Below are positions 1-64,000 of a DNA stretch of 64,000 nt, in pieces. The notes under the pieces are model-generated. The model did no database searches and was not told where the DNA came from. It saw nothing but the letters and a program-made list of their open reading frames with translations. Each line of letters begins with the position of its first letter. The first letter of the stretch is position 1. This stretch comes from a virus. Taxonomy: Duplodnaviria > Caudoviricetes. The stretch is from the IMG/VR virus record IMGVR_UViG_3300048854_000081, positions 1-64,000 of that record, one strand, 5' to 3'. Both the position numbers and the translations under genes were made by a program.

Positions 1-49
1 GCGTTTCGTTATATATCCGACATTATGTGAATGAAACGCCAAAGTTTCC

Positions 50-122
50 GGCCTGATAGTATAGATATTAGAATACCCACCCCGAGTGGGAGACTGTGGA
101 GAATAACCACATCAGGCCACCA
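50..122 (+). ncRNA. tRNA-like RNA with non-canonical T-loop (AGAAUAA)
   Basis: Acceptor GGCCTGA/TCAGGCC-A-CCA, D stem GTAT/ATAC, arm CCCAC-CCCGA-GTGGG, T arm TGTGG-AGAATAA-CCACA. Confidence 0.7.
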
Positions 123-128
123 GTTTTT

Positions 129-322
129 GGGAGCGTAGCTCAATAGGATGCATGTGTAAACCTTGTACAAGGTTAGGGCATGTTAGTGTCTATCGACGGA
201 AGTGAATGGCAGCAATTGTCGGTCTAGAACGATGGTTGAAGGATTTCATGAAAGACTTTAGAGATTAGAGCAACTTGTTAACTCAAGAAGTGTTGGTGGT
301 TCGATTCCATCCGCTCCTGCCA
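129..322 (+). ncRNA. tRNA-like RNA with ~120-nt D-loop insertion
   Basis: GGGAGCG-TA-GCTC...GAGC, T arm GGTGG-TTCGATT-CCATC, CGCTCCT-G-CCA; anticodon arm atypical (CTTG-TTAACT-CAAG). Confidence 0.75.
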
Positions 323-328
323 ATTTAG

Positions 329-407
329 GTCCCTTTCGTCTAATGTATCTAGGACGGTCCTCAAGCGCTGGGGACAAACGGTGGAGAATAACCATCAAGG
401 GACGCCA
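329..407 (+). ncRNA. tRNA-like RNA with non-canonical T-loop (AGAAUAA)
   Basis: GTCCCTT/AAGGGAC-G-CCA, arm GTCCTC-AAGCGCT-GGGGAC, T arm GGTGG-AGAATAA-CCATC. Confidence 0.7.
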
Positions 408-429
408 ATCATTCATTTAGGAGCGAATC

Positions 430-984
430 ATGCTTGTTAACGTACATCTTCACAAGTATCAAGGCGAACAGTTTGATGTGATTCGCGTGCAAAATAAAGA
501 TGATGCCGAATTCATTGATTTCCTTAACTGGAAAGTAGAAAAGAACAGAACCGCTCCGGAACAGACTGGTATTTACATCGATTATGGTTTAAACTTCAGT
601 AACGACATTATTGAACGTCTTCCTTATCAATTCGAATATCCTGTTTTAGGTGAAGTTACGGAATTCAAGTTCGATGACCGTAAGGAAGCTCAATCGTTTG
701 GTACCTTGAGTCCCTACGGCGTTTGTGATACAGTTGAACAGGTTCTTGAACACTACAAGAGTGATCTTGAAAATCCTGATCGTAAGTTTTGTATTAGCTT
801 TAACACTATCGTCAAGGCTGAACAGCCGGAAAGTGGTGGTTGGCGCTGGAATAAATGGGGTTCCTACATTGGCACGCATGATCGTCAGTGTGAGTATCTT
901 TACGATGAATAAGGAATTGAACAGGTGATGGTCTATCATCTGTATGAGATTCCTGATCATCTTGGTTATGTCAGTTTAATTTAA
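430..984 (+). pseudogene. phage hypothetical protein with in-frame TAA at 910-912
   Basis: ORF 430..912; the same frame continues GIEQVMVYHLYEIPDHLGYVSLI to TAA 984. Confidence 0.55.
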
Positions 985-988
985 AGTT

Positions 989-1095
989 TTGAACGAAGGG
1001 TGCAGGCTGATGCACTGGGAGGACCACTGTGGTAGTCATGGTCATGACATGATGTAACCACTCAAGCCGGAAGATGTCAGTACCGGCTCGTTCAA
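989..1095 (+). ncRNA. structured ncRNA, unknown class
   Basis: Closing stem TTGAACGA/TCGTTCAA, hairpins GTGCA/TGCAC and GCCGG/CCGGC, within tRNA cluster. Confidence 0.6.
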
Positions 1096-1109
1096 TTAGT
1101 TTTAGTATT

Positions 1110-1267
1110 TGGTAATATGGTGTAAGTAAACGACTACAGACCGTCAGATTTGGCGAAAGCTGATAAACCGTCTTGCCTTTGGATAGTAATCATATAATCA
1201 TCTAGTATGGTGAAACGATTGGCATTAGAATCACGGCAGTTGACAGAACAGTACTACCATGTTATCA
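1110..1267 (+). ncRNA. structured ncRNA, unknown class
   Basis: 12-bp closing stem TGGTAATATGGT/ACCATGTTATCA, no ORF. Confidence 0.5.
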
Positions 1268-1281
1268 TTTACTAGATGAGT

Positions 1282-1405
1282 TTAAAAAGATAAATATTTT
1301 CGGCAGGTTAGCTCTAGCGGCCGTTAAAGCACTGTCAGGAACCTACCCCGCGAAGGTAGGCTTTCGGCGAACTGATAAAAAGCCAGAAAATATTTTTCTT
1401 TTTAA
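1282..1405 (+). ncRNA. structured ncRNA with long AU-rich closing stem
   Basis: TTAAAAAGATAAATATTTTC/GAAAATATTTTTCTTTTTAA enclosing GC-rich hairpins such as CCTACC/GGTAGG. Confidence 0.5.
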
Positions 1406-1409
1406 TTCT

Positions 1410-1417
1410 TATAAATA
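1410..1417 (+). promoter_or_regulatory. T4-type late promoter-like box TATAAATA
   Basis: Exact TATAAATA just upstream of tRNA genes; also at 17362. Confidence 0.5.
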
Positions 1418-1434
1418 GTTTTGTAACACTATCT

Positions 1435-1509
1435 CAGGGTGTGGTTCATTGGTTGATCCGCGTGTTTGGAACGCGATGCAAGGGGGTTCGATTCCCTCCA
1501 TCCTGACCA
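1435..1509 (+). tRNA. tRNA-Pro(TGG), atypical (A37, weak D stem)
   Basis: C1:G72, A73, loop TTTGGAA, T arm GGGGG-TTCGATT-CCCTC, CCA. Confidence 0.7.
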
Positions 1510-1517
1510 TTTTTTAA

Positions 1518-1610
1518 GGTGAGACTACCGTATTGGTGAACGGCACTGCTTCGAAAGCAGTTTGATCCCTGAAAAGGGGTTTGGGGGTTCGAATCCCTCT
1601 CTCACCGCCA
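1518..1610 (+). tRNA. tRNA-Ser(CGA)
   Basis: ACTGC-TTCGAAA-GCAGT, long variable arm, G73, CCA. Confidence 0.9.
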
Positions 1611-1620
1611 GTTTAATTAA

Positions 1621-1717
1621 GGAAGTATGGCCGAGTCTGGCTTATGGCACCTGCCTTGAAAGCAGGCGGCCCGCGTAAAAAACGGGTCCGTGGGTTCAAA
1701 TCCTACTACTTCCGCCA
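1621..1717 (+). tRNA. tRNA-Ser(TGA)
   Basis: CCTGC-CTTGAAA-GCAGG, long variable arm, G73, CCA. Confidence 0.93.
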
Positions 1718-1808
1718 TTTCCCTGTCCACGTTCATCCTGAACGAAGTTGACACCAATTCCATTTAACATCATACTATCCCTCTTATCCATAAAGGTAGT
1801 CTATAGAC

Positions 1809-2798
1809 ATGTCTAACGAATTTAGAGATACAGAAGAGGATTTCACCCCGGATGCGTTTAAGCGTATTAGAGAACTGGGTGGAGCACTCAAGAATCACAT
1901 TCGTAAAATAGTTGAGGATCGATCAATCGTTCTCACGGGTGATACTGATCACATGTCTATTGATTACATTATCAATAATGAATTGAAAAATATCGATGAG
2001 CCAAGGAAGTATGATTTTGAGCCCAAGAATGTCCATGAACAGGACTTGCTTCGTTCTCTTCAGAGAATCATTCCAGATATTTTCATTCCAGAAAATATTG
2101 AGAGCTTGGAGCGAGCTATCCGTGGTGAAGAAGAGTTTCACGTAAGGGGTGGTTACGAATCCAGATGTTACGATTGTGCCAAGACGCTTAACCTCGCATT
2201 TAAGGGCAACAAGGTCCACATTTTCGGTGATGCGAAATGTGAGCACAACAATAAGTTTACTGTAGAAATTGATTTCCCTTCTGGTGAGGTCGTCTTTGAT
2301 GACTGGCCTGATCGCTTCTCAGAAGCCGCTAAGGCGGGTTTGTTCAACGATAAGGATAAGGAGTCGATCAATTACCTGCGCGGTCAACGTAAGCGTACTG
2401 ATGGCTATGCAGCACAGGGTATCTTCCACCATTGTGTAGGTAACACAAGCCCAAGACTTTTTTATGGTAATAAGACCGCACAGATTCAGATTGGTGGCGG
2501 TACGTACAATGAAAAGACTGGCAAGACGACTGTCAAGGGATTGAAGAAGGTTGGCGAGTTTTGTACCGATTTGTGGTGGGTTACCATGATCGATAAACAG
2601 GCATACGAAGCGATGATCGCCAAGTTGCCTGTAGAACGTGACAAGGGCTATTACAAGAAGAAGCTTGAGGTTGCTACGATTAAGCCCGGTCGTTATCGCT
2701 TCACTTGTATGTCGCCAACCGGTAACAATGGCGAAGATGAATATGGCTTTACTTACGCAACTGCTGAATGGATAGGTGAAGTTGACTCTACAAAATAA
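1809..2798 (+). CDS. hypothetical protein (329 aa)
   Basis: Long ORF after TTGACA/TACTAT promoter. Confidence 0.85.
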   Translation: MSNEFRDTEEDFTPDAFKRIRELGGALKNHIRKIVEDRSIVLTGDTDHMSIDYIINNELKNIDEPRKYDFEPKNVHEQDLLRSLQRIIPDIFIPENIESLERAIRGEEEFHVRGGYESRCYDCAKTLNLAFKGNKVHIFGDAKCEHNNKFTVEIDFPSGEVVFDDWPDRFSEAAKAGLFNDKDKESINYLRGQRKRTDGYAAQGIFHHCVGNTSPRLFYGNKTAQIQIGGGTYNEKTGKTTVKGLKKVGEFCTDLWWVTMIDKQAYEAMIAKLPVERDKGYYKKKLEVATIKPGRYRFTCMSPTGNNGEDEYGFTYATAEWIGEVDSTK

Positions 2799-2814
2799 TT
2801 CAGATAGAATGGGA

Positions 2815-2940
2815 TTGTACAATCGATGCTGTGGCGTAAGCATCCCTTACCGAGGCTGAAGACGGTTCGATTCCGTTGAAAGACTGGCTGCTACGTAAGT
2901 CCATATAGGGGTCTGTGGTTCGAATCCACATTGTGCAACA
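2815..2940 (+). ncRNA. tRNA-like RNA with two T-arms
   Basis: TTGTACAA/TTGTGCAA closing stem; ACGG-TTCGATT-CCGT and TGTGG-TTCGAAT-CCACA. Confidence 0.65.
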
Positions 2941-3056
2941 TTTTACTTGACGATTTGAGGGCATATGGATATACTATTGTTTCTATGTTGTCCTCTAGTT
3001 GGCTTAACATACTGTATTATTTGTATGAATAAGAAAAACAATTCTTGAGATATATA

Positions 3057-3218
3057 ATGGATAATGAAGAAGGTTGTGAACATGAAAATTGTGAAGATAT
3101 TAGTCTCCACAAATGTAAGTGTAACGATTGTGGAGAAATTTTTTACTACTCCAAGGCTGCTAAAGATTACTATGTGAATGGTGATCTAAGTGCAACAGAT
3201 ATTTTATTCACTAAATAG
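3057..3218 (+). CDS. small Cys-rich protein (53 aa, not in ORF track)
   Basis: MDNEEGCEHENC...CKCNDCGE..., ends TAG. Confidence 0.65.
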   Translation: MDNEEGCEHENCEDISLHKCKCNDCGEIFYYSKAAKDYYVNGDLSATDILFTK

Positions 3219-3232
3219 TTTAGCAAGTTTAT

Positions 3233-3305
3233 TGCGGGGAGCTAAGTGTGACCAAGCCTCATAAGCTTCGGGACTAAAATGGTGCGATTCCAAACCCCGC
3301 TTCCA
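3233..3305 (+). tRNA. degenerate tRNA-Met(CAT)-like
   Basis: AAGC-CTCATAA-GCTT, GCGGGG/CCCCGC, CCA; D and T arms reduced. Confidence 0.5.
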
Positions 3306-3401
3306 TACAAAAACCTACCTCTCATGGGTGGGTTTTTTATTGACTTGACTTTCACCATACTGACATGTAACATATTTCACATCGTCACTTGAGTAACCAT
3401 C

Positions 3402-3632
3402 ATGACTACCAAAATTCCTGAAGCAAGTATCGAACTTCTCCGACTTGAGCGGTACGCTATTCGTATGCAGTTGGAAGAAAATAGTAAGGCTCAGGATAAG
3501 GCTTATCGAATTGAAAACTTCGAATCCTACCAGAAAGTGTATAATGAATTGCGTTCGGAGGCACAGTTGCTTCGGGTTCGGGTTAATACGCTTTCTCTGA
3601 TGATTGAACTGTACGAGAATGATCGTGGCTAA
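3402..3632 (+). CDS. hypothetical coiled-coil protein
   Basis: ORF co-directional with block. Confidence 0.7.
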   Translation: MTTKIPEASIELLRLERYAIRMQLEENSKAQDKAYRIENFESYQKVYNELRSEAQLLRVRVNTLSLMIELYENDRG

Positions 3633-3945
3633 GGTCATTCCATTCGACATGTACCGAGAGGGTAAGTATTTCGGTTATCCCGAGTGCTGCACGAATGCCC
3701 TTCGCAACCATGAACTGACCTTTGGTGAGAGTGCATTCACGGGTAGTGGATATATCCCCTGTGATACGTGCGCCAAAAAGCCTTACGATGAACTGGTAGC
3801 CGAGATTCAGAGGAATCGTGTCTGCTCTATCCCGTTCCCCAATGGCTCGGGTCTTGACCCTGAGACTCGTAAGTTTACTGAAGAATTTTATGTGTTCATG
3901 GGTGGTATTGACACTCACGCCGAGGTTACTAATGAAGATATCTGA
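3625..3945 (+). CDS. Cys-rich GYPxCC protein, paralog 1
   Basis: FGYPECC...PCDTCAKKPYDEL...RVC..PFPNG. Confidence 0.8.
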   Translation: MAKVIPFDMYREGKYFGYPECCTNALRNHELTFGESAFTGSGYIPCDTCAKKPYDELVAEIQRNRVCSIPFPNGSGLDPETRKFTEEFYVFMGGIDTHAEVTNEDI

Positions 3946-4144
3946 AATTATTAAGGAACTGACTGAGTGTAAAGAACTGGTTGGTGATATTGAAGTTACC
4001 TTTTGGAAAGGTGGTGAGAAGCCTATTTCTGTTAAAGATATGTGGATTCAGTTTCACTTCGCTGATCAAAATGAACCGCCTTTTGTTGCTCTGTGTAACA
4101 CGGAGAACGAGAAGCAAGTTGACCTCTTCAGGAGTTGGGTGTAA
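3932..4144 (+). CDS. hypothetical protein
   Basis: MKISEIIKEL start overlapping previous gene end. Confidence 0.65.
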   Translation: MKISEIIKELTECKELVGDIEVTFWKGGEKPISVKDMWIQFHFADQNEPPFVALCNTENEKQVDLFRSWV

Positions 4145-4467
4145 TGGTAATGGTTCGTATCGATCCCTCCGACATGTATAGTAGTATGGGAGCATTCTTC
4201 GGATATCCTAAGTGCTGTATTGACGCACTTTTTGACTGGGATAAGAAGAGTAGCCATTCAGAATTTCATGGGACAGGTTTCGTTCCGTGTAAGGAATGTG
4301 CTAAGAAACCTTATGATGAACTTCTTGCTGAAATACAGAGTAACCGCGTCTGTAAGACACCATTTCCTAACGGTACGTCTGTTGGTAGACGTGGACCGGA
4401 CGATGATTACGCACCCTTTACTACTGAATATTTGGATTATCTTGCTGGGTTGACCGAAAATGAATGA
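4135..4467 (+). CDS. Cys-rich GYPxCC protein, paralog 2
   Basis: FGYPKCC...PCKECAKKPYDEL...RVC..PFPNG. Confidence 0.8.
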   Translation: MGVMVMVRIDPSDMYSSMGAFFGYPKCCIDALFDWDKKSSHSEFHGTGFVPCKECAKKPYDELLAEIQSNRVCKTPFPNGTSVGRRGPDDDYAPFTTEYLDYLAGLTENE

Positions 4468-4765
4468 AGAGAAGAAAAAGAAGCCACGCAAGCCTGTCGA
4501 TATTCGAAAGGCGACTAACCGTGCCCTGACCGATGTCAAAATCTTCAAGGCAATGACGGGTACCATTCATGAGAGATTTGCTACAGCCATGCATTACGGT
4601 ATGTCTCTGATAACTGACGAATGGAATGCATGTTTCAAGCTTCTTAACGAATTGATCGCCAGATGGCCGGAACAATCTGAAGAGACCGAAGAGAATCGTG
4701 CTCGATTGCTCACATGGCTGATCGAGGAATCTCGTAAGGATGATTTTGTCGAACAGTTGACATAA
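4460..4765 (+). CDS. hypothetical protein
   Basis: ORF track, coupled to neighbours. Confidence 0.7.
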   Translation: MNEEKKKKPRKPVDIRKATNRALTDVKIFKAMTGTIHERFATAMHYGMSLITDEWNACFKLLNELIARWPEQSEETEENRARLLTWLIEESRKDDFVEQLT

Positions 4766-4811
4766 GTCAACCATCGATGTAATATATTTCACATCGAAAC
4801 CGGAGAATCAC

Positions 4812-5126
4812 GTGACCATTCCTATTATCAATTTCGTAGATTCCAACCATTGTAAGCTTACAGTGAATGAAAAGCGTATCGAACTGAAGATTTCAACAAA
4901 GCTTACCGGCATTGAAATGGCTCGGGTTGAGAAGTTTTTGGTTGCTGTAGGTAAAGACCTACAGGAATCCAATTTAGGTATGACCTATCGTGGGAGCATC
5001 CCCAATCGTGCCTTGCTTGAGAACGATAGCATTTTGATCGGAATGCATGATGGTGAGAAGAGAATCTTCTTCAACTATTTTGAACGTAATGGTGGTAAGT
5101 ACGTTCCTCCAAAGCCGAAAAGTTGA
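4812..5126 (+). CDS. hypothetical protein
   Basis: GGAG SD, GTG start. Confidence 0.7.
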   Translation: MTIPIINFVDSNHCKLTVNEKRIELKISTKLTGIEMARVEKFLVAVGKDLQESNLGMTYRGSIPNRALLENDSILIGMHDGEKRIFFNYFERNGGKYVPPKPKS

Positions 5127-5181
5127 CTTGTAAAACAAAACAAGATAGCATATTACTTCTCAACCAATAGAGATTACTCCC

Positions 5182-5382
5182 ATGTCCCTGAAAGTCGGTG
5201 ATGTCGTTCAACTCAAAGCAGATGTCCGCCGTCCTATCGTTCCTGAGGGTCGTGAGGACAACAAAACCGCAACCATTCGTGCTCTGCTTGAGCATGGTGG
5301 CCTGTTCCTCAATCGTGACCTCCATGGTATGAAGTGGTGGAACGTGCAGGATGTAGAAATCGCAAAGAATAAGGATAAGTAA
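5182..5382 (+). CDS. small SH3/KOW-like protein
   Basis: LKVGDVVQLK N-terminus. Confidence 0.65.
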   Translation: MSLKVGDVVQLKADVRRPIVPEGREDNKTATIRALLEHGGLFLNRDLHGMKWWNVQDVEIAKNKDK

Positions 5383-5660
5383 TGGGAACTCTAACAGCTA
5401 TTGCAATTCTTGGAGCTTACGGAAGTATCGTTGGTCTGAGTCTCTTCTTGATTGGCTCTGCCATCTATCAGATTTATAATGGAATCGGGGGCTGGGGATT
5501 CGATATGGCAACCGGTCTTATTTTGGTATTCTTTAACGTTATCATCACCATGGCTGCACATGACGAATACAAGAAGCAGCAAGCACATCCCTGCATCGAA
5601 TGGAAACAAACTTATGATGTCGGTGGTATCGATCCAGTTTGTATCAAACGTAAGCCATAA
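5382..5660 (+). CDS. membrane protein
   Basis: Two hydrophobic segments. Confidence 0.7.
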   Translation: MGTLTAIAILGAYGSIVGLSLFLIGSAIYQIYNGIGGWGFDMATGLILVFFNVIITMAAHDEYKKQQAHPCIEWKQTYDVGGIDPVCIKRKP

Positions 5661-5668
5661 GGATTCTT

Positions 5669-6040
5669 ATGAAAATGAAATTCTCAGCTAAACGTAAGCG
5701 ATGCGAACAGTGCGACGGTACTGGTGAAGGTTCATCCGTAGGATGCAGCTTTAAGGCTCACTGTGACGGTTGCAACGGCAAAGGCTCCATCCCTCTGGTG
5801 GATGTCGAAGCATTGCGTAAGGAACTGATCATGGCCCCTAAGAAGGCTGTCTTCAGCTTTACCCGCGATGAGCTAATGAGTATGATTGGTGAAACCGATG
5901 GACTGGTGACTTCTATCGAAGAACTTGTTCCCAATTGGCAGACAGATGGTATTATGATTGACGGTAAGGTCTGCTCTAAGGAATTGGATACTCTTCTGAA
6001 GAAGTATCACTATCGTAATGGCTTCCCACAATCAAATTAA
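5669..6040 (+). CDS. DnaJ-type zinc-finger protein
   Basis: CEQCDGTG and CDGCNGKG motifs. Confidence 0.7.
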   Translation: MKMKFSAKRKRCEQCDGTGEGSSVGCSFKAHCDGCNGKGSIPLVDVEALRKELIMAPKKAVFSFTRDELMSMIGETDGLVTSIEELVPNWQTDGIMIDGKVCSKELDTLLKKYHYRNGFPQSN

Positions 6041-6051
6041 GGATTAACGTC

Positions 6052-6222
6052 ATGCATCTATGGGTAATGGTTATTGTAATGCAATTCGGTGTAGGCTATC
6101 ATAACGCCATGACCAGTCAGACCATTAGCGGCTTCGAATCGAAAGAAGCTTGCCTATCACAACTTGAGTTTGTACGTGACAGAAATTCCACGTATGATGC
6201 CTACTGTATTTCCGTAAAGTAA
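6052..6222 (+). CDS. small exported protein (56 aa, not in track)
   Basis: MHLWVMVIV...FESKEAC...AYCISVK, AAGGA SD. Confidence 0.65.
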   Translation: MHLWVMVIVMQFGVGYHNAMTSQTISGFESKEACLSQLEFVRDRNSTYDAYCISVK

Positions 6223-6231
6223 GGATTAATT

Positions 6232-6705
6232 ATGAATTACGATAACAATCAAATTAAGCAGTTTGCGGAATGGGCTGCAAATACGGCCAATGGTTTTCCT
6301 AAGCTAAACTCTATCAATGAGCCTTGGACGGCTCTCAAGGAAATGCTAGAGGAACTACATGCTCGCCGTGTGAATGAGCTTTCTCCTGAGATTCGTTGGT
6401 GCATCGGTAATACGGTGTATGGTCGCCCAAGCGCGGTCGATCTTCTTGAAAGAGCCGAACGGGTCATTCGGGAGACGGGAGACGAATTGGATTATTCTAT
6501 TGATACTCGCCTGCCGGACTTACATTCGGTAAGGAAGCTATTCGTTACGGAAACATCCGAGGAACCGGTGATCACTCAGAAGATGATCAATGAAGCATCT
6601 GACATTTACGATAAGGTAAATGCCAAGAACCAAGCATGTGATCCGGATGCCATCGTAGCCGTTCTGTTGTATGCTTTCCGAGACGCTAAGGGCAACCAAG
6701 CATGA
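6232..6705 (+). CDS. hypothetical protein
   Basis: AAGGA SD, ORF track. Confidence 0.75.
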   Translation: MNYDNNQIKQFAEWAANTANGFPKLNSINEPWTALKEMLEELHARRVNELSPEIRWCIGNTVYGRPSAVDLLERAERVIRETGDELDYSIDTRLPDLHSVRKLFVTETSEEPVITQKMINEASDIYDKVNAKNQACDPDAIVAVLLYAFRDAKGNQA

Positions 6706-7403
6706 TCGTCAGTCCTAAATTTGATAACCTTATTGATCGATTGAACAATAAGGTTTCCATGTCCAAGACACCAGTTCCCGGCTTCATCATGGGTCTGTCT
6801 GGTACTGATTCTATCGTAACGTTTATTCTACTGTATGAAACCATGCGTCTACGTGGCGAATTGTCAGCGCAGCGTGTTCGTGGTGATCATTATGTAGAAG
6901 GTATCAATCCCGGCTGGTTTCAAACTAAGGTTATTCCTTGGCTTCGTAAACGTTGCCCTGATGCTAACATTAATGTTAGATATACTTTGACCGGTATCAA
7001 CGATGACGAATCTCGCTGGGCAACGTTGACACGAGAAGCTAATAATGGTAACTACTGGATCGCATCAGCCGTTAATTGTACTGAAAAGAATCTTGGTACC
7101 TATTCCATTGTTAACAAAAGTGCGTCCATCTGGCCGATTGGTAACGTTTGGAAGACAGACGTTATGGAACACTGCAAGATGCTAAGCGTACCCAAGGTTG
7201 CTATGGATATGGCTCGCCTTCCTGATTGTCTGTGTGGTCGTGATGAACTTGCCGCAGAGAACCTTGAATTAATTGATGAAATCCTTCAGTATAGGGTCGA
7301 TCCGACGAAGTATGATCCTGAGCTTCTTAAGAAGATGATCGAATATGTGAAGGATACCAAGGACTTGTACGGATTTAAGGATCGTACACCCTACTTGGTG
7401 TAA
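6702..7403 (+). CDS. NAD+ synthetase (NadE)-like PP-loop ATP pyrophosphatase
   Basis: GLSGTDS PP-loop; NCTE..LGTY...PIGNVWKTDV matches the NadE pattern NxSE..xGY...PIGDLxKTQV. Confidence 0.7.
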   Translation: MIVSPKFDNLIDRLNNKVSMSKTPVPGFIMGLSGTDSIVTFILLYETMRLRGELSAQRVRGDHYVEGINPGWFQTKVIPWLRKRCPDANINVRYTLTGINDDESRWATLTREANNGNYWIASAVNCTEKNLGTYSIVNKSASIWPIGNVWKTDVMEHCKMLSVPKVAMDMARLPDCLCGRDELAAENLELIDEILQYRVDPTKYDPELLKKMIEYVKDTKDLYGFKDRTPYLV

Positions 7404-7416
7404 TATCGTCCTGTAC

Positions 7417-7728
7417 ATGCTGGGGAGTGATATGACATACTTAGGCTATGTGATCATTGCGTTATACATTCTTTTAGGAATCATCATCCATTACATTTAC
7501 CTGAAGGATCGTCATGAAATTCTTAACGATCCGGATGTTAAAGAGACATGGATGAAGAGTGAGTTGCAATTCCACTGCACCAAGGAACGTATTGAACATT
7601 TGCTTAAGACGTTTGCAGACATTGCAGGTTTCGTGGTAGCATTACTTTGGCCGTTTTTTCTGCCGTATTTCATTTACGCAGAGATTCGGGATAAAACCAA
7701 AGAGTACGAAGACAAAGATAAACGTTAG
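7417..7728 (+). CDS. membrane protein
   Basis: Two TM segments, LLWP motif; ends TAG. Confidence 0.7.
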   Translation: MLGSDMTYLGYVIIALYILLGIIIHYIYLKDRHEILNDPDVKETWMKSELQFHCTKERIEHLLKTFADIAGFVVALLWPFFLPYFIYAEIRDKTKEYEDKDKR

Positions 7729-7839
7729 CTCTGTGATAGCTAGGGGACTACCCCGAAAAGATTAGCGGTGCGAGTCCGCTCTAGGGCATAGTGCCAACCC
7801 TGCAAATAGACTATGCGGGTGCAAATCCCGTCAGAGAGT
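7729..7839 (+). ncRNA. tRNA-like RNA with two T-arms
   Basis: CTCTGTG/CAGAGAG; AGCGG-TGCGAGT-CCGCT and GCGGG-TGCAAAT-CCCGT. Confidence 0.6.
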
Positions 7840-7842
7840 GTT

Positions 7843-7982
7843 TTAGAGAGCCGGGTAGCAATGGGTGCCAGTGAGTCCCAGTGTAGGTATGACTGAAGCG
7901 ATGGACGATATCTGAGGTGGGTTCGACTCCCACATTACATCGTCAATGTGGGAGGTTCGACACCTCCGCTCGGTCTCTCTAA
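7843..7982 (+). ncRNA. tRNA-like RNA with two T-arms
   Basis: Closing stem TTAGAGAGCCGGG/CTCGGTCTCTCTAA; GTGGG-TTCGACT-CCCAC and GGAGG-TTCGACA-CCTCC. Confidence 0.65.
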
Positions 7983-7989
7983 TGTTTTG

Positions 7990-8129
7990 GGGAATATGAC
8001 GGAACTGGACAGACGCGCGGGCTAGGCAACACCTCTTTAGAGGATATCCACTTAGGGAGAAAGGAGCTAAACCGGCCGCAATATGCTAAGTCATAAAGCT
8101 TGTGGGTTCGAATCCCACTATTCCCACCA
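7990..8129 (+). ncRNA. Leu-type tRNA scaffold with expanded, branched anticodon arm
   Basis: GGGAATA/TATTCCC-A-CCA, Leu-like D arm ACGGAACTGGACAGACG, canonical T arm, ~50-nt insert. Confidence 0.75.
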
Positions 8130-8178
8130 TTTTACACGACTTGACAGTTATATTTTAGATGGTATAGTATTTCAATAA

Positions 8179-8249
8179 ATCGGATCATCTAGGTAGCAAG
8201 ACTTCCTTGTAATTTGAGGAAGAACGTTGGTGAAAGGCCAACTCCGATG
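8179..8249 (+). ncRNA. degenerate tRNA-like RNA
   Basis: ATCGGA/TCCGAT, CTTCCT-9nt-AGGAAG, GTTGG-TGAAAGG-CCAAC; follows a promoter. Confidence 0.5.
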
Positions 8250-8257
8250 AAGGTTAT

Positions 8258-8400
8258 GGGGCAAAGTGGTGGGTTGGAAACCACACCGCCACTATCAGGC
8301 GGCAGGCCATGGTTGACTATGAGGGCGCACAGTACACGCGTTCAAGATTAGTCTGACCCTCTGGACTTATAGTAGGTTCGAATCCTATATTGCTCCACCA
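8258..8400 (+). ncRNA. 143-nt RNA with Ala-identity acceptor (G3.U70, A73, CCA)
   Basis: GGGGCAA/TTGCTCC-A-CCA, GTAGG-TTCGAAT-CCTAT; interior not tRNA-like. Confidence 0.7.
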
Positions 8401-8432
8401 ATTTCACAACACAAACCAAACAGGGTAACATT

Positions 8433-9722
8433 ATGAATCGTAAATTTATTCTCGCTGCGATCCTTGCAGTATTACCACTAACAGCGTTCGCACAGAACCA
8501 GCCATGTCCGGTTGGTACGACCAGTTGTACGCAGTCCAGTCAGAGCATGGGTGACGTGGACAATGGCTCCACTGCCAATGGCACACAGAGCAACGCCAGT
8601 CAGGCCGGTAACTCGGCCAATTCGATTGCGACCGGCAACAACATCAATCCGAACTTTGATAACAAGGCGCAGACGACACAGAATGCGACCAACACCACGA
8701 CCGGTACTATCAGCGGTGGTAACACCAACAGTGCAGCCACGGGTGGTAGTTCCATTGGTAACTCTTCCACTAACGATAACCATTCATCGGTAGGTAATAC
8801 TTCGTCTAACAGCGGTGGTAATATCCTTGGTGGATCGTCCAGTGGTGGTAACACTCTTTCTAACGGTTCGTCAAGCGGCGGCAATAACCTTACCAATGGT
8901 AGCAACACTGCGACCAACACTGCAAATGGCGGTGCCGGTGGTCAGGGTGGCACAGCTACAGGTGGTGCAGGCGGTTCTTCCACGTCTTCCTCTAACGGTA
9001 CGAATGCACAGGGTCAGGGCCAAGGCCAGTCATCCACCAATTCTAACGGTCAGGGTCAGTCATCTACTAATGCTAACGGCCAGTCGTCTGCCAATAAGGT
9101 AACGGGTGGTGCACAGAGCAATGGTCAGGGTCAGTCGTCCACTAACTCGCTGGGGCAGGATGCTAGTACTCGTTCGGGTTCGGATGTGAATGTGGATGCT
9201 TCGGATCGTTCGTCGAGCAATTATAGCGAGAAGACGATTTTCATTCCGGCAATCGTTCCCCCAACGCTTCCGTCACAGGTTGTTGCTGGTAACATCATCC
9301 ATGAAACGCTAGCTTGTGGTCCTCGCCAAGTTGTGGTAAAGACTCCTATCCAAGGCACGTATTTCGGTTTCTTTAAGACTAAGCGTATCGAACAGGGTAC
9401 GACAGATGATCTTGCTCCTGAAGTAGATGCTAATGGTAACGCAGTGTTTTATAAGAAGATGCTGCTTCCGGATGGTCGCTATCATTTGATTGGCTCACAG
9501 CCAGTACTTATTTCTACTGTAGTAAGTATCTCCGGTGCTCGTAACTTTGCCATGGGTGGCAATGGTAACGGTGGCGCATCTGGTCAGATTGGTGGTGGTG
9601 CATCGGCTGCAATGAATCAGCTTGCGGTTCGCATCGTACTCCATGATTGTGATCTTGGCCCGATGACACCAGAATCGGTCAACGTTTACATGAATCCGAT
9701 GCCCAAGCGCATTCGTCAGTAA
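8433..9722 (+). CDS. secreted G/S/N/Q-rich repeat protein
   Basis: Sec signal peptide ending AFA; SSGGN and GQGQSS repeats; globular C-terminus. Confidence 0.85.
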   Translation: MNRKFILAAILAVLPLTAFAQNQPCPVGTTSCTQSSQSMGDVDNGSTANGTQSNASQAGNSANSIATGNNINPNFDNKAQTTQNATNTTTGTISGGNTNSAATGGSSIGNSSTNDNHSSVGNTSSNSGGNILGGSSSGGNTLSNGSSSGGNNLTNGSNTATNTANGGAGGQGGTATGGAGGSSTSSSNGTNAQGQGQGQSSTNSNGQGQSSTNANGQSSANKVTGGAQSNGQGQSSTNSLGQDASTRSGSDVNVDASDRSSSNYSEKTIFIPAIVPPTLPSQVVAGNIIHETLACGPRQVVVKTPIQGTYFGFFKTKRIEQGTTDDLAPEVDANGNAVFYKKMLLPDGRYHLIGSQPVLISTVVSISGARNFAMGGNGNGGASGQIGGGASAAMNQLAVRIVLHDCDLGPMTPESVNVYMNPMPKRIRQ

Positions 9723-9792
9723 TCGATTTAGCTAATACAAATAAACCCGCTATCTAACGGTAGTGGGTTTATTCTATAAAGGATTATCAACC

Positions 9793-10140
9793 ATGTCAAC
9801 AATTATTGTTAGTCTATCTAAAGCTGTCATCTGCATTGCTGCACAATGTTATCCAGCATTAGTCGGTGCCTCTACACCTACCGGAACGTTTGAATTGGAA
9901 AATGTTTTGGTCAATAGTCAAGGTTACGGTGGCGACGTACTCATGTTTAAGGAAACCCCGACAGAAATCTTCGCCATCCATCGTGTGTGGACACTGAAGC
10001 CTAAGGAACGTCGTCTAGAACGTCTAGAGTCTCCCAACGCACAAGATCGTCATGGGATCACTGGCGGGTGTATCAATGTTGAGCCAGAGGTGTATGACCT
10101 TCTCGTGGAAGAGGCTGATACTCTTAGGATCGTACCATAA
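9793..10140 (+). CDS. L,D-transpeptidase (YkuD-like) domain protein
   Basis: TPTGTF, FAIHRVW...TGGCINV catalytic His/Cys motif. Confidence 0.8.
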   Translation: MSTIIVSLSKAVICIAAQCYPALVGASTPTGTFELENVLVNSQGYGGDVLMFKETPTEIFAIHRVWTLKPKERRLERLESPNAQDRHGITGGCINVEPEVYDLLVEEADTLRIVP

Positions 10141-10219
10141 CAGCGCTGAGGCACTTGACACGCACATCACAGGACATCCACCATGATCGGCATCCCTTCC
10201 AACACAGATCGGATAGACG

Positions 10220-10450
10220 ATGGACCACCGCAGAAGAGAAATCGAGTCGATGTTACGGGCTTGTGGCGTGACAGATTTCAAGATACTCCGTGAGAAGAAG
10301 CATTATGTTTACGAGCTTCTAACACCCTTCGGAACACGGAAGATGGTGATGAGTAAATCACCCAAGACTAATAATCGTACGAATAAGAATAACCGCTCAA
10401 CGATTATGCAGTTAATGACCAATGAAGCATTGGTACGAGTCAGTCGGTAG
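10220..10450 (+). CDS. small basic protein
   Basis: ORF after promoter; ends TAG. Confidence 0.65.
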   Translation: MDHRRREIESMLRACGVTDFKILREKKHYVYELLTPFGTRKMVMSKSPKTNNRTNKNNRSTIMQLMTNEALVRVSR

Positions 10451-10687
10451 ATTGACCTCCTTTGTTTATAACTGTATGATGCGGCCTATGACAACTAACC
10501 TCATTGGCCGCATCATGATCATCCTTACAATTCTTATGCTCGTTATATGCGCAGCACTCTTGGGATATTGTCTTGCCATGGGATTTCATCGTGGCTGGGA
10601 TACTCAATTGAAGTTCAATACGGCGACGTTCGCGGTAAACGTGATTATCTTCGCCATCCTCACTAAACAAGCCATTGGACATTGGTA

Positions 10688-11029
10688 ATGAGATATACGG
10701 TAGTAATCCATTATCATGATGCTGAGTTAGCACCAGAAATATTCGGAGTGGAGACTCAAAAGCCTAAGGATTCTGTGGTCGATACCATCACCACAACCTT
10801 GGAAACGTTGATCGGAACTCGTAAGGAATATCTACGCAAGCTCAGGAACATGACCATGAGCGACACAGACTACGATAGCGTGGTCGATGCTCGTTTTAAG
10901 ACTCGTGTCTTACCCTTTGATTTAGGTTGCGTTATCTTACCCGATCACGGTAAAAAAGATTTCAATGTCCTCATTGAAACTCTGGACGAATGGTGGGAAT
11001 CCAATATCCATATGGACCCAGCCTCATGA
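10688..11029 (+). CDS. hypothetical protein (related to 14819..15160)
   Basis: Shared C-terminus GxVIxP...TxDEWW/F. Confidence 0.7.
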   Translation: MRYTVVIHYHDAELAPEIFGVETQKPKDSVVDTITTTLETLIGTRKEYLRKLRNMTMSDTDYDSVVDARFKTRVLPFDLGCVILPDHGKKDFNVLIETLDEWWESNIHMDPAS

Positions 11030-11170
11030 CTTCTAAAAATATACCTGATGGGTTCATCACAATAGATGAACTCATCGAAACCATGTGTAAGGATGACCCT
11101 GAATTCCGTAAGTTATTGGAGGAAGAACGCATTCTGTTGCATGAAGAATTAGCTGAAATTAAGAGAAACA

Positions 11171-12415
11171 ATGGAAACTAAACTTTTTATCCCTAAGACC
11201 ATTCGTGTTGGTTATCAGGAGCGTCCAGACACATTCACTGGCAAACTTGCTTACGTAATTTATTACGATGAGAAGGGCAAGCTTCGCAAGGAATCATCGT
11301 GGAACAGTTGGTGTGAATCCGAGCTAGGCCATATCGACATCGAGAACACGCCTAAGCCTAACTTCGTCTTGAACAAGGGTGTGAAGCGCTACGGCGGCTG
11401 GGGTTCGAACAGTGGCCGGAACATGGTCCGCATCTACGACCCTCGTGACTTTGAGTTTGAGATTACCGTGGAAAACCTCCTAGGTGTGCTCGCACACTCC
11501 GATGTGACCAAGCGTGACATCGTAGAAGAGTGCGTGTACGCGTGGGCTGGCAGTGAGCTAGTCTTGCTCCCGGTCAATTCCGATGCTTACCAGCAATCGT
11601 TACTTTACACTGAGAAGCAGGAAAAAGGAGTATCGGCCAAGGAGCTTATCAAGGGTCATACGTACACGCTGCGCAAGAGCGATGGCGAATTGATTTACAT
11701 CGGTCACTTTAAATATTTTGAAGTGGGGAGTTATCGCCGTGATGCTTTTCAGCATGATAAGGGTAAGAAGCACATTTTCTTTGATGGTAAACATTATGTA
11801 ACTCCCGGTGTCGCTACGTTGGCCGAGGACATTTCTAATGAACCTGTTGCTAATTATGCTAATTTGGTAGAAGCATTCTTGTCGAGCACGAGTGGCAATC
11901 GCATTTCTGGAATTTATCATCGTATTTCGGATACGATTAAAGCTGGGCAGCAATACGTTATTCCTACTTCAAATCCAGATCGATTTATGACAGTATTTCA
12001 AAGTGCTGAGCCGGATAGTTCAGGTAACCCAAGAGTGCTGAATTTTGTTACTAACAGTAGTCGATATCACTACGGAAGCTTGCATCAGTTCGCACGTTAC
12101 ATTACAGCTAGAATGGATGGTAATGATTTTTATAAAAAAGAGCATTACTATAGTTCATGGGATAATGAAAATCCGTTCTATACGCCTGAGCGTGTCGAGA
12201 CGTATGGTCATTATTCACAGTATAAGACTGACAAGGTAATTCCAGCCAAGAAATCACCAGAATATATTAAATTTGCTGATTTCTTTGAAAGTAAGGGTTA
12301 TGATCTAACAGCTATTACGACAGAACAGGTCGTGGAAGCCATGAAGCACATTGGATTCGGTAAGATGGTTTACGTGTTTGCCGATGGTAAAGAAAAAGAA
12401 ATTGATTACATTTAA
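11171..12415 (+). CDS. large-phage hypothetical protein (414 aa)
   Basis: Long ORF with GKLAYVIYYDEKGKLRKE and DPRDFEFEI motifs. Confidence 0.85.
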   Translation: METKLFIPKTIRVGYQERPDTFTGKLAYVIYYDEKGKLRKESSWNSWCESELGHIDIENTPKPNFVLNKGVKRYGGWGSNSGRNMVRIYDPRDFEFEITVENLLGVLAHSDVTKRDIVEECVYAWAGSELVLLPVNSDAYQQSLLYTEKQEKGVSAKELIKGHTYTLRKSDGELIYIGHFKYFEVGSYRRDAFQHDKGKKHIFFDGKHYVTPGVATLAEDISNEPVANYANLVEAFLSSTSGNRISGIYHRISDTIKAGQQYVIPTSNPDRFMTVFQSAEPDSSGNPRVLNFVTNSSRYHYGSLHQFARYITARMDGNDFYKKEHYYSSWDNENPFYTPERVETYGHYSQYKTDKVIPAKKSPEYIKFADFFESKGYDLTAITTEQVVEAMKHIGFGKMVYVFADGKEKEIDYI

Positions 12416-12424
12416 GGAATAGAC

Positions 12425-12856
12425 ATGACTGATATTGATACCCAAATTACCCAACTTTTTGCCAAAGTCCGTAAGGATCGTGCTGAACTGGAATCTCTTG
12501 AAGCTGAGACTAAGAAAAGTTGGGTAACCAATTGTTCTCTTCCAATCGACGATCAGCGTCCGGTCAACATCCAGACGGCCAGCATTGCCGCTTTACGCAC
12601 TGCTGTAGCTTCGTTGCTATCCCATAGAGATTATCATGGTAAAGCCGCTAAGGAGCTTGGTGTTCCACTATACGAGCATGTTGGATCGTATACGTATGAC
12701 CAGTGGTTAACAGATTGCAGAAAGCGTGTTGCTGTGTTATCTTTGCTTGAGAGTAAGCGCAAGCTTGATGAACTTGAAAAGCGTTTGGATGCCATTGTGT
12801 CACCAGAACAGCGTCGAGCCATGGAGTTAGAAGCTCTTCTTAAAGAAATTGGTTAA
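12425..12856 (+). CDS. hypothetical coiled-coil protein
   Basis: AAGGA SD, coupled to previous gene. Confidence 0.8.
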   Translation: MTDIDTQITQLFAKVRKDRAELESLEAETKKSWVTNCSLPIDDQRPVNIQTASIAALRTAVASLLSHRDYHGKAAKELGVPLYEHVGSYTYDQWLTDCRKRVAVLSLLESKRKLDELEKRLDAIVSPEQRRAMELEALLKEIG

Positions 12857-12879
12857 TATAACAACTAAAGGATTGTAAG

Positions 12880-13221
12880 ATGAACATTCAGAACGTAAGA
12901 AAACTTCTTGTAGAGAAGCATGGTCGCACTGAAGATAACATTCGTAGTATCTTTCCGGGTACTGATCCGAATGCTTCAGACGAAGATGTAGCACGGGAAA
13001 TTGACCGTGTTCTGACTGACTTCGAAGCCGAAATTCAAGCCCGCGACACCATTCTCAAGGGTGATAATGGCTGGATTACCAATGCAGAGTATTTGCTAGG
13101 TCGTTGCCCGCATACTATTCGTATGTGTGAGGGTGGCGGTCCTGAAGACCTTCTTTGGTCTCTGATTCTTACGTTCATGAAGATGGAAATCCTGCTAGAG
13201 AAGAAAAACGGCAAGGCTTGA
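12880..13221 (+). CDS. hypothetical protein
   Basis: ORF track. Confidence 0.7.
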   Translation: MNIQNVRKLLVEKHGRTEDNIRSIFPGTDPNASDEDVAREIDRVLTDFEAEIQARDTILKGDNGWITNAEYLLGRCPHTIRMCEGGGPEDLLWSLILTFMKMEILLEKKNGKA

Positions 13222-13251
13222 CATCTACTAAATAAGTGTTACTATAGAGTC

Positions 13252-13520
13252 ACAAAGTTTGAAGGGCATAGACCCACGGTATGGGAACGCAGGACCAGCG
13301 TATATTTGGGATTGCCACGAAAGGTGGATGAAAGTTAAGCCAGCCCTTGGTCTTTCAGTGAGTTACCGTCGTGAGACGGAATTAGTAATCGGTAGTTGAG
13401 TGCGCTACACGATGAGAATCAAGAAGCACACCCGCAAGGGCAGGACGCGAATAGAAATACGAGCGTCGGATGATAGAGCTTTAGTAGGATATGGCTATCA
13501 CCAAAAATAAATCCTTAGTT
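13252..13520 (+). ncRNA. ~270-nt structured ncRNA, unknown class
   Basis: Promoter TTGACA-16-TACTAT at 13218, GNRA hairpins (GAAA, GTGA, GCAA), no ORF, terminator follows. Confidence 0.7.
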
Positions 13521-13524
13521 TTTG

Positions 13525-13555
13525 AAGCCTCTCAGCAATGGGAGGCTTTCTTTTT
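13525..13555 (+). terminator. intrinsic terminator
   Basis: AAGCCTCTCA-GCAA-TGGGAGGCTT followed by T-tract. Confidence 0.8.
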
Positions 13556-13614
13556 GATTGACGTTACCGTTCAAATGTATTACACTCATACCATATCAAT
13601 GACTGGATGACGCT

Positions 13615-13926
13615 ATGAACGAATTCTATGCCGATGAATCAGGTATCCATGGGTTCGGATGCTTTACCAGAGTCGATATCAAGGCTGGTGAAAGGTTCAT
13701 CGTCAATGTATTGCCTGTGGCAAAGCCGCACAATTTAGATCATTGCTTTCCGTTTAGTTTCACCGAATCGTGCATCGTCCTGTCTCCATTTTCTTATTGT
13801 AACAATTCACAGAAGCCTAACTTCAGAGTGAAGCATATGAATTTTGTTGCCAGAGAATTCACTTTCGAAGCAATCACTGACATTCCAGCCTACACAGAGA
13901 TTACTCTGTCTTATAACGGTGGCTGA
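13615..13926 (+). CDS. SET-domain protein (lysine methyltransferase fold)
   Basis: SGIHGFGCF...IKAGE, NNSQKPN (NHS variant), AITDI...EITLSY. Confidence 0.8.
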   Translation: MNEFYADESGIHGFGCFTRVDIKAGERFIVNVLPVAKPHNLDHCFPFSFTESCIVLSPFSYCNNSQKPNFRVKHMNFVAREFTFEAITDIPAYTEITLSYNGG

Positions 13927-13993
13927 ACGAACGGTTTGACAATACAATGCAATTGCATTATACTTCAGTCATATATCCAATGAAAGAATCCAT

Positions 13994-14506
13994 ATGGAAA
14001 AGCTGAAATCACAAAATGACTGGTATGAACTCGATTACGATATGCATAGCAGACGCAATCAAGATTACTGGGAATACATGCATCTTGACGCAGACCGTGA
14101 GGCTGTGGTAAAGGAATTGAATTCCATGTATCCAAACGTTGAGTTTCGTTTGGCTTTTTGGCTCATTGGCAAGCGTAAGGATTGTGGATTCATCACCAAA
14201 GATAAAGCCTTGGCAATGAAACTTTTTCGCGATTTTCATCTGGACTTTGTTTATGATGATGTGACAGGTTATTTTTTCATGGACATCTTTGCTCGCCATG
14301 AAATCTTCTGTCATGCACTGTACGTCTTTCACAAGAGTAAGGGAAAGGAATCGGGTCTTGATTACAGGGATGGGTATGATCTTTGGATTGATAACAATAT
14401 GGGTCTCATGAAGTCTACACAAGGTCGCAATGTTATGTGTGGTAAAGACTACAAGGTACCTAGTGAACTTAAACTCTTCGTTAACCGATATCTGGAACGT
14501 ATATGA
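13994..14506 (+). CDS. hypothetical protein
   Basis: ORF after promoter. Confidence 0.75.
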   Translation: MEKLKSQNDWYELDYDMHSRRNQDYWEYMHLDADREAVVKELNSMYPNVEFRLAFWLIGKRKDCGFITKDKALAMKLFRDFHLDFVYDDVTGYFFMDIFARHEIFCHALYVFHKSKGKESGLDYRDGYDLWIDNNMGLMKSTQGRNVMCGKDYKVPSELKLFVNRYLERI

Positions 14507-14826
14507 ATCGCTTTGGTGCCCTCACTTGTAATTTTGACCTTCGCCTAGCGATGAGTATTCCGCTGTTTAATTATGGCGGTGAAACGATTGAGGGTACTGT
14601 CGATTATGTTGAACAATATGATCGATATGAAGTTAAGTTAAAGAATGGGGAGACATTTGACTTTCGTCTGCACGACGTGAGAGACTTTCCGGCTGATCAT
14701 GGCGGGATCATGTTCTCGATTGAGTCGGCTGGAAAGAATCTGTCCGATGTGACACTGATCTTGCCTCTACTTTTTGCACGAGAAGACGATGCCGAAGAAG
14801 AAATCGAAGAAGAGCAAAATGAATAA
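14503..14826 (+). CDS. hypothetical protein, acidic tail
   Basis: ATGA coupling. Confidence 0.7.
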   Translation: MNRFGALTCNFDLRLAMSIPLFNYGGETIEGTVDYVEQYDRYEVKLKNGETFDFRLHDVRDFPADHGGIMFSIESAGKNLSDVTLILPLLFAREDDAEEEIEEEQNE

Positions 14827-15160
14827 GTATATTATCCAATTGGGGATGGACGCAGGGGAAGACGAGGACATGGTTGTAGACCAGTTCGCCGTCAAGACCG
14901 CCATGTCTGTTGAAAAAGTGCTTCAGGCCATTCACGAGCGCTCTATCAGGATTCAGGCCGAGTATTACAAGCCTCTCAATCGTGCGGAGGCTAAAGTCGT
15001 GTCGATCAATCGTGCCCACGCCATGGCAGTAGATGCCGTCGAAATGTTGTGCACTCTCCGCTTCGAAGTCGGTAGCGTCATCATTCCTCACAATCTCATC
15101 ACGGATGAGGTGTTGGTCTTCACCATGGACGAATGGTTCGACTATTGTCTAAGAGAATAA
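14819..15160 (+). CDS. hypothetical protein (related to 10688..11029)
   Basis: GSVIIP...TMDEWF. Confidence 0.7.
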   Translation: MNKYIIQLGMDAGEDEDMVVDQFAVKTAMSVEKVLQAIHERSIRIQAEYYKPLNRAEAKVVSINRAHAMAVDAVEMLCTLRFEVGSVIIPHNLITDEVLVFTMDEWFDYCLRE

Positions 15161-15162
15161 TT

Positions 15163-15714
15163 ATGAGAGACATATCTAACCATTATAGAGAGCAAGGTGT
15201 AGACGCATTCTACCTTGAGAATAAGGACAGTTACGTTAACCCACATGCTCTAGATGTGGAGATATGCCTTGGGAAGATATGGGATGGCCCTGTATGGCGC
15301 ACAGCGCGAGTCCTAGACATGGCTTGTGGTGATGGGCTGGTCTCTAAGTGGATCGCTCGTAACCATAAGCTGTGTGCCGTTGAGGGTGCTGATAAGTTCA
15401 TGGCTGAGCGCTACGTCCAAGAGACAGGCAATGCATGTCATGGGGTATCGTTTGAAGAAGTGGCTAAGCATAATCATTCACTGGCGACGTACGATCTTGT
15501 CATCATCAGCTATGGCTATGACCTTATCCCAAAGTCTTATCGTAATTCATTCCTGTGGGAAATGTACAGAATAACCAATAACCTCTTGATCATTCGACCG
15601 AACAATAAGTTTATTCTAACACCACTATTCGAACTGGCGTCAGCAACACACTCCAACAAAGCGAAAGCTAAACTTTATTCTAAACGAGAAAATTATGGAA
15701 ACCAGAGATTGTAA
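15163..15714 (+). CDS. class I SAM-dependent methyltransferase
   Basis: RVLDMACGDG motif I, GAD, YDLVIISY. Confidence 0.85.
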   Translation: MRDISNHYREQGVDAFYLENKDSYVNPHALDVEICLGKIWDGPVWRTARVLDMACGDGLVSKWIARNHKLCAVEGADKFMAERYVQETGNACHGVSFEEVAKHNHSLATYDLVIISYGYDLIPKSYRNSFLWEMYRITNNLLIIRPNNKFILTPLFELASATHSNKAKAKLYSKRENYGNQRL

Positions 15715-16039
15715 TTGTGAAACCTGTCAAGAACTAAGCGAATTCTATGCTAATCTTCAAAAGATTCCTGAAGAGCTACGTTCCTATTTTGAGGCAATCT
15801 ACATAAGCTTGGCCGGTCAACGGCTGGACAATGAAGTCAACAATGCAATTCTTAATGGGGAATGGCCCGGTTCAGAGGAAATCTGGCGTGCAAATGGCTG
15901 GATTCGTAAGCCTGAGCCTGTTGTTAAGGAATCTTCAGGCGATCCTTGCCCTAACTGTGGACTCTTTAACGTTTATGCAGCCTCAGGTGGTGGTGAGAAG
16001 TGTACCACCGCAGGATGTGGGTACTGGTTCTGTTATTGA
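15695..16039 (+). CDS. protein with C-terminal zinc ribbon
   Basis: CPNCG...CTTAGCGY. Confidence 0.7.
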   Translation: METRDCNCETCQELSEFYANLQKIPEELRSYFEAIYISLAGQRLDNEVNNAILNGEWPGSEEIWRANGWIRKPEPVVKESSGDPCPNCGLFNVYAASGGGEKCTTAGCGYWFCY

Positions 16040-16534
16040 CAAAATATTCATTAAACGGCATAATATAACCATAACGCAACGGTTACATTATGAAGCTTGG
16101 TGATAAGATAGGTATTACGTTAGTCTTTGCTACGATCATTGGAATTGGCTTACTTAAAGCCTACATGAGCTATGAAGCATGGACTGAGTGTCGAGCAGCA
16201 TTCCACGGTCTTCTCTATTGTGCGTTCAGATGAATTTGAAGTGTTTACAATGTGACGGAGCCGTTGCAATCTGTCAATATTATGTGTATCCTGATCCAGT
16301 TGAACATTACGTGTCTTGTTTAAACGGGGATTGCCCTGCTGAAGACATTCTTCTGGAAGAATACATGAGGTTATTAAATGATCAATAAGAAGTACACGGT
16401 AACTGCTTGGACCGAAAAATCGTTTGAGTACTACAATCACACTCTTTACAATGGTAACAGTCTTGTGCTAGCCTTGATCAACCTGATTAGAGCTAAAGCC
16501 AAGAAAATGGCTTCCATTAACCTAGGAATCAACA

Positions 16535-16756
16535 GTGAATACACAGCCACCTAAAGTTGTCTTGCTTCAAAATGTCATCAACGAAAATGTTGATGCAGAA
16601 GGCAATCTTGAACCGGGCGAGTACAATATTGCCTATGATGGTGTTATGACCTTTATGCCTGAGTTTCTTAAGTATGATGGTACCAATTGGGAAATTCCAT
16701 CATCCATGTTTAGTGATCGCACAATAACTGTCTTTTGTAAGTCAGGTGATCTATGA
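16535..16756 (+). CDS. hypothetical protein
   Basis: ORF track. Confidence 0.6.
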   Translation: MNTQPPKVVLLQNVINENVDAEGNLEPGEYNIAYDGVMTFMPEFLKYDGTNWEIPSSMFSDRTITVFCKSGDL

Positions 16757-17001
16757 GCATTTGGGAAAACGATAATTACGTTCCAGATACAAAAGATAAA
16801 CGTATTGAAGAGCTTCATGCCAAGGTGGCTAAGCTTAGTGAGGCATTGAAGCCTTTCGCTAATTTTGCTGAATATTTGTCGGATGCGTGTCCAGATAATA
16901 TTGCCTTAGGCATTTATGCTGATGGTGGCATGCAATTTGGACCCGGTGGTGTATCCGTTGCTGATCTTCGACTTGCCAACAAAACATTGAAGGGTGGTTG
17001 A
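16753..17001 (+). CDS. hypothetical protein
   Basis: ATGA coupling. Confidence 0.65.
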   Translation: MSIWENDNYVPDTKDKRIEELHAKVAKLSEALKPFANFAEYLSDACPDNIALGIYADGGMQFGPGGVSVADLRLANKTLKGG

Positions 17002-17179
17002 AGTGAGTGGCGTATGCATGAGAAAGAAAGGTCGCACAGTCCGTTGTGGTGAATGTGATGGAAAGGCTAGAAGCATTGATGACAATTATTGCCCGCATTG
17101 TGGTGGAGAAGTTGTCATGCGCTGGAATGTCGATGAGGATTGCCTCTATGGTGAAGAAGAGGATCATGAACAAACCTAA
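16994..17179 (+). CDS. zinc-ribbon protein
   Basis: CGEC...YCPHCG. Confidence 0.65.
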   Translation: MVEVSGVCMRKKGRTVRCGECDGKARSIDDNYCPHCGGEVVMRWNVDEDCLYGEEEDHEQT

Positions 17180-17386
17180 AGTTACTTATGTAAATGATAA
17201 ATGGCGTTGTACGTTCAAAGGTTTATGGTATTGTGGTGATACGCCAGTGGAATCTTATGACCATTGTAAGAAATTCCATTACCCTAAAGAATTCTAATAT
17301 ATTACACTTTTTTAAAGATAGTCATAAATAGTAGACTTGACTTTCACAAGAATTGTGGTAATATAAATAACCATACAATATAATAT

Positions 17387-17461
17387 GCACCATTCGTCTA
17401 GTGGCTAGGATACGACTCTTTCAAGGTTAAGAAGACGGATCGAAACCGTCATGGTGTACCA
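17387..17461 (+). tRNA. tRNA-Glu(TTC)
   Basis: TCGTCTAGTGGCTAGGA D arm, loop CTTTCAA (weak stem), CCA. Confidence 0.8.
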
Positions 17462-17468
17462 GTTTTGT

Positions 17469-17543
17469 GCTCTGTTCGTCTAGTGGCTAGGATAGTTGGC
17501 TTTCACCCAGCAGAAACGGGATCGATACCCGTACGGAGTACCA
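17469..17543 (+). tRNA. tRNA-Glu(TTC)
   Basis: GTTGG-CTTTCAC-CCAGC, CCA. Confidence 0.88.
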
Positions 17544-17907
17544 GTTTTACTAGGATTCATAAGGAATCTATAGTTACAGGGTGTATACGAGACTTAGTGC
17601 TCCACCCGAAGTATTGAGATTGACTCAATAATCACACCATCATCTTTGAGACTTGGGAATTCAGTGGGCAGCATACTTGTTATGACGCACTCCCAATGAC
17701 ATCACTTACTCCATTATATCTAATATAATCATCATTTGGGGACAAATGCTGTGTAAGCTATGAATTTATCACCATGACGTGGAACATGCGGTCATTAAAA
17801 CCACAAAAACTTAAGTGTCAGTTCGATGTTTGAACTTGGTAATTCTGTGATGTTACATGAGTTATCACCTAGAAGCAACTAGCGGATAAACAAATTGCAC
17901 AAGTAAG

Positions 17908-17942
17908 GGCCACTCTAGGTTATACTTAGAGTGGCCTTTTTG
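17908..17942 (+). terminator. intrinsic terminator
   Basis: GGCCACTCTAG/TTAGAGTGGCC followed by T-tract. Confidence 0.8.
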
Positions 17943-17973
17943 TTTTTTCACACCACAAAAACTTAAACAAAGG

Positions 17974-18570
17974 ATGAGAACGATGAGTCAGTTTACCGCC
18001 ATAATCGTTGCAGTCTGCTTATTGATAAGTAGTTGTAGCGTACCAACCAACATTAAGCCTGTTGAATATAACGAGGTGAAGCCAAAGGTTACATTGGATA
18101 TGACATATGTTATCCAGACTGAACCTCTGCTCGCCTACAGGCCACAACCAGTGATTTCCCCAACAGAACTAAACTGTTTGGCTAAGGGAATTTACTATGA
18201 AGCTTCTGGCGAGTCCTACAAGGGCAAAGAAGCTGTAGGTTTGGTTATATTGAATAGAACTAAGAGTTCTAAGTACCCTAACACCATCTGTGGTGTAATC
18301 AAGCAATCCGTTTCATTGAATCATAAGAAATTTTGTCAATTTTCTTGGTATTGCTCTAGCGGAGAGCATAAATTAAGTGGTAGAATAGCGTCAACGCAGT
18401 ATGAAGAGAGCGTCAAAGTCGCTACCACAATACTTAATGGAACCATTGACAACTGGATGCCAAATGCTGTATCATTCCACGTAGCCAGTCTAAAGTCTGG
18501 TTGGACCAAACAAGGGTTAGTTAAAGTAGCCCAAGTTGGAAATCATATCTTCTATAAAGAGAGAATCTAA
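17974..18570 (+). CDS. SleB-like cell wall hydrolase (Hydrolase_2), lipoprotein-like N-terminus
   Basis: CLAKGIYYEASGE, VILNR, CQFSW, GNHIFY. Confidence 0.9.
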   Translation: MRTMSQFTAIIVAVCLLISSCSVPTNIKPVEYNEVKPKVTLDMTYVIQTEPLLAYRPQPVISPTELNCLAKGIYYEASGESYKGKEAVGLVILNRTKSSKYPNTICGVIKQSVSLNHKKFCQFSWYCSSGEHKLSGRIASTQYEESVKVATTILNGTIDNWMPNAVSFHVASLKSGWTKQGLVKVAQVGNHIFYKERI

Positions 18571-18571
18571 C

Positions 18572-18757
18572 ATGTTTCGTTACGTAGTTGTCGCATCCAA
18601 GGGTAACAACCAGTTTTCGTCCGTCACCAAGCTCTTTGAAGACGATGGTGACGAACTGAAGAAGTATATCGAACTGAAGGTTAATGCAGGTTTTGATTGC
18701 CATAAGTTCGATCACCAAGCGTCTTTCAAGAAAGAAAGCCGTATCATTCAATCGTAA
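18572..18757 (+). CDS. hypothetical protein
   Basis: ORF track. Confidence 0.6.
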   Translation: MFRYVVVASKGNNQFSSVTKLFEDDGDELKKYIELKVNAGFDCHKFDHQASFKKESRIIQS

Positions 18758-18783
18758 GTAGTATTTTTGAGGTTTTTCAGTTT

Positions 18784-19032
18784 ATGCAGTATAGCTTTCA
18801 TAACAGTGGTAGAATCTATTTTTTCAAGCCGGGTAAGCCAGCCTACGATGTTCGCGAGAAGATCAAGCTGACGGCATTAGAGTTCCACACGGCTCTTGTA
18901 GAAGAGTTAAATCGTCCAGATGTGTTTATTCTAGATGATCGCGGTAACATGATTGTTAAGAGTGCTAAGCCAGTTAGTCATGTACCAATGGCTGAGTGGA
19001 AGCGTCTTAAGGAAAAGAACAAGAAAAAGTAA
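18784..19032 (+). CDS. hypothetical protein
   Basis: GAGG SD. Confidence 0.65.
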   Translation: MQYSFHNSGRIYFFKPGKPAYDVREKIKLTALEFHTALVEELNRPDVFILDDRGNMIVKSAKPVSHVPMAEWKRLKEKNKKK

Positions 19033-19071
19033 TAAATAGTTTTCCTAGACGGCTCGGAGGTTTCATAGATT

Positions 19072-19272
19072 ATGCATATCAGTAATGGCATTCTAAATTC
19101 ACTGGATATAGATTCTTCAGATTTTCGTTACACCAGTAAAATACCACTGTTTGATGAAGATAAGAAAAAGCCATTTGGAAAAGTAACCTTCGTCAATGGA
19201 CATTATCGCTTAACAGTTGGGGATATTCATTTCTTTGAACTTGAACCCAACCGTGACGATAGACGACATTAA
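19072..19272 (+). CDS. hypothetical protein
   Basis: GGAGG SD, TAAATA upstream. Confidence 0.6.
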   Translation: MHISNGILNSLDIDSSDFRYTSKIPLFDEDKKKPFGKVTFVNGHYRLTVGDIHFFELEPNRDDRRH

Positions 19273-19442
19273 AATGAGCTACAAAGTCGGTACGGTAATA
19301 AAAGTAAAGGAAGGACGTTTCATTAAGATTGAAGCGTTCCTGACTGGTCCTCTAGAATCATTTTACATGTTACGCTGGGTCGATACCAACGAGGTGTTTT
19401 GTGAGTTTCCAGAGAAAATTAATGAATTGTTAGGATAAGTCT

Positions 19443-19628
19443 ATGAATGTGTATCTTGGTAAAGCCACCATAGCCATATGGATTCTAGGCACTCTCTTGT
19501 CCGGATGTGCAGCGGTCATGAGTTTAAAGGCGATACACGATTGTGCTGTCGCCACCAGTGAACAATGTAAGCTTATAGCAGTTCCATTGTCCATCAGTGA
19601 TTCATTTACATACGACAAAAAGAAATAA
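19443..19628 (+). CDS. small membrane/lipoprotein
   Basis: Hydrophobic N-terminus, LSGC. Confidence 0.6.
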   Translation: MNVYLGKATIAIWILGTLLSGCAAVMSLKAIHDCAVATSEQCKLIAVPLSISDSFTYDKKK

Positions 19629-19708
19629 ACCAAGCCCCAGCAATGGGGCTTTTCTTTGCCAGTAATAAAAGCAACAAATAAATAGTTAAACAATTTTACG
19701 GTAATGTT

Positions 19709-20212
19709 ATGGATATTCAAGATCAGGTACGTGCAAAGATCGCCGAGTTAATCAAGAAAGGTAATCGTATGTTCAAGGCTAATGTGAAGCTTGATAACAT
19801 ATTCTTCGTTGACAAGGTTTCCAATCATGGAAGCGCTGGCTGGAATAAGCGTGATGGATGGTATATCCGCATTAGCAACCAATCGCTAGCCGAGTATCCG
19901 GAATGGATGCTTGAAGAGATTATCCCGCATGAGGTTGCCCATAACGTCGCACACTGGCTAAACGTGAACGAGAGACCGTTCGGTGATCCGGGGCATGGGG
20001 AGCATTGGAAGACCATTGCGCAAGCCTTAGGAAGCTCTGGAAGAGTCAGACCGCCTACTCCGGGTGGTACCCACATCTATACAACTCAAGCCGGTAACAA
20101 AGTAAGACTAAACGGTAAGCAGCACGATATGTTGCAAAACCAATATAAGGTGTTACGTGATAAGCAAGGTAACCGCATTACAGCAGCAGGCTACCAACGT
20201 TCCGCCCAATGA
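19709..20212 (+). CDS. SprT-like zinc metalloprotease
   Basis: PHEVAH...HGEHWK. Confidence 0.85.
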   Translation: MDIQDQVRAKIAELIKKGNRMFKANVKLDNIFFVDKVSNHGSAGWNKRDGWYIRISNQSLAEYPEWMLEEIIPHEVAHNVAHWLNVNERPFGDPGHGEHWKTIAQALGSSGRVRPPTPGGTHIYTTQAGNKVRLNGKQHDMLQNQYKVLRDKQGNRITAAGYQRSAQ

Positions 20213-20237
20213 AAAAGCCGCCAATTGGCGGCTTTTC
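20212..20237. terminator. bidirectional terminator at convergence of + and - blocks
   Basis: AAAAGCCGCC-AATT-GGCGGCTTTT. Confidence 0.85.
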
Positions 20238-20240
20238 TCT

Positions 20241-20498
20241 TTAGTAATCTTCACCACGATAATCATGCTGATTGGAAAGCTCTTCCAACTCATTTTCAAC
20301 CTGTTCGATTTCATTACTGATTTCATCTACCTTAGTACAAGCTTGCTCATACTGGGTTTCAAAAATGGGGAGTCCTTCGTCGTCAAGCAGTCGGTGTTCC
20401 TCTAGGACTTCAAACGCTTCGGCTTCTTCTCTCTCGGCCATTACGAGTGCTTGACTTAGCGTTCTCAGGCGAGAGGTCAGATTGATGATGTTGCTCAT
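20241..20498 (-). CDS. acidic coiled-coil protein
   Basis: ORF track. Confidence 0.7.
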   Translation of the reverse strand: MSNIINLTSRLRTLSQALVMAEREEAEAFEVLEEHRLLDDEGLPIFETQYEQACTKVDEISNEIEQVENELEELSNQHDYRGEDY

Positions 20499-20662
20499 TG
20501 TAACTACGTTTCCTCTGGTATGTAATTTAGGATACTACATTTAACTTGCGCGTCAGTGATTCCCCACTGTCTTCACATATTAAACTTTTAATTGTGATAT
20601 GTCAAGCTTTTGACGTTTCAATTCTAAATTAAAAAACCCACATTGCTGTGGGTTTCAGAGGG

Positions 20663-20800
20663 TTAACCTTCGGTGTCGGAATGCTTGGGCTTTCGCTTGT
20701 AGTCATTCTTACGATCACGCATCACCGTAGCCTTGTTGAATGCATGAGCATTCTTGGCAACGAGGTTGTTGATCTTAGGTTTTTTCAGCTTCTTTTTCAT
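20663..20800 (-). CDS. small basic protein (45 aa, not in track)
   Basis: MKKKLKKPKINNLVAKNAHAFNKATVMRDRKNDYKRKPKHSDTEG, followed by terminator. Confidence 0.7.
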   Translation of the reverse strand: MKKKLKKPKINNLVAKNAHAFNKATVMRDRKNDYKRKPKHSDTEG

Positions 20801-21125
20801 GATTAGTATTTAGAATCTCTTTGAGTTTAGGGGAGAATTCGTTACGTTTGATCAGATGAGTGCGAACAACCTTTTCACCCAAAGACAGACACGACTTGTG
20901 CTTTCCGCCATGATCGTGTTCCACTTCGGTTACAAAACAATACAATGAACTCATGAACATGATAACGTATTTCTTTGAATCATGTTTGAATGAAAGATAA
21001 ACAGACTTCTTATTAGGAACCGTTTTATCTGTATAGAGTGCTGGACCAGAAATGATGGAGCCACCATTACGAATGATGGTAAGTGCATAGCCATCGTAAC
21101 CTGAGACGCTACCGTGATAAGACAT
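20775..21125 (-). CDS. hypothetical protein
   Basis: AAGGA SD. Confidence 0.7.
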   Translation of the reverse strand: MSYHGSVSGYDGYALTIIRNGGSIISGPALYTDKTVPNKKSVYLSFKHDSKKYVIMFMSSLYCFVTEVEHDHGGKHKSCLSLGEKVVRTHLIKRNEFSPKLKEILNTNHEKEAEKT

Positions 21126-21134
21126 GATGATTCC

Positions 21135-21371
21135 TTAGCAGTGATGAAGGGCTTCGTGGTTGGTCATCATCAGAGCAATGCTTAGAATGAACCAGACCAC
21201 AGCCATGAACAACTTCCACTTACTGGGCTTGTGCTCATTGTAAGAGTGAATGAAGGCCCATGTGATGCCTACAGCGGACAACAGGTGCATGGCAGCATGA
21301 GCAACGAACGCGAGAGTAATCCACCAGTTAGCCATTGTCAACCTGTGTACCAGACAATTCATCGATTTCAT
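21135..21371 (-). CDS. membrane protein
   Basis: Two TM segments; true start probably MANWW. Confidence 0.65.
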   Translation of the reverse strand: MKSMNCLVHRLTMANWWITLAFVAHAAMHLLSAVGITWAFIHSYNEHKPSKWKLFMAVVWFILSIALMMTNHEALHHC

Positions 21372-21579
21372 TCAGAAGAGATTCCATTTTAATGAAATCT
21401 TTCTCAATGCTACGGGTTAGTAGAACATCCAGAAGGATACCGATCATACACAGACCCCAAACGACACGATCAACACTGACAGCCGGGGCGATAACGAATA
21501 GAATGAAAACTGCACCAAAGGAATAGGCACGATAGAAACGGCGATCCCTGATAGCTACGTTATAGATATTTTGATTCAT
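21328..21579 (-). CDS. membrane protein
   Basis: Two TM segments. Confidence 0.65.
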   Translation of the reverse strand: MNQNIYNVAIRDRRFYRAYSFGAVFILFVIAPAVSVDRVVWGLCMIGILLDVLLTRSIEKDFIKMESLLNEIDELSGTQVDNG

Positions 21580-21626
21580 AATTTATACCTTCAATAAGAG
21601 AAGGGGAGCGATTAGCTCCCCTTGGA

Positions 21627-21842
21627 TTACTTCTTCTTACCCTTGGCCGATGCAGGGGTTTCTTCCTTCGGCTTCCGCGTGGTCTTGGTCTTGTTATACT
21701 CTGGACCATTCAGCATGTCAGCCCACACTCGACGCTCCTGCCATGTTCCTGCCGTGCGGAGGAAGTGACGAACCTGCTTGATCGAAAGTGGATAATCAAG
21801 CGAGGAACGGTATGGGGAACGTGCGTTCGAATCTTCAGCCAT
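21627..21842 (-). CDS. small basic protein
   Basis: Own promoter and terminator. Confidence 0.7.
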   Translation of the reverse strand: MAEDSNARSPYRSSLDYPLSIKQVRHFLRTAGTWQERRVWADMLNGPEYNKTKTTRKPKEETPASAKGKKK

Positions 21843-21908
21843 TTGAGTTACCTTTTATTTTGTTGGTTTGTTGTTGGAATGGATAGTATAAAGCTTTAAT
21901 CGTTATTG

Positions 21909-22283
21909 TCAAGAAGCTTCGTTGAAGTATTTTTCATCAGCTAGGACTTTCACCTTAGTATTATACTCGGGAAACTTACTTAGCTTCTTATGAGCACGAT
22001 AACAGGTGTATCGGCTAGGGCGATACGTTTTCATATCATCAGGCCATCGCTTACCCTTTTCCCAGCTATACACAGTGTGCTTAACCATAAAACTATAAGG
22101 ATAATTTGCAATCCAAAACTTATAGCCATTCAGGAAAGCCGTGTGCTCTCCGATGTTAGTGAAATTATACTCATCGAGCAAACGATTAACAAAATCATCG
22201 TATGCCTGATTGTATGTACCTAACATAGTCCAGAAGTCAGGACGGAAAAGAGCGAACAGAAAAGTTTTTAACTTGTAATTCAT
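21909..22283 (-). CDS. hypothetical protein
   Basis: WIANYPY...RPSRYT. Confidence 0.75.
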   Translation of the reverse strand: MNYKLKTFLFALFRPDFWTMLGTYNQAYDDFVNRLLDEYNFTNIGEHTAFLNGYKFWIANYPYSFMVKHTVYSWEKGKRWPDDMKTYRPSRYTCYRAHKKLSKFPEYNTKVKVLADEKYFNEAS

Positions 22284-22295
22284 GTTAGATATTCT

Positions 22296-22526
22296 TCAGT
22301 TAGTAAGATAATCGCCATTATGGATATAGATGACAAGATTATCAAATAGACCCACGCTGGATTCTAGCTTAATAGAACCCACTTCATTGAATCGAACCAG
22401 ATAAGCATCACCCTTGAGGGTAATGGGGTTTACACCCCATTGACCCTTTTTCAAGGAGAACAGTTTACTTACTTGACTATCCGGAATGTCTGCACGTTGC
22501 GTACCATGCCAGTCATAGAGTTTCAT
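22296..22526 (-). CDS. hypothetical protein
   Basis: Directly after RNA ligase. Confidence 0.65.
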   Translation of the reverse strand: MKLYDWHGTQRADIPDSQVSKLFSLKKGQWGVNPITLKGDAYLVRFNEVGSIKLESSVGLFDNLVIYIHNGDYLTN

Positions 22527-22529
22527 AAC

Positions 22530-23702
22530 TTACTCCGTCACTTCGGTTACGAGTTCTTCAGCTTCATCCGTGAAACCGAAGTCCTTGTAATGCTTGACCA
22601 GCCATTCCTGATAATCGTTAGACTTACCAAGATACATGTTCATTGCCAGTGCGAAGTAGAGACGCGGAAGTTCAGCCGTACCCTTGATTGCGAAATCCTT
22701 ACGATCAAGGTGACCATTCTCCTTCACGAATCCATCGACATTCTTTTCAAGCTCGCGATAGATGCCCTGAACCTTGGCTTCCATTTCATCGATGCGACGG
22801 AGAGTATCCGCATCATCAAAGAACATACCACGAAGGTCATCGTGTGCTTCACGCGCAACTGCTTCGAACAGACGGCGCGGCGAAGCTACCGAATCCTTGG
22901 TGTGATGGAGAGCACAGTACCAATCGGTCTTGTGCTTGGTGTACATACCATCAGCAAAGATTACGTAACCTTCGATATCACGCATATGACGAATGTTATC
23001 AATGAATTCCATCTTACGGGAATCTTCGATACCCGTCAGGTGATCTTCTACCAGATGTTCGACACAACCGTACTCTTCCATTTCTGCGTACAGAAAATCG
23101 TGAGAGACATGCTGACCGTTCATGAGGTCACGAGCACATAGCACCGTCAGCTTATCGTTAGCGTAAGGCAGAACGATACGGAACGGATAGCGTGGGCTGG
23201 TCCACTCAAGCGAAACCGAATAACCAGCATGGATCATGAAAAGAAGATAGTTGTACAGAGCCGAATTTTCCGGCTTGTTCAGGTATTCATTGGCAGCATT
23301 CGCCTGCGGCGAAGAAACGGACGTCTTGCTCTTCAGATACAGGTTAGGACCGATGAGATAGGTGGTCATGATGCTACCATCCATCTTGTCCATGATCATG
23401 GAAGTCTTGGAGAAATCCACATTCATGACCAGCGGGTTTTCGTTACGGTTGAAGAACTTAGCAGGCGGAAGAGCCGCCAGACGGATGTAATCACCCGACT
23501 CAGTTACTTCGAACATGTGACCGCGAGATTCCAGAGCCGAAGGCTTGATGAAATCGGAATAGGAGGCAAGTCGATAGGTAAACACACGGAGGAAGGCATT
23601 ATCCTTCACGTGGTCAACGGAATAGAACGGGGATTCCGGCTCGGACACGAGGCGAGTCAGGTCGTTGTAAAGATCACGGCCATACTGGGTCTGCATGTTC
23701 AT
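22530..23702 (-). CDS. rnlA: T4 Rnl1-type RNA ligase
   Basis: FTYRLASYSDF, ESRG, KFFNRNEN, motif I KMDGS, EGYV, KTDWYCALHHTKDS. Confidence 0.93.
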   Translation of the reverse strand: MNMQTQYGRDLYNDLTRLVSEPESPFYSVDHVKDNAFLRVFTYRLASYSDFIKPSALESRGHMFEVTESGDYIRLAALPPAKFFNRNENPLVMNVDFSKTSMIMDKMDGSIMTTYLIGPNLYLKSKTSVSSPQANAANEYLNKPENSALYNYLLFMIHAGYSVSLEWTSPRYPFRIVLPYANDKLTVLCARDLMNGQHVSHDFLYAEMEEYGCVEHLVEDHLTGIEDSRKMEFIDNIRHMRDIEGYVIFADGMYTKHKTDWYCALHHTKDSVASPRRLFEAVAREAHDDLRGMFFDDADTLRRIDEMEAKVQGIYRELEKNVDGFVKENGHLDRKDFAIKGTAELPRLYFALAMNMYLGKSNDYQEWLVKHYKDFGFTDEAEELVTEVTE

Positions 23703-23916
23703 CGGTTTGCTTCCTTTTTGAATGAACCAAGAGTTTATAATGCTTTATATGTAATGTCAATCGTCGCCATAATCATGGGGAGGATTGTTCATATCGATGT
23801 CTTCGTACATGTAGCAGCCACAATGCCACTTACCATAAGCTGAACAAACGAATGATACAGAATCTAATGGATAGGCCGTTTGGCACCATTCACAGATTTC
23901 TTCTAAGGGATTATCT

Positions 23917-24228
23917 TTATTCAGCATATTTAATATGGAGTTCCCAACCCTGTTGTACACGATCAAGGGCTGACGGACCATAATCGCAACCTTGACGCGA
24001 CCAGATTAGATCGAAGGTTTCGGTTCCATGGTTATCGATATTCGCAATCGTACGCTTACGCAAATCCCAACCTGTACGCACATCTTCCAGTGCATCAACA
24101 CCAAAATGATTACCTGTCTTCTCCCAAGCTTCTACAAAGGAAACATCACCCTTGGTTGCAGGGTCTTCATAGAGGTTGTTTACGATACGCTCAAGTAAAG
24201 CATTAAGGTCGGTCATATGATCATCCAA
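23917..24228 (-). CDS. hypothetical protein with internal duplication
   Basis: Two F..xW...G..xG..AL..V..GW units. Confidence 0.7.
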   Translation of the reverse strand: MDDHMTDLNALLERIVNNLYEDPATKGDVSFVEAWEKTGNHFGVDALEDVRTGWDLRKRTIANIDNHGTETFDLIWSRQGCDYGPSALDRVQQGWELHIKYAE

Positions 24229-24242
24229 TAGTTCGGATGATC

Positions 24243-24527
24243 TTACACAACTTTATAGGCTAAGTCAATTGATTCAAAAGCCTTATCCTTGTTACAATTC
24301 CAATGAGACAGGAAGGTTCCAAGTGGCTTACCGGCTGAGGATTCTGTTTCCAAACTAAAGAAATAGTTGGTAGAGTCGAGGAAGGAGTACACTCGCATGA
24401 TATTCTGAAGATGCTCAATCTTCTTGGTTACACGCTTCTTATCGGCAGAAGACATGTAACCCAAGTCGAGAGCTTTAACTAAACGATAGTAACGATCTTT
24501 AACTAAGCTAAGTAAATCAATAACCAT
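24243..24527 (-). CDS. hypothetical protein
   Basis: ORF track. Confidence 0.6.
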   Translation of the reverse strand: MVIDLLSLVKDRYYRLVKALDLGYMSSADKKRVTKKIEHLQNIMRVYSFLDSTNYFFSLETESSAGKPLGTFLSHWNCNKDKAFESIDLAYKVV

Positions 24528-24529
24528 TT

Positions 24530-24718
24530 TTAAGTGATCCAGTATGAACCTAAATCATACATCCACTTCATGATTAAAACAATGGGTCCGCCAATTCCAA
24601 CACAATAAAGAATTAAAATCAAAAATAGCAGGCTGTAGCAGACCCAATCTTTTTCAAACCACTTATTCATAAATTCACCAAGGTGTTTACGATATTTATC
24701 GGTCTGATCAGAGTGCAT
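24530..24718 (-). CDS. small membrane protein
   Basis: TM segment. Confidence 0.6.
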   Translation of the reverse strand: MHSDQTDKYRKHLGEFMNKWFEKDWVCYSLLFLILILYCVGIGGPIVLIMKWMYDLGSYWIT

Positions 24719-25583
24719 TTAAATTATTAATTTTAAGTTTTGAAATATCAAAGATCATTTCAGGCCAACTACCACCTCTAGGCTTGGAAACCGAAATTTT
24801 GATTTCAGTACCATTCTTAGTACCAAATTTCAGTGGCTCCGGAAACATTTGCATATAGGCATACTGAAAAGATTCATCATGATTAATCGGTTTATTCAAT
24901 TGCTTAGGTTTAAAATCCCGAGCAATCATCTTATTACCTTGATGTACCAAAGGAATTTCAAGAAATTCCTTATCAACTTTATGAGGTGAAGGAGCTTTCT
25001 GTACCTTAAATGTATTCTGCTTCATTTTATGAAGTTTAAGGAAAGCCTTCCGGTCATACAACGGATCATTGATCACCGGAATCAATTCATCGGCATTACC
25101 GTTTCGAAACATAATATTATTACCATGCATATCGAAGCGAGTATACTCATGTTTCTTGGCAATCCTACTAAGCCTTGACAGGATACTCTTAATCTTTTTA
25201 TTAGCAAAACTCTTGGGCTTTGCGGTTTCCCATTCTTCAGACAGAATCATATTATCAAAAATAAATTCATCGGCTAACCCATAGTGGTTCACCAATTTCT
25301 CAGTAATTACCAGCGTGTGAATTCCAGATTTGAGAATGGAATAGACTTTGAGCAGGTAAGGATTATTCTTATGATTATATTTACAATAACGGAAGTAATC
25401 GATCATGGCCTTATTGTCATCGGTAACCATGACCTTGATGACTACGGATGGATCAAGCTCATGCGAATACACATGACAGAAAGACCCACGTCCTATGTCT
25501 TGTGCACCCGCAACAGGTGGAGCACGACGATCTGTAACAGCAGTGGATTTCAGTTTGGTACTGAGAAGGGTTTGAACGATCAT
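24708..25583 (-). CDS. T7 gp0.7-like Ser/Thr protein kinase
   Basis: IGRGSFCHVY, VVIKV, FDMHGNNIMF, PVINDP. Confidence 0.85.
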   Translation of the reverse strand: MIVQTLLSTKLKSTAVTDRRAPPVAGAQDIGRGSFCHVYSHELDPSVVIKVMVTDDNKAMIDYFRYCKYNHKNNPYLLKVYSILKSGIHTLVITEKLVNHYGLADEFIFDNMILSEEWETAKPKSFANKKIKSILSRLSRIAKKHEYTRFDMHGNNIMFRNGNADELIPVINDPLYDRKAFLKLHKMKQNTFKVQKAPSPHKVDKEFLEIPLVHQGNKMIARDFKPKQLNKPINHDESFQYAYMQMFPEPLKFGTKNGTEIKISVSKPRGGSWPEMIFDISKLKINNLNAL

Positions 25584-25840
25584 GGAACCACCGGGAGGAT
25601 AACCTGTTTGTCATTGGCCGCAAAGGAACGATCCTTGATGATATTGTAGTCATCGAAGGTGATGTCCTTGGTGGTCATCTTGAAAAAAGTTACAAAACCA
25701 ATCTTGAGCCTGACCACCTTCTTGAGGGTGTAGGCATCGAAGTATGGACGGTCAACCCAAGAGCCAATGAAGGTCTTAGCTACCGTAATGAAACGGAGCT
25801 TCTTGGATTCTACAGTATGGTTGGTCGAATAGATTCTCAT
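25580..25840 (-). CDS. hypothetical protein
   Basis: Coupled to kinase. Confidence 0.6.
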   Translation of the reverse strand: MRIYSTNHTVESKKLRFITVAKTFIGSWVDRPYFDAYTLKKVVRLKIGFVTFFKMTTKDITFDDYNIIKDRSFAANDKQVILPVVP

Positions 25841-25905
25841 GAAATGTATTATACCTGACAGCGTGAAAAAGAAAAGCCCTGCTATGAACAGGGCTTTCAG
25901 GTTAG

Positions 25906-26382
25906 TTAGCTGTTATTTCTGACAAGGCTTGCCGCGTACTCAAGCAAATAGACCTTGGGAGCAATGGCAATCTGAACAATATTCATAATCGCATCAATGA
26001 CATGAAACACACCATAGATCGTCAGTATGCCACCAGCAATACCAAGGACGACAGTAGAAAAGCCCTCTGACACATCATCAAAAGCCTTAATCCACTTGGA
26101 TTTAATAACCAGATAGACGACGATACCGTAGATGATCCACAGAACTAACGTCACGACATTCTTGGCTAGCTGCCAGTGAAGGAACTGCGTAAGAATATCA
26201 GGAATTTGACCTTGAATCCATGCGGCACCGCTCTTGACGGCACTGATGCTGTCCACAAGAGTCTGCGATACGATATCCTTGAACTCAGGAACCTTGCTTG
26301 CAGCATCCGTAATGGTATTACCTGCACTGGAAACGCTTGAGGTGGTATTTTCGGCAACGGTAGATGCAGTAGCGGGAGACAT
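25906..26382 (-). CDS. membrane protein
   Basis: Two TM segments, IAPKVYLLEY C-terminus. Confidence 0.8.
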   Translation of the reverse strand: MSPATASTVAENTTSSVSSAGNTITDAASKVPEFKDIVSQTLVDSISAVKSGAAWIQGQIPDILTQFLHWQLAKNVVTLVLWIIYGIVVYLVIKSKWIKAFDDVSEGFSTVVLGIAGGILTIYGVFHVIDAIMNIVQIAIAPKVYLLEYAASLVRNNS

Positions 26383-26397
26383 AATAATTCCTTTAGG

Positions 26398-26817
26398 TTA
26401 ATTTGATTGGTATATGATACGTTCAGGGATGACGACTTTCTTGACCAGATTCAGACGTATGAAATCAGGAAGGAACTGGTCGGGAAAATCAAACCCCTTG
26501 TCCTTGGAGACAGTATACCAATACCATGCTTCATACACAAGATCATCATAACCATCGATGATAGTCGTTCGATCATAACGAGTGTGAACCTTGATCATAT
26601 CACTAACCGGTTCATATTCGACGTGAGCCGTTCCACTCTTACTAAACCCCCCGATCACAAATGACACGATATGACCGTCAGCCGTGATATCAACGTTATT
26701 GATTTCAAAACCAGCATCACGGAGAGAACGAATCATGTTGGCAAACTTCGGATAATCTGGTGCCATAGAGTTTACCTCAGATGTGTGAATATAGGTTGAA
26801 GTTGAAAAATATTTCAA
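26398..26817 (-). CDS. hypothetical protein
   Basis: GGFSKSG motif; start probably MAPDY. Confidence 0.7.
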   Translation of the reverse strand: MKYFSTSTYIHTSEVNSMAPDYPKFANMIRSLRDAGFEINNVDITADGHIVSFVIGGFSKSGTAHVEYEPVSDMIKVHTRYDRTTIIDGYDDLVYEAWYWYTVSKDKGFDFPDQFLPDFIRLNLVKKVVIPERIIYQSN

Positions 26818-26818
26818 G

Positions 26819-26892
26819 TGGCGGCTCGTGTCGGATTTGCGCCGACCTAGACGGATTTAGAGTCCGTTGCACTACTACTGTACCAACGAGCC
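26819..26892 (-). tRNA. amber suppressor tRNA (CTA), Cys-like body with G73
   Basis: Reverse complement GGCTCGT...ACGGA-CTCTAAA-TCCGT...ACGAGCC-G-CCA. Confidence 0.85.
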
Positions 26893-26898
26893 ATGAAA

Positions 26899-26975
26899 TG
26901 GTGGGAATAGTGGGATTCGAACCCACGACACGGGAATTTAGAGTTCCTTGCTCTAACCAACTGAGCTATATTCCC
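26899..26975 (-). tRNA. amber suppressor tRNA (CTA), canonical class I body with A73
   Basis: Reverse complement GGGAATATAGCTCAGTTGGTTAGAGC-A-AGGAA-CTCTAAA-TTCCC...TTCGAAT...ACCA. Confidence 0.9.
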
Positions 26976-26982
26976 ATATAAC

Positions 26983-27180
26983 TTAAATGTTAACAATAAA
27001 CCGGTTTGTCTCGCTACCAGCCTTGATATGTTCGTAACCAGCCGAGAACAAGTGGAGAGCGATGACCTTGGCATGCATTGCATTTCCAGTAACAACTTCA
27101 ATGGCTGAAGAACCTTGTTCTTTCTGTTCAGTGAGGAACGTAACAAGCTCATCAAATGTTTCGAAGTTATGAGTGATCAT
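26983..27180 (-). CDS. hypothetical protein
   Basis: AAGGA SD. Confidence 0.65.
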   Translation of the reverse strand: MITHNFETFDELVTFLTEQKEQGSSAIEVVTGNAMHAKVIALHLFSAGYEHIKAGSETNRFIVNI

Positions 27181-27234
27181 GACTTATCCTTTGTAATGTG
27201 ATGTAATGTATTATAGGTGTTAAAACGATTGGTG

Positions 27235-27768
27235 TCAAACCAATTCAAGCTCTTCAATCTCAAACTCGCGACCGTAGAAAAGATCACGATCCGTACCACC
27301 TTGAAAAAAAGTTTCACGAAAATAGTAGACAGCATTGGGGATGTGGTCGATTTCCAAATTAAATCCAGCTTCCGTAAGGAATCCATTCACAGTATGGGTC
27401 CAAGCTTCCTCACGCTCAGACCAAATCTTCCCCCAAGTTTCGGAAGCATTGCGGTTATCAGCTTCAATAGCCTTCCGCTCATCACGCATTTCCTGTGTAA
27501 TCTCTTCTTTACGCAAACCGGCCTTCCATTTGGGGAAGCTCTTAAGAGTAGGACGCTCAGGGATAACATGTTCGGCAGCAAACTTTTCCCACTGAGGATA
27601 CATGGTCGGAGCAAACGCATTGATGCGGTTCCGGTAGTCAAGGACTCTCGCAACGTGTGCTTCCAGCTTCGCACGATCATGGGATGCCATAAGGTTATTA
27701 TGCCATGCATCGCTGTATTCGCCGCCACGTTCGATCAACACATAAATAGTTTGAACTGCTTCAGTCAT
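27235..27768 (-). CDS. hypothetical protein
   Basis: YVLIERGGEYSD...FEIEELEL. Confidence 0.8.
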   Translation of the reverse strand: MTEAVQTIYVLIERGGEYSDAWHNNLMASHDRAKLEAHVARVLDYRNRINAFAPTMYPQWEKFAAEHVIPERPTLKSFPKWKAGLRKEEITQEMRDERKAIEADNRNASETWGKIWSEREEAWTHTVNGFLTEAGFNLEIDHIPNAVYYFRETFFQGGTDRDLFYGREFEIEELELV

Positions 27769-27821
27769 GATCGTTGTTCCTTGGGAAGTTGAAATGTATT
27801 ATACCGGTTACAACGTAATTG

Positions 27822-28058
27822 TCAACGCTGGCGGCAAGCCCGACGAACAAGAGTTGTGTATTCCTTGATCAGACGGATGTCTTCCATTTCCTTGAAATCC
27901 AAGTCACGAGGATACATCGGACGAATGCCATCCTCAGCAATGCCGTAGTCATCATACTTACGATTTTTCTTGGGAGTGTCGAAAAACAGATCACGGTTGT
28001 TTTCACGGATCGATTCGATTTCTTTAAGAACTTCTTCACGGATAACATGAGGATGCAT
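27822..28058 (-). CDS. hypothetical protein
   Basis: AAGGA SD. Confidence 0.65.
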   Translation of the reverse strand: MHPHVIREEVLKEIESIRENNRDLFFDTPKKNRKYDDYGIAEDGIRPMYPRDLDFKEMEDIRLIKEYTTLVRRACRQR

Positions 28059-28067
28059 GATGATTCC

Positions 28068-28310
28068 TTATTCAGAGGAAGAGGTAGGAGTAGCCCGGTA
28101 GACCTTCTGGTCCTTGTACTCGCCAATCTCTTCCCACGGATAACCCACGTCAGGAAGTGCCTTGCCAGCAGGCGAGCAGTAGTAATCGTTGCCAAGGACG
28201 TACACAGCCACCTTATAGCGGGTTGGCTGATAGCGACAATCCTTCATATCGGCGAAGTCTTGACCAGTGAGGAACGCGATGCGTTCGGCAGCAGTGACGC
28301 GACGTTTCAT
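28068..28310 (-). CDS. hypothetical protein
   Basis: ORF track. Confidence 0.7.
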   Translation of the reverse strand: MKRRVTAAERIAFLTGQDFADMKDCRYQPTRYKVAVYVLGNDYYCSPAGKALPDVGYPWEEIGEYKDQKVYRATPTSSSE

Positions 28311-28364
28311 GAGAATGCCCTTACTTGACTGTGAAATACATTATAAGGGCATTCTAAATGTAAG

Positions 28365-28622
28365 TCAAGTGATCTTTACGTCAATGTTGATGGAAGTGGA
28401 GATTGTCAGTTCAGTATACATGATAGCCTTGAACGCCTGCTTACCGTAAGCTCGGCTTTCATTGCGTTTGATCCATTCCATGAAATCATCCTTGTCCTTG
28501 AAGGTAACCAATTCATCATGGGTTTCGGTGGATTCAGGGTAGCCATGACCGGGATTCGTGCGTGAACGCTCATCACCCGGAATATGGATAGTCTTCTTTA
28601 CGATAACCGCGTATTTTTCCAT
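28365..28622 (-). CDS. hypothetical protein
   Basis: IPGDERSRTNPGHGYP motif. Confidence 0.75.
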   Translation of the reverse strand: MEKYAVIVKKTIHIPGDERSRTNPGHGYPESTETHDELVTFKDKDDFMEWIKRNESRAYGKQAFKAIMYTELTISTSINIDVKIT

Positions 28623-28658
28623 GAATCACCTTTAAGGATGGATGTGAGGGTTAAAATT

Positions 28659-28868
28659 TTATACCAAGTCTCGCATGCTGAATTCTGCCTCGGAGAAAGA
28701 ATCTCTTTTCCAAGAAAAATTATCAGAGTCCTTAAGTTCCAGCTTGATCGCTAGCGATTTGGTATAATAATCTCTACCCGATTCAACTGCGATAGATAGT
28801 TCTTCGCGGATAACCTCACGAATGAGTTCCTTGATTTCGTCACGCTGTTCATCAGTAAAGCCAGACAT
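28659..28868 (-). CDS. hypothetical protein
   Basis: AAGGA SD. Confidence 0.65.
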   Translation of the reverse strand: MSGFTDEQRDEIKELIREVIREELSIAVESGRDYYTKSLAIKLELKDSDNFSWKRDSFSEAEFSMRDLV

Positions 28869-28886
28869 GAGGTTATCCTTTGTTAA

Positions 28887-29243
28887 TTAAGAACGAGAGT
28901 TAAGGTGGTGATTACGAATCTTTGCTGGTTCGTAAGCTTCAATTTCCCAGTTAGGATGATCTAGCTTCTGACCGTCCTTACCTAGTAGCATCACATTATG
29001 CCACTTATTATCTGTATCCATCAAGACCATAGAGTCTCGATTCATGCCACCGATATCAAAGTAGTTCAGCGGAAATTTAACTGGACCAATCATTAGAAAC
29101 TCGGAATCGGCGGAAATTGTCTTATAAACATCCCCGTCCACGCTAGCAGCCGGAGCAGTTAGAACATGGGCAAGGATGGTTTTTGTTGAAATGTGTGCGG
29201 ACATAGTAAAATACTCGTTTATCAAGTATTTATTATCCCACAA
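28887..29243 (-). CDS. hypothetical protein
   Basis: ORF track. Confidence 0.65.
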   Translation of the reverse strand: MWDNKYLINEYFTMSAHISTKTILAHVLTAPAASVDGDVYKTISADSEFLMIGPVKFPLNYFDIGGMNRDSMVLMDTDNKWHNVMLLGKDGQKLDHPNWEIEAYEPAKIRNHHLNSRS

Positions 29244-29264
29244 TTTCCTTATACTTGCAATTAC

Positions 29265-29684
29265 TTAAAATGAATAGTCATCCGTTCCAGCCACACCACT
29301 ATAACAAATCTTATCAAACAGATCAGTGATCCATTGAGTCTTGGGTCTATACACACGCACTACCGCATAGGCTCGTGTATTGGTGTATGCACCATTGCGA
29401 TCAGAGGTATGAATGATACTGACGTGATAACCTAGCGGGTGAAGTTTCTTATTCACATGCCATTTGGTAATTTCATTGATTCGCTTAAACAGACTAGAGG
29501 TAATCCTTACCCCCTCAAGATATTCGGAAGAAAAATGTGCTTTTCTTTCAAACTGAAGCTTCTTTTCATTATTTTCAATCCGTTTGGAAATACCTGCCAT
29601 GACATCATCAATGATATCTGCGGCAATATGTGCCTGCTTCTTCTTGACTTCTTTGTGAAGTTCATTAAGCGATTTAATTTCCAT
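29265..29684 (-). CDS. hypothetical protein
   Basis: ORF track. Confidence 0.7.
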   Translation of the reverse strand: MEIKSLNELHKEVKKKQAHIAADIIDDVMAGISKRIENNEKKLQFERKAHFSSEYLEGVRITSSLFKRINEITKWHVNKKLHPLGYHVSIIHTSDRNGAYTNTRAYAVVRVYRPKTQWITDLFDKICYSGVAGTDDYSF

Positions 29685-29686
29685 AA

Positions 29687-30193
29687 TTAATTCCTTGATT
29701 TGCTAATAATTGTCAGGGGATTCACTAATTTAAGTGAATTATTCGGAATGGTATCGCTAATTAACGTAATATCTGGAACCGTATCATCGAATAAAATGAC
29801 CTGAGTGTTAGGCTGTTGAAACATTTTCTGCCATATTTCCATAGCCATCTGAGTTTTCTTCACAAACTCACATAAATCATCACGATCAATGAACGGCATC
29901 TTCAACCAGACCTTGAAATTCTCTAGCAAATCATCCAAGGGAAAGATGAGGCTATCATCGAATTTGAAACCATGCGTAATCTCGATATCGGAACGAATGT
30001 TCCTACGACTGAACTCCTTGATATCATGAGCATTCCAGATAGCCCACGAGAGAACGCCTACATGCGTCTCCGGACCCAACTGGCTACATACCCATTCCTT
30101 GAGGCATGGAAATGCCGCACACATGAGCGTAGGCTTATCTAGCCAGTCCCAAATGATGGTTTCCTCTAGATCAAGAAGCAGAATTGTGTTCAT
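29687..30193 (-). CDS. HAD-superfamily-like protein
   Basis: LLLDLEETII motif I variant, LS, K, LFDD. Confidence 0.65.
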   Translation of the reverse strand: MNTILLLDLEETIIWDWLDKPTLMCAAFPCLKEWVCSQLGPETHVGVLSWAIWNAHDIKEFSRRNIRSDIEITHGFKFDDSLIFPLDDLLENFKVWLKMPFIDRDDLCEFVKKTQMAMEIWQKMFQQPNTQVILFDDTVPDITLISDTIPNNSLKLVNPLTIISKSRN

Positions 30194-30251
30194 GACGAAA
30201 AATCCCAGTTAGATTGGCTAACTGGGATTATAATGTATTACACTTTGACTG

Positions 30252-30686
30252 TCAATCTTCTTTGTGGAGTCTTGCCTGTACATTGACGACTTCACAATCA
30301 TATGCCCAAGAATATTCTTGGGTAACGGCAAAATCCATGTAAGGAAAACGATACAGTGCCTTCATGAACGGAACCGTAGCCCGTTTAATCCGATCAAGGA
30401 GGTCACCAACCATTTTATCGAAAAGGTCATCGTCAATATTTCTATTTGCGATATAATAACGCTTATCGATATTGAAATCATTACCTTCCTTGGCAAAATA
30501 AATCAGATCAGAAATGAAATGGGCATGAATGAGATTGCCGACATTCTTGGCAATTTCCTTCTGAATTTCCAGATCGTCAGACTTTCCATCACGGAGGTGA
30601 TTGATTTTGGTATACAAATCAACCTCAACGTAATGGACTGGATTTAATGCATCGATATTATGGACATCAACCTTCTGCCGCATCAC
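30252..30686 (-). CDS. hypothetical protein
   Basis: ORF track. Confidence 0.7.
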   Translation of the reverse strand: MMRQKVDVHNIDALNPVHYVEVDLYTKINHLRDGKSDDLEIQKEIAKNVGNLIHAHFISDLIYFAKEGNDFNIDKRYYIANRNIDDDLFDKMVGDLLDRIKRATVPFMKALYRFPYMDFAVTQEYSWAYDCEVVNVQARLHKED

Positions 30687-31174
30687 TTGCGCGTCTCCTT
30701 GGTGTACAGAGGCTTGGCGGACCAGTTGATGATGGCAGTCAAATCACGCTCAAGCTGAGTGAATGTACTGGCAATGCTTCCAAGTTTACGAAGCTCTGTA
30801 ATGATGTGTTCAACAAGCTGAGCATTAACGGGAGTGGAAGAGAGATTCGCCCATTCCTTGATCTTGGGAAGCATCTGCTGTTCGAACACAGTCTTCGGGC
30901 TCATCGACTGGGCAGAAATGTTCATGGCTTCAGCAATCTGATAGAAAGCCGTCTGATAGCCATCGCTGGGAGACTTGGGAGATTCCTTGATGTCACTCTC
31001 ACGGAAGAGCGGTTCAAGGTTACGGATGTTGTCAGGCATGAAACCACCACGCCAACCCGCCCACCACGGCTCATCGTCATAGAATCGCTGCCAGTACGGT
31101 TCACTGGCGTTCGGGCTATGGGTGGCGAAAGATTCCCATGTCCAAGCAAACGGTTCACGAGTAGCCATGTTCAA
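30683..31174 (-). CDS. hypothetical protein
   Basis: ORF track. Confidence 0.7.
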   Translation of the reverse strand: MNMATREPFAWTWESFATHSPNASEPYWQRFYDDEPWWAGWRGGFMPDNIRNLEPLFRESDIKESPKSPSDGYQTAFYQIAEAMNISAQSMSPKTVFEQQMLPKIKEWANLSSTPVNAQLVEHIITELRKLGSIASTFTQLERDLTAIINWSAKPLYTKETRK

Positions 31175-31224
31175 TTCCTAGTGAGTGAGGATGTGAAATA
31201 TATTACACTCACTAGAAATTAAAG

Positions 31225-31941
31225 TCAACTGTTTACAAAGGTAAAGACCAGCCAACCCTTTTTATTCTCAACGGTGTAGCCATTGGCGCGGTAGACGTTA
31301 GCAATGACTTCGTTCTCTATGTCAGGCAATGAACCGTAAGATAGACGAACAGGCCATCCCGACATTGAATATTTGCTTATATTACTCAGATATTCATTCA
31401 ATGATTTGTTAACTTCCGAAATTACTGGAAGCAAATGTGGATAACGATTAATAATATCGTCTTCATAATTCTTAAACAGACGTTCCTTGTAGACAGAGTA
31501 TGGAACAATATCCAATTCAATACTCTGTTTAAGGTAAGTCTGAATAATTTTAATGTAATATTCTTCCATTTCCACGCTGGTAGAATAATTAGTTACAAAA
31601 TCACTGAATGTACACTTAAAGAATTCCGAACCAAACTCTGATTTCAATGCATAATTAATTTCCACAAGGTTAATTAATGGACTATGCTTATAATAAATCT
31701 TCGTGTTGGTTGGATTAGCATCCACATAGGGAGAATCCATGTTTTTAATACACGAAAAATTGGCTAAATTAAGGAAAAATACAAAACCATAAAGTGATTT
31801 AGTGCCAAAGAACTTGGCAGACACTTCATTATCGGTCTCAACCTTATCTGATTTATTGTAATGTAGGAAGTCTTCAAATACTGAACCTTCCGTCAGATGG
31901 AATAGAAGGGCTTCAAGATTTTTACGCTGACGGAGATTCAT
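31225..31941 (-). CDS. family B protein (Q.xNL..L N-terminus), copy 1
   Basis: Shares termini with 40161..41120 and 41117..41821. Confidence 0.75.
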   Translation of the reverse strand: MNLRQRKNLEALLFHLTEGSVFEDFLHYNKSDKVETDNEVSAKFFGTKSLYGFVFFLNLANFSCIKNMDSPYVDANPTNTKIYYKHSPLINLVEINYALKSEFGSEFFKCTFSDFVTNYSTSVEMEEYYIKIIQTYLKQSIELDIVPYSVYKERLFKNYEDDIINRYPHLLPVISEVNKSLNEYLSNISKYSMSGWPVRLSYGSLPDIENEVIANVYRANGYTVENKKGWLVFTFVNS

Positions 31942-31982
31942 TTATATTCCTAAATTAGAGAAATGTCAAGTTTCCTTTACAT

Positions 31983-32426
31983 TTAAACGTGACGCTTTTT
32001 GATAACTTCCATGTATCGATTGAACGATGGCATGAAGCGTGCCGGAGCTTTTTTATTAAATAGCAGTGACGTATCGTGGGCCATCTGCAAATCTTGTAGG
32101 AATGCGGTCTGATGCACGCTTATATTATATTCCGAGAATAGGCCGAGCATATCCGGAAGAATGTAAGTCATGGCTTTTTCGAAAGTTTCTGGTCCTTTAC
32201 TATCAGAATAAGTAAGGAATGCCAGTTCATATCGAATCACTTCGATTTCCTTCTTACTAAGAAGGAATCCAATTGGGCAGCGACAGCCATCATCAGCGAT
32301 ATATGCCGAAGCCCAATTGTTGTGAGAAGCCTTCCCTTGATCAGCCATTTTACTGCTGATGAATTTGAAGACCTTTCTGTTACTGTGTTCACCTTTGAGG
32401 TAACCGATCAGGGTTGGATCGCTCAT
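31983..32426 (-). CDS. family A (C[AP]IG / LQxxHD) protein, copy 1
   Basis: GCRCPIGFLL...FLQDLQMAHD. Confidence 0.8.
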   Translation of the reverse strand: MSDPTLIGYLKGEHSNRKVFKFISSKMADQGKASHNNWASAYIADDGCRCPIGFLLSKKEIEVIRYELAFLTYSDSKGPETFEKAMTYILPDMLGLFSEYNISVHQTAFLQDLQMAHDTSLLFNKKAPARFMPSFNRYMEVIKKRHV

Positions 32427-32437
32427 AAATTTCTCTG

Positions 32438-32776
32438 TTAATAGTTTTCTTTAAGGAATTCGTTTTGGACGGCAATCGAGGTCGTCAATCCTTCAATCCT
32501 ATCGTGCATTGACTTGATTAGCTTCTCGACTTCCTCACGTGGAGGAATGACATTGCCTTCCCAACGCATATTGTACTGTTCAGCCGTGATCGCCCAGCGC
32601 TCATATTGATAAACGATAGACTCACAGAGGTCTGCATCTTCCATGCCTTCGGTATCGCCGAAGTAGATGTAATGCGGAGTGTCATAGCCAGCACCACCAC
32701 GACCCCAAATGTAGTACACAAGCCATGGGCTCTTCTTATTATCTTCAGAGGTCATGATAGTCACCCTTGAACGCAT
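32438..32776 (-). CDS. hypothetical protein
   Basis: ORF track. Confidence 0.7.
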   Translation of the reverse strand: MRSRVTIMTSEDNKKSPWLVYYIWGRGGAGYDTPHYIYFGDTEGMEDADLCESIVYQYERWAITAEQYNMRWEGNVIPPREEVEKLIKSMHDRIEGLTTSIAVQNEFLKENY

Positions 32777-32945
32777 GCTTGATGTCGATGATGGCCTTGG
32801 TGCTCAGGGAAACATCAATGTTGACATTCTTACCATTGATCAAATAGATGTGGAGAATGCCATTAAGACTTTCCATATTGATGATATGGTCAGTGTTGAC
32901 ATATTGAATGTGGTGCGGATTACTATTCAGTTCGACAAGTGCCAT
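32745..32945 (-). CDS. small beta-rich protein
   Basis: YVNTDHIINME...IYLING. Confidence 0.65.
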   Translation of the reverse strand: MALVELNSNPHHIQYVNTDHIINMESLNGILHIYLINGKNVNIDVSLSTKAIIDIKHAFKGDYHDL

Positions 32946-32999
32946 GACAGTCTCCTGTGGTTAGGGGGCTATAATATATTACTGGGCTAGCCGTGTCAA

Positions 33000-33272
33000 C
33001 TATCGCACGCTACAGACATCACCCTCACGGGAAGTAAAGGTTTCTTCCGTTCCAGAACTAAAGTTGCGCCATGTTTTGATGCTTGTGCTATACGACCAGT
33101 GTCCGGGGGTGGACGTGATTGTGTTGCCCGTAGACATTGACTTACAGGATACCACATTGTCTGGTATCCCCGTCGAATATTTTGCACCGACTATAACAAT
33201 AGCACAAAAGATAGCGATACCAGCCATCGCTATGAGTATGCCCAGTAAGAATTTTTGAACCCAAATGCTCAT
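33000..33272 (-). CDS. membrane-anchored family C protein
   Basis: VVSCKS..GNTITS...W...F.SREGDVC. Confidence 0.7.
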   Translation of the reverse strand: MSIWVQKFLLGILIAMAGIAIFCAIVIVGAKYSTGIPDNVVSCKSMSTGNTITSTPGHWSYSTSIKTWRNFSSGTEETFTSREGDVCSVR

Positions 33273-33739
33273 TAGTAAGGTTTCCCGCTCATTTTGTTTT
33301 CATAATACTTAACACAATCATGTAATTCGGAAATCTGTCTGGTTAATTCATAGATTTCTTCACGATACGAATCACGGACGACAGTACATGCATAATTACG
33401 GAATAGATTCAAGTACATATGAAGCCATTCGCGCTTAAGCTCTTCAGGTGCATCGATGCGCGTCATATCACGCATGACATCGTTTGGTGACGTTCTAGAG
33501 AAATTCTTTCCGTCTCCTGCATGATCATACCAAAGCTCAACGAATTGCTGACCGAAATGCTCAGACATGATAATCTTTTCGACAGACAGTCCTTTCATAT
33601 CCATAAGATAATGGAATAGAGTCTTGGTGGTAAACCAAGACTCAGCATCTTTAAGGAAAAAATCAGTCCACTTCTCTTCATCCAAATAAGGAATGACTTC
33701 AGCGTAGTTCGCTACCTGCAATTTAGTCAACAGTTCCAC
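33272..33739 (-). CDS. hypothetical protein
   Basis: ORF track. Confidence 0.7.
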   Translation of the reverse strand: MELLTKLQVANYAEVIPYLDEEKWTDFFLKDAESWFTTKTLFHYLMDMKGLSVEKIIMSEHFGQQFVELWYDHAGDGKNFSRTSPNDVMRDMTRIDAPEELKREWLHMYLNLFRNYACTVVRDSYREEIYELTRQISELHDCVKYYENKMSGKPY

Positions 33740-33748
33740 AGTGATTCC

Positions 33749-34189
33749 TTATTTGAACGGGAAAACCAATCCCTTGGTTGCATAATAAAATTCAGCGCTG
33801 TGTTTAAAAGACTCAAGAAAATCTTCATCGCGACCCATCGCATCCTTGACACCAGACAAAGCATTGTCATGGAGAACTTGAAGTTCGCTAAGGAATTGAA
33901 TGCGTAGATCGAATGCGCAAAGTTCATCTTCATTTTTACGGAAGTACTTATTGGTCACATCAGTCACGCCATTGGCATTGTATGCATCCATATTAGGATC
34001 GTAGGCGTCATCAGGGATAAGCCAGCCGATGGCACACTTGCTTCCTTCTGGACCACGATACACACAGTTACCATCCATATCAAGGGATGCATAGCCCTGT
34101 TCAAGAAGCTTACCGATAGTGTAATCGGCTACTTCCTGTTCTGTGACAGTACCGTTGAGATAGTCTGTGATGGTTATAGTCTTCATCAT
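33749..34189 (-). CDS. family A protein, copy 2
   Basis: CVYRGPEGSKCAIGWLIPD...FLSELQVLHD. Confidence 0.85.
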   Translation of the reverse strand: MMKTITITDYLNGTVTEQEVADYTIGKLLEQGYASLDMDGNCVYRGPEGSKCAIGWLIPDDAYDPNMDAYNANGVTDVTNKYFRKNEDELCAFDLRIQFLSELQVLHDNALSGVKDAMGRDEDFLESFKHSAEFYYATKGLVFPFK

Positions 34190-34410
34190 TTGAGTCTAAC
34201 ACCTTTAAGTTTAATTCGGGCAAGCTCAGCTTCAAGAGCCTTCAGCTTACGTTCGGCTAGAATCCAACGAGCTTTCATGGCTTCATAATCATCATGTGTT
34301 ACATAACCACCAAGCCGATATTCATCCATGTAGGCACGTGGATATGGTTCTGAATACTCACCATCAGAATCCCACTCCCAAGCACATTCGTATCGGGTTA
34401 CCTCAGTCAT
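34186..34410 (-). CDS. hypothetical protein
   Basis: GGYVTHDDY plus coiled coil. Confidence 0.65.
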   Translation of the reverse strand: MTEVTRYECAWEWDSDGEYSEPYPRAYMDEYRLGGYVTHDDYEAMKARWILAERKLKALEAELARIKLKGVRLK

Positions 34411-34419
34411 GGCTATTCC

Positions 34420-34878
34420 TTAGGCTAATGGATAGGTAAGATTTTCTTCGATGCAGAAAGGTATGACAGTTTGTTCAAAATGATAATTGAAACTGTCCTT
34501 ATCCCCTTGGATACTTCTCCAATGAGCACGATCATGGGTCATCTGTAATTTGTTAAGAAACTCTAGGCGAGTTTCAATATCTTCAGAAGTTGGAGAGATA
34601 TCGTATTTCTTAGCAAAGAATTTCTCAACCAATGCACCAGCATCGATACCAACACTACCAATACCATGAGAAAATGGGCTATCCATTTCGGAATTATATT
34701 CTTCATCAGGAATCAGATGACCAATGGCACACTTTCTTCCCCCAGTACCACGATAGAGACAGGAGTTGGGTCCAGCAGAGGCACGACCTTGCTTATAGAC
34801 TTCTCTAACAGCAAAATTGACGACTTCCTGCTTGCTTACCTGACCGGTAAGGAAATTCTTTAGATTGATATCAGACAT
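34420..34878 (-). CDS. family A protein, copy 3
   Basis: CLYRGTGGRKCAIGHLIPD...FLNKLQMTHD. Confidence 0.85.
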   Translation of the reverse strand: MSDINLKNFLTGQVSKQEVVNFAVREVYKQGRASAGPNSCLYRGTGGRKCAIGHLIPDEEYNSEMDSPFSHGIGSVGIDAGALVEKFFAKKYDISPTSEDIETRLEFLNKLQMTHDRAHWRSIQGDKDSFNYHFEQTVIPFCIEENLTYPLA

Positions 34879-34934
34879 GAATAAATCTCAATGGATGGAA
34901 TAAGAGGTGAGTATAAAATGAAAGACTATGTAAG

Positions 34935-35174
34935 TCAATCGCAAAAGAACTGCCAATGTGCAGTAGGATGAGGAACCTGTGACCGATCATGAATTACATC
35001 CCATTTAACATCAGTCTCGATAAACCGTATCTCATACGTAGTATTCGCATCCAATTCCTTAGGGAGATTGTAACGAATTATGTAGAGTCTGGCATCAAAC
35101 TCTGCTTCAGTATATAACCACTTATCATTTGTACCAGCCTTACGATATAGAATACCTTTAATATTGTTACTCAT
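34935..35174 (-). CDS. hypothetical protein
   Basis: ORF track. Confidence 0.65.
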   Translation of the reverse strand: MSNNIKGILYRKAGTNDKWLYTEAEFDARLYIIRYNLPKELDANTTYEIRFIETDVKWDVIHDRSQVPHPTAHWQFFCD

Positions 35175-35197
35175 AGATAACTCTTAGGGATGTAAAG

Positions 35198-35536
35198 TTA
35201 TTCAGCGCAATTTCGCATGAATTGTTCCACGGCTTCTGGACCTTCGGCCACAGCTTCATGGTAATATCGTGATAATTCCTTAGCAGCACCATCACCAGCA
35301 GTATAGCTATTACCAGCTAAATGCTCTCTTAAGCAATGTTCGTGGTTACCCATGATAGGATCAACCTTAAATCGCTCAGGATCAGCGTCGGCAATTGTAC
35401 TGCGAGCAGCTTCGATCCATTTGCGGAGTTCATCACCCACCGGACCATCCTTGGAATAGACTACAAAGCCATCGGAAAAATGCACGATGCCTTCCAGTAG
35501 TTCCAGCATTTCCTTATTGATGTCTTCATTAGCCAT
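35198..35536 (-). CDS. hypothetical protein
   Basis: ORF track. Confidence 0.7.
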   Translation of the reverse strand: MANEDINKEMLELLEGIVHFSDGFVVYSKDGPVGDELRKWIEAARSTIADADPERFKVDPIMGNHEHCLREHLAGNSYTAGDGAAKELSRYYHEAVAEGPEAVEQFMRNCAE

Positions 35537-35891
35537 GGTCTTGTTCCTGTGCTTTCTTCATAACGTATTCGATAGAATGGAAGATGAAGCGTACCATAGC
35601 CTCACCCTTAATCTTACTAAAGTCTGAAGTGTTCAACCACAGATCATTACCATTGATATCAAAGTAAGGCTCATCACCCTGAAATTCATAGCCTTCAAAG
35701 TGGCGAATAGTACGCGCAAAATCAAAGAGCCTTGTGGTTTCCTCATCAAGCTCTTCAGAATGATTCATAATCAAAGCCGTACAACGAGCACAACCCGTGC
35801 TTCCTTCAGGATCAGCATTACATGGGTCACTGTCACTACACGAGGTGCGATCATGTTCAGGGTGGGCCTTAGCCCAATCTTTAGTATTCAT
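35529..35891 (-). CDS. hypothetical Cys-containing protein
   Basis: HDRTSCSD...CARC. Confidence 0.7.
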   Translation of the reverse strand: MNTKDWAKAHPEHDRTSCSDSDPCNADPEGSTGCARCTALIMNHSEELDEETTRLFDFARTIRHFEGYEFQGDEPYFDINGNDLWLNTSDFSKIKGEAMVRFIFHSIEYVMKKAQEQDHG

Positions 35892-36112
35892 ACAGAAGCT
35901 TCCAAAATGTCAATTTCATCAATCCACTGAGTTTTGATATGTCTACCACCGCTGGCAACGATATGATCACCCATGTAGAGTTTATACTGATAGCAATGTT
36001 TCTCGTCATTGAAACGAATATCAGTGACATACCAGTAGATATCACCACGAGACTCACCATCATTGATGTGAACCGCCTGACGCTCTTCGAATTTAGGTTT
36101 CAAATCAGTCAT
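35888..36112 (-). CDS. hypothetical protein
   Basis: ORF track. Confidence 0.65.
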   Translation of the reverse strand: MTDLKPKFEERQAVHINDGESRGDIYWYVTDIRFNDEKHCYQYKLYMGDHIVASGGRHIKTQWIDEIDILEASV

Positions 36113-36560
36113 GTCCGGGTCTCCAAGCCTTGGGAGTAATACGATGGGTACCGTCGATCATCTGATATGCAATGATACCTTGACTATGAAAGGAACCCCA
36201 CTTGTAAACGAGTGTACCATCTTTCCGTGAGTCAATGAAATAGATTTCATTCTGAAGAGAATTCTTTAATTCATCATCAGTACAGGGAATGGTTTCGATC
36301 TTATGACCCGGAAGACGCACGGGTACATGAAGCTCAGGCATCGGAACAACTTCACCCGTCTCCGAATTGATTACCTGCCAATCAGCAAAGTAGGAATAGA
36401 GTGGCGTTTCACGATACTTCTTCATCTTATAGGTATTGATAGCCTGACTCAGAGTAAAGCCAGTCCATTGTGTCTTCCACTTCTTACGATACAACCCTTG
36501 GATAGCATAGATCGGCTGATTGGATTGCATGGGTATACCTCTCATGTAAGATGAACACAA
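36105..36560 (-). CDS. hypothetical protein
   Basis: ORF track; start probably MQSNQ. Confidence 0.7.
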   Translation of the reverse strand: MCSSYMRGIPMQSNQPIYAIQGLYRKKWKTQWTGFTLSQAINTYKMKKYRETPLYSYFADWQVINSETGEVVPMPELHVPVRLPGHKIETIPCTDDELKNSLQNEIYFIDSRKDGTLVYKWGSFHSQGIIAYQMIDGTHRITPKAWRPGHD

Positions 36561-36587
36561 GTTACCACATGTAACCTGAACAGGATG

Positions 36588-36800
36588 TTATCGACGAATA
36601 GCCACAACCACCTGATTGACACCGAAGCGTTTGTTCCATTTCTTCTGGATTCGCTTACGATAGCTGCCAAACTTATGCCATGGCTTCAATGGAAGGAAAC
36701 GATTAGGTTCTAAACGTACGGCAGGTATATACTTAGATTTCTTAACCGGAACTCCGTTAGAGCACAGATAACAATGCGTATATTCAGAAATTTTCATCAC
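36588..36800 (-). CDS. small basic protein
   Basis: RKRIQKKWNKRFG. Confidence 0.6.
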   Translation of the reverse strand: MMKISEYTHCYLCSNGVPVKKSKYIPAVRLEPNRFLPLKPWHKFGSYRKRIQKKWNKRFGVNQVVVAIRR

Positions 36801-37005
36801 CTAAGTCCCAGCAGAATTTAACAAAGAACCACAACCACACAATACCTATAAATTCAAAACCAATGAATACGCATTTGTTACGTATGTCATCAGCATCACA
36901 GACGAGTGTAGGACAGCTACTAGAGAAAATCGCATAAGAACAAAAGAGTGCCCATAGCGTACCCACTACACCCATGATTATAATAAAAATACGCCAACCA
37001 GTCAT
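36784..37005 (-). CDS. membrane protein
   Basis: Two TM segments. Confidence 0.65.
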   Translation of the reverse strand: MTGWRIFIIIMGVVGTLWALFCSYAIFSSSCPTLVCDADDIRNKCVFIGFEFIGIVWLWFFVKFCWDLGDENF

Positions 37006-37247
37006 AGATTCCTCTCCTTGTATGCAGTAAGGATTTCCTTATAAGACTCAAGGATTATTTCAGCTTCCCCTAAAGACTTACTGGTATAGTAGGCATCAGC
37101 ACATTCACCATCACACTGAGCATCCGGACCACATACGTGATTATCCCTAGGAATCTTCTCACCATAGCGATAAGCCACATTGATAGCTTTCTGTAAGGCA
37201 TCTACCAAATCAGTGACCACACCCATATAGATGACTTCTGGAATCAT
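37002..37247 (-). CDS. hypothetical protein
   Basis: HVCGPDAQCDGEC. Confidence 0.65.
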   Translation of the reverse strand: MIPEVIYMGVVTDLVDALQKAINVAYRYGEKIPRDNHVCGPDAQCDGECADAYYTSKSLGEAEIILESYKEILTAYKERNL

Positions 37248-37492
37248 CGAGTAACTTCCAATATCTCACAGGTATCACCCGTACGAGGACTAAAGGTAAG
37301 TTTAACACCACTGAAATTTTGCCAGCCATAATAACCCACACGTTCAGAATAAGGCTGCCATGCAGAGGCGACTTTTGATCTTAGGATACTTCCATCTACC
37401 CCTGACGTGCATACCACTTGCATAGGAGTGTCCTTAACCGAACAACCCACTACACTAATTGCTAATAGAATAAAACCAAGGAGAATTTTCAT
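37244..37492 (-). CDS. family C lipoprotein
   Basis: MKILL...VVGC lipobox; QVVCTS...YYGW...PRTGDTC. Confidence 0.8.
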   Translation of the reverse strand: MKILLGFILLAISVVGCSVKDTPMQVVCTSGVDGSILRSKVASAWQPYSERVGYYGWQNFSGVKLTFSPRTGDTCEILEVTR

Positions 37493-37752
37493 GGGGCAGA
37501 AATCACACATGAGTCAGCAGGACGTGGCATAAAATCAATATCCGGACCAGAACGATCATAAAACCAGCCATAGTAACCCGGACGCTTATTATAGGAATTC
37601 CAGTTATTGGCAATAGGTGACTTGATCACCGTTCCGTTTTCACTGGAAGTGCAAACCACTTGATAACGCTGTTTAAGCAACTCTTCACGACTGGTACCAC
37701 CATAGCAACCAGTAAGAATAAGACATACAACAGCTAAGAGAAGAATTTTCAT
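37489..37752 (-). CDS. family C lipoprotein
   Basis: MKILL...LTGC lipobox; QVVCTS...YYGWF...PRPADSC. Confidence 0.8.
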   Translation of the reverse strand: MKILLLAVVCLILTGCYGGTSREELLKQRYQVVCTSSENGTVIKSPIANNWNSYNKRPGYYGWFYDRSGPDIDFMPRPADSCVISAP

Positions 37753-37883
37753 GACTTGGAACTATCCTTTAGGATACACGCATCAGCAGGACGGGGGAAG
37801 AATCGAATGTCGCCCACGTTACTGCCATTTTCCATAAACCAGCCATGATAGGTATTAGTACCCAAAGGCATGGACCAGTAATG
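37749..37883 (-). pseudogene. 3' remnant of a fourth family C gene, out of frame inside 37769..38179
   Basis: Alternative frame reads HYWSMPLGTNTYHGWFMENGSNVGDIRFFPRPADACIL; its stop overlaps the next ATG. Confidence 0.75.
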
Positions 37884-38179
37884 CTATGATACTGCTTAAC
37901 ATAATGAATGACCGTACGATCAAGAGTGTCGATATGAGCATCCATCGTAGGATTACGAGTACAAAGCTCCCTCATGACTTTCTTACTGAGAAGGAAACCA
38001 ATAGGACACCTATCCCCATTATCACTGTGATAGACAGGCGTAAGAGAATCACCCGTATCAATCATGGACGGACCCATTTGTTCATTAATCTTCTTTCTGA
38101 TGAAATTGATCAATCGAACAGGTGTCACTCCACCCCGAAGCACGGAACAAAAGGTAGGATCAGCCATCACAGACTCCAA
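37769..38179 (-). pseudogene. family A copy 4, chimeric (lacks LQxxHD)
   Basis: GDRCPIGFLL present; C-terminus is out-of-frame family C sequence. Confidence 0.7.
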
Positions 38180-38604
38180 GCAAGATTATACTTACCATAG
38201 AAGGTAGCAGCACGATCCTTGAATAGATCAACGAACTCGCCCTTCCCTTTATTAACAAAAGCAATCGAATCATTGAATGCTGCATCATGGACTCGCTGAA
38301 GATCAGAAAGAAATTCAATATCATCCTGACTCTTAGACACATCCGAATAATAGCGCTCAATAATCTGATGGGAACCATTCGCCAATCCAGCATCCATCCT
38401 ATACTGATACTCATCATCAGGAATAAGCCAACCAATAGCACATTTTCTTCCCTCCGTAGAACGATACTTACAAGAAGCATCACCACCCACAGATGCCTTT
38501 CCCTGTTCAAGAATCTTGGCAACGGCATAATCTGCCACTGCCTGACGATCCACTTTACCAGTAAGAAAATTCTTAATGTTGACATCGGTCATGTTATTCT
38601 CCAA
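38167..38604 (-). CDS. family A protein, copy 5
   Basis: CKYRSTEGRKCAIGWLIPD...FLSDLQRVHD. Confidence 0.85.
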   Translation of the reverse strand: MENNMTDVNIKNFLTGKVDRQAVADYAVAKILEQGKASVGGDASCKYRSTEGRKCAIGWLIPDDEYQYRMDAGLANGSHQIIERYYSDVSKSQDDIEFLSDLQRVHDAAFNDSIAFVNKGKGEFVDLFKDRAATFYGKYNLAWSL

Positions 38605-39022
38605 AAGGCCATACTAGCTTATGTAGCTCATAAAAGGCAATAGCTCGCTTAGTAAGAGCACTCATGAATCCTTCCTTTGAACCACCAAACATACCAATAT
38701 CCACGTAAGCCTTATCATGGACTCCCTGTAGACGCTGAAGGAATTCCGTATGTTCACTCCACTGATCATAACCCATTCGGTCGAGCATAGATGTCACAGT
38801 CCACCCAAAGCTATCCATAGTAGACTGATACTCGTCATCAGGGATAAGCCAGCCAATAGCACACTTAGTATCCAAAGGACCACGATACTTGCAATAGCCA
38901 TCATCTGCACCAAAGGAAGGACGACCCTGCTCAATAAGCTTACCAATAGCAAAGTCAGCCACTTCCTGTTCGGAATGCTGACCAGATAGATAAGAACGAA
39001 TAGTAATATCAGACATGTCCAA
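38594..39022 (-). CDS. family A protein, copy 6
   Basis: CKYRGPLDTKCAIGWLIPD...FLQRLQGVHD. Confidence 0.85.
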   Translation of the reverse strand: MDMSDITIRSYLSGQHSEQEVADFAIGKLIEQGRPSFGADDGYCKYRGPLDTKCAIGWLIPDDEYQSTMDSFGWTVTSMLDRMGYDQWSEHTEFLQRLQGVHDKAYVDIGMFGGSKEGFMSALTKRAIAFYELHKLVWPFGE

Positions 39023-39425
39023 AACTCCAAATTAGGTTATAATCGTCATAGAACTGATGAGCCTTCTTTCGGAATAACTCGATAAAGGTATTCTCACCAA
39101 AATTACCTACATTAGCACGATCATGAGTTTTCTGTAGTTGATCAAGAAAGACTGCCCTTGTCGAAATCTTGTCACCCTTATACAATTGTTCGATAACTCG
39201 GGATGCCCTGACACCACAACTGGAATCCAATAACGGTAGATAATCACTGTCAGGGATCAAATGACCAATGGCACACTTAGTCCCACCTTCACCCCTATAC
39301 TGACACTGGTTGACACTATTCACGGAAGCACACCCCTGCTCAAGGATTTTACCCACGGCATAGTCAGCGACCTCTTGAAAAGAAATCTCTTTATCAAGGA
39401 AACGCTTTAGATTGATGTCATTCAT
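39009..39425 (-). CDS. family A protein, copy 7
   Basis: CQYRGEGGTKCAIGHLIPD...FLDQLQKTHD. Confidence 0.85.
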   Translation of the reverse strand: MNDINLKRFLDKEISFQEVADYAVGKILEQGCASVNSVNQCQYRGEGGTKCAIGHLIPDSDYLPLLDSSCGVRASRVIEQLYKGDKISTRAVFLDQLQKTHDRANVGNFGENTFIELFRKKAHQFYDDYNLIWSFGHV

Positions 39426-39703
39426 GATTTATAAACTCTATGGTTAATATGGGCTGGATGTAGATAGATAATCTTCTCAAATCTATCCTTATCCCAACCT
39501 TCCGGTTCATCTGTATGAGACCTAGAATAAGTTCCTTCATCAAACTCAACTTGCATGGTCATAAGCCATACGGTATCAAACCCAACCACCTTACCACAAT
39601 CACCCGCTTTTAGTCTAGGGTGACTATGATCATGAACTAACCGAACCCTATCACCTATATGGAATTCATCAGGAAAGGGAATAGGGAATTGCTTATGTGA
39701 CAT
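39422..39703 (-). CDS. SH3-like small protein
   Basis: FHIGDRVRL...LKAGDCGKVV...VEFD. Confidence 0.7.
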   Translation of the reverse strand: MSHKQFPIPFPDEFHIGDRVRLVHDHSHPRLKAGDCGKVVGFDTVWLMTMQVEFDEGTYSRSHTDEPEGWDKDRFEKIIYLHPAHINHRVYKS

Positions 39704-39830
39704 AGGTTAGGCTCACTGATAGGTACGAATGGACCTATTTCTACAGGAATTAGGTTCACTGTAAATGGATATTAATCTCAGAATATGCGAAGCATCACTT
39801 CGTGTATGAGAATGGGTTAAAAACAATATC

Positions 39831-39938
39831 TGTCAAGCTTCCTTTACATATAGCAGAAATGGCTTAAAACAGGCATTTAGAAATTATTTGAGAATATATG
39901 TACGATTTATCGACACTTCGTGTAAAGGAAGCTTGACA
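39831..39938. repeat. 18-bp perfect inverted repeat in AT-rich intergenic region
   Basis: TGTCAAGCTTCCTTTACA (39831) / TGTAAAGGAAGCTTGACA (39921). Confidence 0.85.
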
Positions 39939-40160
39939 TGATGAGAATATGTAGAGAAAACATGAGGATAAAATGAGGTATAATGTTGTAATATATTATA
40001 CTCTGCATACGTACTCTGTGTGCGTGGACACCCTCAAAATTTTCAATGAAAAATAACTCTAATCATATCATATACTTACGATACCTTTTCTTAGCCTATT
40101 GCGGCTGTAACATAAATCATATTACATTACAACCGCATGATTGTCAAGTGATGATAAAGC

Positions 40161-41120
40161 TTATAGTTTGAATACTAACGTAGGGTTAGTCATGTCTTTG
40201 GTGATAGCCACATTCCATCCAGCATTGATATAAGCTTTCATTAGTCTATACATAGCTTTGGATTGGAGTGTCATTCTATCCTTAGGGATATCGATACCAT
40301 CCAAGATAATCTGATCTAGATCATGGATAGAGAAATTAGCTACAGAAGGGCTAGGGCCATCATTGAGTTGATCGACGGCAGCATTCTCTAGCATATTATT
40401 GATCTGATCCTTACCGATCTGGAAATAGGTTTCGGCAAGCTTCAGTTGGTTAATCTTATTATCGTACATTGCTCTGGTATAGATGAACTCAAGGTTAGGC
40501 TGAGCATCTGGTTCCGGAGTGACGACAGAAAATGGATAAATTTTCTCATAGTTATCGATTAGATAATGTTCATCTTCATCGAGGGGTAGTACACCTTCTT
40601 CAACATCGATAAGACCAATGCGTTCAGCTTTAAGTCTAGCAGCGAGTGCATCATTCTCTAGGTCTTCATCATGTTTATCGAGCATGATGGCGATGGTTTC
40701 CTTTACATACTTAACGTATTCGGCGACAGACATAGGAGGTTTGGTGAAGGCACCATCACCCATATAAATGTTATGAAGGAATGCTTGGCCGAAAGCTTTA
40801 AGGACGGCTTCTTCGCCATAGAGAGTTTTGCCACCTTCATCTGAGGATACCCAAACGATTCTACGATTGAGAGCAGGTTCACCCTTTTCCCATTTAAGGA
40901 TAGAGTTATCGAGGGAGTGTGTCAGACCATTATAGGCAGCGAAGCCTACGACAGAGGTTAGCCAGCCATTACCGAAGAGAGGATATTGTTTTTGGCTATA
41001 GGGACCAAGAGAGAGGTCATACTTAGCATTATAGTCTCTCATATAGTAATGGAAAGCCTTTACAGATAGAAGAGTGTAAAGGCTTTTTAGATTAGCATAT
41101 TGGCGGTCTTTGAGTTTCAT
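40161..41120 (-). CDS. family B protein, copy 2
   Basis: RQYANLKSLY...VVGFAA...AGWNV...LVF. Confidence 0.8.
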   Translation of the reverse strand: MKLKDRQYANLKSLYTLLSVKAFHYYMRDYNAKYDLSLGPYSQKQYPLFGNGWLTSVVGFAAYNGLTHSLDNSILKWEKGEPALNRRIVWVSSDEGGKTLYGEEAVLKAFGQAFLHNIYMGDGAFTKPPMSVAEYVKYVKETIAIMLDKHDEDLENDALAARLKAERIGLIDVEEGVLPLDEDEHYLIDNYEKIYPFSVVTPEPDAQPNLEFIYTRAMYDNKINQLKLAETYFQIGKDQINNMLENAAVDQLNDGPSPSVANFSIHDLDQIILDGIDIPKDRMTLQSKAMYRLMKAYINAGWNVAITKDMTNPTLVFKL

Positions 41121-41821
41121 TGTGGGTAATGGTCTGTGAAGTGAATAGTAAGGGAGATATCGGAATCAATTTTCAGTGTAGCGTTATATCCATCTGCCTG
41201 CAACATGGTATACATTTGCTTGAACACATAGCATTGAACATCTTTATCCTTAGAGGTAATGGCATCTTGATTGATGTTGATACTACGAAGGCTTTTGCCA
41301 TATTGGATACTAGCGTTCAGTTTTTCATTGAAAAAATTGATCAGGTTAGCTAGTTCATTATGTTTAACCTCGACGGCCTTGATTTCTTCCTTGAATGTCT
41401 TATAAGGAATAAGCTTAGGAAGTTGACGAGTTTGGATAGACATAGGAGTTTCCTCGTGTTTGTCAAGGATAGTTTTGATGAACTGGTTAAGGTGATCCAC
41501 ATATTGTAATGTAGACATGTATGGATTAACGTCACGATCCATACCACTAGCAAAGGATTCACCAAAGATTTCAACGATGTTAGGATATCTAACAACATCT
41601 TTATTATAGGTAACGCGACGGAATGGTTCTGTGTAGTAACCGAGTTGATCGATAGTTAACCAAGCTGCGAAACCGATGACATTCCAAAAGTAAGAATCCC
41701 AGCGATTGTGTGGTTCATCTGCACGGCTATTGGAACTAACATTGCTAAGGAAAGTAACATAGTCGGAAGCATTCAATCTTTCATAGAGAGCTTTGAGATT
41801 CTTAATTTGTTTATCATTCAT
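41117..41821 (-). CDS. family B protein, copy 3
   Basis: KQIKNLKALY...VIGFAA...DGYNA. Confidence 0.8.
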   Translation of the reverse strand: MNDKQIKNLKALYERLNASDYVTFLSNVSSNSRADEPHNRWDSYFWNVIGFAAWLTIDQLGYYTEPFRRVTYNKDVVRYPNIVEIFGESFASGMDRDVNPYMSTLQYVDHLNQFIKTILDKHEETPMSIQTRQLPKLIPYKTFKEEIKAVEVKHNELANLINFFNEKLNASIQYGKSLRSININQDAITSKDKDVQCYVFKQMYTMLQADGYNATLKIDSDISLTIHFTDHYPQ

Positions 41822-41858
41822 GTTAGTAAGTCCTAACGTATAGAGGGGTGGATGGTAT

Positions 41859-41886
41859 ACCTTACGCAAGCGTTAGGACTTCTTTT
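41859..41886. repeat. dispersed repeat R1, copy 1
   Basis: ACCTTACGCAAGCGTTAGGACTTCTTTT; also at 51341 and (22-bp core) 51434. Confidence 0.85.
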
Positions 41887-42287
41887 CAAAGGCCAGCGAA
41901 ATAGCTTGTATAGGGAACGTACCCGACATGTTCAAATCCTTCGCGTTGAAAGATTTTGGTATCGGAGTGTCCAGCTATCTGATTATACTTGTCCTTCCCA
42001 TACTTTGCAAGTTGGGTTCCTATACGTTGGCCTCTAGCTTTGGTTCTGGTATAGAGGTGTTGGATGGGGACGGGTCGTTGTTTGAATTTCATAATGAGTG
42101 CCCACCCTAGGATGGTATCATCATCTTCGATATAGGCGACCTCAGCATACTCCACGGAGGGATTGCCTTTGCGACATGCTGCGATGGCGTCTTGCATCTC
42201 TCCACGTTTACGGTAATTTAACCCATGGAGTTTCGAATAGATTGAGCTTGGTAGTTCCTGAACGGAACATGAACGAAGTTGCTGCAT
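41886..42287 (-). CDS. GNAT-family acetyltransferase-like
   Basis: LYTRTKARGQRIGTQL acetyl-CoA motif. Confidence 0.75.
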   Translation of the reverse strand: MQQLRSCSVQELPSSIYSKLHGLNYRKRGEMQDAIAACRKGNPSVEYAEVAYIEDDDTILGWALIMKFKQRPVPIQHLYTRTKARGQRIGTQLAKYGKDKYNQIAGHSDTKIFQREGFEHVGYVPYTSYFAGL

Positions 42288-42509
42288 AAAACCTCAAAGT
42301 ATTGCATATGGTTTCAAAACTGTCAAGTGCTTCACTGATACCTATTCAGGTTCCATTTAGAAACCGAGTTCCTTACGGCTCATAGGCCGAAGGGATGAAA
42401 TCCCTTAATCTAACGTTAAGGTTGGACCAGATGGGCCATCATGACATTATTTGATGACTGCTGGGTAAACGGTTCTGTTTTATTAAGCTACCGTTCAGGT
42501 TAGGTCTGG

Positions 42510-42536
42510 TAAAATAGGGTGGAGGATGGAGAAGCT
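42510..42536 (+). repeat. dispersed motif R2 (TAAAATAG...GGATGG..AGC), copy 1
   Basis: Also 51980, 52914, 56347 (+) and 59323, 62327 (-). Confidence 0.75.
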
Positions 42537-42647
42537 GGTAGGTAATCTCTCTGTTGCAATGTATTTCAATCTGTTGTACTTTGCATTGCAAAGATTCGCT
42601 ATAGCGAATATACTGTTAGTAACTGGACTTTCTATAGGAGACATGAC

Positions 42648-42860
42648 ATGGCTACTCCTTCACCTGATGACTTACATATCGCTGCACAATGGCTTGACAT
42701 CTATGAGGGTGCTGAAGATGCTGAAGATGCTGAGGCGTGTAAGCGTGTCGCCAAGTGGTTGATAGAGCAATCGAAGGCTGCTGAGTTGAGGCAGATATGT
42801 CGTGATGCTGGTGTCTCTGTAGCGCATGCTAAGAGAGTCATGAAACAGAAGGGTCTATAA
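42648..42860 (+). CDS. hypothetical protein
   Basis: AGGAG SD; first gene of right + block. Confidence 0.75.
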   Translation: MATPSPDDLHIAAQWLDIYEGAEDAEDAEACKRVAKWLIEQSKAAELRQICRDAGVSVAHAKRVMKQKGL

Positions 42861-43054
42861 TGGACTTCCATGAGCGCAAGGCGGAACGGAAGCTTCATTA
42901 TGAAACCTATATCAAGGGATGGAAGCTGAAGGATTGTGTTGCATGTAATGGCTCAGGTCGGTATGATATTGGAAGATCACCTAAGTGTGGATCATGTGGT
43001 GGAACAGGTAAGGTGAAATATAAACCTTATCCATTAACAAACCTTTCAGCTTAG
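42860..43054 (+). CDS. DnaJ-type zinc-finger protein
   Basis: CVACNGSG...CGSCGGTG; ends TAG. Confidence 0.75.
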   Translation: MDFHERKAERKLHYETYIKGWKLKDCVACNGSGRYDIGRSPKCGSCGGTGKVKYKPYPLTNLSA

Positions 43055-43073
43055 TTACGTATAATAGGTAACC

Positions 43074-43625
43074 ATGAACACAGACATTCAGACGCGTATC
43101 CGTAGCGACCTTGAAGCATGTATGATCAAGGCTCGTCGTATCTTCCCCGAGACGGTTAACATGTTCACGGGTGAAGTCCGTATGATCCGTAGTTCCCGTA
43201 CGTTGGGGACATGTAACAATGACTTCCTGAGTCGAATGAACTTCAAGTTCAATATCGATTTTGCTGAGCAGGACTATGACACCCTGCTTAATGACACGAT
43301 CCCTCATGAAGTAGCCCATGCTGTTGTGTTCCAGCTTCAGCGTCTTGGTAAGCTTCCCCGTAATATCCGCGTGCATGGTAAGGAATGGCGTAGGGTGGCT
43401 ACCATCCTTGGCTGTCGTCCACGTGCCACGACGAATACGTGTGCAGTCCTGAAGGTAAAGAAGACCATCCGTCGCTTTGAGTATCGTATGGGTGATGGTA
43501 ATATCATGATGTTGAGTGCTACGGTGCATAACCGGATTCAGAGTGGTTGGCATTCGTATCACTGTAAGACAACCAAACAGCCCTTGCGTCGGGACTCATT
43601 CACTGGTAACATTCAAGTTCGATAA
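43074..43625 (+). CDS. SprT-like zinc metalloprotease
   Basis: PHEVAH...HGKEW. Confidence 0.87.
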   Translation: MNTDIQTRIRSDLEACMIKARRIFPETVNMFTGEVRMIRSSRTLGTCNNDFLSRMNFKFNIDFAEQDYDTLLNDTIPHEVAHAVVFQLQRLGKLPRNIRVHGKEWRRVATILGCRPRATTNTCAVLKVKKTIRRFEYRMGDGNIMMLSATVHNRIQSGWHSYHCKTTKQPLRRDSFTGNIQVR

Positions 43626-43635
43626 GGGGGATACA

Positions 43636-43833
43636 ATGTGTCAACCGAATAATGAAATCGATGGCTTCGTGATGTTCTTTGTCTGTGCCATTTTCTTCTG
43701 TGGTGCGATCTTCTGCTACCTTGAACTGAATACCGGTAAGCCTGCCCCCTACAATGTGCGTCGCTGCTGGACTGGCGCTGGCCTATTCTGCATTGGTGTC
43801 CCCGTCGTCAAGATGCTCATCTTCCTCTTCTAA
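43636..43833 (+). CDS. membrane protein
   Basis: Two TM segments. Confidence 0.65.
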   Translation: MCQPNNEIDGFVMFFVCAIFFCGAIFCYLELNTGKPAPYNVRRCWTGAGLFCIGVPVVKMLIFLF

Positions 43834-43842
43834 GGATTCCTC

Positions 43843-44295
43843 ATGGCCGATACAAGCAAAGATGTCACTCTCAAGAACTTCCTCGCTGGTCGAGTGAGCA
43901 AGCAAGCTGTGGCTGACTTCATTGTCGCCCGCATGAAGGAACAGCGTCGTGGTTCTGCTAAGTTCTATGACGAAGAAGGCTATCGTGATGAAGTGGAAAT
44001 GTGTCTGTACCGTGGACCTGAGGGTGCGAAGTGTGCTGTTGGTCATCTGATCCCTGATCGCCAGTATCGTAAGGGTATGGATGCTGATTCGGGTCTGCCT
44101 GTCGAACAACTGATGTTGGAGTATTTTCCTGCCTATTCGGAAGATACCGACAAGCTATATTTTCTTAAACATTTACAGATGGCACATGATGGTGCTGCCA
44201 GTGAGTTCGATGATGAATTCGTAGATGAATTCATTCGTCGTGTAACTTCGGTTTACCATAACCATAAGCTTGACATGACGACTCTTAGCAAGTAA
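43843..44295 (+). CDS. family A protein, copy 8
   Basis: CLYRGPEGAKCAVGHLIPD...FLKHLQMAHD. Confidence 0.85.
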   Translation: MADTSKDVTLKNFLAGRVSKQAVADFIVARMKEQRRGSAKFYDEEGYRDEVEMCLYRGPEGAKCAVGHLIPDRQYRKGMDADSGLPVEQLMLEYFPAYSEDTDKLYFLKHLQMAHDGAASEFDDEFVDEFIRRVTSVYHNHKLDMTTLSK

Positions 44296-44326
44296 TATTC
44301 ACCTACTCACTCACGGAATATAACTC

Positions 44327-44791
44327 ATGACCGACGTAACCATTCGTAATTTCATGTCTAGCTTGGTGACGAAGCAAGAAGTCTTCGATTTCGTGTGCAC
44401 CAGCTTGATCAATCAGGGTCGTGGTTCGTATGATCCCGAGTTTGGTGATGTGGGCATGTGTCTGTATCGTCATCCGGATGGTGCGAAGTGTGCGGTGGGT
44501 CATATGATCGCCGATGAAGAATACGTCCCGAGAATGGATGGTGTTGGTTGTGGTTCTAATCCTGAAGTCGGAGCCACTGGCGTAATGGAATTGATCCCGA
44601 ACTACTTCCCTGCACTGGTCGGGTCTGCGAGTTATGAGACGGATGTCTACTTTCTTAGGCAGTTGCAGGGTGCTCATGATGACGCTGCGATTCGTAACTT
44701 CAGTCATGACGGATTTGTCGAGGCGTTCAAAAAGAATGTTAAATCGGTTGGTAACACATATGACCTTGACACATCGGTGTTGGGCCTGTAA
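44327..44791 (+). CDS. family A protein, copy 9
   Basis: CLYRHPDGAKCAVGHMIAD...FLRQLQGAHD. Confidence 0.85.
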   Translation: MTDVTIRNFMSSLVTKQEVFDFVCTSLINQGRGSYDPEFGDVGMCLYRHPDGAKCAVGHMIADEEYVPRMDGVGCGSNPEVGATGVMELIPNYFPALVGSASYETDVYFLRQLQGAHDDAAIRNFSHDGFVEAFKKNVKSVGNTYDLDTSVLGL

Positions 44792-44807
44792 TATAATCTA
44801 ACAATGT

Positions 44808-44894
44808 GGCACTATGGCGGAATTGGTAGACGCAGCAGACTTAAAATCTGCCGGGATTACTCTCGTCCGGGTTCGATTCCCGGTGGTGCTACCA
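44808..44894 (+). tRNA. tRNA-Leu(TAA)
   Basis: GCAGA-CTTAAAA-TCTGC, variable arm, CCA. Confidence 0.93.
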
Positions 44895-44927
44895 CACATT
44901 GACAGATTTGCTAAATAAACATATCAT

Positions 44928-45004
44928 CCGCCTATGGTCCAACTGGATAGGGCAACGACCTTCTAAGTCGTACGGTGGGGGTTCGAATCCCTCTAGGCGG
45001 ACCA
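44928..45004 (+). tRNA. tRNA-Arg(TCT)
   Basis: ACGAC-CTTCTAA-GTCGT, CCA. Confidence 0.93.
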
Positions 45005-45009
45005 ATTTT

Positions 45010-45098
45010 GGGTAGGTAGCTTAAGTGAGCGAGTCTCACAGGTAAAGCAGCGGAGTCATGACCGTCAATGTGGGTTCGAATCCCATCCCTGCCCGCCA
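45010..45098 (+). ncRNA. atypical tRNA: D-loop hairpin insert, 8-nt anticodon loop
   Basis: GGGTAGG/CCTGCCC-G-CCA; GTGAG-CGAGT-CTCAC in D loop; GCGG-AGTCATGA-CCGT. Confidence 0.7.
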
Positions 45099-45105
45099 CT
45101 ATTCT

Positions 45106-45182
45106 AACTCCATCGCCAAGTCCGGTTAAGGCACAGGATTTTGATTCCTGCATCGTAGGTTCGAATCCTACTGGGGTTGCCA
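45106..45182 (+). tRNA. tRNA-Gln(TTG)
   Basis: CAGGA-TTTTGAT-TCCTG, G73, CCA. Confidence 0.9.
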
Positions 45183-45266
45183 CCTTCAAACCTCCCATTG
45201 GGAGGTTTTTTATTGCTTGACGTTTTCCCATGAATGATTTATATTGAAATCAAAGGAGACCTTATC

Positions 45267-45512
45267 ATGTCTGATATCATCACCAAATACAAAGTCACTG
45301 TCATTGAGTCTGAGCGTGGTTGGGGTCAGTCTTACGAAACTGAATACTACCTCACTGAAGCTGATGCTCATAATCGGGTGAAGTCTATCAATGATAAGAA
45401 TACTGCTACTCATGCTCCTGACTTCTATGTCAAGGCAATTTATGATGGCAAGATCGAAGGTGTGATGCAACTGGACCTCAACGGGATTCCAAAGTTTAGA
45501 GAACTAAAGTAA
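45267..45512 (+). CDS. hypothetical protein
   Basis: ESERGWGQ...APDFY. Confidence 0.75.
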   Translation: MSDIITKYKVTVIESERGWGQSYETEYYLTEADAHNRVKSINDKNTATHAPDFYVKAIYDGKIEGVMQLDLNGIPKFRELK

Positions 45513-45757
45513 TGTATAGAGAGTTACCTCCCTTGAAAGAAAGGGATAAGACATTCATCGATGGTATGGTAAATGATTACGTTGAGCTAATCTGTATTCA
45601 AGTAGCATCCTATAAGTTACTGTATGATGCTGAAATGGCTCCACCTACCCAAGAAACAGCAAAGACTATCGATCAGTGTTACATTGCACTGAACAATACT
45701 GAGGAAGGACTCAAGATGGTCAGGACGTTACTTAAGACAACCAAAATTGCGTATTGA
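45512..45757 (+). CDS. hypothetical protein
   Basis: TAATG coupling. Confidence 0.65.
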   Translation: MYRELPPLKERDKTFIDGMVNDYVELICIQVASYKLLYDAEMAPPTQETAKTIDQCYIALNNTEEGLKMVRTLLKTTKIAY

Positions 45758-45809
45758 CATATACGTTACAGGTTGTATAATGTAATTCCCGTCGCCGCTA
45801 AGGCTTACC

Positions 45810-46445
45810 ATGCTGACTTCCATCTGTCGTTTCATGGCTTTCCTTTCAGTCACAGGTTTCTGCATGTTGATGAGTGCAGCCATCTGGTTCGGTTTCATTG
45901 TCAATGGTCGCCACCACGTTCCTCTCTCCCTTCCCAATGCATCGGCTTCCCTCCTGCGTCATGATGGGATCGATAGCATGGAACTGGACTGTATGGCACG
46001 TAACGTATTCTTTGAGGCTCGTGGTGAATCTGCCAAGGGTAAGCTAATGGTAGCTTCGGTAGTGATCCAGCGGACGCTATCGCCTCACTATCCCGGTACA
46101 GTCTGTGGTGTGGTTACACAGGCTAATACAGATGACTTCGGCCGTATCATCAAGAATGAATGCTCATTCTCATGGATGTGTGATGGTCAGAATCATGACA
46201 TCGATTTATCTAACGAAACCATCCGACGTGAATGGATGGAATCCTATACGATTTCTAAACTGGTCATGATGGGTAAGCTAAAGCCAACCATTGACATGGA
46301 AGGTGTAACGCATTACCATGCTGACTACGTTAAGCCGTACTGGGCAAAGAGTAAGAATTACAAGGTGGTAGCCAAGGTAGGGGAACACATCTTCTATCGC
46401 TGGTCTAAGGCCACCCTTCCGAAACTCACCATCGCCTCTATCTAA
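45810..46445 (+). CDS. SleB-like cell wall hydrolase (Hydrolase_2)
   Basis: CMARNVFFEARGE, CSFSW, THYHADYV.PYW, GEHIFY. Confidence 0.9.
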   Translation: MLTSICRFMAFLSVTGFCMLMSAAIWFGFIVNGRHHVPLSLPNASASLLRHDGIDSMELDCMARNVFFEARGESAKGKLMVASVVIQRTLSPHYPGTVCGVVTQANTDDFGRIIKNECSFSWMCDGQNHDIDLSNETIRREWMESYTISKLVMMGKLKPTIDMEGVTHYHADYVKPYWAKSKNYKVVAKVGEHIFYRWSKATLPKLTIASI

Positions 46446-46454
46446 GGAAACGAC

Positions 46455-46772
46455 ATGCATTCCATTATCCAGCAGATGATCAACCTCGGTGAAAGCGCGG
46501 AATCCACGACCGAACGTCTCGCCATCTACAGCCGTGGTGATTCTTACGAAGACCTGTCGAATCTCTTCGCACATATCGAAAACAAGACCCGTGATGGTAA
46601 TGTGGTCCCCAATGGCTTCAGCTATCATATTGCTCAGCCCCGTTGCTGGGCAATCGAAGGCTCCCCTGCCAACATCCTTGAAGTCGCTGCGAGTCATGGG
46701 CTGACGGGTGGTGTGATCGTCAAGGAATCGAAGACCTACGTCATCTGGCCGGACATCCATTACGTTCGGTAA
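46455..46772 (+). CDS. hypothetical protein, tandem paralog 1
   Basis: SYEDLS.LF...CWAI...EVAA.HG...WP. Confidence 0.75.
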   Translation: MHSIIQQMINLGESAESTTERLAIYSRGDSYEDLSNLFAHIENKTRDGNVVPNGFSYHIAQPRCWAIEGSPANILEVAASHGLTGGVIVKESKTYVIWPDIHYVR

Positions 46773-46831
46773 TTGACAGGCGAGTTGTAATACGTTATAC
46801 TCTCTTCATCAAATCACTCAAAGGAAATGTC

Positions 46832-47158
46832 ATGCACGCTCTGATCGCCGATATGATTGATGTGTTCGAAAACAATGATTTCGATAACGTCGATGCTCTG
46901 CGTAAATTCAGCAAAGCGGAATCGTATGATGACCTGTCTACTCTGTTCATGAGCATTGCCGATAATTCGGATGCGGAACTGTATGATGGTGGTTACTCCG
47001 GTCGTAGCATGTACGGCGATGAGTGCTGGGCTATCCGCTGCGACGATATCGTTAAGGTAATCGAAGTCGCTGCGATGCATGGTGTGACCAAAGCCAAGTG
47101 GGATTCGCTTGGTATGAGTTTCGTCGTGTACTGGCCGCACATTACTTACATCGTTTGA
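46832..47158 (+). CDS. hypothetical protein, tandem paralog 2
   Basis: YSGRSMYGDECWAI...DSLG...VYWP. Confidence 0.8.
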   Translation: MHALIADMIDVFENNDFDNVDALRKFSKAESYDDLSTLFMSIADNSDAELYDGGYSGRSMYGDECWAIRCDDIVKVIEVAAMHGVTKAKWDSLGMSFVVYWPHITYIV

Positions 47159-47221
47159 CAAATCCGAAATAATCTATATAATTCACTTCTCTTTCACCTC
47201 ACATCAAATAGGATCATACAA

Positions 47222-47602
47222 ATGACCATCAAGCTTGCCCACTTTCCCGATGCCCAGCTTCCGCATACCATTGCTTACAAGATCAATGAGAATATGACGG
47301 TAACCGCCGCATTCGCTCAGGTGGGTGAAGGTGATAAGTATGATCGTGCCATGGGTCGTACGCTGGCTCGTGGTCGCCTGCTCAAGGGTGGTGTGGGTGC
47401 TAATGGTACTCAGCGCACGGTTACGTACAATTTCGAAGACATCGGTGAAATCAATCATCGTGCCATTACCTCGTTCCTCAGCGAAACGCATTTCCCCGTG
47501 TTCAAGGGTCTCACCCGGACACAGGCATATGCTCTGCTTCGCGGTAAGCTCAAGCTTGACCCGGATGGTAACCCCATCGTGAAGCTTGACAAGGTTTACT
47601 AA
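47222..47602 (+). CDS. hypothetical protein
   Basis: D.Y.R..GR.LA..RL. Confidence 0.75.
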   Translation: MTIKLAHFPDAQLPHTIAYKINENMTVTAAFAQVGEGDKYDRAMGRTLARGRLLKGGVGANGTQRTVTYNFEDIGEINHRAITSFLSETHFPVFKGLTRTQAYALLRGKLKLDPDGNPIVKLDKVY

Positions 47603-47628
47603 TCTGATACAATAGTGACACAAGTTTT

Positions 47629-47683
47629 AGGATGCCTACAGCAACCAACCTTTCTTGCATATAGAAACCAACTGCGCATCCTG
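47629..47683 (+). ncRNA. Y-RNA-like element 1
   Basis: AGGATGC-CTACAGCAAC...GCATCCT-G; inner TTTCT-TGCATAT-AGAAA. Confidence 0.75.
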
Positions 47684-47697
47684 TAAGTTTTAGTTTT

Positions 47698-47786
47698 AGA
47701 ATGATTTCTGCAACACTACTTGGATAAAGATGGGGGTCTAAACAACCTGCTATTGAGTGGGTATCGTAATCCCACAAATCATTCTG
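47698..47786 (+). ncRNA. Y-RNA-like element 2
   Basis: AGAATGA-TTTCTGCAAC...TCATTCT-G; inner GTGGG-TATCGTAAT-CCCAC. Confidence 0.75.
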
Positions 47787-47830
47787 TTTGACAAACCCAC
47801 TTTAATCTGTATAATAATCGAATCAAGTTT

Positions 47831-47886
47831 GGGATGAGTTCCGCAACTCAAAAATCAATCTGTTAAATTGAAAAAAGATCATCCCG
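47831..47886 (+). ncRNA. Y-RNA-like element 3
   Basis: GGGATGA-GTTCCGCAAC...TCATCCC-G; inner TCAAT-CTGTTAA-ATTGA. Confidence 0.75.
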
Positions 47887-47907
47887 TTAATCAAAGGAAA
47901 GTAACCC

Positions 47908-49341
47908 ATGAATCCGCTTCTATCCGGTATGCAGCACGCAACCAACAAGTCGTTCACCGAAAACGGTGCACTGACCAATGCATCGACTCTCGATGCTTGC
48001 CTTGATTTCTTCAATGTTGGTCCGGTCGCAAAGGCCAAGCCATCCGATGCTGTGAAAGCATTCAAGGTTGCATATTCCACGGATCGTGAAGTCGCTCTGC
48101 GTGTCCTTCAGTGGGTACGTGACATTCGTGGTGGTGCTGGCGCACGTCAGGCTTTCCGTGACTGCTTTGCATGGCTGATGGACTATCATGCAAATGATGC
48201 CATTGCTATCCTCAACAAGACTGCTTTGATCGGTCGTTGGGATGACGTGCTTGTCGCGTTGTTCTCTTCCCATGCATCGGTTCAGCAGCACGCAGTCAAG
48301 TTGATTCGTAATGCTCTTAACGAGCAGAACGGTCTCTGTGCGAAGTGGATGCCACGTAAGGGTCCCATTGCTGGCGCTCTGCGTACTCAGCTTTCCCTTT
48401 CACCGAAGGGCTACCGTAAGCTTATCGTCGATCTGTCCAAGACCGTCGAGCAGCAGATGTGTGCACAGGATTGGGAAGAGATTAACTACTCCCACGTTCC
48501 TTCGGTTGCTTTCTCTCGCTACCGTAAGGCATTCAAGCGTAACGATGAAACTCGTTTCGCAGCGTTTGCCGAAGCCGCAGTGAAGGGTGAAGTGAAGGTC
48601 AATGCTTCGGCTGTCTTCCCTCATGATGTTGTGAAGGGTTTGAATTCTTACAATGCCGCCTACATGGGTCAGGTAGAGCGTAACGCTGTCAATGCACAGT
48701 GGAAGTCGCTTCCTAACTACATGCCGGATGGTGATACGGGTATCGTTGTGGCTGACGTGTCCGGTTCGATGGAGTTCCCAGTTTCGGGTCAGACGACCGC
48801 CATGGATGTGTGTATCGCTCTGGCGATGTACATGGGTGAGCGTGCAGCGGGTCCATTCAAGGATGCATTCATTACCTTCAGCACTGATCCACGTTTGCAG
48901 GTTCTTACGGGTGACGACATCGTTGGCCGTTACACTCAGCTTCAGTCGGCACAGTGGAACATGAGCACTGATCTTCAGAAGGTGTTCCATCTGATTTTGA
49001 ATACGGCAGTTTCGAAGTCGATTGCTCAGGCTGACATGCCGAAGTTCGTCACCATCCTGTCGGACATGGAATTCAATTCATGCATCACTGGTGGTACGAA
49101 TCTGGACGCCATTCGTACTCAGTACAAGATGGCTGGCTATGAAATGCCTAAGATTATCTTCTGGAACCTGAGGGGTCGTCTTGGTAACAATGCGGCGACT
49201 GCGACGGACAAGGATGTAGGCTTGATTTCTGGTTACTCTCCGGCTATCCTTAGCTCGGTGTTCAAGTGCGAAGATTTGATGCCAGTCAATCTTATGCTCA
49301 CGGCTGTCATGGTCGAGCGCTACGATCTGGAACTGGTGTAA
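47908..49341 (+). CDS. DUF2828 / vWA protein (Ro60-TROVE-like)
   Basis: TENGA, RDIRGGAG, GRWDD, AKWMPR, VPS, MIDAS DVSGS, SDMEF, FWNL. Confidence 0.85.
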   Translation: MNPLLSGMQHATNKSFTENGALTNASTLDACLDFFNVGPVAKAKPSDAVKAFKVAYSTDREVALRVLQWVRDIRGGAGARQAFRDCFAWLMDYHANDAIAILNKTALIGRWDDVLVALFSSHASVQQHAVKLIRNALNEQNGLCAKWMPRKGPIAGALRTQLSLSPKGYRKLIVDLSKTVEQQMCAQDWEEINYSHVPSVAFSRYRKAFKRNDETRFAAFAEAAVKGEVKVNASAVFPHDVVKGLNSYNAAYMGQVERNAVNAQWKSLPNYMPDGDTGIVVADVSGSMEFPVSGQTTAMDVCIALAMYMGERAAGPFKDAFITFSTDPRLQVLTGDDIVGRYTQLQSAQWNMSTDLQKVFHLILNTAVSKSIAQADMPKFVTILSDMEFNSCITGGTNLDAIRTQYKMAGYEMPKIIFWNLRGRLGNNAATATDKDVGLISGYSPAILSSVFKCEDLMPVNLMLTAVMVERYDLELV

Positions 49342-49405
49342 GTAAAAAGCTGAAGGTGAAACGAAACGCTGGCCTCAACTAGTGGTTTCATCTTCAGTCC
49401 GTTTT

Positions 49406-49598
49406 AGAATGTGTACTGCAACCCTTCAAAAATAGCCGATCCATGTAAGCGGAACTCACGGAACAATGTGAGGGAGCCCATGAAAAGAGTCTCCGGTGCT
49501 TGAAATCATCGGATAGTTAAGGTAAGATTCCGGAGGCAATGACCTCCTACCTTCGGGTAAGCGAATCCAGCAGGTTAGAAAAACCTACCCACATTCTG
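49406..49598 (+). ncRNA. Y-RNA-like element 4 (long, multi-hairpin)
   Basis: AGAATGT-GTACTGCAAC...ACATTCT-G enclosing about eight hairpins. Confidence 0.75.
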
Positions 49599-49660
49599 GT
49601 TTTACAGTTGACAAAGATTAATTAGCAAGTATAATTGATCTGTACTAAATAGATTCACAT

Positions 49661-49737
49661 CGGGGTGTAGCTCAGTCTGGTAGAGCATCTGCTTTGGGAG
49701 CAGAGGGTCGTCGGTTCGAACCCGGCTACCCCGACCA
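49661..49737 (+). tRNA. tRNA-Pro(TGG)
   Basis: TCTGC-TTTGGGA-GCAGA, C1:G72, CCA. Confidence 0.95.
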
Positions 49738-49748
49738 ATTTTTGTAAG

Positions 49749-49910
49749 TTGTGTTAGTAAAGATTATCCATGGGTACAGTGTACCCACCCCTGATAACTG
49801 TGGGTACTGCCAAAAGCGTACAGAAAACAGGGACCGTCTGGCAGGATGAAACAGAAATACTGTTTACTATAGGTTCGGTATTATCTGGTGGAGTATCTTT
49901 ACTAACACAA
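49749..49910 (+). ncRNA. structured ncRNA with 16-bp perfect closing stem
   Basis: TTGTGTTAGTAAAGAT/ATCTTTACTAACACAA, inner hairpins. Confidence 0.65.
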
Positions 49911-50045
49911 TTTTGTTTTAGCTGTAGTCGAAAATGATTGCAGTGGGACTAGGCAAGAAAGCCGTGAGTCTTATTCTTAACCCGCCCTCGTGGCGGGTTC
50001 TTTTTGTCTATTGCATTATACTTTTGATGAGGTATAATACGTTTC

Positions 50046-50420
50046 ATGATCAAACTCAAACCCATCATCCGTACTCAGTCCGCCTCGCACATGAGCCTTC
50101 AACAGCTTAAGCGTGCGCAGAAGCATCGATGCTTCTATTGTGGTACTCGTTTCAATTACACAAACGATAGCCGAGTTCATCTGTTTCCCCGTGGATTGGG
50201 ATTTGAAACTACTATTCTGGATGCAGTCTATGCTTGTGTTGGCTGTAAGAGTAAGAAAGCCAACAAGATGCCTCATCCTCGTGAGGTGATCCGATTCCAC
50301 AAGCTGTACTTGGGTCATGTCTATGCTCTAAAAGACAAGACGATCATTGTCACTCGTAACAATAAGCCTCAATTCAAACTGGCTATCACTCCCGAAATCA
50401 TCAGAGACTATTGTAAGTAA
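50046..50420 (+). CDS. HNH-like protein (degenerate)
   Basis: CFYC, VHLFPR, ACVGCKSKK. Confidence 0.7.
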   Translation: MIKLKPIIRTQSASHMSLQQLKRAQKHRCFYCGTRFNYTNDSRVHLFPRGLGFETTILDAVYACVGCKSKKANKMPHPREVIRFHKLYLGHVYALKDKTIIVTRNNKPQFKLAITPEIIRDYCK

Positions 50421-50423
50421 CTC

Positions 50424-50816
50424 ATGATCACACTTAAGCCCATCCTTAGAGCTAACCGTCGCTGTGAATCCATGGATTCCAATAAGCTTCTGGCTGCACA
50501 GAATAATCGTTGCTTCTACTGTGACGGTAAGTTCCCCGATAGACATACTGGTCCTCTGCGTCTCAGCCGTGATCACCTGTTCCCGCGTTGGTGGGGTCTC
50601 GGTATGGGTGGGAACATGGTCTTCGCTCATGCTCATTGCAACTCACACAAGAACGGTCGCACGCCTACCAATGAAGAGGTGTTGAAGTTCTTCCGCCTCT
50701 ACAAGCAGAATGCTCCTAAGCGCTATTGGGATCGTATCATCCTGTCCACCCGTAACCATAAGCCTCGTTTCAAGCTGGTGATCACTCCGGAATTGATTAG
50801 GGATTACTGCGCATGA
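50424..50816 (+). CDS. HNH endonuclease
   Basis: CFYC, DHLFPR, GNMVFAHAHCNSHK. Confidence 0.85.
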   Translation: MITLKPILRANRRCESMDSNKLLAAQNNRCFYCDGKFPDRHTGPLRLSRDHLFPRWWGLGMGGNMVFAHAHCNSHKNGRTPTNEEVLKFFRLYKQNAPKRYWDRIILSTRNHKPRFKLVITPELIRDYCA

Positions 50817-51205
50817 AAGTCTATCGTATCGAGAATGCATTGGGACAGGGGTTCCTTTACCGTGCCAACTGGACTGATACCTTTGTCCTTCCCGAGGATG
50901 AAGAAGCATATACTAAGGAATGTGGTCAGTGGTTGTCTACAGATAAGCACCAGAGCCCTCCTTATCGTATGGTAGAGCTTGGTCAGGTGTTCGGTTGCCC
51001 TTCACTGGAATATATGGCAGAATGGATCAATCCTAACATTCTGGATATGTTGGAACGTGCTGGGTACAAGGTCTATGTCTACTCGACTAAGCTGCATACC
51101 AAGCATCCCACCAGTCCTAACCAAGTATCATTCAAGAAAAAGAATGCTGTCTTGATCGAAGCATTTCATCTAGACATCCTAAGGAATATTCATGAACCTG
51201 CGTGA
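50813..51205 (+). CDS. hypothetical protein (related to 53009..53446)
   Basis: MKVYRIEN..G.G...H.SP...GC.S...W. Confidence 0.75.
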   Translation: MKVYRIENALGQGFLYRANWTDTFVLPEDEEAYTKECGQWLSTDKHQSPPYRMVELGQVFGCPSLEYMAEWINPNILDMLERAGYKVYVYSTKLHTKHPTSPNQVSFKKKNAVLIEAFHLDILRNIHEPA

Positions 51206-51341
51206 TACTGTTAAAGCTGCGATGCTGTTGCATCCTTCCATCAACAACTCCGTGGTAAGCGTCTACTATCACCTGTTCACCTCAAATGGTACAGGCTATC
51301 AGTGGAACAGTGATGGTGAACTCAAGGCCGAAGAAGGTTAA
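51192..51341 (+). pseudogene. 49-aa ORF ending exactly at repeat R1, possibly truncated
   Basis: MNLRDTVK...GTGYQWNSDGELKAEEG; stop overlaps R1. Confidence 0.5.
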
Positions 51342-51455
51342 CCTTACGCAAGCGTTAGGACTTCTTTTTCAAACAATGAAGGGAGCCATTAGGCTCCCTT
51401 TTCTATTGGTGAGTACTGTGGGGGATACCCTACCCTTACGCAAGCGTTAGGACTT
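51341..51455. repeat. repeat R1, copies 2 and 3
   Basis: CCTTACGCAAGCGTTAGGACTT at 51342 and 51434. Confidence 0.85.
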
Positions 51456-51890
51456 AATTGGGTCTTCTGCGTATAGGGGTTCTAGGTCTTCGAAGGTGCC
51501 AGCACGATCATAGATCATCGTCCACTCGACGGCTGCATAGATTAGCTCAGTCGGATAGAACTGTCGTGCTGCCTTCGCGATCATGGTACCATAGCCCTTG
51601 CGGCGATGGTCAGGATGGGTGTACACATCCATGGTGAGTATGAATTCACCGTTTAGCAATAGCTGGAACACCATACCCCATGAGAGTACAGTGGGCTCTT
51701 CCAGTCCGTCAGTGATATAGAATACCCTTAGGTCTTTGACCGATGGACTACCCTTTCTCACCCGGTTCAGGATACGGAGCATCCTGCCAGACTTTAGGCC
51801 ACAATTCAAGTCTCTTAACTGTTTCCTAATGTTTCTGTTAAGTGAACTATGTAGTTCAGTAATGACCTCAATTTCACACATCCTTAACAT
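51447..51890 (-). CDS. GNAT-family acetyltransferase-like
   Basis: VYTHPDHRRKGYGT; lone - strand gene in + block. Confidence 0.8.
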   Translation of the reverse strand: MLRMCEIEVITELHSSLNRNIRKQLRDLNCGLKSGRMLRILNRVRKGSPSVKDLRVFYITDGLEEPTVLSWGMVFQLLLNGEFILTMDVYTHPDHRRKGYGTMIAKAARQFYPTELIYAAVEWTMIYDRAGTFEDLEPLYAEDPIKS

Positions 51891-52107
51891 GTCCCTGTCT
51901 TGGGTCAGTCAAACAAGCATAACCCATTACAAAATAATTGCAACCCCCTCTGTTCAGCTCCCGTTCAGGTTGGTTACGTTAAAATAGGGTCGTGGATGGG
52001 AGAGCACAAGGAGAATGATACGCGTATGTGCGAGGGTATGCAAGGGGGTTGACACGGGTTTCATTTGTTTTATAATTCCCTCACTCCTAACGAAAACAGG
52101 TTCACAC

Positions 52108-52860
52108 ATGTTCACTCGTACCAAACACTTGCTTGCCATTTCCGCCGATGCTAAGACGGTCAAGGGTAGTAAGCTCGGGGTGATGACTGGCGTTATGTAT
52201 CTCGCACCGCACGCTCTGTCAGGTTTTCAGGTATGCCCCAAGGCATCGGAAGGGTGCAAGCTCGCGTGCCTCTACACGGCAGGCCGTGGCGTCTACAGCT
52301 ATACACAGAACGCACGCATCAATAAGACAAAATGGTTTTTCGAAGAACGCGAGACGTTCATGGAAACCCTCGTCTCCGATGTCAAGCGACTCATTCGCAA
52401 GGCTGACCGCGCGGATATGATTCCTGCTATCCGCCTCAATGGCACCAGTGATATCGCATGGGAAAAGATCAAGGTTAGCCGTGATGGTGTCGAATACCCG
52501 TCGATCATGGAAGCCTTCCCCGAAGTCCAGTTTTACGATTACACGGCGATCCTAGGCAGGACCAAAGCCCTGAAGCTCGACAATTACCACCTGACGTTTT
52601 CCCTTAAAGAGAATAACGACAAGGATGCACGCAAGGCACTGGATCAAGGCTATAACCTTGCCGTGGTGATGCGTCTGCGCCGCAAAGAAGACAAGCCCAA
52701 GCGCTGGGCAGGCTATCCGGTTGTCAATGGTGACGAAACGGACGTCCGTTTCATGGATAAGAAAGGTGGAACCATTGTGGGTCTCTTCCCCAAGGGTAAG
52801 GGTCGCTATGATACCTCGGGCTTTGTCCGTGATGTAACCGCTACCCTCAAAGCCGCCTAA
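52108..52860 (+). CDS. GP88-like Cys-cluster protein
   Basis: CPKASEGCKLACL..AGRG, RLNGTSD, FYDYT, NYHLTFS. Confidence 0.75.
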   Translation: MFTRTKHLLAISADAKTVKGSKLGVMTGVMYLAPHALSGFQVCPKASEGCKLACLYTAGRGVYSYTQNARINKTKWFFEERETFMETLVSDVKRLIRKADRADMIPAIRLNGTSDIAWEKIKVSRDGVEYPSIMEAFPEVQFYDYTAILGRTKALKLDNYHLTFSLKENNDKDARKALDQGYNLAVVMRLRRKEDKPKRWAGYPVVNGDETDVRFMDKKGGTIVGLFPKGKGRYDTSGFVRDVTATLKAA

Positions 52861-53008
52861 AGCATTAGGGAACCGAAAGGTTCCCTTTTGTTTGCATTCT
52901 CTAATCAATGTGCTAAAATAGACTGGCGGATGGGAAAAGCTCTTCGCGATCATGCCGGTTCCATTTCTGTTCAGGCTAGGTTCAGTTACGTAACCTATAA
53001 TCGTAAGC

Positions 53009-53446
53009 ATGAAAATCTTCCGAGTTGAAACCCCCGATGGTGAAGGTCCGTTCATTGGTGAGCATTCGTTTGATATGCTTGCCACCCATTTGTTTTCATC
53101 CGAAACCCATCCCTCCCCATGGCGTGACGATCTAGAACACATGATAGGTCTAGGTAGGCCGAACAAGTGTGGGTGTGATTCCATCCAGTCACTAAAGGGA
53201 TGGTTCAACGCTATCGAAGTCAATAAGCTAACAGGTGTCAGGCTGGATGATCGCGACGACCGTAACTACCTGTTACGTGCTACTGAAAGAGATTTGGGAC
53301 TGTTCAAGCTTCACGGCTTTGGTATCGCTGTCTATGAGGTAGAAGACGATGAATGCGAATATGGTTTGGGATTGACTCAGCTAGCATTCCCTACCTCTCG
53401 CGCTACCTTGATCGAAACGTTACCGATTGATGTTCTATTCAGCTAG
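53009..53446 (+). CDS. hypothetical protein (related to 50813..51205)
   Basis: MKIFRVE...GEGPF...HPSP...CGC.S...WF; ends TAG. Confidence 0.75.
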   Translation: MKIFRVETPDGEGPFIGEHSFDMLATHLFSSETHPSPWRDDLEHMIGLGRPNKCGCDSIQSLKGWFNAIEVNKLTGVRLDDRDDRNYLLRATERDLGLFKLHGFGIAVYEVEDDECEYGLGLTQLAFPTSRATLIETLPIDVLFS

Positions 53447-53499
53447 TATTCAGATACAACCCTTATAATTCAAATCATCACCTAACGGAATCAAACGTA

Positions 53500-53874
53500 A
53501 TGATGACCGAAGCCGAAAAAGATTGGCAAGTCAAGATGACACTGGCACGGGACGACTTGCATAAACTCATGCATAGCGATTCGTATCGTGACGTTCGGAA
53601 GCATGCCATGCGTATGAGTTCCGTGGTCGAATTCAATCCCATTCCTGAACTAAAGGGAAAGCCGGGTAAGAATTGCAACCGCACGGCTTGCCAGCGGCCT
53701 TTCGCGTTCTTCAAGCATATCGACAATCATGCATACTACTGTTTCAGTTGCACGCATGACATCAATTTCGCCAATCTCGATTGGTCGGTAATCAATGGTG
53801 GTAAGTACCTCATTGAGTTGGATACGGAAGTGTTGACAACGTATCTGAAAGATAATAACCTGTCCTCACTCTAA
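53500..53874 (+). CDS. Cys-containing hypothetical protein
   Basis: CNRTACQ...YYCFSC...IN. Confidence 0.75.
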   Translation: MMTEAEKDWQVKMTLARDDLHKLMHSDSYRDVRKHAMRMSSVVEFNPIPELKGKPGKNCNRTACQRPFAFFKHIDNHAYYCFSCTHDINFANLDWSVINGGKYLIELDTEVLTTYLKDNNLSSL

Positions 53875-53891
53875 CGAAAGGCAACCAAAAC

Positions 53892-54497
53892 ATGCTTCAG
53901 GCAGTCGCCAGCGAAACCACCAACATCGCGTATCTCGACGACCTTCCCTATTATGCGGAAGACAAGGAATCGGCAAGTATCAAGGCAGCGGTTAACGTCC
54001 TCAAGGGAATGTTCCCCACTGTCACCGACATCCCGAACGATACCCGTGCACTGGGGATCGTGGAACGCTCCCTGTCGCACATGATGCATTTCGACCAGAA
54101 GTTTGACACGAATGCCCAGTTCGGTAACGACCATTACGAATTGATGGTCATGCAAGCTGAAGCCCACACCGCATGGCTGGATTCGCCCGATGGTACTCCC
54201 ATCCCTGATATCCTCCTGTATCGCCCTGTAGAGGCGGTGGTCGAAGGCGACGAGGTTACCGAAACTCTGGTAGCCAGTGTGGAGACCGCTACCGTTACGG
54301 AACCGGTCGAAGTCAAGGAACGTAAGCCACGTGGTCCGGCTAACGATTCGAACTATCAGAAAGCATTGCGCTTCTACAAAGAAGATGTAGCAGCGGGTAA
54401 GATCAAGTCGCATACGGTAGCTCGCATGGTTGCCTTGGGTATTGCACCCGGAACCGCAGGGGTTTACTATAGCAAATTCAAGCACGCGAAAAGCTAA
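53892..54497 (+). CDS. protein with C-terminal HTH-like domain
   Basis: LGIAPGTAGVYY. Confidence 0.75.
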   Translation: MLQAVASETTNIAYLDDLPYYAEDKESASIKAAVNVLKGMFPTVTDIPNDTRALGIVERSLSHMMHFDQKFDTNAQFGNDHYELMVMQAEAHTAWLDSPDGTPIPDILLYRPVEAVVEGDEVTETLVASVETATVTEPVEVKERKPRGPANDSNYQKALRFYKEDVAAGKIKSHTVARMVALGIAPGTAGVYYSKFKHAKS

Positions 54498-54632
54498 CAG
54501 AAGTAAACGTAAGCTGAACGAATCGTAAGACAGTAGTTGCATTTAGTTAGAAACCCTGTATTATAGTCATCACTGGCCTCAACCAGTAACTTACATCAAA
54601 CCTAACCTAATCACCTCAAAAGGAATCAAACC

Positions 54633-54887
54633 ATGTCCACGAACGCCAAGAATGTCATCACCGGTACCGCCGCTTCGCTCCTGTCGCAGGGTCTCCGTCT
54701 CAACGGTGTCGAAGTCAAGGCTCCGTACCTGTCCGTCCTCGCTGGCTACAAGAACCTCGGCGTGAAGGTTACCGGCAAGGTCGAGTCCGAAGTCAAGAAG
54801 CAGGGCAAGCCCGCCCACATCTACGCGCTGACCTCGCGCAAGGGCATCAATGAGTTCACGCTGGACAATCCGTCCGTCGAAGCCTAA
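54633..54887 (+). CDS. small winged-helix-like protein
   Basis: GKPAHIYALT wing; paralog at 63809. Confidence 0.7.
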   Translation: MSTNAKNVITGTAASLLSQGLRLNGVEVKAPYLSVLAGYKNLGVKVTGKVESEVKKQGKPAHIYALTSRKGINEFTLDNPSVEA

Positions 54888-55018
54888 TCCCACGGGGTTA
54901 GAGTAGATTTGAGAGAGGGGGCCATTGGCTCCCTTTCTTTTTGTTTCAATGGAATCATTCAGGTTCCGTTCAGTTAGCTACTGTATAATTCTAATCATGG
55001 AAACGGAACAAGCAACGC

Positions 55019-55046
55019 TTGACACCCCGAACCATTCCGTTATAAT
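55019..55046 (+). promoter_or_regulatory. sigma70-type early promoter with 16-bp spacer (representative)
   Basis: TTGACA-16-TATAAT. Confidence 0.85.
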
Positions 55047-55075
55047 ACCTACACACCAACCCAAATGGAGCTACC

Positions 55076-55804
55076 ATGCTGGTCAAGATCACCCACAACG
55101 GAACCACCTTCTATTGCTCGCCGCGTCAGGCCGCAGCGTTGGAAGTCCTCATGGAAACCAATGGTGGCGGTTTCGCCGTGGTGAAGGGCTACAAGGCAGC
55201 ATCGACGGGCGAGGTCGCGGACATCACGTTCGTATCCCGTTTCAAGATCGCGAAGCTCTATGAGCGCACCATCAAGGCACTGGAAAGCTTCACGATGGAA
55301 GACATCATGAGCGATGTCCGCGACAATCCGAAGATCAAGGCACTGACCGTGGAAGCCTTGTGGGAAGCGTTCGACGCTCGCAAGTCATCGGAAATTGCCA
55401 GTATGCAAAAGACGCTCGATGGTGTCCGCGATGATGCACACCGTCAGGCTCACGACCGCAACTACCTGACCCTCGTGGATGGCGTGAAGGTTAACTTCAA
55501 GTCGGAGCTTGACAAGCTTACGAAACTAAAGCTCCCTGTCCTGAAGGATGGTATCCCGGTCGTCGAATCGATCATGCTGAACGTGTTGCAGGTCGGTAAG
55601 AAAGTCATCACGGAAGGCGAGTATAAGGCCGTGAATTCGGGTGTCCCCGTCATCCTGTCCAACGCCATGAAAGCTCACCTTCCGAAGTCCTGCAAGATCA
55701 AGGCAATTTCCCTGAAAGAAGACAACTTCGAAGCTCTGCACATTGACGGCAATGCCATCGTGCCGGACGATATCAAGGGCGACCTGAAGGCTTTCAATTC
55801 GTAA
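55076..55804 (+). CDS. hypothetical protein
   Basis: GGAG SD, strong promoter. Confidence 0.85.
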   Translation: MLVKITHNGTTFYCSPRQAAALEVLMETNGGGFAVVKGYKAASTGEVADITFVSRFKIAKLYERTIKALESFTMEDIMSDVRDNPKIKALTVEALWEAFDARKSSEIASMQKTLDGVRDDAHRQAHDRNYLTLVDGVKVNFKSELDKLTKLKLPVLKDGIPVVESIMLNVLQVGKKVITEGEYKAVNSGVPVILSNAMKAHLPKSCKIKAISLKEDNFEALHIDGNAIVPDDIKGDLKAFNS

Positions 55805-55880
55805 ACATAACCTGAATGGAAGGGCTAACCCCCTTCCATTCTTCTACAGTTCCGTTATAATACTCCCACACCAACGGAGA

Positions 55881-56069
55881 ATGACTGTGAACAAGCGCGA
55901 AGCTGTCGAAAACTTCAAGGAGGGCATCCTCCCGCACATCCCCAGCAATGACAAGGTGGCGATTCGCTGCGCATGGAATGACTACGTTGACGGCCTGAAC
56001 AAAGATGGTCAGGTTACCGACTATCAGGCTCGCACGTGGTCCAACCCCTATGATAGGACGAACCGCTAA
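55881..56069 (+). CDS. hypothetical protein
   Basis: AWNDYVD.L.KDG.VT..Q...W.NP. Confidence 0.75.
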   Translation: MTVNKREAVENFKEGILPHIPSNDKVAIRCAWNDYVDGLNKDGQVTDYQARTWSNPYDRTNR

Positions 56070-56293
56070 TGATATACGGACAGTTCTATCAGAAGTCGGC
56101 CAGTGATCCCACCAAGCTTGTTGAAGCTTGCGGAGACCGTGCTGTCATCATTCTCGACGGTCGCGGTTCACTGGAACTTAACATAGCTTTCATTCGTCAA
56201 GAGTGTGAGGCTCGTGGGTACGCAGGTTTCTCCCTGTATCGTGGGGATACCTTTACCCGTAGCTTCCCCATCACATCCATTCAACGTATCTGA
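56069..56293 (+). CDS. hypothetical protein
   Basis: EACGDRAVIILDGR. Confidence 0.75.
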   Translation: MIYGQFYQKSASDPTKLVEACGDRAVIILDGRGSLELNIAFIRQECEARGYAGFSLYRGDTFTRSFPITSIQRI

Positions 56294-56450
56294 ATCATTA
56301 GGGAACCTTCGGGTTCCCTTTTGTTTGCAAATTGCATTACATATGCTAAAATAGGGTCGTGGATGGGAGAGCTTCACGGAATTTGTGCGACGCAACTTGT
56401 TAATTTCTGTCCAGTGTTGTAAATATACTGAAACAGAGGATCACAGTTCC

Positions 56451-56624
56451 ATGACAATCATTCGTGTAGACGGCCACAGAGCCGAACCAATTGAAACCAT
56501 CGTTCAGGGTCTTCTGGATGGCTCTAGAACGCTTTCCCCGATAGAAACGGCCAACATCCTAGCAGTGATGAACGAAGCCCTAGAAACGCTACGTAGAGAG
56601 TCTGAGGGCTGTTCCCATGTATAA
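56451..56624 (+). CDS. hypothetical protein
   Basis: GAGGA SD. Confidence 0.55.
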   Translation: MTIIRVDGHRAEPIETIVQGLLDGSRTLSPIETANILAVMNEALETLRRESEGCSHV

Positions 56625-56844
56625 GACCGAACTAGACGCCATGGTCACGAAAGACCCTAGCAAAATGGTCAACTTCAAACCTTACATTATCGAAGCCAAG
56701 GACATCACTCTAACCGTGGTGTTACATCCTATATGGGCTAAGACAGTGTACGATGCATTCCAACAATGTCTTATGAATTTCCCAACGGATATGATCACGG
56801 CCATCTATTCGCTAACCGATCCGGACAACCTGAACGTAGCCTGA
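56617..56844 (+). CDS. hypothetical protein
   Basis: ORF track. Confidence 0.6.
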   Translation: MYKTELDAMVTKDPSKMVNFKPYIIEAKDITLTVVLHPIWAKTVYDAFQQCLMNFPTDMITAIYSLTDPDNLNVA

Positions 56845-56913
56845 ATTTACCCTATTGCATTCTGTTAGAAAACCTGTAGACTACTTACATCGACTAACCA
56901 AACGGAACCAGCC

Positions 56914-57036
56914 ATGTACGAGTCAGCTAAGAACTTCGCGATGAATCCGGGTAACCCCTACGTTGCCGCTGCGTTCTATGGTGCTGTATGGGCTGGTATC
57001 TATGTGGTGATGTATCAGTGGGTCATCCATCACTAA
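56914..57036 (+). CDS. 40-aa membrane peptide (not in track)
   Basis: MYESAKNFAMNPGNPYVAAAFYGAVWAGIYVVMYQWVIHH after promoter. Confidence 0.6.
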   Translation: MYESAKNFAMNPGNPYVAAAFYGAVWAGIYVVMYQWVIHH

Positions 57037-57071
57037 GCTTGACATTCAAACAATAAGTAGTAAACTGAAAT

Positions 57072-57584
57072 TGTCGTCGGGAACCAATGAGACAATCGAT
57101 GACGGAGCCGAGAGGGAATTAACCCTCACACCTGACCCAGCACTGTAGAACGGCAACAGCCTAATGACTGGGATAGACGATAGGATAGAGCTTATATGTC
57201 CTTACCGCGACGGGTCTTGATGCCAATAAGCTTAGGCATGTAGGTAGGTGGGCTATCACTGAAAAACTTGATGCGGTATCCCTAGAATAAGCCTCTAGGG
57301 CGCTCCACCCCCAGCCCACCATGGCCCCATGGTGCCCTAAATGAACCGAGCGCTCTGCGCCATTTAGACCTTAGTAAAAGTGAGGGTGACATCATGTAGC
57401 GACGCTAACCAAATTTGGATGATGACAAAATTCTGATAAAACTTGACGTTGTAAGGGGCTGTACCAGTCGCCAGTAGCGTGGACAGCAAATTCATCAACT
57501 AACCTAGGTGGCGTGTCATGTAACGTCTCAATTCAGGAGCCCTAGAGGCTATAGAAGCGATACATCATAGACTAAGCGACACGG
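57072..57584 (+). ncRNA. ~520-nt large structured ncRNA
   Basis: Promoter TTGACA-16-TAAACT at 57039, many stems, no ORF of 60 aa, terminator 57585-57612. Confidence 0.75.
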
Positions 57585-57612
57585 AAAGCCCCTTAATAGG
57601 GGCTTTTCTTTT
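57585..57612 (+). terminator. intrinsic terminator
   Basis: AAAGCCCCT-TAAT-AGGGGCTTT followed by T-tract. Confidence 0.85.
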
Positions 57613-57684
57613 GTTCAGAATAGGGGGTTGCATCTGTTATCAAACCCTGTATAATGTATTTCAACAACCCAATGGATCGAAGCC

Positions 57685-58050
57685 ATGAACGACTATTCCA
57701 AGTATTACCCGCTGATCGACAAGCTGGCTACGGAAGATTTCGCCCGTCGCCATCCCGGTAACGTTAAGATGGGCTTCTCCAAGCGCATCGACTTTCAAGA
57801 CGGTGGCAAGCTGATCAAGATGGTCAGTGTGGACCTGAACGATGGCGTGGAAAACGAGTATGGTCGTTCGGTCTATGGTTTCATTGTCAAAGAAGACAAT
57901 ACCATCAAGAGCGCGACCACGGGTGCCTTTTTCAAGGCTGGTGACCTGTTGAAGGCCGCAGGCTGGAAGGCTCCCGCAAAGAACTTCGCTCGTGGTAACA
58001 TCCACGACCTGAACGACGACTCCAAGTTGCCCTATACGGGTATCGGTTGA
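57685..58050 (+). CDS. phage hypothetical protein
   Basis: SVYGFI...GDLLKAAGWKAPAK..ARGNI. Confidence 0.8.
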   Translation: MNDYSKYYPLIDKLATEDFARRHPGNVKMGFSKRIDFQDGGKLIKMVSVDLNDGVENEYGRSVYGFIVKEDNTIKSATTGAFFKAGDLLKAAGWKAPAKNFARGNIHDLNDDSKLPYTGIG

Positions 58051-58110
58051 GGGGTGTTGCATCCCTCTTTGGTTCTGTTATAATACTCCCACACTCACTA
58101 GGGAACGACC

Positions 58111-58479
58111 ATGGATCAGCAAACCCTTTGCAATACCTTTGTCCAGAACGTCAGCCTCGCGTTTCCGAAGGCTTTCGTCAAGGCCAAGCCGTGGAAGTCC
58201 ATCGGTGATCGCCCAACGCTTTGGGTCGAATTCGCATCATCGAAGACATGGGCGAATGGCATCATCCAGAATGATCCCCTCCACATGCGTCTGCTCGTGC
58301 AGGGTAGCGATGCCAAAGGCTGGTCCATCGATGGCGACTCGTTCCCCAAGCGTGCTCTCAAAGCCGTTGGTGTCAATAGCCGCAAGATCAGCGGCAAGAC
58401 CGAAGCCGAAGTTATGCAAAAACTGGAAGACTGGTTTTGCAATAATGTCGAAAACATCAATGCGGCTACCCCTGACTAA
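58111..58479 (+). CDS. hypothetical protein
   Basis: WANGIIQNDP. Confidence 0.8.
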   Translation: MDQQTLCNTFVQNVSLAFPKAFVKAKPWKSIGDRPTLWVEFASSKTWANGIIQNDPLHMRLLVQGSDAKGWSIDGDSFPKRALKAVGVNSRKISGKTEAEVMQKLEDWFCNNVENINAATPD

Positions 58480-58480
58480 G

Positions 58481-58980
58481 GGGTATTGTGTTCTGTTACG
58501 AAACCTGTATACTGATCACACACCAACCACAGAGACGCTATCATGACCGAGAATGCCGCTCCCCGTGAACTGAACGTCATTGCTGCCGACATCATCCGTA
58601 GCTGGCCCAAGCCGTACTTCGGTGCCGTGCCCTACATCCAAGCGATGCGGACCATGAAAACGATGAAGGATATGTATTACGCAGATGATGCGTTCTATAT
58701 CGTCCGCTACCTGCTGGGCAATATGCAGACCTTCCGTGGTGCTGATGCCCGCCGCCTCAAGGCCGAACTGAAAGCACTGGTAGGGGATAAGTAATGCCCC
58801 TCGTGCTGGTACTTGTCCTGATCATCCTGTTGGTTTTCATCTACAAGACAGCGGGAGGGGTTGCGGTCGCTGGTACCCTTCTAGGTGGTATCGTCCTGAT
58901 ACTGGGCTCCTACCTGCTGAACTACTGAACGAGTTTCGTAACAGGGTATTGTGTTCTGTTACGAAACCTGTATACTGATC
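58481..58980 (+). repeat. 37-bp identical promoter duplication (58481-58517, 58944-58980)
   Basis: GGGTATTGTGTTCTGTTACGAAACCTGTATACTGATC. Confidence 0.9.
58543..58794 (+). CDS. hypothetical protein
   Basis: WPKPYFGAVPY...FRG.DARRLKAELK. Confidence 0.8.
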   Translation: MTENAAPRELNVIAADIIRSWPKPYFGAVPYIQAMRTMKTMKDMYYADDAFYIVRYLLGNMQTFRGADARRLKAELKALVGDK

Positions 58981-59004
58981 CCACCCAATAACGGAGATAA
59001 GTAA

Positions 59005-59280
59005 ATGGCAAGCCGTCATTCCACCTACGTTCCCAGCACAACCCCCGGCAAGACGTGGAAGGTCTACGTTCACAAGGGGTTCGATAAGCGAATCTATGCC
59101 GCAGCGTCGGAAGGTGTTTATGAACCTGCCGGAGATTCCACGTTCGAATCATTCACTACGGAAATTCCGGGTGATCGTTTCCTACGGCTTTTCCTCACTG
59201 GCTCACGCCTGACGGACAAGGTAGAGCGGGAAGGTATCGAAGCGATGATCGAAACCCTGAAGAAAGACGGTCTAGCATAA
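59005..59280 (+). CDS. hypothetical protein
   Basis: GGAG SD. Confidence 0.75.
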   Translation: MASRHSTYVPSTTPGKTWKVYVHKGFDKRIYAAASEGVYEPAGDSTFESFTTEIPGDRFLRLFLTGSRLTDKVEREGIEAMIETLKKDGLA

Positions 59281-59451
59281 CCATAAAGCCCCATTGCTGG
59301 GGCTTTTCTTTACGTTACGGTAGCTGTTCCCCATCCGCCAATCTATTTTAATATAACCTACCTGAACGTAACCTGAATGAGTTTCGTAACAGGGTGTTGC
59401 ATTCCTTACGTAACTAGGTATACTAGCCACACCAACCACGGAGATACGGCG

Positions 59452-59784
59452 ATGGCTTCCAAGATCAAATCCGTTACGTACAATGGTCAGACCTATACGA
59501 AGGATTCCATCAAGGAAAAGCTCACCACGGATAACCGTTGGTTGCAGCGGGCCATCCTCGCTATCTATGCGGGCCAGACCTCACAAGAGCAAAACTCTGG
59601 TGAAACCGTCGAGGATAACGGTATTGGCTTCTCTGGTGCCGATTCTTACGTAATGTCCATTTACGCTAAGATGATCATGAAAGGCCAACCTCTGTACGCT
59701 GGTCAGCTTGCCAAGGCTCGCAAGACCATGCCCAAGTATGCTGGTCAACTTCTCGGGATCATTTCCGAAAAGAGCCACACTTGA
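59452..59784 (+). CDS. hypothetical protein
   Basis: QT..EQ....T...NGIGFSGAD...KYAGQL. Confidence 0.8.
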   Translation: MASKIKSVTYNGQTYTKDSIKEKLTTDNRWLQRAILAIYAGQTSQEQNSGETVEDNGIGFSGADSYVMSIYAKMIMKGQPLYAGQLAKARKTMPKYAGQLLGIISEKSHT

Positions 59785-59838
59785 CACCTTCCGTAGTTCC
59801 GTTATAATACTCTCACACTCACTCAAACGGATAACATC

Positions 59839-60264
59839 ATGCACCTCACACGTCTGGTCATGCTCGCCGAATGGTTGGAAGCTGGCGCTCCCGAAAAGGA
59901 TAACGTCACTCGTTTCAGCATGACGAACTGGATCGTTCCGCAGAAAAATTCGTGTGGCACGGCATGTTGCATCGCTGGCGCTACCGTGCAGTTTTTCAAC
60001 GATGAAGCTCGCACGTTCAAGAGTGAGCAGGACGTTTATAACGCCTCGCTCAAGGGTGTGCAGGAGTACGCTCGTGGCCTGTTGGACCTCACGAAGGATC
60101 AGGCGAACGACCTGTTCTATGCCAATGAATATTTCATTGTCGAGAATGAGGATGCGCTGTATTACTCCAAAGCGCTGAAGGCCATCACTCCCGCACATGC
60201 TGCCCGCGTGATCCGCAAGTTTATCGCCACGGGTGAAATCGACTACATCGGTTGCGAAGCTTAA
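59839..60264 (+). CDS. hypothetical protein (CGTACCIAG motif)
   Basis: F.M..W...CGTACCIAG...LF...IT..HAA.VIR. Confidence 0.8.
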   Translation: MHLTRLVMLAEWLEAGAPEKDNVTRFSMTNWIVPQKNSCGTACCIAGATVQFFNDEARTFKSEQDVYNASLKGVQEYARGLLDLTKDQANDLFYANEYFIVENEDALYYSKALKAITPAHAARVIRKFIATGEIDYIGCEA

Positions 60265-60349
60265 CCTAACGTAACTAGGAGGGGTTGCATAAGGTAACCC
60301 CTTCCATTAGAATAACCTCACACCAACCAAATCACTCAAAGGAAATCAC

Positions 60350-60571
60350 ATGACCTTCCGTATCCTGTCCGCCGCCCGTTTCGCCAACACCACGAAGATG
60401 ACCGGTCGCACGCCGCTGGAAGTCTCGGCTGTCAGTGGCAAGAACTACAAGACGTTGGACTCCGCGATCCGCTCGGGTCTGCCGCAGATCGTCAGCAAGG
60501 ATGCCCGTCGTGGTGACGTGTTCGTGGTCATCGAAGGTCCGAACGGCCAGCTTGCCCACCGCACCATCTGA
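60350..60571 (+). CDS. hypothetical protein
   Basis: AAGGA SD. Confidence 0.7.
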   Translation: MTFRILSAARFANTTKMTGRTPLEVSAVSGKNYKTLDSAIRSGLPQIVSKDARRGDVFVVIEGPNGQLAHRTI

Positions 60572-60593
60572 TCCACGTTCTATAGGCAAACCC

Positions 60594-60890
60594 ATGAAAA
60601 AGCATCATTTTACTAGTGGATCAGTAAATGCTTCCACGTATGCAGTAATCGATGGTGTTCCGTATCCTCAACTGGATATGATCATGGGTATTGCCAAAAG
60701 TAAAGGCTACACTGGTAGCGAAAATACTTTAGCTTACCGCATCAAGGGTGGGGCCAAATCATGGGCAGAATTGATCCGCTCGCCACGCAACAATATGAAA
60801 AATGCGATGGTAGATCGTCAGTTAAAAAGGGAACGTGAGAAAGCCGAGATTGCACAAATGATGCGCGATCTTGATGAACGCAAACGGTAA
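60594..60890 (+). CDS. hypothetical protein, possibly DNA-binding
   Basis: TL.YRI..G. Confidence 0.65.
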   Translation: MKKHHFTSGSVNASTYAVIDGVPYPQLDMIMGIAKSKGYTGSENTLAYRIKGGAKSWAELIRSPRNNMKNAMVDRQLKREREKAEIAQMMRDLDERKR

Positions 60891-60933
60891 TGGGGTTGAC
60901 AATTAAAATCCCTCCACTATAATGTAATTCATC

Positions 60934-61009
60934 GGGTCGATAGCTCAGTTGGCAGAGCACGGGACTTTTAATCCTGCGGTCGCGGGTTCGAATCCCGCTC
61001 GACCCACCA
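60934..61009 (+). tRNA. tRNA-Lys(TTT)
   Basis: CGGGA-CTTTTAA-TCCTG, CCA. Confidence 0.95.
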
Positions 61010-61175
61010 GTCTTTGGGGCATGGTTGTAGGGTATGAACAAAAGGCTAGGTTTGCGTACGGAACCTAGTTTCATACCTTGGGCGTTCGATTCCCCACCCT
61101 TTGTTTTCTGTGGTACAATACGATAACGAGCAATCGACCGTGGCGTATCACTGTTTTATAACCTAAGGAGTTATT

Positions 61176-61397
61176 ATGGATCAGGCTTTCATTTTGTTGG
61201 AAGGGTCGCTGAATCATCTGTCTGTCGAGCATGGTGCCAAGGTGGGCGATACGGTGTATCCCGTGAAGGGCTATGATTACGGGCTGGCGCGTGATGATAC
61301 GTATGCCACGGGTGAAGAGTATATCTCGGTCACTCTGGACCAGAATGGTGACTATCCGTATTTCACGGTACCCGTTCGCCTGATCGAGTCGGTTTAA
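61176..61397 (+). CDS. hypothetical protein
   Basis: DYGLA.DDT..TG...ISVTL...GDYPYFT. Confidence 0.8.
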   Translation: MDQAFILLEGSLNHLSVEHGAKVGDTVYPVKGYDYGLARDDTYATGEEYISVTLDQNGDYPYFTVPVRLIESV

Positions 61398-61436
61398 AGG
61401 TAGTTGCAATACATTTCAAATCATGTATAATGAAAT

Positions 61437-61575
61437 TGTGGTCAGAGACATCGGGACGACTAACCTCCCAGTGTGTACCACGACCGGCCATCCTGTCGGT
61501 AATAGAAAAGTGGATGCATAGCAGGTCATGATGACAATTCGCTATCAGGATACGGGGACGATAGCCTGCCCCACA
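61437..61575 (+). ncRNA. structured ncRNA, unknown class
   Basis: Follows promoter at 61404, TGTGG/CCACA ends, no ORF. Confidence 0.45.
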
Positions 61576-61580
61576 GTTTC

Positions 61581-61657
61581 GGAAGTGTAGCCCAAAATAC
61601 TAGAGGCGGGGAGCATTAGAGCACCCTTCAGTGTAGGCGCAAACCCTACCACTTCCA
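61581..61657 (+). ncRNA. degenerate tRNA-like RNA
   Basis: GGAAGTG/CACTTCC, GTAGG-CGCAAAC-CCTAC, irregular anticodon arm, no CCA. Confidence 0.6.
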
Positions 61658-61667
61658 CCCGGTTTAT

Positions 61668-61842
61668 GCAGGTGTACGCGAATGGCGAAGCGGCTGGAAA
61701 GAAACCTAGCGACGGTTAGATAGGCGTCCAGTGTTATATGAGGATATACCGAAGGTTTGCGCAGACCAACGGTGAAACAATAGAGAGTCGTCTCTATCAT
61801 GCTCATGTTTTGTTGGTGGTTCGATTCCATCCTCCTGCGACA
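61668..61842 (+). ncRNA. 175-nt tRNA scaffold with expanded anticodon loop and variable arm
   Basis: GCAGGTG/CTCCTGC, D arm CGCGAATGGCGAAGCG, CTGGA..TCCAG, GGTGG-TTCGATT-CCATC. Confidence 0.7.
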
Positions 61843-61861
61843 ATTTACTAAAGGATACATC

Positions 61862-62164
61862 ATGCAATTCAATGTTACCGCCCGCATGTATGAGATAACC
61901 ATCGAAGAAAATGAAATGCTGGCTCTCATTCGTGAGGAAGCCTATGATGGTAAACTCTGCGAGAATACGCTATTCGATAAGCTTAAAAAGGTCGATGGCG
62001 TCTCTAACATTGATTACAATGGTCACTTTGGCTCTGCTATCTTCCTGACCATCGATGTTGACAAGGATGACGGTAGCATTGGTAATCCGATTCGTAACAA
62101 GATCGAAAGTATCATCCGTAAGCACCTTGACCGTGCTGTAGGTTACCAGAACAAGAAACGTTGA
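61862..62164 (+). CDS. hypothetical protein
   Basis: DYNGHFG.AIF. Confidence 0.75.
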   Translation: MQFNVTARMYEITIEENEMLALIREEAYDGKLCENTLFDKLKKVDGVSNIDYNGHFGSAIFLTIDVDKDDGSIGNPIRNKIESIIRKHLDRAVGYQNKKR

Positions 62165-62198
62165 CATTGAGCTAAATAACCGTATAATAATTGAATCA

Positions 62199-62275
62199 GG
62201 GCGGTTAGCTCAATTGGTTAGAGCAAGCGACTCATAATCGCTGGGTCGGGGGTTCGAATCCCTCACCGCCCACCA
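62199..62275 (+). tRNA. tRNA-Ile2/Met (CAT)
   Basis: AGCGA-CTCATAA-TCGCT, resembles the proteobacterial Ile2 body, CCA. Confidence 0.9.
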
Positions 62276-62456
62276 CCATACCAAACCCGATCAGAAATGG
62301 TCGGGTTTTCTTTTACCTCACGGTGTCTCTTCTCCGATCCACGACCCTATTTTAGCATATCCTCTCTGAATGGTAGCTGAATCGTAACGTTATCCATGGG
62401 GTTGTAATTGTTTTACAACCTAGTAGAATACCTCTACCAACCACGAGGGAAGACCT

Positions 62457-62741
62457 ATGGCACGTCAATACATCAAACGCCGTATCGATATCGGCACCAT
62501 TCGTGGCACGTACAATCGTGCTGGTCTGCGTCCACCGTCGCTCTATAACGATATCGCGAAGATGGTGGAGGGTAGCGCAAAGCGTACCCGTGACCTCGGT
62601 GTGGCTGTCCGCCATGCAGACGCGAAGTTCATTCACGAGGTGGTGACCATGCTACGTGACGACGGCTTCACAGTCAATCGTCGTGCGGTCACAGAAGCGG
62701 AGTCCGACGAATACTGCACAGTGCTGTATTTGTCGTGGTGA
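62457..62741 (+). CDS. hypothetical protein
   Basis: GAGG SD. Confidence 0.75.
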   Translation: MARQYIKRRIDIGTIRGTYNRAGLRPPSLYNDIAKMVEGSAKRTRDLGVAVRHADAKFIHEVVTMLRDDGFTVNRRAVTEAESDEYCTVLYLSW

Positions 62742-62750
62742 TGTGACGTT

Positions 62751-62792
62751 TTTGGTCACCTAGAGGTCATAATCTGACGTTAGGTGACCAAA
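62751..62792. repeat. 12-bp inverted repeat
   Basis: TTTGGTCACCTA/TAGGTGACCAAA. Confidence 0.7.
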
Positions 62793-62910
62793 TTGTTCCC
62801 AATTAAACTAAACTGCAAAAAGACGCGATTTTCACGTCTGTCTCACTTGTGTAAACGTCATGTCCTTGCTAAAGTGCCTACACCAAAAGGGCAGGGTAGG
62901 TCGTAGGACG

Positions 62911-63567
62911 ATGGCAACGTACATTCGAAGTTTTGAGTTTATTGATCGTGAAATTGATTTCACTGTAAAGGGAACCGGTTGGAGAATGCTGGATACTCCT
63001 ACCTTCGATCCTCTAAATGTTGCCTATGGTGTCGTCCATGACGCTATAGAGCATTACGAAGCTGGTGAGGAAGGCATCGAGAACGAAATGATGGCCTTCG
63101 GTTCGATCTACCACATCCGCGTACAGGGTAAGTGGTGGGACCAGTTCGGTATGAATGTCAACGCTAATAAAATGATGGCGTGGGATATCGCTCGTTTTCT
63201 ACATGAGCTTGACTTTGTTATAGCTCCCTGCCCATCCAAGACCTCCAAAGCACTGAACGATTTTTGCGTTGAAGCTTTTCCGCATTACGTTGCACAGTTA
63301 GCTAAGCACTACAGTGTCGAAGAACATTCCGATCAGATGGTAAGAGCCATGCACGCCTTTCAACAGGCTTGCGCATGGATGTCTCGTGGTTACGCTCGCT
63401 CTCTGAAGCGTTGGCACGGTAACACACCTTCTGCTCTGACTGACCTGTTTAATTCTCTCACGTCGCTCATTGAACGTGTGACAGGTAAACATGGTGATTT
63501 GCTTAAAGTTTCGTTTGATACGAAAAGCCTAGATCACAAGTGTGAACATCTTGTCATAGTCGTGTAA
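62911..63567 (+). CDS. hypothetical protein, possibly metal-binding (HD..EH, E..A.G)
   Basis: VVHDAIEH...ENEMMAFG. Confidence 0.75.
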   Translation: MATYIRSFEFIDREIDFTVKGTGWRMLDTPTFDPLNVAYGVVHDAIEHYEAGEEGIENEMMAFGSIYHIRVQGKWWDQFGMNVNANKMMAWDIARFLHELDFVIAPCPSKTSKALNDFCVEAFPHYVAQLAKHYSVEEHSDQMVRAMHAFQQACAWMSRGYARSLKRWHGNTPSALTDLFNSLTSLIERVTGKHGDLLKVSFDTKSLDHKCEHLVIVV

Positions 63568-63808
63568 AGAGTGTATCATTGCGTTTACAGAAGGTGTAGA
63601 GAGATTGTTCTGATCCTCACACCTTCTTCACTTCGGTAGACAACTTGTGAAAATTGTGTCTAGAAGATTGCCGTTTTTGTTCATGTTAGGAACCATCGCC
63701 TGAATACGTATGTTTCGGGTGGTTGTTTTCGTTCCTTTTAAAAGTTACCTTGTATCCACCGGAAGCAATCAGGCACCGGTTTTACATACTTTTAATCGGA
63801 GTTACACC

Positions 63809-64000
63809 ATGAACGCAACAGCACAGAAAATCGAAGGCACCCCAGCCGAACTAGCCAATCGCCTCAGCATGAACGGTCATATCCTGACCCAAGCTGACAT
63901 TGGCTTCCTGACCCGCTTGGGTCTCGGTAAGAAGGTTGGAACGGAAAAGTCCGGTTCCGGTCGCGGTGGTAAACCTGCAACCCGTTGGGCGATCAATCCG
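63809..64000 (+). CDS. winged-helix-like protein, partial; paralog of 54633..54887
   Basis: MNATAQKIEGT...LSMNG...GKPATRW, runs off the window. Confidence 0.7.
   Translation, partial: MNATAQKIEGTPAELANRLSMNGHILTQADIGFLTRLGLGKKVGTEKSGSGRGGKPATRWAINP

Follow-up and report, generated by a model that had tools for sequence, protein, structure and literature searches.

tRNA-like RNA genes with remodelled decoding halves in the genome of a soil jumbo phage

Results

Layout of the elements

The DNA analyzed here (the window) comprises the opening 64 kb of the 350,036-bp single-contig genome of a soil jumbo phage. ARAGORN finds 41 tRNAs in the genome, 12 of them within the window, and the canonical set spans all 20 amino acids. 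The window also encodes an Rnl1-like ligase (22530-23702) and a Ro60-like protein (DUF2828/DUF7788, 47908-49341). The original prediction had marked 12 positions as elements that keep paired acceptor-like and T arms, often with CCA, while carrying extra structure or a doubled T arm. When the coordinates were checked base by base, each of the 12 was found to hold an RNA-like element in which a paired terminal (acceptor-like) stem adjoins a T-arm hairpin. At least two more elements (3234..3305 and ~61013..61104) had been missed and are included below.

50..122, + strand: F1 family member, 73-nt cloverleaf; acceptor 7/7, T stem 5/5, T loop AGAATAA, tail ACCA; 'anticodon' hairpin with 5-bp stem and 5-nt loop
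129..322, + strand: tRNA-shaped RNA, 194 nt; acceptor 7/7, T stem 5/5 in a canonical T arm, GCCA; in a constrained fold ~125 nt lie within the D loop and the anticodon-like hairpin has 4 bp and a 6-nt loop
329..407, + strand: F1 family member, 79 nt; acceptor 7/7, T stem 5/5, T loop AGAATAA, GCCA; D hairpin extended, anticodon-like hairpin closed
2815..2940, + strand: F2 family RNA, 126 nt; terminal stem 8/8, two 5/5 T-arm hairpins, no CCA; the interior is a D-like hairpin followed by a long stem carrying an internal T-arm hairpin (2861-2877), with the second T arm at 2914-2930
3234..3305, + strand: tRNA-like RNA, 72 nt, with a CAU-type 7-nt loop; followed by what appears by eye to be a terminator-like hairpin and T run
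7729..7838, + strand: two-T-arm RNA, 110 nt; terminal stem 6/7, T arms at 7764-7780 (internal) and 7815-7831; carries a conserved 5' module
7845..7980, + strand: two-T-arm RNA, 136 nt; long terminal stem (at least 6/6) with one bulge, canonical T-arm hairpins at 7917-7933 and 7951-7967; z -3.2
7990..8129, + strand: tRNA-shaped RNA, 140 nt; acceptor 7/7, T stem 5/5, ACCA
8179..8248, + strand: cloverleaf-like RNA, 70 nt; terminal stem 6/6, 4-bp T stem, odd T loop TGAAAGG, no CCA; anticodon-like stem of 7 bp; z -2.8
8258..8400, + strand: tRNA-shaped RNA, 143 nt; acceptor 7/7, T stem 5/5, ACCA; a D arm is present, the 7-nt loop on a 5-bp stem reads UAU, and ~65 nt lie in the variable region
45010..45098, + strand: tRNA-like RNA, 89 nt; acceptor 7/7, T stem 5/5, GCCA; inserted hairpin in the D region, CAU-type loop of 8 nt; lies in an operon between tRNA-Arg and tRNA-Gln, with a terminator downstream
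~61013..61104, + strand: degenerate tRNA-like element after tRNA-Lys; T arm imperfect; z -3.15
61581..61660, + strand: cloverleaf-like RNA, 80 nt; acceptor 7/7, T stem 5/5, odd loop CGCAAAC, tail ACCC; anticodon-like loop of 6 nt
61668..61842, + strand: tRNA-shaped RNA, 175 nt; acceptor 6/7, canonical T stem 5/5, tail GACA; ~100 nt of additional structure

A second identical copy of 50..122 at genome positions 349893-349965 is due to overlap of the contig ends.

The additional structure is as had been described: five of the 12 carry ~60-125 additional nt and three a second T-arm hairpin. Six elements encode NCCA, CCA is missing from three, and the tails of two are altered; 61581 and 61668 end not in CCA but in the ACCC and GACA listed above. 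Nearly all elements have terminal and T stems without a mismatch, yet the interiors are wholly different and no module is common to all of them. The full arrangement (7-bp acceptor stacked on 5-bp T stem, NCCA at the 3' end) is complete in 50, 129, 329 and 7990, and is present in 8258 and 45010 save for a single unpaired base that separates the T stem from the acceptor 3' strand; the remaining elements have it in part. When the genome + strand was scanned for a 7-bp acceptor lying next to a 5-bp T arm and followed by NCCA, 49 matches were found, versus 1-3 in shuffled genomes. All of the orphan T-arm motifs of the window are on the + strand and lie in gaps between ORFs.

ARAGORN and Rfam scans had been named as checks, with matches to known Rfam families counting against the original prediction. 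ARAGORN called none of the 12 elements, whether or not introns were allowed, and none matched an Rfam 15 family at the gathering score or at E <= 0.5.

Conservation and covariation

The F1 family has nine members in at least six phages: the two in the window (50-122 and 329-407), others in four metagenomic relatives, and one in the cultured Xanthomonas phage XacN1, where the gene is unannotated.

AP018399.1 289169-289244, minus strand: XacN1 F1 gene

Cells of the F1 acceptor/T stems are 98.1% paired and 29 of them show double (compensatory) changes. None of 500 shuffles did as well, and slid registers gave only 31-58%. The sequences of the T loop and the D hairpin are conserved and those of the acceptor are not, and the acceptor/T half is the best-kept part of the RNA. 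The four-member F2 family (2815-2940) has 36 pairs, which are 93% paired, with both sides changed in nine of them. Conservation is higher in its interior than in its terminal stem, and long interior runs are invariant although a neighboring protein is only ~50% identical between those phages. Hence constraint falls on the acceptor/T half in F1, whereas in F2 the interior is also strongly constrained. Alignment of the F2 model with class II tRNAs is end-to-end but weak, which fits descent from tRNA.

Recognizable orthologues in related jumbo phages were also found for 7729 (L006:16454-16583, with identical module order) and 45010 (L007:5472-5544, 73 nt, without the insert and with a 7-nt CAU loop), and 3234..3305 is >90% identical in two relatives. 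Related phages hold more odd elements of like build. In another family the CCA position reads GCCA in the L006 orthologue and GCAA in that of L013, indicating that the CCA end is not strictly kept.

These data bear on the possibility that the elements are decaying duplicates of tRNA genes that have acquired insertions and mutations, their apparent order reflecting only a recent origin. The imperfect T arm of ~61013-61104 and the odd T loops of 8179 and 61581 are of the kind expected from decay. An inserted hairpin and a widened loop set 45010 apart from its L007 orthologue. Element 7990 resembles a recent chimera: it is identical to the suppressor tRNA-CUA (26899-26975, minus strand) over a 5' strand of 7 nt and a 3' end of 28 nt, and the interior is unrelated. 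However, apart from 7990 no element has been copied recently from a tRNA that the phage now carries, and most elements lack a close parent among the tRNAs of the phage, indicating that the elements are not fresh pseudogenes. Moreover, F1 and F2 covary, F1 is conserved as far as XacN1, near-perfect terminal and T stems enclose entirely different interiors, and promoter-like sites have been kept. The orthologues together with the strong compensatory change in F1 and F2 argue that the elements as a class are not decayed pseudogenes, and the conservation of several of them in related phages including XacN1 indicates working RNAs rather than junk. We consider such decay very unlikely.

Covariation in related phages, whose absence would have counted against the original prediction, was present in both families. 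For the elements having relatives (F1, F2, 7729 and 45010) the accompanying claim, that they reflect selection more than decay, is supported, but it does not extend to 129, 7845, 7990, 8179, 8258, 61581 and 61668, for which no clear orthologue was seen in the limited DNA of relatives examined. Some of these seven may be neutral remnants. The elements are heterogeneous, and probably no one function covers them all.

Decoding potential

The F1 anticodon-like hairpins have stems of 4-7 bp, loops of 4-9 nt and no triplet in common, and thus the F1 RNAs are unable to decode. It is quite unlikely that some of the elements are decoding tRNAs that either tolerate a large extra arm or have the insert removed by phage nuclease and ligase activities, and that they provide uncommon kinds of decoding (AUA, CAU-type, frameshift or suppressor, for example). 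The Rnl1-like ligase would suit such a pathway, and both ends of 7990 are shared with the suppressor tRNA-CUA. Three RNAs look close to working tRNAs: 3234-3305, which has a perfect CAU loop of the Met/Ile2 type, the L007 orthologue of 45010 with its 7-nt CAU loop, and 8258. Removal of 48-63 nt at position 42-44 of 8258 gives a molecule that ARAGORN calls tRNA-Ile, having the 5-bp stem and 7-nt UAU loop. The acceptor of 8258 is of the alanine type (G3:U70 plus A73, the alanine identity set), and its loop has C at position 33 rather than the U33 of a canonical anticodon loop.

Taking out an archaeal-type (bulge-helix-bulge) tRNA intron should restore a canonical tRNA; in the deletion scan a stable tRNA call was obtained only from 8258 and from two elements outside the window (203969 and 204985), whereas the results were inconsistent for 129, 7990, 61668 and 7729. 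Decoding is also disfavored by loops of 4-6 nt in F1, 129 and 61581, by the complete lack of an anticodon arm in the two-T-arm elements, by the failure of ARAGORN to find any element with introns allowed, and by a canonical tRNA set that already serves all 20 amino acids. A canonical anticodon arm (5-bp stem, 7-nt loop, U33 and triplet) was rejected for F1, 129, 61581, the two-T-arm elements and 8258. Group I introns, which lie in the anticodon loop and are ~200 nt or more, were rejected as the source of the inserts: these are 16-125 nt (the 60-125 nt inserts being far under intron size) and gave no matches with the Rfam intron models or ARAGORN -i.

Promoter-like sites and gene setting

Elements 2815 and 8179 and the unit 61432-61842 are each directly preceded by a sigma-70-type promoter-like site, and by eye a promoter-like site also lies upstream of the XacN1 F1 gene.

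2782-2810: promoter-like site of 2815..2940
8141-8168: promoter-like site of 8179..8248
61404-61431: promoter-like site serving the 61432-61842 unit (61581 and 61668)

Three elements lie just 5' of ORFs, apparently in one unit with them: 329-407 before ORF 430, 8258-8400 before ORF 8433, and 61668-61842, with its ORF beginning 20 nt downstream (ORF 61862). Such placement would be expected if the elements were RNase P and 3'-end processing signals at which long early transcripts are divided into tRNAs and mRNAs and mRNA ends are fixed, in which case the acceptor/T half alone would matter and the released RNA would itself do nothing. Two further points agree with processing signals: F1 keeps its acceptor/T half better than the rest, and anticodon-like loops drift among close relatives. 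We nevertheless consider this unlikely. The F2 terminal stem is less conserved than the F2 interior, and the conservation of the F1 T loop and D hairpin far exceeds what a cleavage signal needs. Furthermore, 2815 and the XacN1 F1 gene seem to stand alone, each with its own promoter-like site, and three to five signals in tandem would be redundant.

Discussion

We give about half of our confidence to the explanation that these conserved, covarying elements, several with promoter-like sites upstream, are genes of tRNA-derived structured small RNAs that are mostly non-decoding and mimic tRNA off the ribosome. The genes would be old lineages inside an XacN1-like jumbo phage clade. Their transcription would start at strong sigma-70-type promoters, on their own or together with true tRNAs. 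The 12-bp stack of acceptor and T arm, often with an encoded NCCA, should allow excision by host RNase P and maturation by the 3' trimming and CCA enzymes. The acceptor/T half would then be retained as a handle for maturation, stability and recognition, and the RNAs stabilized as tRNAs are. The remainder would have been remodelled by closing or resizing the anticodon loop, by inserting arms in the D, anticodon or variable region, or by adding a T-arm hairpin.

With less certainty than this maturation route, we infer that the RNAs mimic tRNA towards tRNA-recognizing proteins, and such mimicry is the most likely role for the elements. They may be decoys or adaptors in a phage-host conflict over tRNAs, in which the full tRNA sets and RNA ligases would be further investments by the phage. 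The functions first proposed (carriers of cargo RNA, decoys for toxins and substrates of the RNA ligase) are guesses.

Comparison with known systems

YrlA-type Y RNAs of bacteria and phages are non-coding RNAs bound by Ro60/Rsr, and in phages they are found near tRNA arrays (Chen et al. 2014, PMC4201824). [quoted passage not shown] The tRNA-like D, T and acceptor-like modules resemble those of our elements. As the phage encodes a Ro60-like protein and tRNA-mimicking YrlA RNAs are known in 22 phages (PMC4201824), the elements could be Y-RNA-type partners that provide the tRNA-like modules of Ro60 ribonucleoproteins. We consider this highly improbable. No Rfam Y RNA or YrlA model matched at E <= 0.5, a shared Ro-binding motif is absent and no module is common to the interiors. 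The Ro-binding stem of YrlA is made by the two RNA ends, and a loop closes its acceptor-like stem, whereas here the ends form the acceptor stem, and as acceptor sequences are not conserved the acceptor cannot be a common Ro-binding site. A same-strand location no more than ~4 kb from the Ro60 gene would be expected of YrlA (PMC4201824); 45010 is 2.8 kb from the Ro60-like gene, but all others are >11 kb away. Finally, XacN1 has an F1 RNA yet no detectable Ro60-like gene.

The elements resemble tmRNA in keeping an acceptor stem and T arm, with a large domain in place of the anticodon arm and a CCA end, and the G3:U70 and A73 of 8258 are shared with tmRNA and tRNA-Ala. However, G3:U70 is absent from the other elements and from the possible relatives of 8258, and the inserts are 60-125 nt. 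tmRNA itself was rejected, as neither the whole-genome ARAGORN tmRNA search nor Rfam (window) found one.

Plant mitochondrial t-elements and the mascRNA of MALAT1 are similar acceptor/T-type mimics within longer transcripts. RNase P and RNase Z recognize them, and it is their role in cleavage that defines them. The present RNAs differ in that F2 interiors and F1 loops are themselves conserved and some units seem to be stand-alone genes.

The closest known case is RNA C of phage T4 (species 1 RNA, rnaC), together with RNA D.

NC_000866 70908-71046, 139 nt: T4 RNA C

RNA C is stable, and no role has yet been assigned to it (PMC3014915, PMC9697503). Its gene is the last of a phage tRNA cluster. 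A canonical T-arm hairpin is followed immediately by a 3' strand pairing 5/7 with the 5' end, and a structured interior of ~100 nt replaces the D and anticodon arms. The same build (T arm, 3'/5' pairing and large interior) is found in 129, 7990, 8258 and 61668. When the T4 sequences were read by eye no sequence resemblance between rnaC and the elements was seen, and BLAST of the clusters 40-420 and 7700-8420 against a phage collection, a comparison not specific to rnaC, gave zero matches. The annotated end of RNA C is UA rather than the NCCA encoded by six elements here, and RNA C has been reported as a late RNA, whereas the elements lie behind sigma-70-type promoter-like sites. T4 has one or two such RNAs; in this phage at least a dozen are found within 64 kb, and their builds are of several unrelated kinds. 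The 3' 22 nt of two of those sharing the RNA C build (129..322 and 61668-61842) are identical.

Twelve tRNA-shaped elements escape tRNA annotation

The original prediction that about a dozen scaffolds keep the acceptor and T arms of a tRNA while the rest of the molecule is altered was confirmed, as all 12 flagged positions were verified by coordinates (50-122, 129-322, 329-407, 2815-2940, 7729-7838, 7845-7980, 7990-8129, 8179-8248, 8258-8400, 45010-45098, 61581-61660, and 61668-61842; referred to below by their start positions). The list was too short, however, in that it omitted at least two more elements, a tRNA-like RNA at 3234-3305 and the following:

~61013-61104, + strand, degenerate tRNA-like element

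In each of the 12 elements the ends pair into a terminal stem (6/6 to 8/8 pairs, with one mismatch in seven in two elements), beside the 3' strand of which lies a T-arm-like hairpin of 4-5 bp, from which the strand is separated by a single base in 45010, 8179, and 8258. The constant part of the elements is a 12-bp acceptor/T stack, often with NCCA. Six (50, 129, 329, 7990, 8258, and 45010) end in NCCA, two have altered tails (ACCC in 61581 and GACA in 61668), and CCA is absent from 8179 and from the three elements having two T arms (2815, 7729, and 7845). Lengths range from 70 to 194 nt. That the elements differ from recognizable tRNAs also held: ARAGORN called none of the 12 a tRNA, even with introns of up to 200 nt allowed, and no match at E ≤ 0.5 was obtained among 4,227 Rfam families. 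A scan for a 7-bp acceptor, an adjacent 5-bp T arm, and NCCA gave 49 matches on the + strand of the genome versus 1-3 in shuffled genomes, and the odd elements stood out beside the canonical tRNAs. Every orphan T-arm motif of the window lies on the + strand between ORFs. Odd tRNA-shaped elements were also seen outside the window at genome positions 203969-204063 (possibly with an 8-nt anticodon loop), 204985-205113, and 212540-212680 (76% identical to positions 7351-7494 of L007, a locus of a related phage).

The 350,036-bp genome, whose first 64 kb form the window, is a single contig with overlapping ends (349893-349965 is identical to 50-122). Two soil metagenome DNA runs, from which the record may derive, and no RNA run were found to contain the phage. 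The 41 tRNAs found by ARAGORN serve all 20 amino acids; 12 lie inside the window, where Rfam added another (17387-17458 or 17387-17461, 45 bits) that was also found by the acceptor/T-arm scan and adjoins tRNA-Glu at 17469-17543. Beside these full tRNA sets the phage encodes an Rnl1-like ligase. Two tandem tRNAs with the CUA (amber suppressor) anticodon lie on the minus strand at 26819-26975, and Xanthomonas jumbo phage XacN1 has likewise been reported to carry CUA suppressor tRNAs (PMC5852040). Owing to these two tRNAs and to a protein family shared with XacN1 (ORF 1809-2798, 50% identical), the phage was treated as an XacN1-like jumbo phage.

Related loci

BLAST of 40-420, 7700-8420, and 1-12000 against 50,697 phage records gave no match, and IMG/VR searches with three window proteins gave no relatives. 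Searching with the Ro60-like protein led to five distant loci, and the RNA models run on four of these found neither of the two RNA families described below. The ORF 1809-2798 protein found homologues on large metagenomic contigs. The surroundings of these genes in loci L006, L007, L013, L014, and L015 contain tRNA clusters intermixed with similar odd elements, and several non-coding stretches are 77-91% conserved by BLAST between the genome and the relatives' loci, above the neighboring coding DNA. Orthologues of 129, 7845, 7990, 8179, 61581, and 61668 were not found in the pieces of about 20 kb available for most relatives. An L013 element at 8798-8890, absent from the close relative L006, has its T-arm hairpin right after the 5' strand rather than before the 3' strand and is possibly a tRNA-like RNA in circularly permuted form.

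Family F1 is under structural selection and extends to a cultured phage

Nine members of family F1 were found with a covariance model made from six sequences, two in this genome (50-122 and 329-407), three in IMG/VR record 3300023048_000001 (one being L006 9196-9271), and one each in L013, L014, L007, and XacN1. The XacN1 member (AP018399.1 289169-289244, minus strand, corresponding to 1501-1576 of locus L026; 61.9 bits, E 3.6e-14) sits unannotated in the gap between ORF396 and ORF397, with a consensus -35/-10 promoter pair, recognized by eye, just 5' of it. Its acceptor carries G3:U70 and A73, and a short motif is repeated three times in the flanks of the gene. In L007 a tRNA with the UUA (ochre suppressor) anticodon (5838-5912) lies immediately 5' of the F1 member (5920-5997). 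A pattern scan for further F1 sequences was discarded, since its matches were mostly chance or coding sequence.

The expectation that genuine elements would covary in related phages was borne out for F1. Over the 12 acceptor and T-stem pairs of the nine members pairing is 98.1%, with 29 double-change cells and 21 additional pair types; none of 500 shuffles matched this covariation and sliding the register lowered pairing to 31-58%. The count covers the acceptor and T stems only, because MAFFT did not bring the D and anticodon hairpins into common columns. Conserved in sequence are the T loop (AGAAT-type rather than TTCRA) and an extended D hairpin. The hairpin at the anticodon position varies in stem (4-7 bp) and loop (4-9 nt) and has no triplet common to the members. 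The covariation, the conserved T loop and D hairpin, and this variable hairpin mark F1 as a selected, CCA-ended, tRNA-shaped RNA unable to decode. As the tRNA outline and CCA end are kept and the anticodon is not, the data point to F1 being a putative mimic for tRNA-binding proteins that acts off the ribosome.

The XacN1 member also bears on the possibility that the elements are partners of the Ro60-like protein encoded at 47908-49341. XacN1 carries F1 and no Ro60-like gene is detectable there, the elements match no Rfam family, and a motif common to them is absent, so the Ro60 reading is disfavored.

Family F2 and its neighbor gene

Family F2 (2815-2940) has orthologues in L006, L013, and L007 (113-147 bits) and was not found in XacN1 or LucasX. 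Its consensus fold combines a terminal stem and a D-like hairpin with a long stem, on which an internal T-arm hairpin sits, and with a further T arm; the interior contains long invariant stretches. Covariation was again found, with 93% of cells paired, both sides changed in nine pairs, and 0 of 500 shuffles equal. The F2 model aligns weakly, end to end, with phage class II tRNAs, which fits descent from a tRNA. A scan with the F2 core pattern returned only the already known IMG/VR contig plus one ordinary tRNA in metagenomes. 

A promoter-like site (10/12) stops a few bases 5' of the F2 RNA. The upstream ORF 1809-2798 belongs to phrog_33592, a family without assigned function, and Cys, His, and Asp residues are invariant in its protein. 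A homologue adjoins F2 in all four phages having F2, but a link was rejected because XacN1, L014, L015, and L008 carry the gene without F2. Although the AlphaFold model is confident (pLDDT 91.5), no PDB match was obtained by sequence, Foldseek, or VIA-align, and hence the protein gives no functional clue.

Other elements and alternative origins

Several builds were distinguished among the remaining elements. L006 16454-16583 has the conserved 5' module of element 7729-7838, and in both the inner T arm is followed by a hairpin and then by the outer T arm. The fold of 129-322 places about 125 nt within the D loop and has an anticodon-like loop of 6 nt. In 7990-8129 the 7-nt 5' strand and the 28-nt 3' end are identical to those of the suppressor tRNA-CUA at 26899-26975 on the opposite strand, and the interior is not alignable to it. 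Judged from sequence, such identical ends around an unrelated interior would not be expected from even decay. Plain decay is a plausible account of ~61013-61104, 8179, and 61581.

For other elements it is plausible that they are disguised working tRNAs. The 3234-3305 RNA (72 nt, CAU-type anticodon loop) is more than 90% identical in L006 and L013 and was called by neither ARAGORN nor Rfam; it lies 3' of a small Cys-rich ORF and is followed by what appears by eye to be a terminator-like hairpin and T run. Element 8258-8400 combines an acceptor of the alanine type (G3:U70, A73) with a D arm and with a 7-nt UAU loop on a 5-bp stem; removal of 48-63 nt from the roughly 65 nt in its variable region gives an ARAGORN tRNA-Ile call. 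By a weak alignment it may correspond to L006 16588-16734 and L013 17683-17833. The 45010 lineage is the third candidate: the L007 orthologue (5472-5544) is without the D-region hairpin and has a 7-nt CAU-type loop, and one compensatory change is found at the first acceptor pair.

General origins were also weighed. A shared cargo was rejected, as the inserts match neither one another nor other genome regions. Present-day phage tRNAs provide a clear parent for 7990 only. A nested minihelix intron fails because the strand 3' of the inner T arm has no acceptor-like upstream partner in any of the three elements with two T arms.

Expression context

Within 44000-62500 the + strand carries nine sites that match the sigma-70-type promoter TTGACA-16-TATAAT perfectly (12/12), many directly preceding tRNAs or odd RNAs. 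Promoter-like sites immediately precede 2815 and 8179, and the same holds for the unit 61432-61842, a unit that runs on into an ORF. Element 45010 lies between tRNA-Arg and tRNA-Gln, with a terminator downstream. The odd elements are thus probably transcribed and processed, and a rival reading is that they serve as processing punctuation.

Structured RNAs that are not tRNA-shaped were also seen. Two conserved RNAs, each closed by a terminal stem (986-1092 and ~1275-1400, the latter after an 11/12 promoter match at 1240-1268), lie upstream of a tRNA-Gln/Ser/Ser cluster. Their 3' ends are not tRNA-shaped and Rfam gave no match; L013 8503-8605 and 8614-8661 are 78-84% identical to them and L006 ~9090-9190 resembles them by eye. 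A stem-closed element of about 140 nt (61437-61576), also not tRNA-shaped, sits between a promoter (61404-61431) and the tRNA-like pair 61581 and 61668.

Discussion

The acceptor/T stack serves as the recognition feature for RNase P, the enzymes of 3' trimming, and the enzyme that adds CCA. In bacteria, one tRNA-like Y RNA whose acceptor-like stem spans 7 bp undergoes RNase P cleavage and has CCA added (PMC4201824). Given this precedent and the constant stack, the elements are read as tRNA-derived small RNAs that use tRNA maturation. That route would provide release and stability of odd RNAs, and the remodeled half would carry each lineage's own activity. The likeliest specific function is that of a putative decoy or adaptor in tRNA conflict. 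A bolder and speculative proposal, which we consider unlikely, is that XacN1-like jumbo phages keep many families of tRNA mimics that do not decode yet have an authentic acceptor and CCA end. These would serve either as decoys or adaptors countering bacterial immunity aimed at tRNAs, namely anticodon nucleases or toxins modifying the CCA end, or as carriers of aminoacyl groups off the ribosome.

Phage tRNA genes are now seen as tools against tRNA-cleaving host defenses, and the decoy or carrier reading, if true, would add an RNA-based layer of counter-defense beside the phage tRNAs and RNA ligases already known. Annotation pipelines discard whatever fails the tRNA model, and within 64 kb the discarded fraction equals the canonical set (about 14 odd elements versus 13 tRNAs), with structural selection clear in at least two families. 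From this, tRNA scaffolds look like a common phage route to new small RNAs.

Stable tRNA-like RNAs in phage tRNA clusters are a long-known observation. What is added here is the scale, the odd elements being about as numerous as the tRNAs of the region, together with a number of different builds, evidence of covariation, and the finding that a cultured phage carries one of the families. As XacN1 has a tractable host, the 50-year-old puzzle of what RNAs like T4 RNA C are for becomes directly testable. The latter, a stable RNA of the T4 tRNA cluster with no known role (PMC3014915, PMC9697503), is the closest known system. It resembles the odd elements in its canonical T arm, after which comes a strand pairing with the 5' end, in its interior of about 100 nt, and its tRNA-cluster location, although on reading by eye no sequence resemblance was seen. 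YrlA, the tRNA-like domain of tmRNA, and the t-elements/mascRNA, to whose families the elements do not belong, are functional analogues.

Follow-up and report, generated by a model that had tools for sequence, protein, structure and literature searches.

The stable RNAs C and D of phage T4 lie within the T4 tRNA gene region, are about 120 to 140 nt long, are processed from tRNA precursor transcripts, and have no known function. A second kind of accessory unit is the phage moron, which, as reportedly defined by Hendrix and colleagues, is an autonomous promoter-gene-terminator unit situated between conserved genes. Classical morons encode proteins and were described in temperate lambdoid phages. 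ROOL and GOLLD, both represented by Rfam families, are large ornate RNAs of phages and prophages that have been visualized by cryo-EM (bioRxiv 10.1101/2024.12.08.627333).

The locus described here belongs to a 350,036-bp IMG/VR virus record, of which the first 64 kb (64,000 nt) form the window that we analyzed. Its portal protein shares 84% identity with the portal of G001, an uncultured relative of 340 kb, and 53% with those of XacN1 and Xoo-sp13, two Xanthomonas jumbo phages; the phage is an XacN1-like, T4-related jumbo myovirus. XacN1 carries tRNA genes in its long terminal repeats, and the paper that describes it mentions neither promoters nor non-coding regions (PMC5852040). In our window, Rfam scanning and ARAGORN detected 12 to 13 tRNA genes. 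Six tRNA genes fall between 44 and 62 kb, the nearest to the locus being at 60934, 3.3 kb away. Between 44 and 64 kb, the window consists of small genes in series on the plus strand, each with an upstream sigma-70-like promoter, and is also rich in intrinsic terminators.

At positions 57039 to 57612 of the window lies a stretch that shares features with each of the systems above. Like a moron, it has its own promoter and terminator, is absent from the same slot in syntenic relatives, is lineage specific, and lies in an accessory region between genes that sit closer together in a relative than they do here. It differs from morons in that a protein-coding gene is missing, its cargo having no coding capacity, and in that its carrier is a T4-related jumbo myovirus. 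With ROOL and GOLLD it shares a size class of roughly 500 to 800 nt and a phage carrier, and perhaps a neighborhood with tRNA genes, the closest of these being 3.3 kb off; in contrast to them, it matches neither model, has no diverged homolog in the collections searched that could show covariation, and displays no excess folding stability. As with T4 RNAs C and D, the stretch is a candidate gene for a non-coding RNA other than tRNA, located where a T4-related phage bears its early tRNA genes, although it is ~540 nt long and has its own promoter and terminator, and no sequence relation to the T4 RNAs is expected.

Transcription signals and coding capacity

The following features, all on the plus strand, define the locus.

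56855..56882, plus strand: promoter-like site TTGCAT-16-TAGACT upstream of the small peptide gene, read from the sequence
56914..57036, plus strand: gene for a 40-aa hydrophobic peptide, an ORF with a coding score of +0.20 per codon and homologs in relatives
57039..57066, plus strand: sigma-70-like promoter TTGACA-16-TAAACT, from a consensus scan (10 of 12 positions matching), predicted start at ~57073
57073..57612, plus strand: predicted non-coding transcript of ~540 nt, bracketed by promoter and terminator and without coding potential; its transcription is putative
57290..57301, plus strand: 5' arm AGCCTCTAGGGC of a 12-bp helix, from the inverted-repeat search (I3)
57539..57550, plus strand: 3' arm GCCCTAGAGGCT of the same helix, the two arms together closing a 269-nt domain
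57583..57615, plus strand: intrinsic terminator with an 11-bp stem, a 4-nt loop, and a T-run (stem, loop, and T-run at 57583-57608)
57628..57655, plus strand: promoter TTGCAT-16-TATAAT, read from the sequence, preceding the 121-aa gene
57685-58050, plus strand: 121-aa DUF7717-like gene, coding score +0.32 per codon

A preliminary description of the locus, made from the letters of the DNA, had assigned the non-coding unit a promoter and a terminator of its own, and our scans recovered both signals, at 57039-57066 and 57583-57608. The -10 element of the promoter matches the consensus at four of six positions. The 3' arm of the terminator and its T-run also occur at 19645, 25879, 59299, and 67735 of the genome, so the terminator is one of the standard designs of this phage. 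The consensus promoter scan listed neither the 56855 site nor the 57628 site; the spacer of the former repeats the spacer of the latter (repeat D3).

Because the 57628 promoter lies between the terminator and the 121-aa gene, that gene should be independent of read-through from the stretch. We therefore rejected a terminator-based leader or riboswitch of the 121-aa gene; in addition, none of the Rfam cis-regulatory matches rose above noise, and the homologs of the 121-aa gene in relatives have no leader.

The same preliminary description had reported no ORF of at least 60 aa on either strand of 57039-57612, which our analysis confirmed: the longest ORF encodes 53 aa and is on the minus strand, and the plus strand has no ORF of 30 aa or more. 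In a ribosome-binding-site search for short ORFs, the only candidates were of 15 and 8 aa, with weak motifs, and neither was plausible. Scored with a codon-usage model trained on the long genes of the phage, all six frames of the stretch had negative log-odds, whereas all eight neighboring genes, the 40-aa gene included, scored from +0.08 to +0.32 per codon. Recoding was examined because the phage encodes two tRNAs with the amber-reading CUA anticodon (26819-26892 and 26899-26975, minus strand, by ARAGORN). Reading TAG as Q or TGA as W opened no convincing frame in the stretch, and the TAG-readthrough frames scored from -0.18 to -0.24 per codon. A decayed gene was also sought, by tblastx searches of the phage's own genome and of the corresponding loci in relatives and by tblastn with the membrane proteins that occupy the slot in L038 (78 aa) and G001 (74 aa), and no match was obtained. 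This lack of translated similarity to the neighboring genes of relatives speaks against a recently decayed local gene. The stretch is non-coding. Since a promoter and a terminator bracket a region that contains no gene, the stretch probably makes a non-coding RNA.

Across the genome, the high-scoring ORFs end in TAA (261), TGA (144), or TAG (12); TAG stops may be avoided because the phage brings suppressor tRNAs. By a crude codon-score gene call, the genome is ~90% coding, with no fewer than 12 further gaps that reach 500 nt. The same call yielded several stretches of 700 to 1,500 nt without a convincing ORF (G000 336393-337884, 221654-222454, 41870-42647, 179379-180149, 203596-204335, 212494-213220, and 7729-8432); the two inside the window (41870-42647 and 7729-8432) are also without tRNA.

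The same slot in related phages

Using searches with the flanking proteins, we recovered the syntenic region from four relatives (G001, L032, L034, and L038), and the stretch was absent from all four. In G001 (locus L031), where the homolog of the 242-aa gene is 57% identical, the peptide homolog (L031 8940-9035) is followed at once by a promoter that drives a 76-aa gene. The -35 block of the 57039 promoter, GCTTGAC(A/T)TTCA, is kept in G001 at the same place, directly after the peptide gene. L038, the most syntenic relative, has, in this order, homologs of the 79-aa and 75-aa genes, a small peptide, a 78-aa membrane protein, and a homolog of the 121-aa gene. The 78-aa gene takes the place of the stretch in L038, and no trace of it is present in our phage. 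Given this gene in the slot of the closest syntenic relative, we regard the stretch as a lineage-specific, moron-like cassette. The slot itself is hypervariable, and the stretch is a lineage-specific replacement set between an older promoter and a standard terminator.

Two further elements of the region are shared among these phages. Three related phages keep the hydrophobic peptide, of 31 to 40 aa, in the same place but have different genes downstream of it; the homologs (window 56914-57036, L031 8940-9035, and the L038 ORF ending at 7465) have in common an AGIY/AIYVV...Y.W-like C-terminal part. At the head of the 79-aa gene, the motif TAAAATAGGGT(C/T)GTGGATGGG(A/G), a -10 box with a G-rich start, is kept in the window (56345-56370), L031 (8505-8535), and L038 (6780-6800).

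In the same neighborhood of L032 and L034, a hydrophobic peptide ORF of 21 aa is directly followed by a non-coding unit of ~150 nt that opens with a promoter (CTTTACA-17-TAAGAT) and closes with a strong terminator (L032 ~4440-4640, L034 ~4440-4650). The unit is 93.5% identical between the two phages, in contrast to 67 to 69% for the adjoining small ORF and promoter, a pattern that makes the unit a candidate conserved phage small RNA and suggests that non-coding cassettes under selection occur in this lineage. This gives indirect grounds for a higher prior on a genuine RNA gene at our locus. The L032/L034 unit (L032 about 4470-4625) resembles the stretch in extending from promoter to terminator directly after a hydrophobic peptide gene and in adjoining the 121-aa DUF7717-like gene; however, it has a third of the length, is placed on the opposite side of the 121-aa gene, and exceeds its flanks in conservation. 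No similarity was detected between the stretch and the non-coding units of the relatives. G001 has a 310-nt ORF-free stretch (L031 9686-9995) behind a TTGACA promoter and directly upstream of the 74-aa membrane-protein gene, likewise with no similarity to the stretch in the window.

Homology searches and folding

DNA searches detected no homolog of the stretch among INPHARED/GenBank phages or plasmids, and within its own genome the stretch matched only itself. Five related IMG/VR records returned just 17- to 28-nt noise, nhmmer found no diverged homolog across the retrieved loci of the relatives, and pattern scans of viral, metagenome, and genome contigs gave 0 matches. The only other copy was on a Logan contig (L035), at 100% identity, with no diverged copy in the collections searched. 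With no homolog in these collections, there is no sign of selection on the stretch. Searches for antisense targets within the phage genome returned only 12- to 14-mers at chance level.

The preliminary description had placed the RNA either in a divergent branch of a class such as ROOL or GOLLD or in a new class, and had named a cmscan search against Rfam as a check. When that search was run with all 4,227 families of Rfam 15, no family matched the stretch at its gathering score. A permissive rerun (E ≤ 10) on both strands of 56800-57800 gave only weak, terminator-centered matches and a snoRNA-like chance match. ROOL, GOLLD, HEARO, OLE, 6S, RNase P, tmRNA, intron, and riboswitch RNAs as modeled by Rfam were thus without a match, and ARAGORN found no tRNA or tmRNA in the stretch. 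Membership of the stretch in ROOL or GOLLD is accordingly not supported.

We then considered folding, since the RNA had been characterized as highly structured on the strength of a list of helices. Each of those helices is present in the sequence, and such helices occur at about chance frequency. The full stretch gave a minimum-free-energy z score of -1.9 for the plus strand (-1.07 for the minus strand), and trimming off promoter and terminator changed this to -1.26 (-0.07 for the minus strand). For comparison, a control set of 60 random segments of 269 nt from this genome, most of them coding, had a mean z of -1.30 (sd 1.21), with a third of them at z ≤ -2. On average, then, a random segment of this genome is 1.3 sd more stable than its dinucleotide shuffles, so a folding z score here must be judged against a genomic control and not against a zero baseline. 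By that control, the body of the stretch (-1.26 versus -1.30) sits at the genomic folding background, and the claim of high structure did not hold up. Complementary 7-mers (14 observed versus 6.8 expected) and 8-mers (7 versus 1.6) were in excess; however, 6 of the 14 7-mers stem from one 12-bp helix, apart from which the counts are near chance. In practice, listing helices for a gap free of ORFs does not amount to evidence of structure.

That 12-bp helix, a perfect long-range pair between 57290-57301 and 57539-57550, is the one notable helix of the stretch and was absent from the earlier list. The 350-kb genome contains 17 perfect pairs of at least 12 bp with arms 60 to 500 nt apart, which corresponds to p of ~0.03 for a stretch of this length. 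In its place, the list had given its local alternative, the CCCTAGA/TCTAGGG hairpin (57281-57300). The 5' arm of the long helix overlaps the 3' arm of this hairpin, making the two pairings mutually exclusive, an arrangement that would be compatible with a conformational switch. The 269-nt domain closed by the helix scored z = -3.27 when folded as plus strand and -2.0 as minus strand, with boundaries picked post hoc from the helix itself; 5 of the 60 random genome segments reached z ≤ -3.27.

Interpretation of the locus

An orphan phage non-coding RNA or a long 3' untranslated region (UTR) is a plausible overall description of the stretch. More specifically, we put the chances at about even that it is a functional, discrete non-coding RNA produced from a moron-like cassette. 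The cassette would be a lineage-specific accessory in the tRNA-rich early region of an XacN1-like jumbo phage, composed of a host-type sigma-70 promoter, ~540 non-coding nt, and an intrinsic terminator typical of the phage. Most likely, host RNA polymerase would transcribe it early into a discrete RNA running from 57073 to ~57612, and transcription from the promoter that serves the 40-aa peptide gene upstream (56855-56882) may add a longer form. The RNA would most likely act in trans on a host or phage factor, and the sole candidate for a structural core is the ~270-nt domain closed by the 12-bp helix, in competition with the local 7-bp hairpin. Transcription, the discreteness of the RNA, and any function are what we infer from these signals in the DNA. 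The boldest version, in which the locus is the first member of a class of "RNA morons" whose ~540-nt product has a 270-nt domain switching between hairpin and 12-bp helix and acts early on a host factor, is improbable in our judgment.

Several observations weigh against a functional RNA, namely its orphan status, its background folding energy, the four-of-six match at the -10 element, and the 12 or more other gaps of at least 500 nt. Moreover, a promoter and a terminator would equally remain after a cargo gene had decayed or been replaced. On that account, the stretch would be non-functional filler, left between a kept promoter and terminator when the cargo gene was lost or replaced and passively transcribed without selection, as might fit an orphan in all collections searched, folding at genome background, in a slot that is hypervariable among relatives and whose matching promoter in G001 drives a 76-aa gene. 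We consider this the most serious rival, though on balance an unlikely one: no frame retains a coding signal or protein similarity, phage genomes usually purge junk (this one being ~90% coding), and the long-range 12-bp helix would be unexpected in random DNA.

The stretch could instead be the long 3' UTR or a cis element of the 40-aa membrane-peptide mRNA, controlling that mRNA by pairing between 56972-56986 and 57138-57152 or giving rise to a 3'-UTR-derived small RNA adjacent to the terminator. The terminator scan detected no terminator between the peptide gene and 57583, so transcripts from 56855-56882 would read through the stretch to its end. A 15-nt inverted repeat (I2), 87% complementary, joins the peptide ORF to the stretch at these positions, and L032 and L034 likewise have a promoter and a non-coding unit directly behind a gene for a small hydrophobic peptide. 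However, the duplex energy between peptide mRNA and stretch was no better than chance, being reached by 56 of 300 shuffles and 18 of 100 other genomic segments, and the peptide genes of L038 and G001 lack a tail of this kind. This explanation is distinctly less probable than filler. A type I toxin-antitoxin pair was rejected on the same chance-level duplex and because the two elements share a strand, with no cis-antisense overlap.

The large ornate RNA favored by the preliminary description, whether a divergent form of ROOL or GOLLD or the founding member of a new class of that kind, would agree with the size of ~540 nt, with a phage neighborhood where tRNA genes and odd RNA genes abound, and with the stronger folding of the helix-closed domain on the plus strand than on the minus strand. 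Even so, no Rfam family matched above noise under permissive filters (E ≤ 10), helix counts were near chance apart from the 12-bp helix, the folding score of the domain, with its post hoc limits, was equaled by random segments, and a single-sequence covariance model of three central hairpins found no match in the relatives G001-G003. We regard such an RNA as very unlikely. An equally remote reading, in which the stretch works at the level of DNA, as a pair of protein-binding sites or a T4-like R-loop type origin behind the promoter, could draw on the 12-mer GCCCTAGAGGCT, present as two identical inverted copies separated by 237 bp, on its partial third copy (CCCTAGA) at 57281, and on the AAAACTTGAYG repeat (D2) at 57263 and 57438, but the stretch has no AT-rich unwinding region (GC ~48%), no iterons, and no tandem repeats (the sole array, 56977-56995, is inside the upstream peptide gene), and the 12-mer has no other copies in the genome.

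XacN1-like jumbo phages already carry tRNA genes and further odd RNA genes in their terminal regions. Should the discrete RNA of the moron-like cassette prove real and functional, their accessory repertoire would gain a large non-coding RNA, and moron-type cassettes would be seen to be capable of carrying RNA as cargo.
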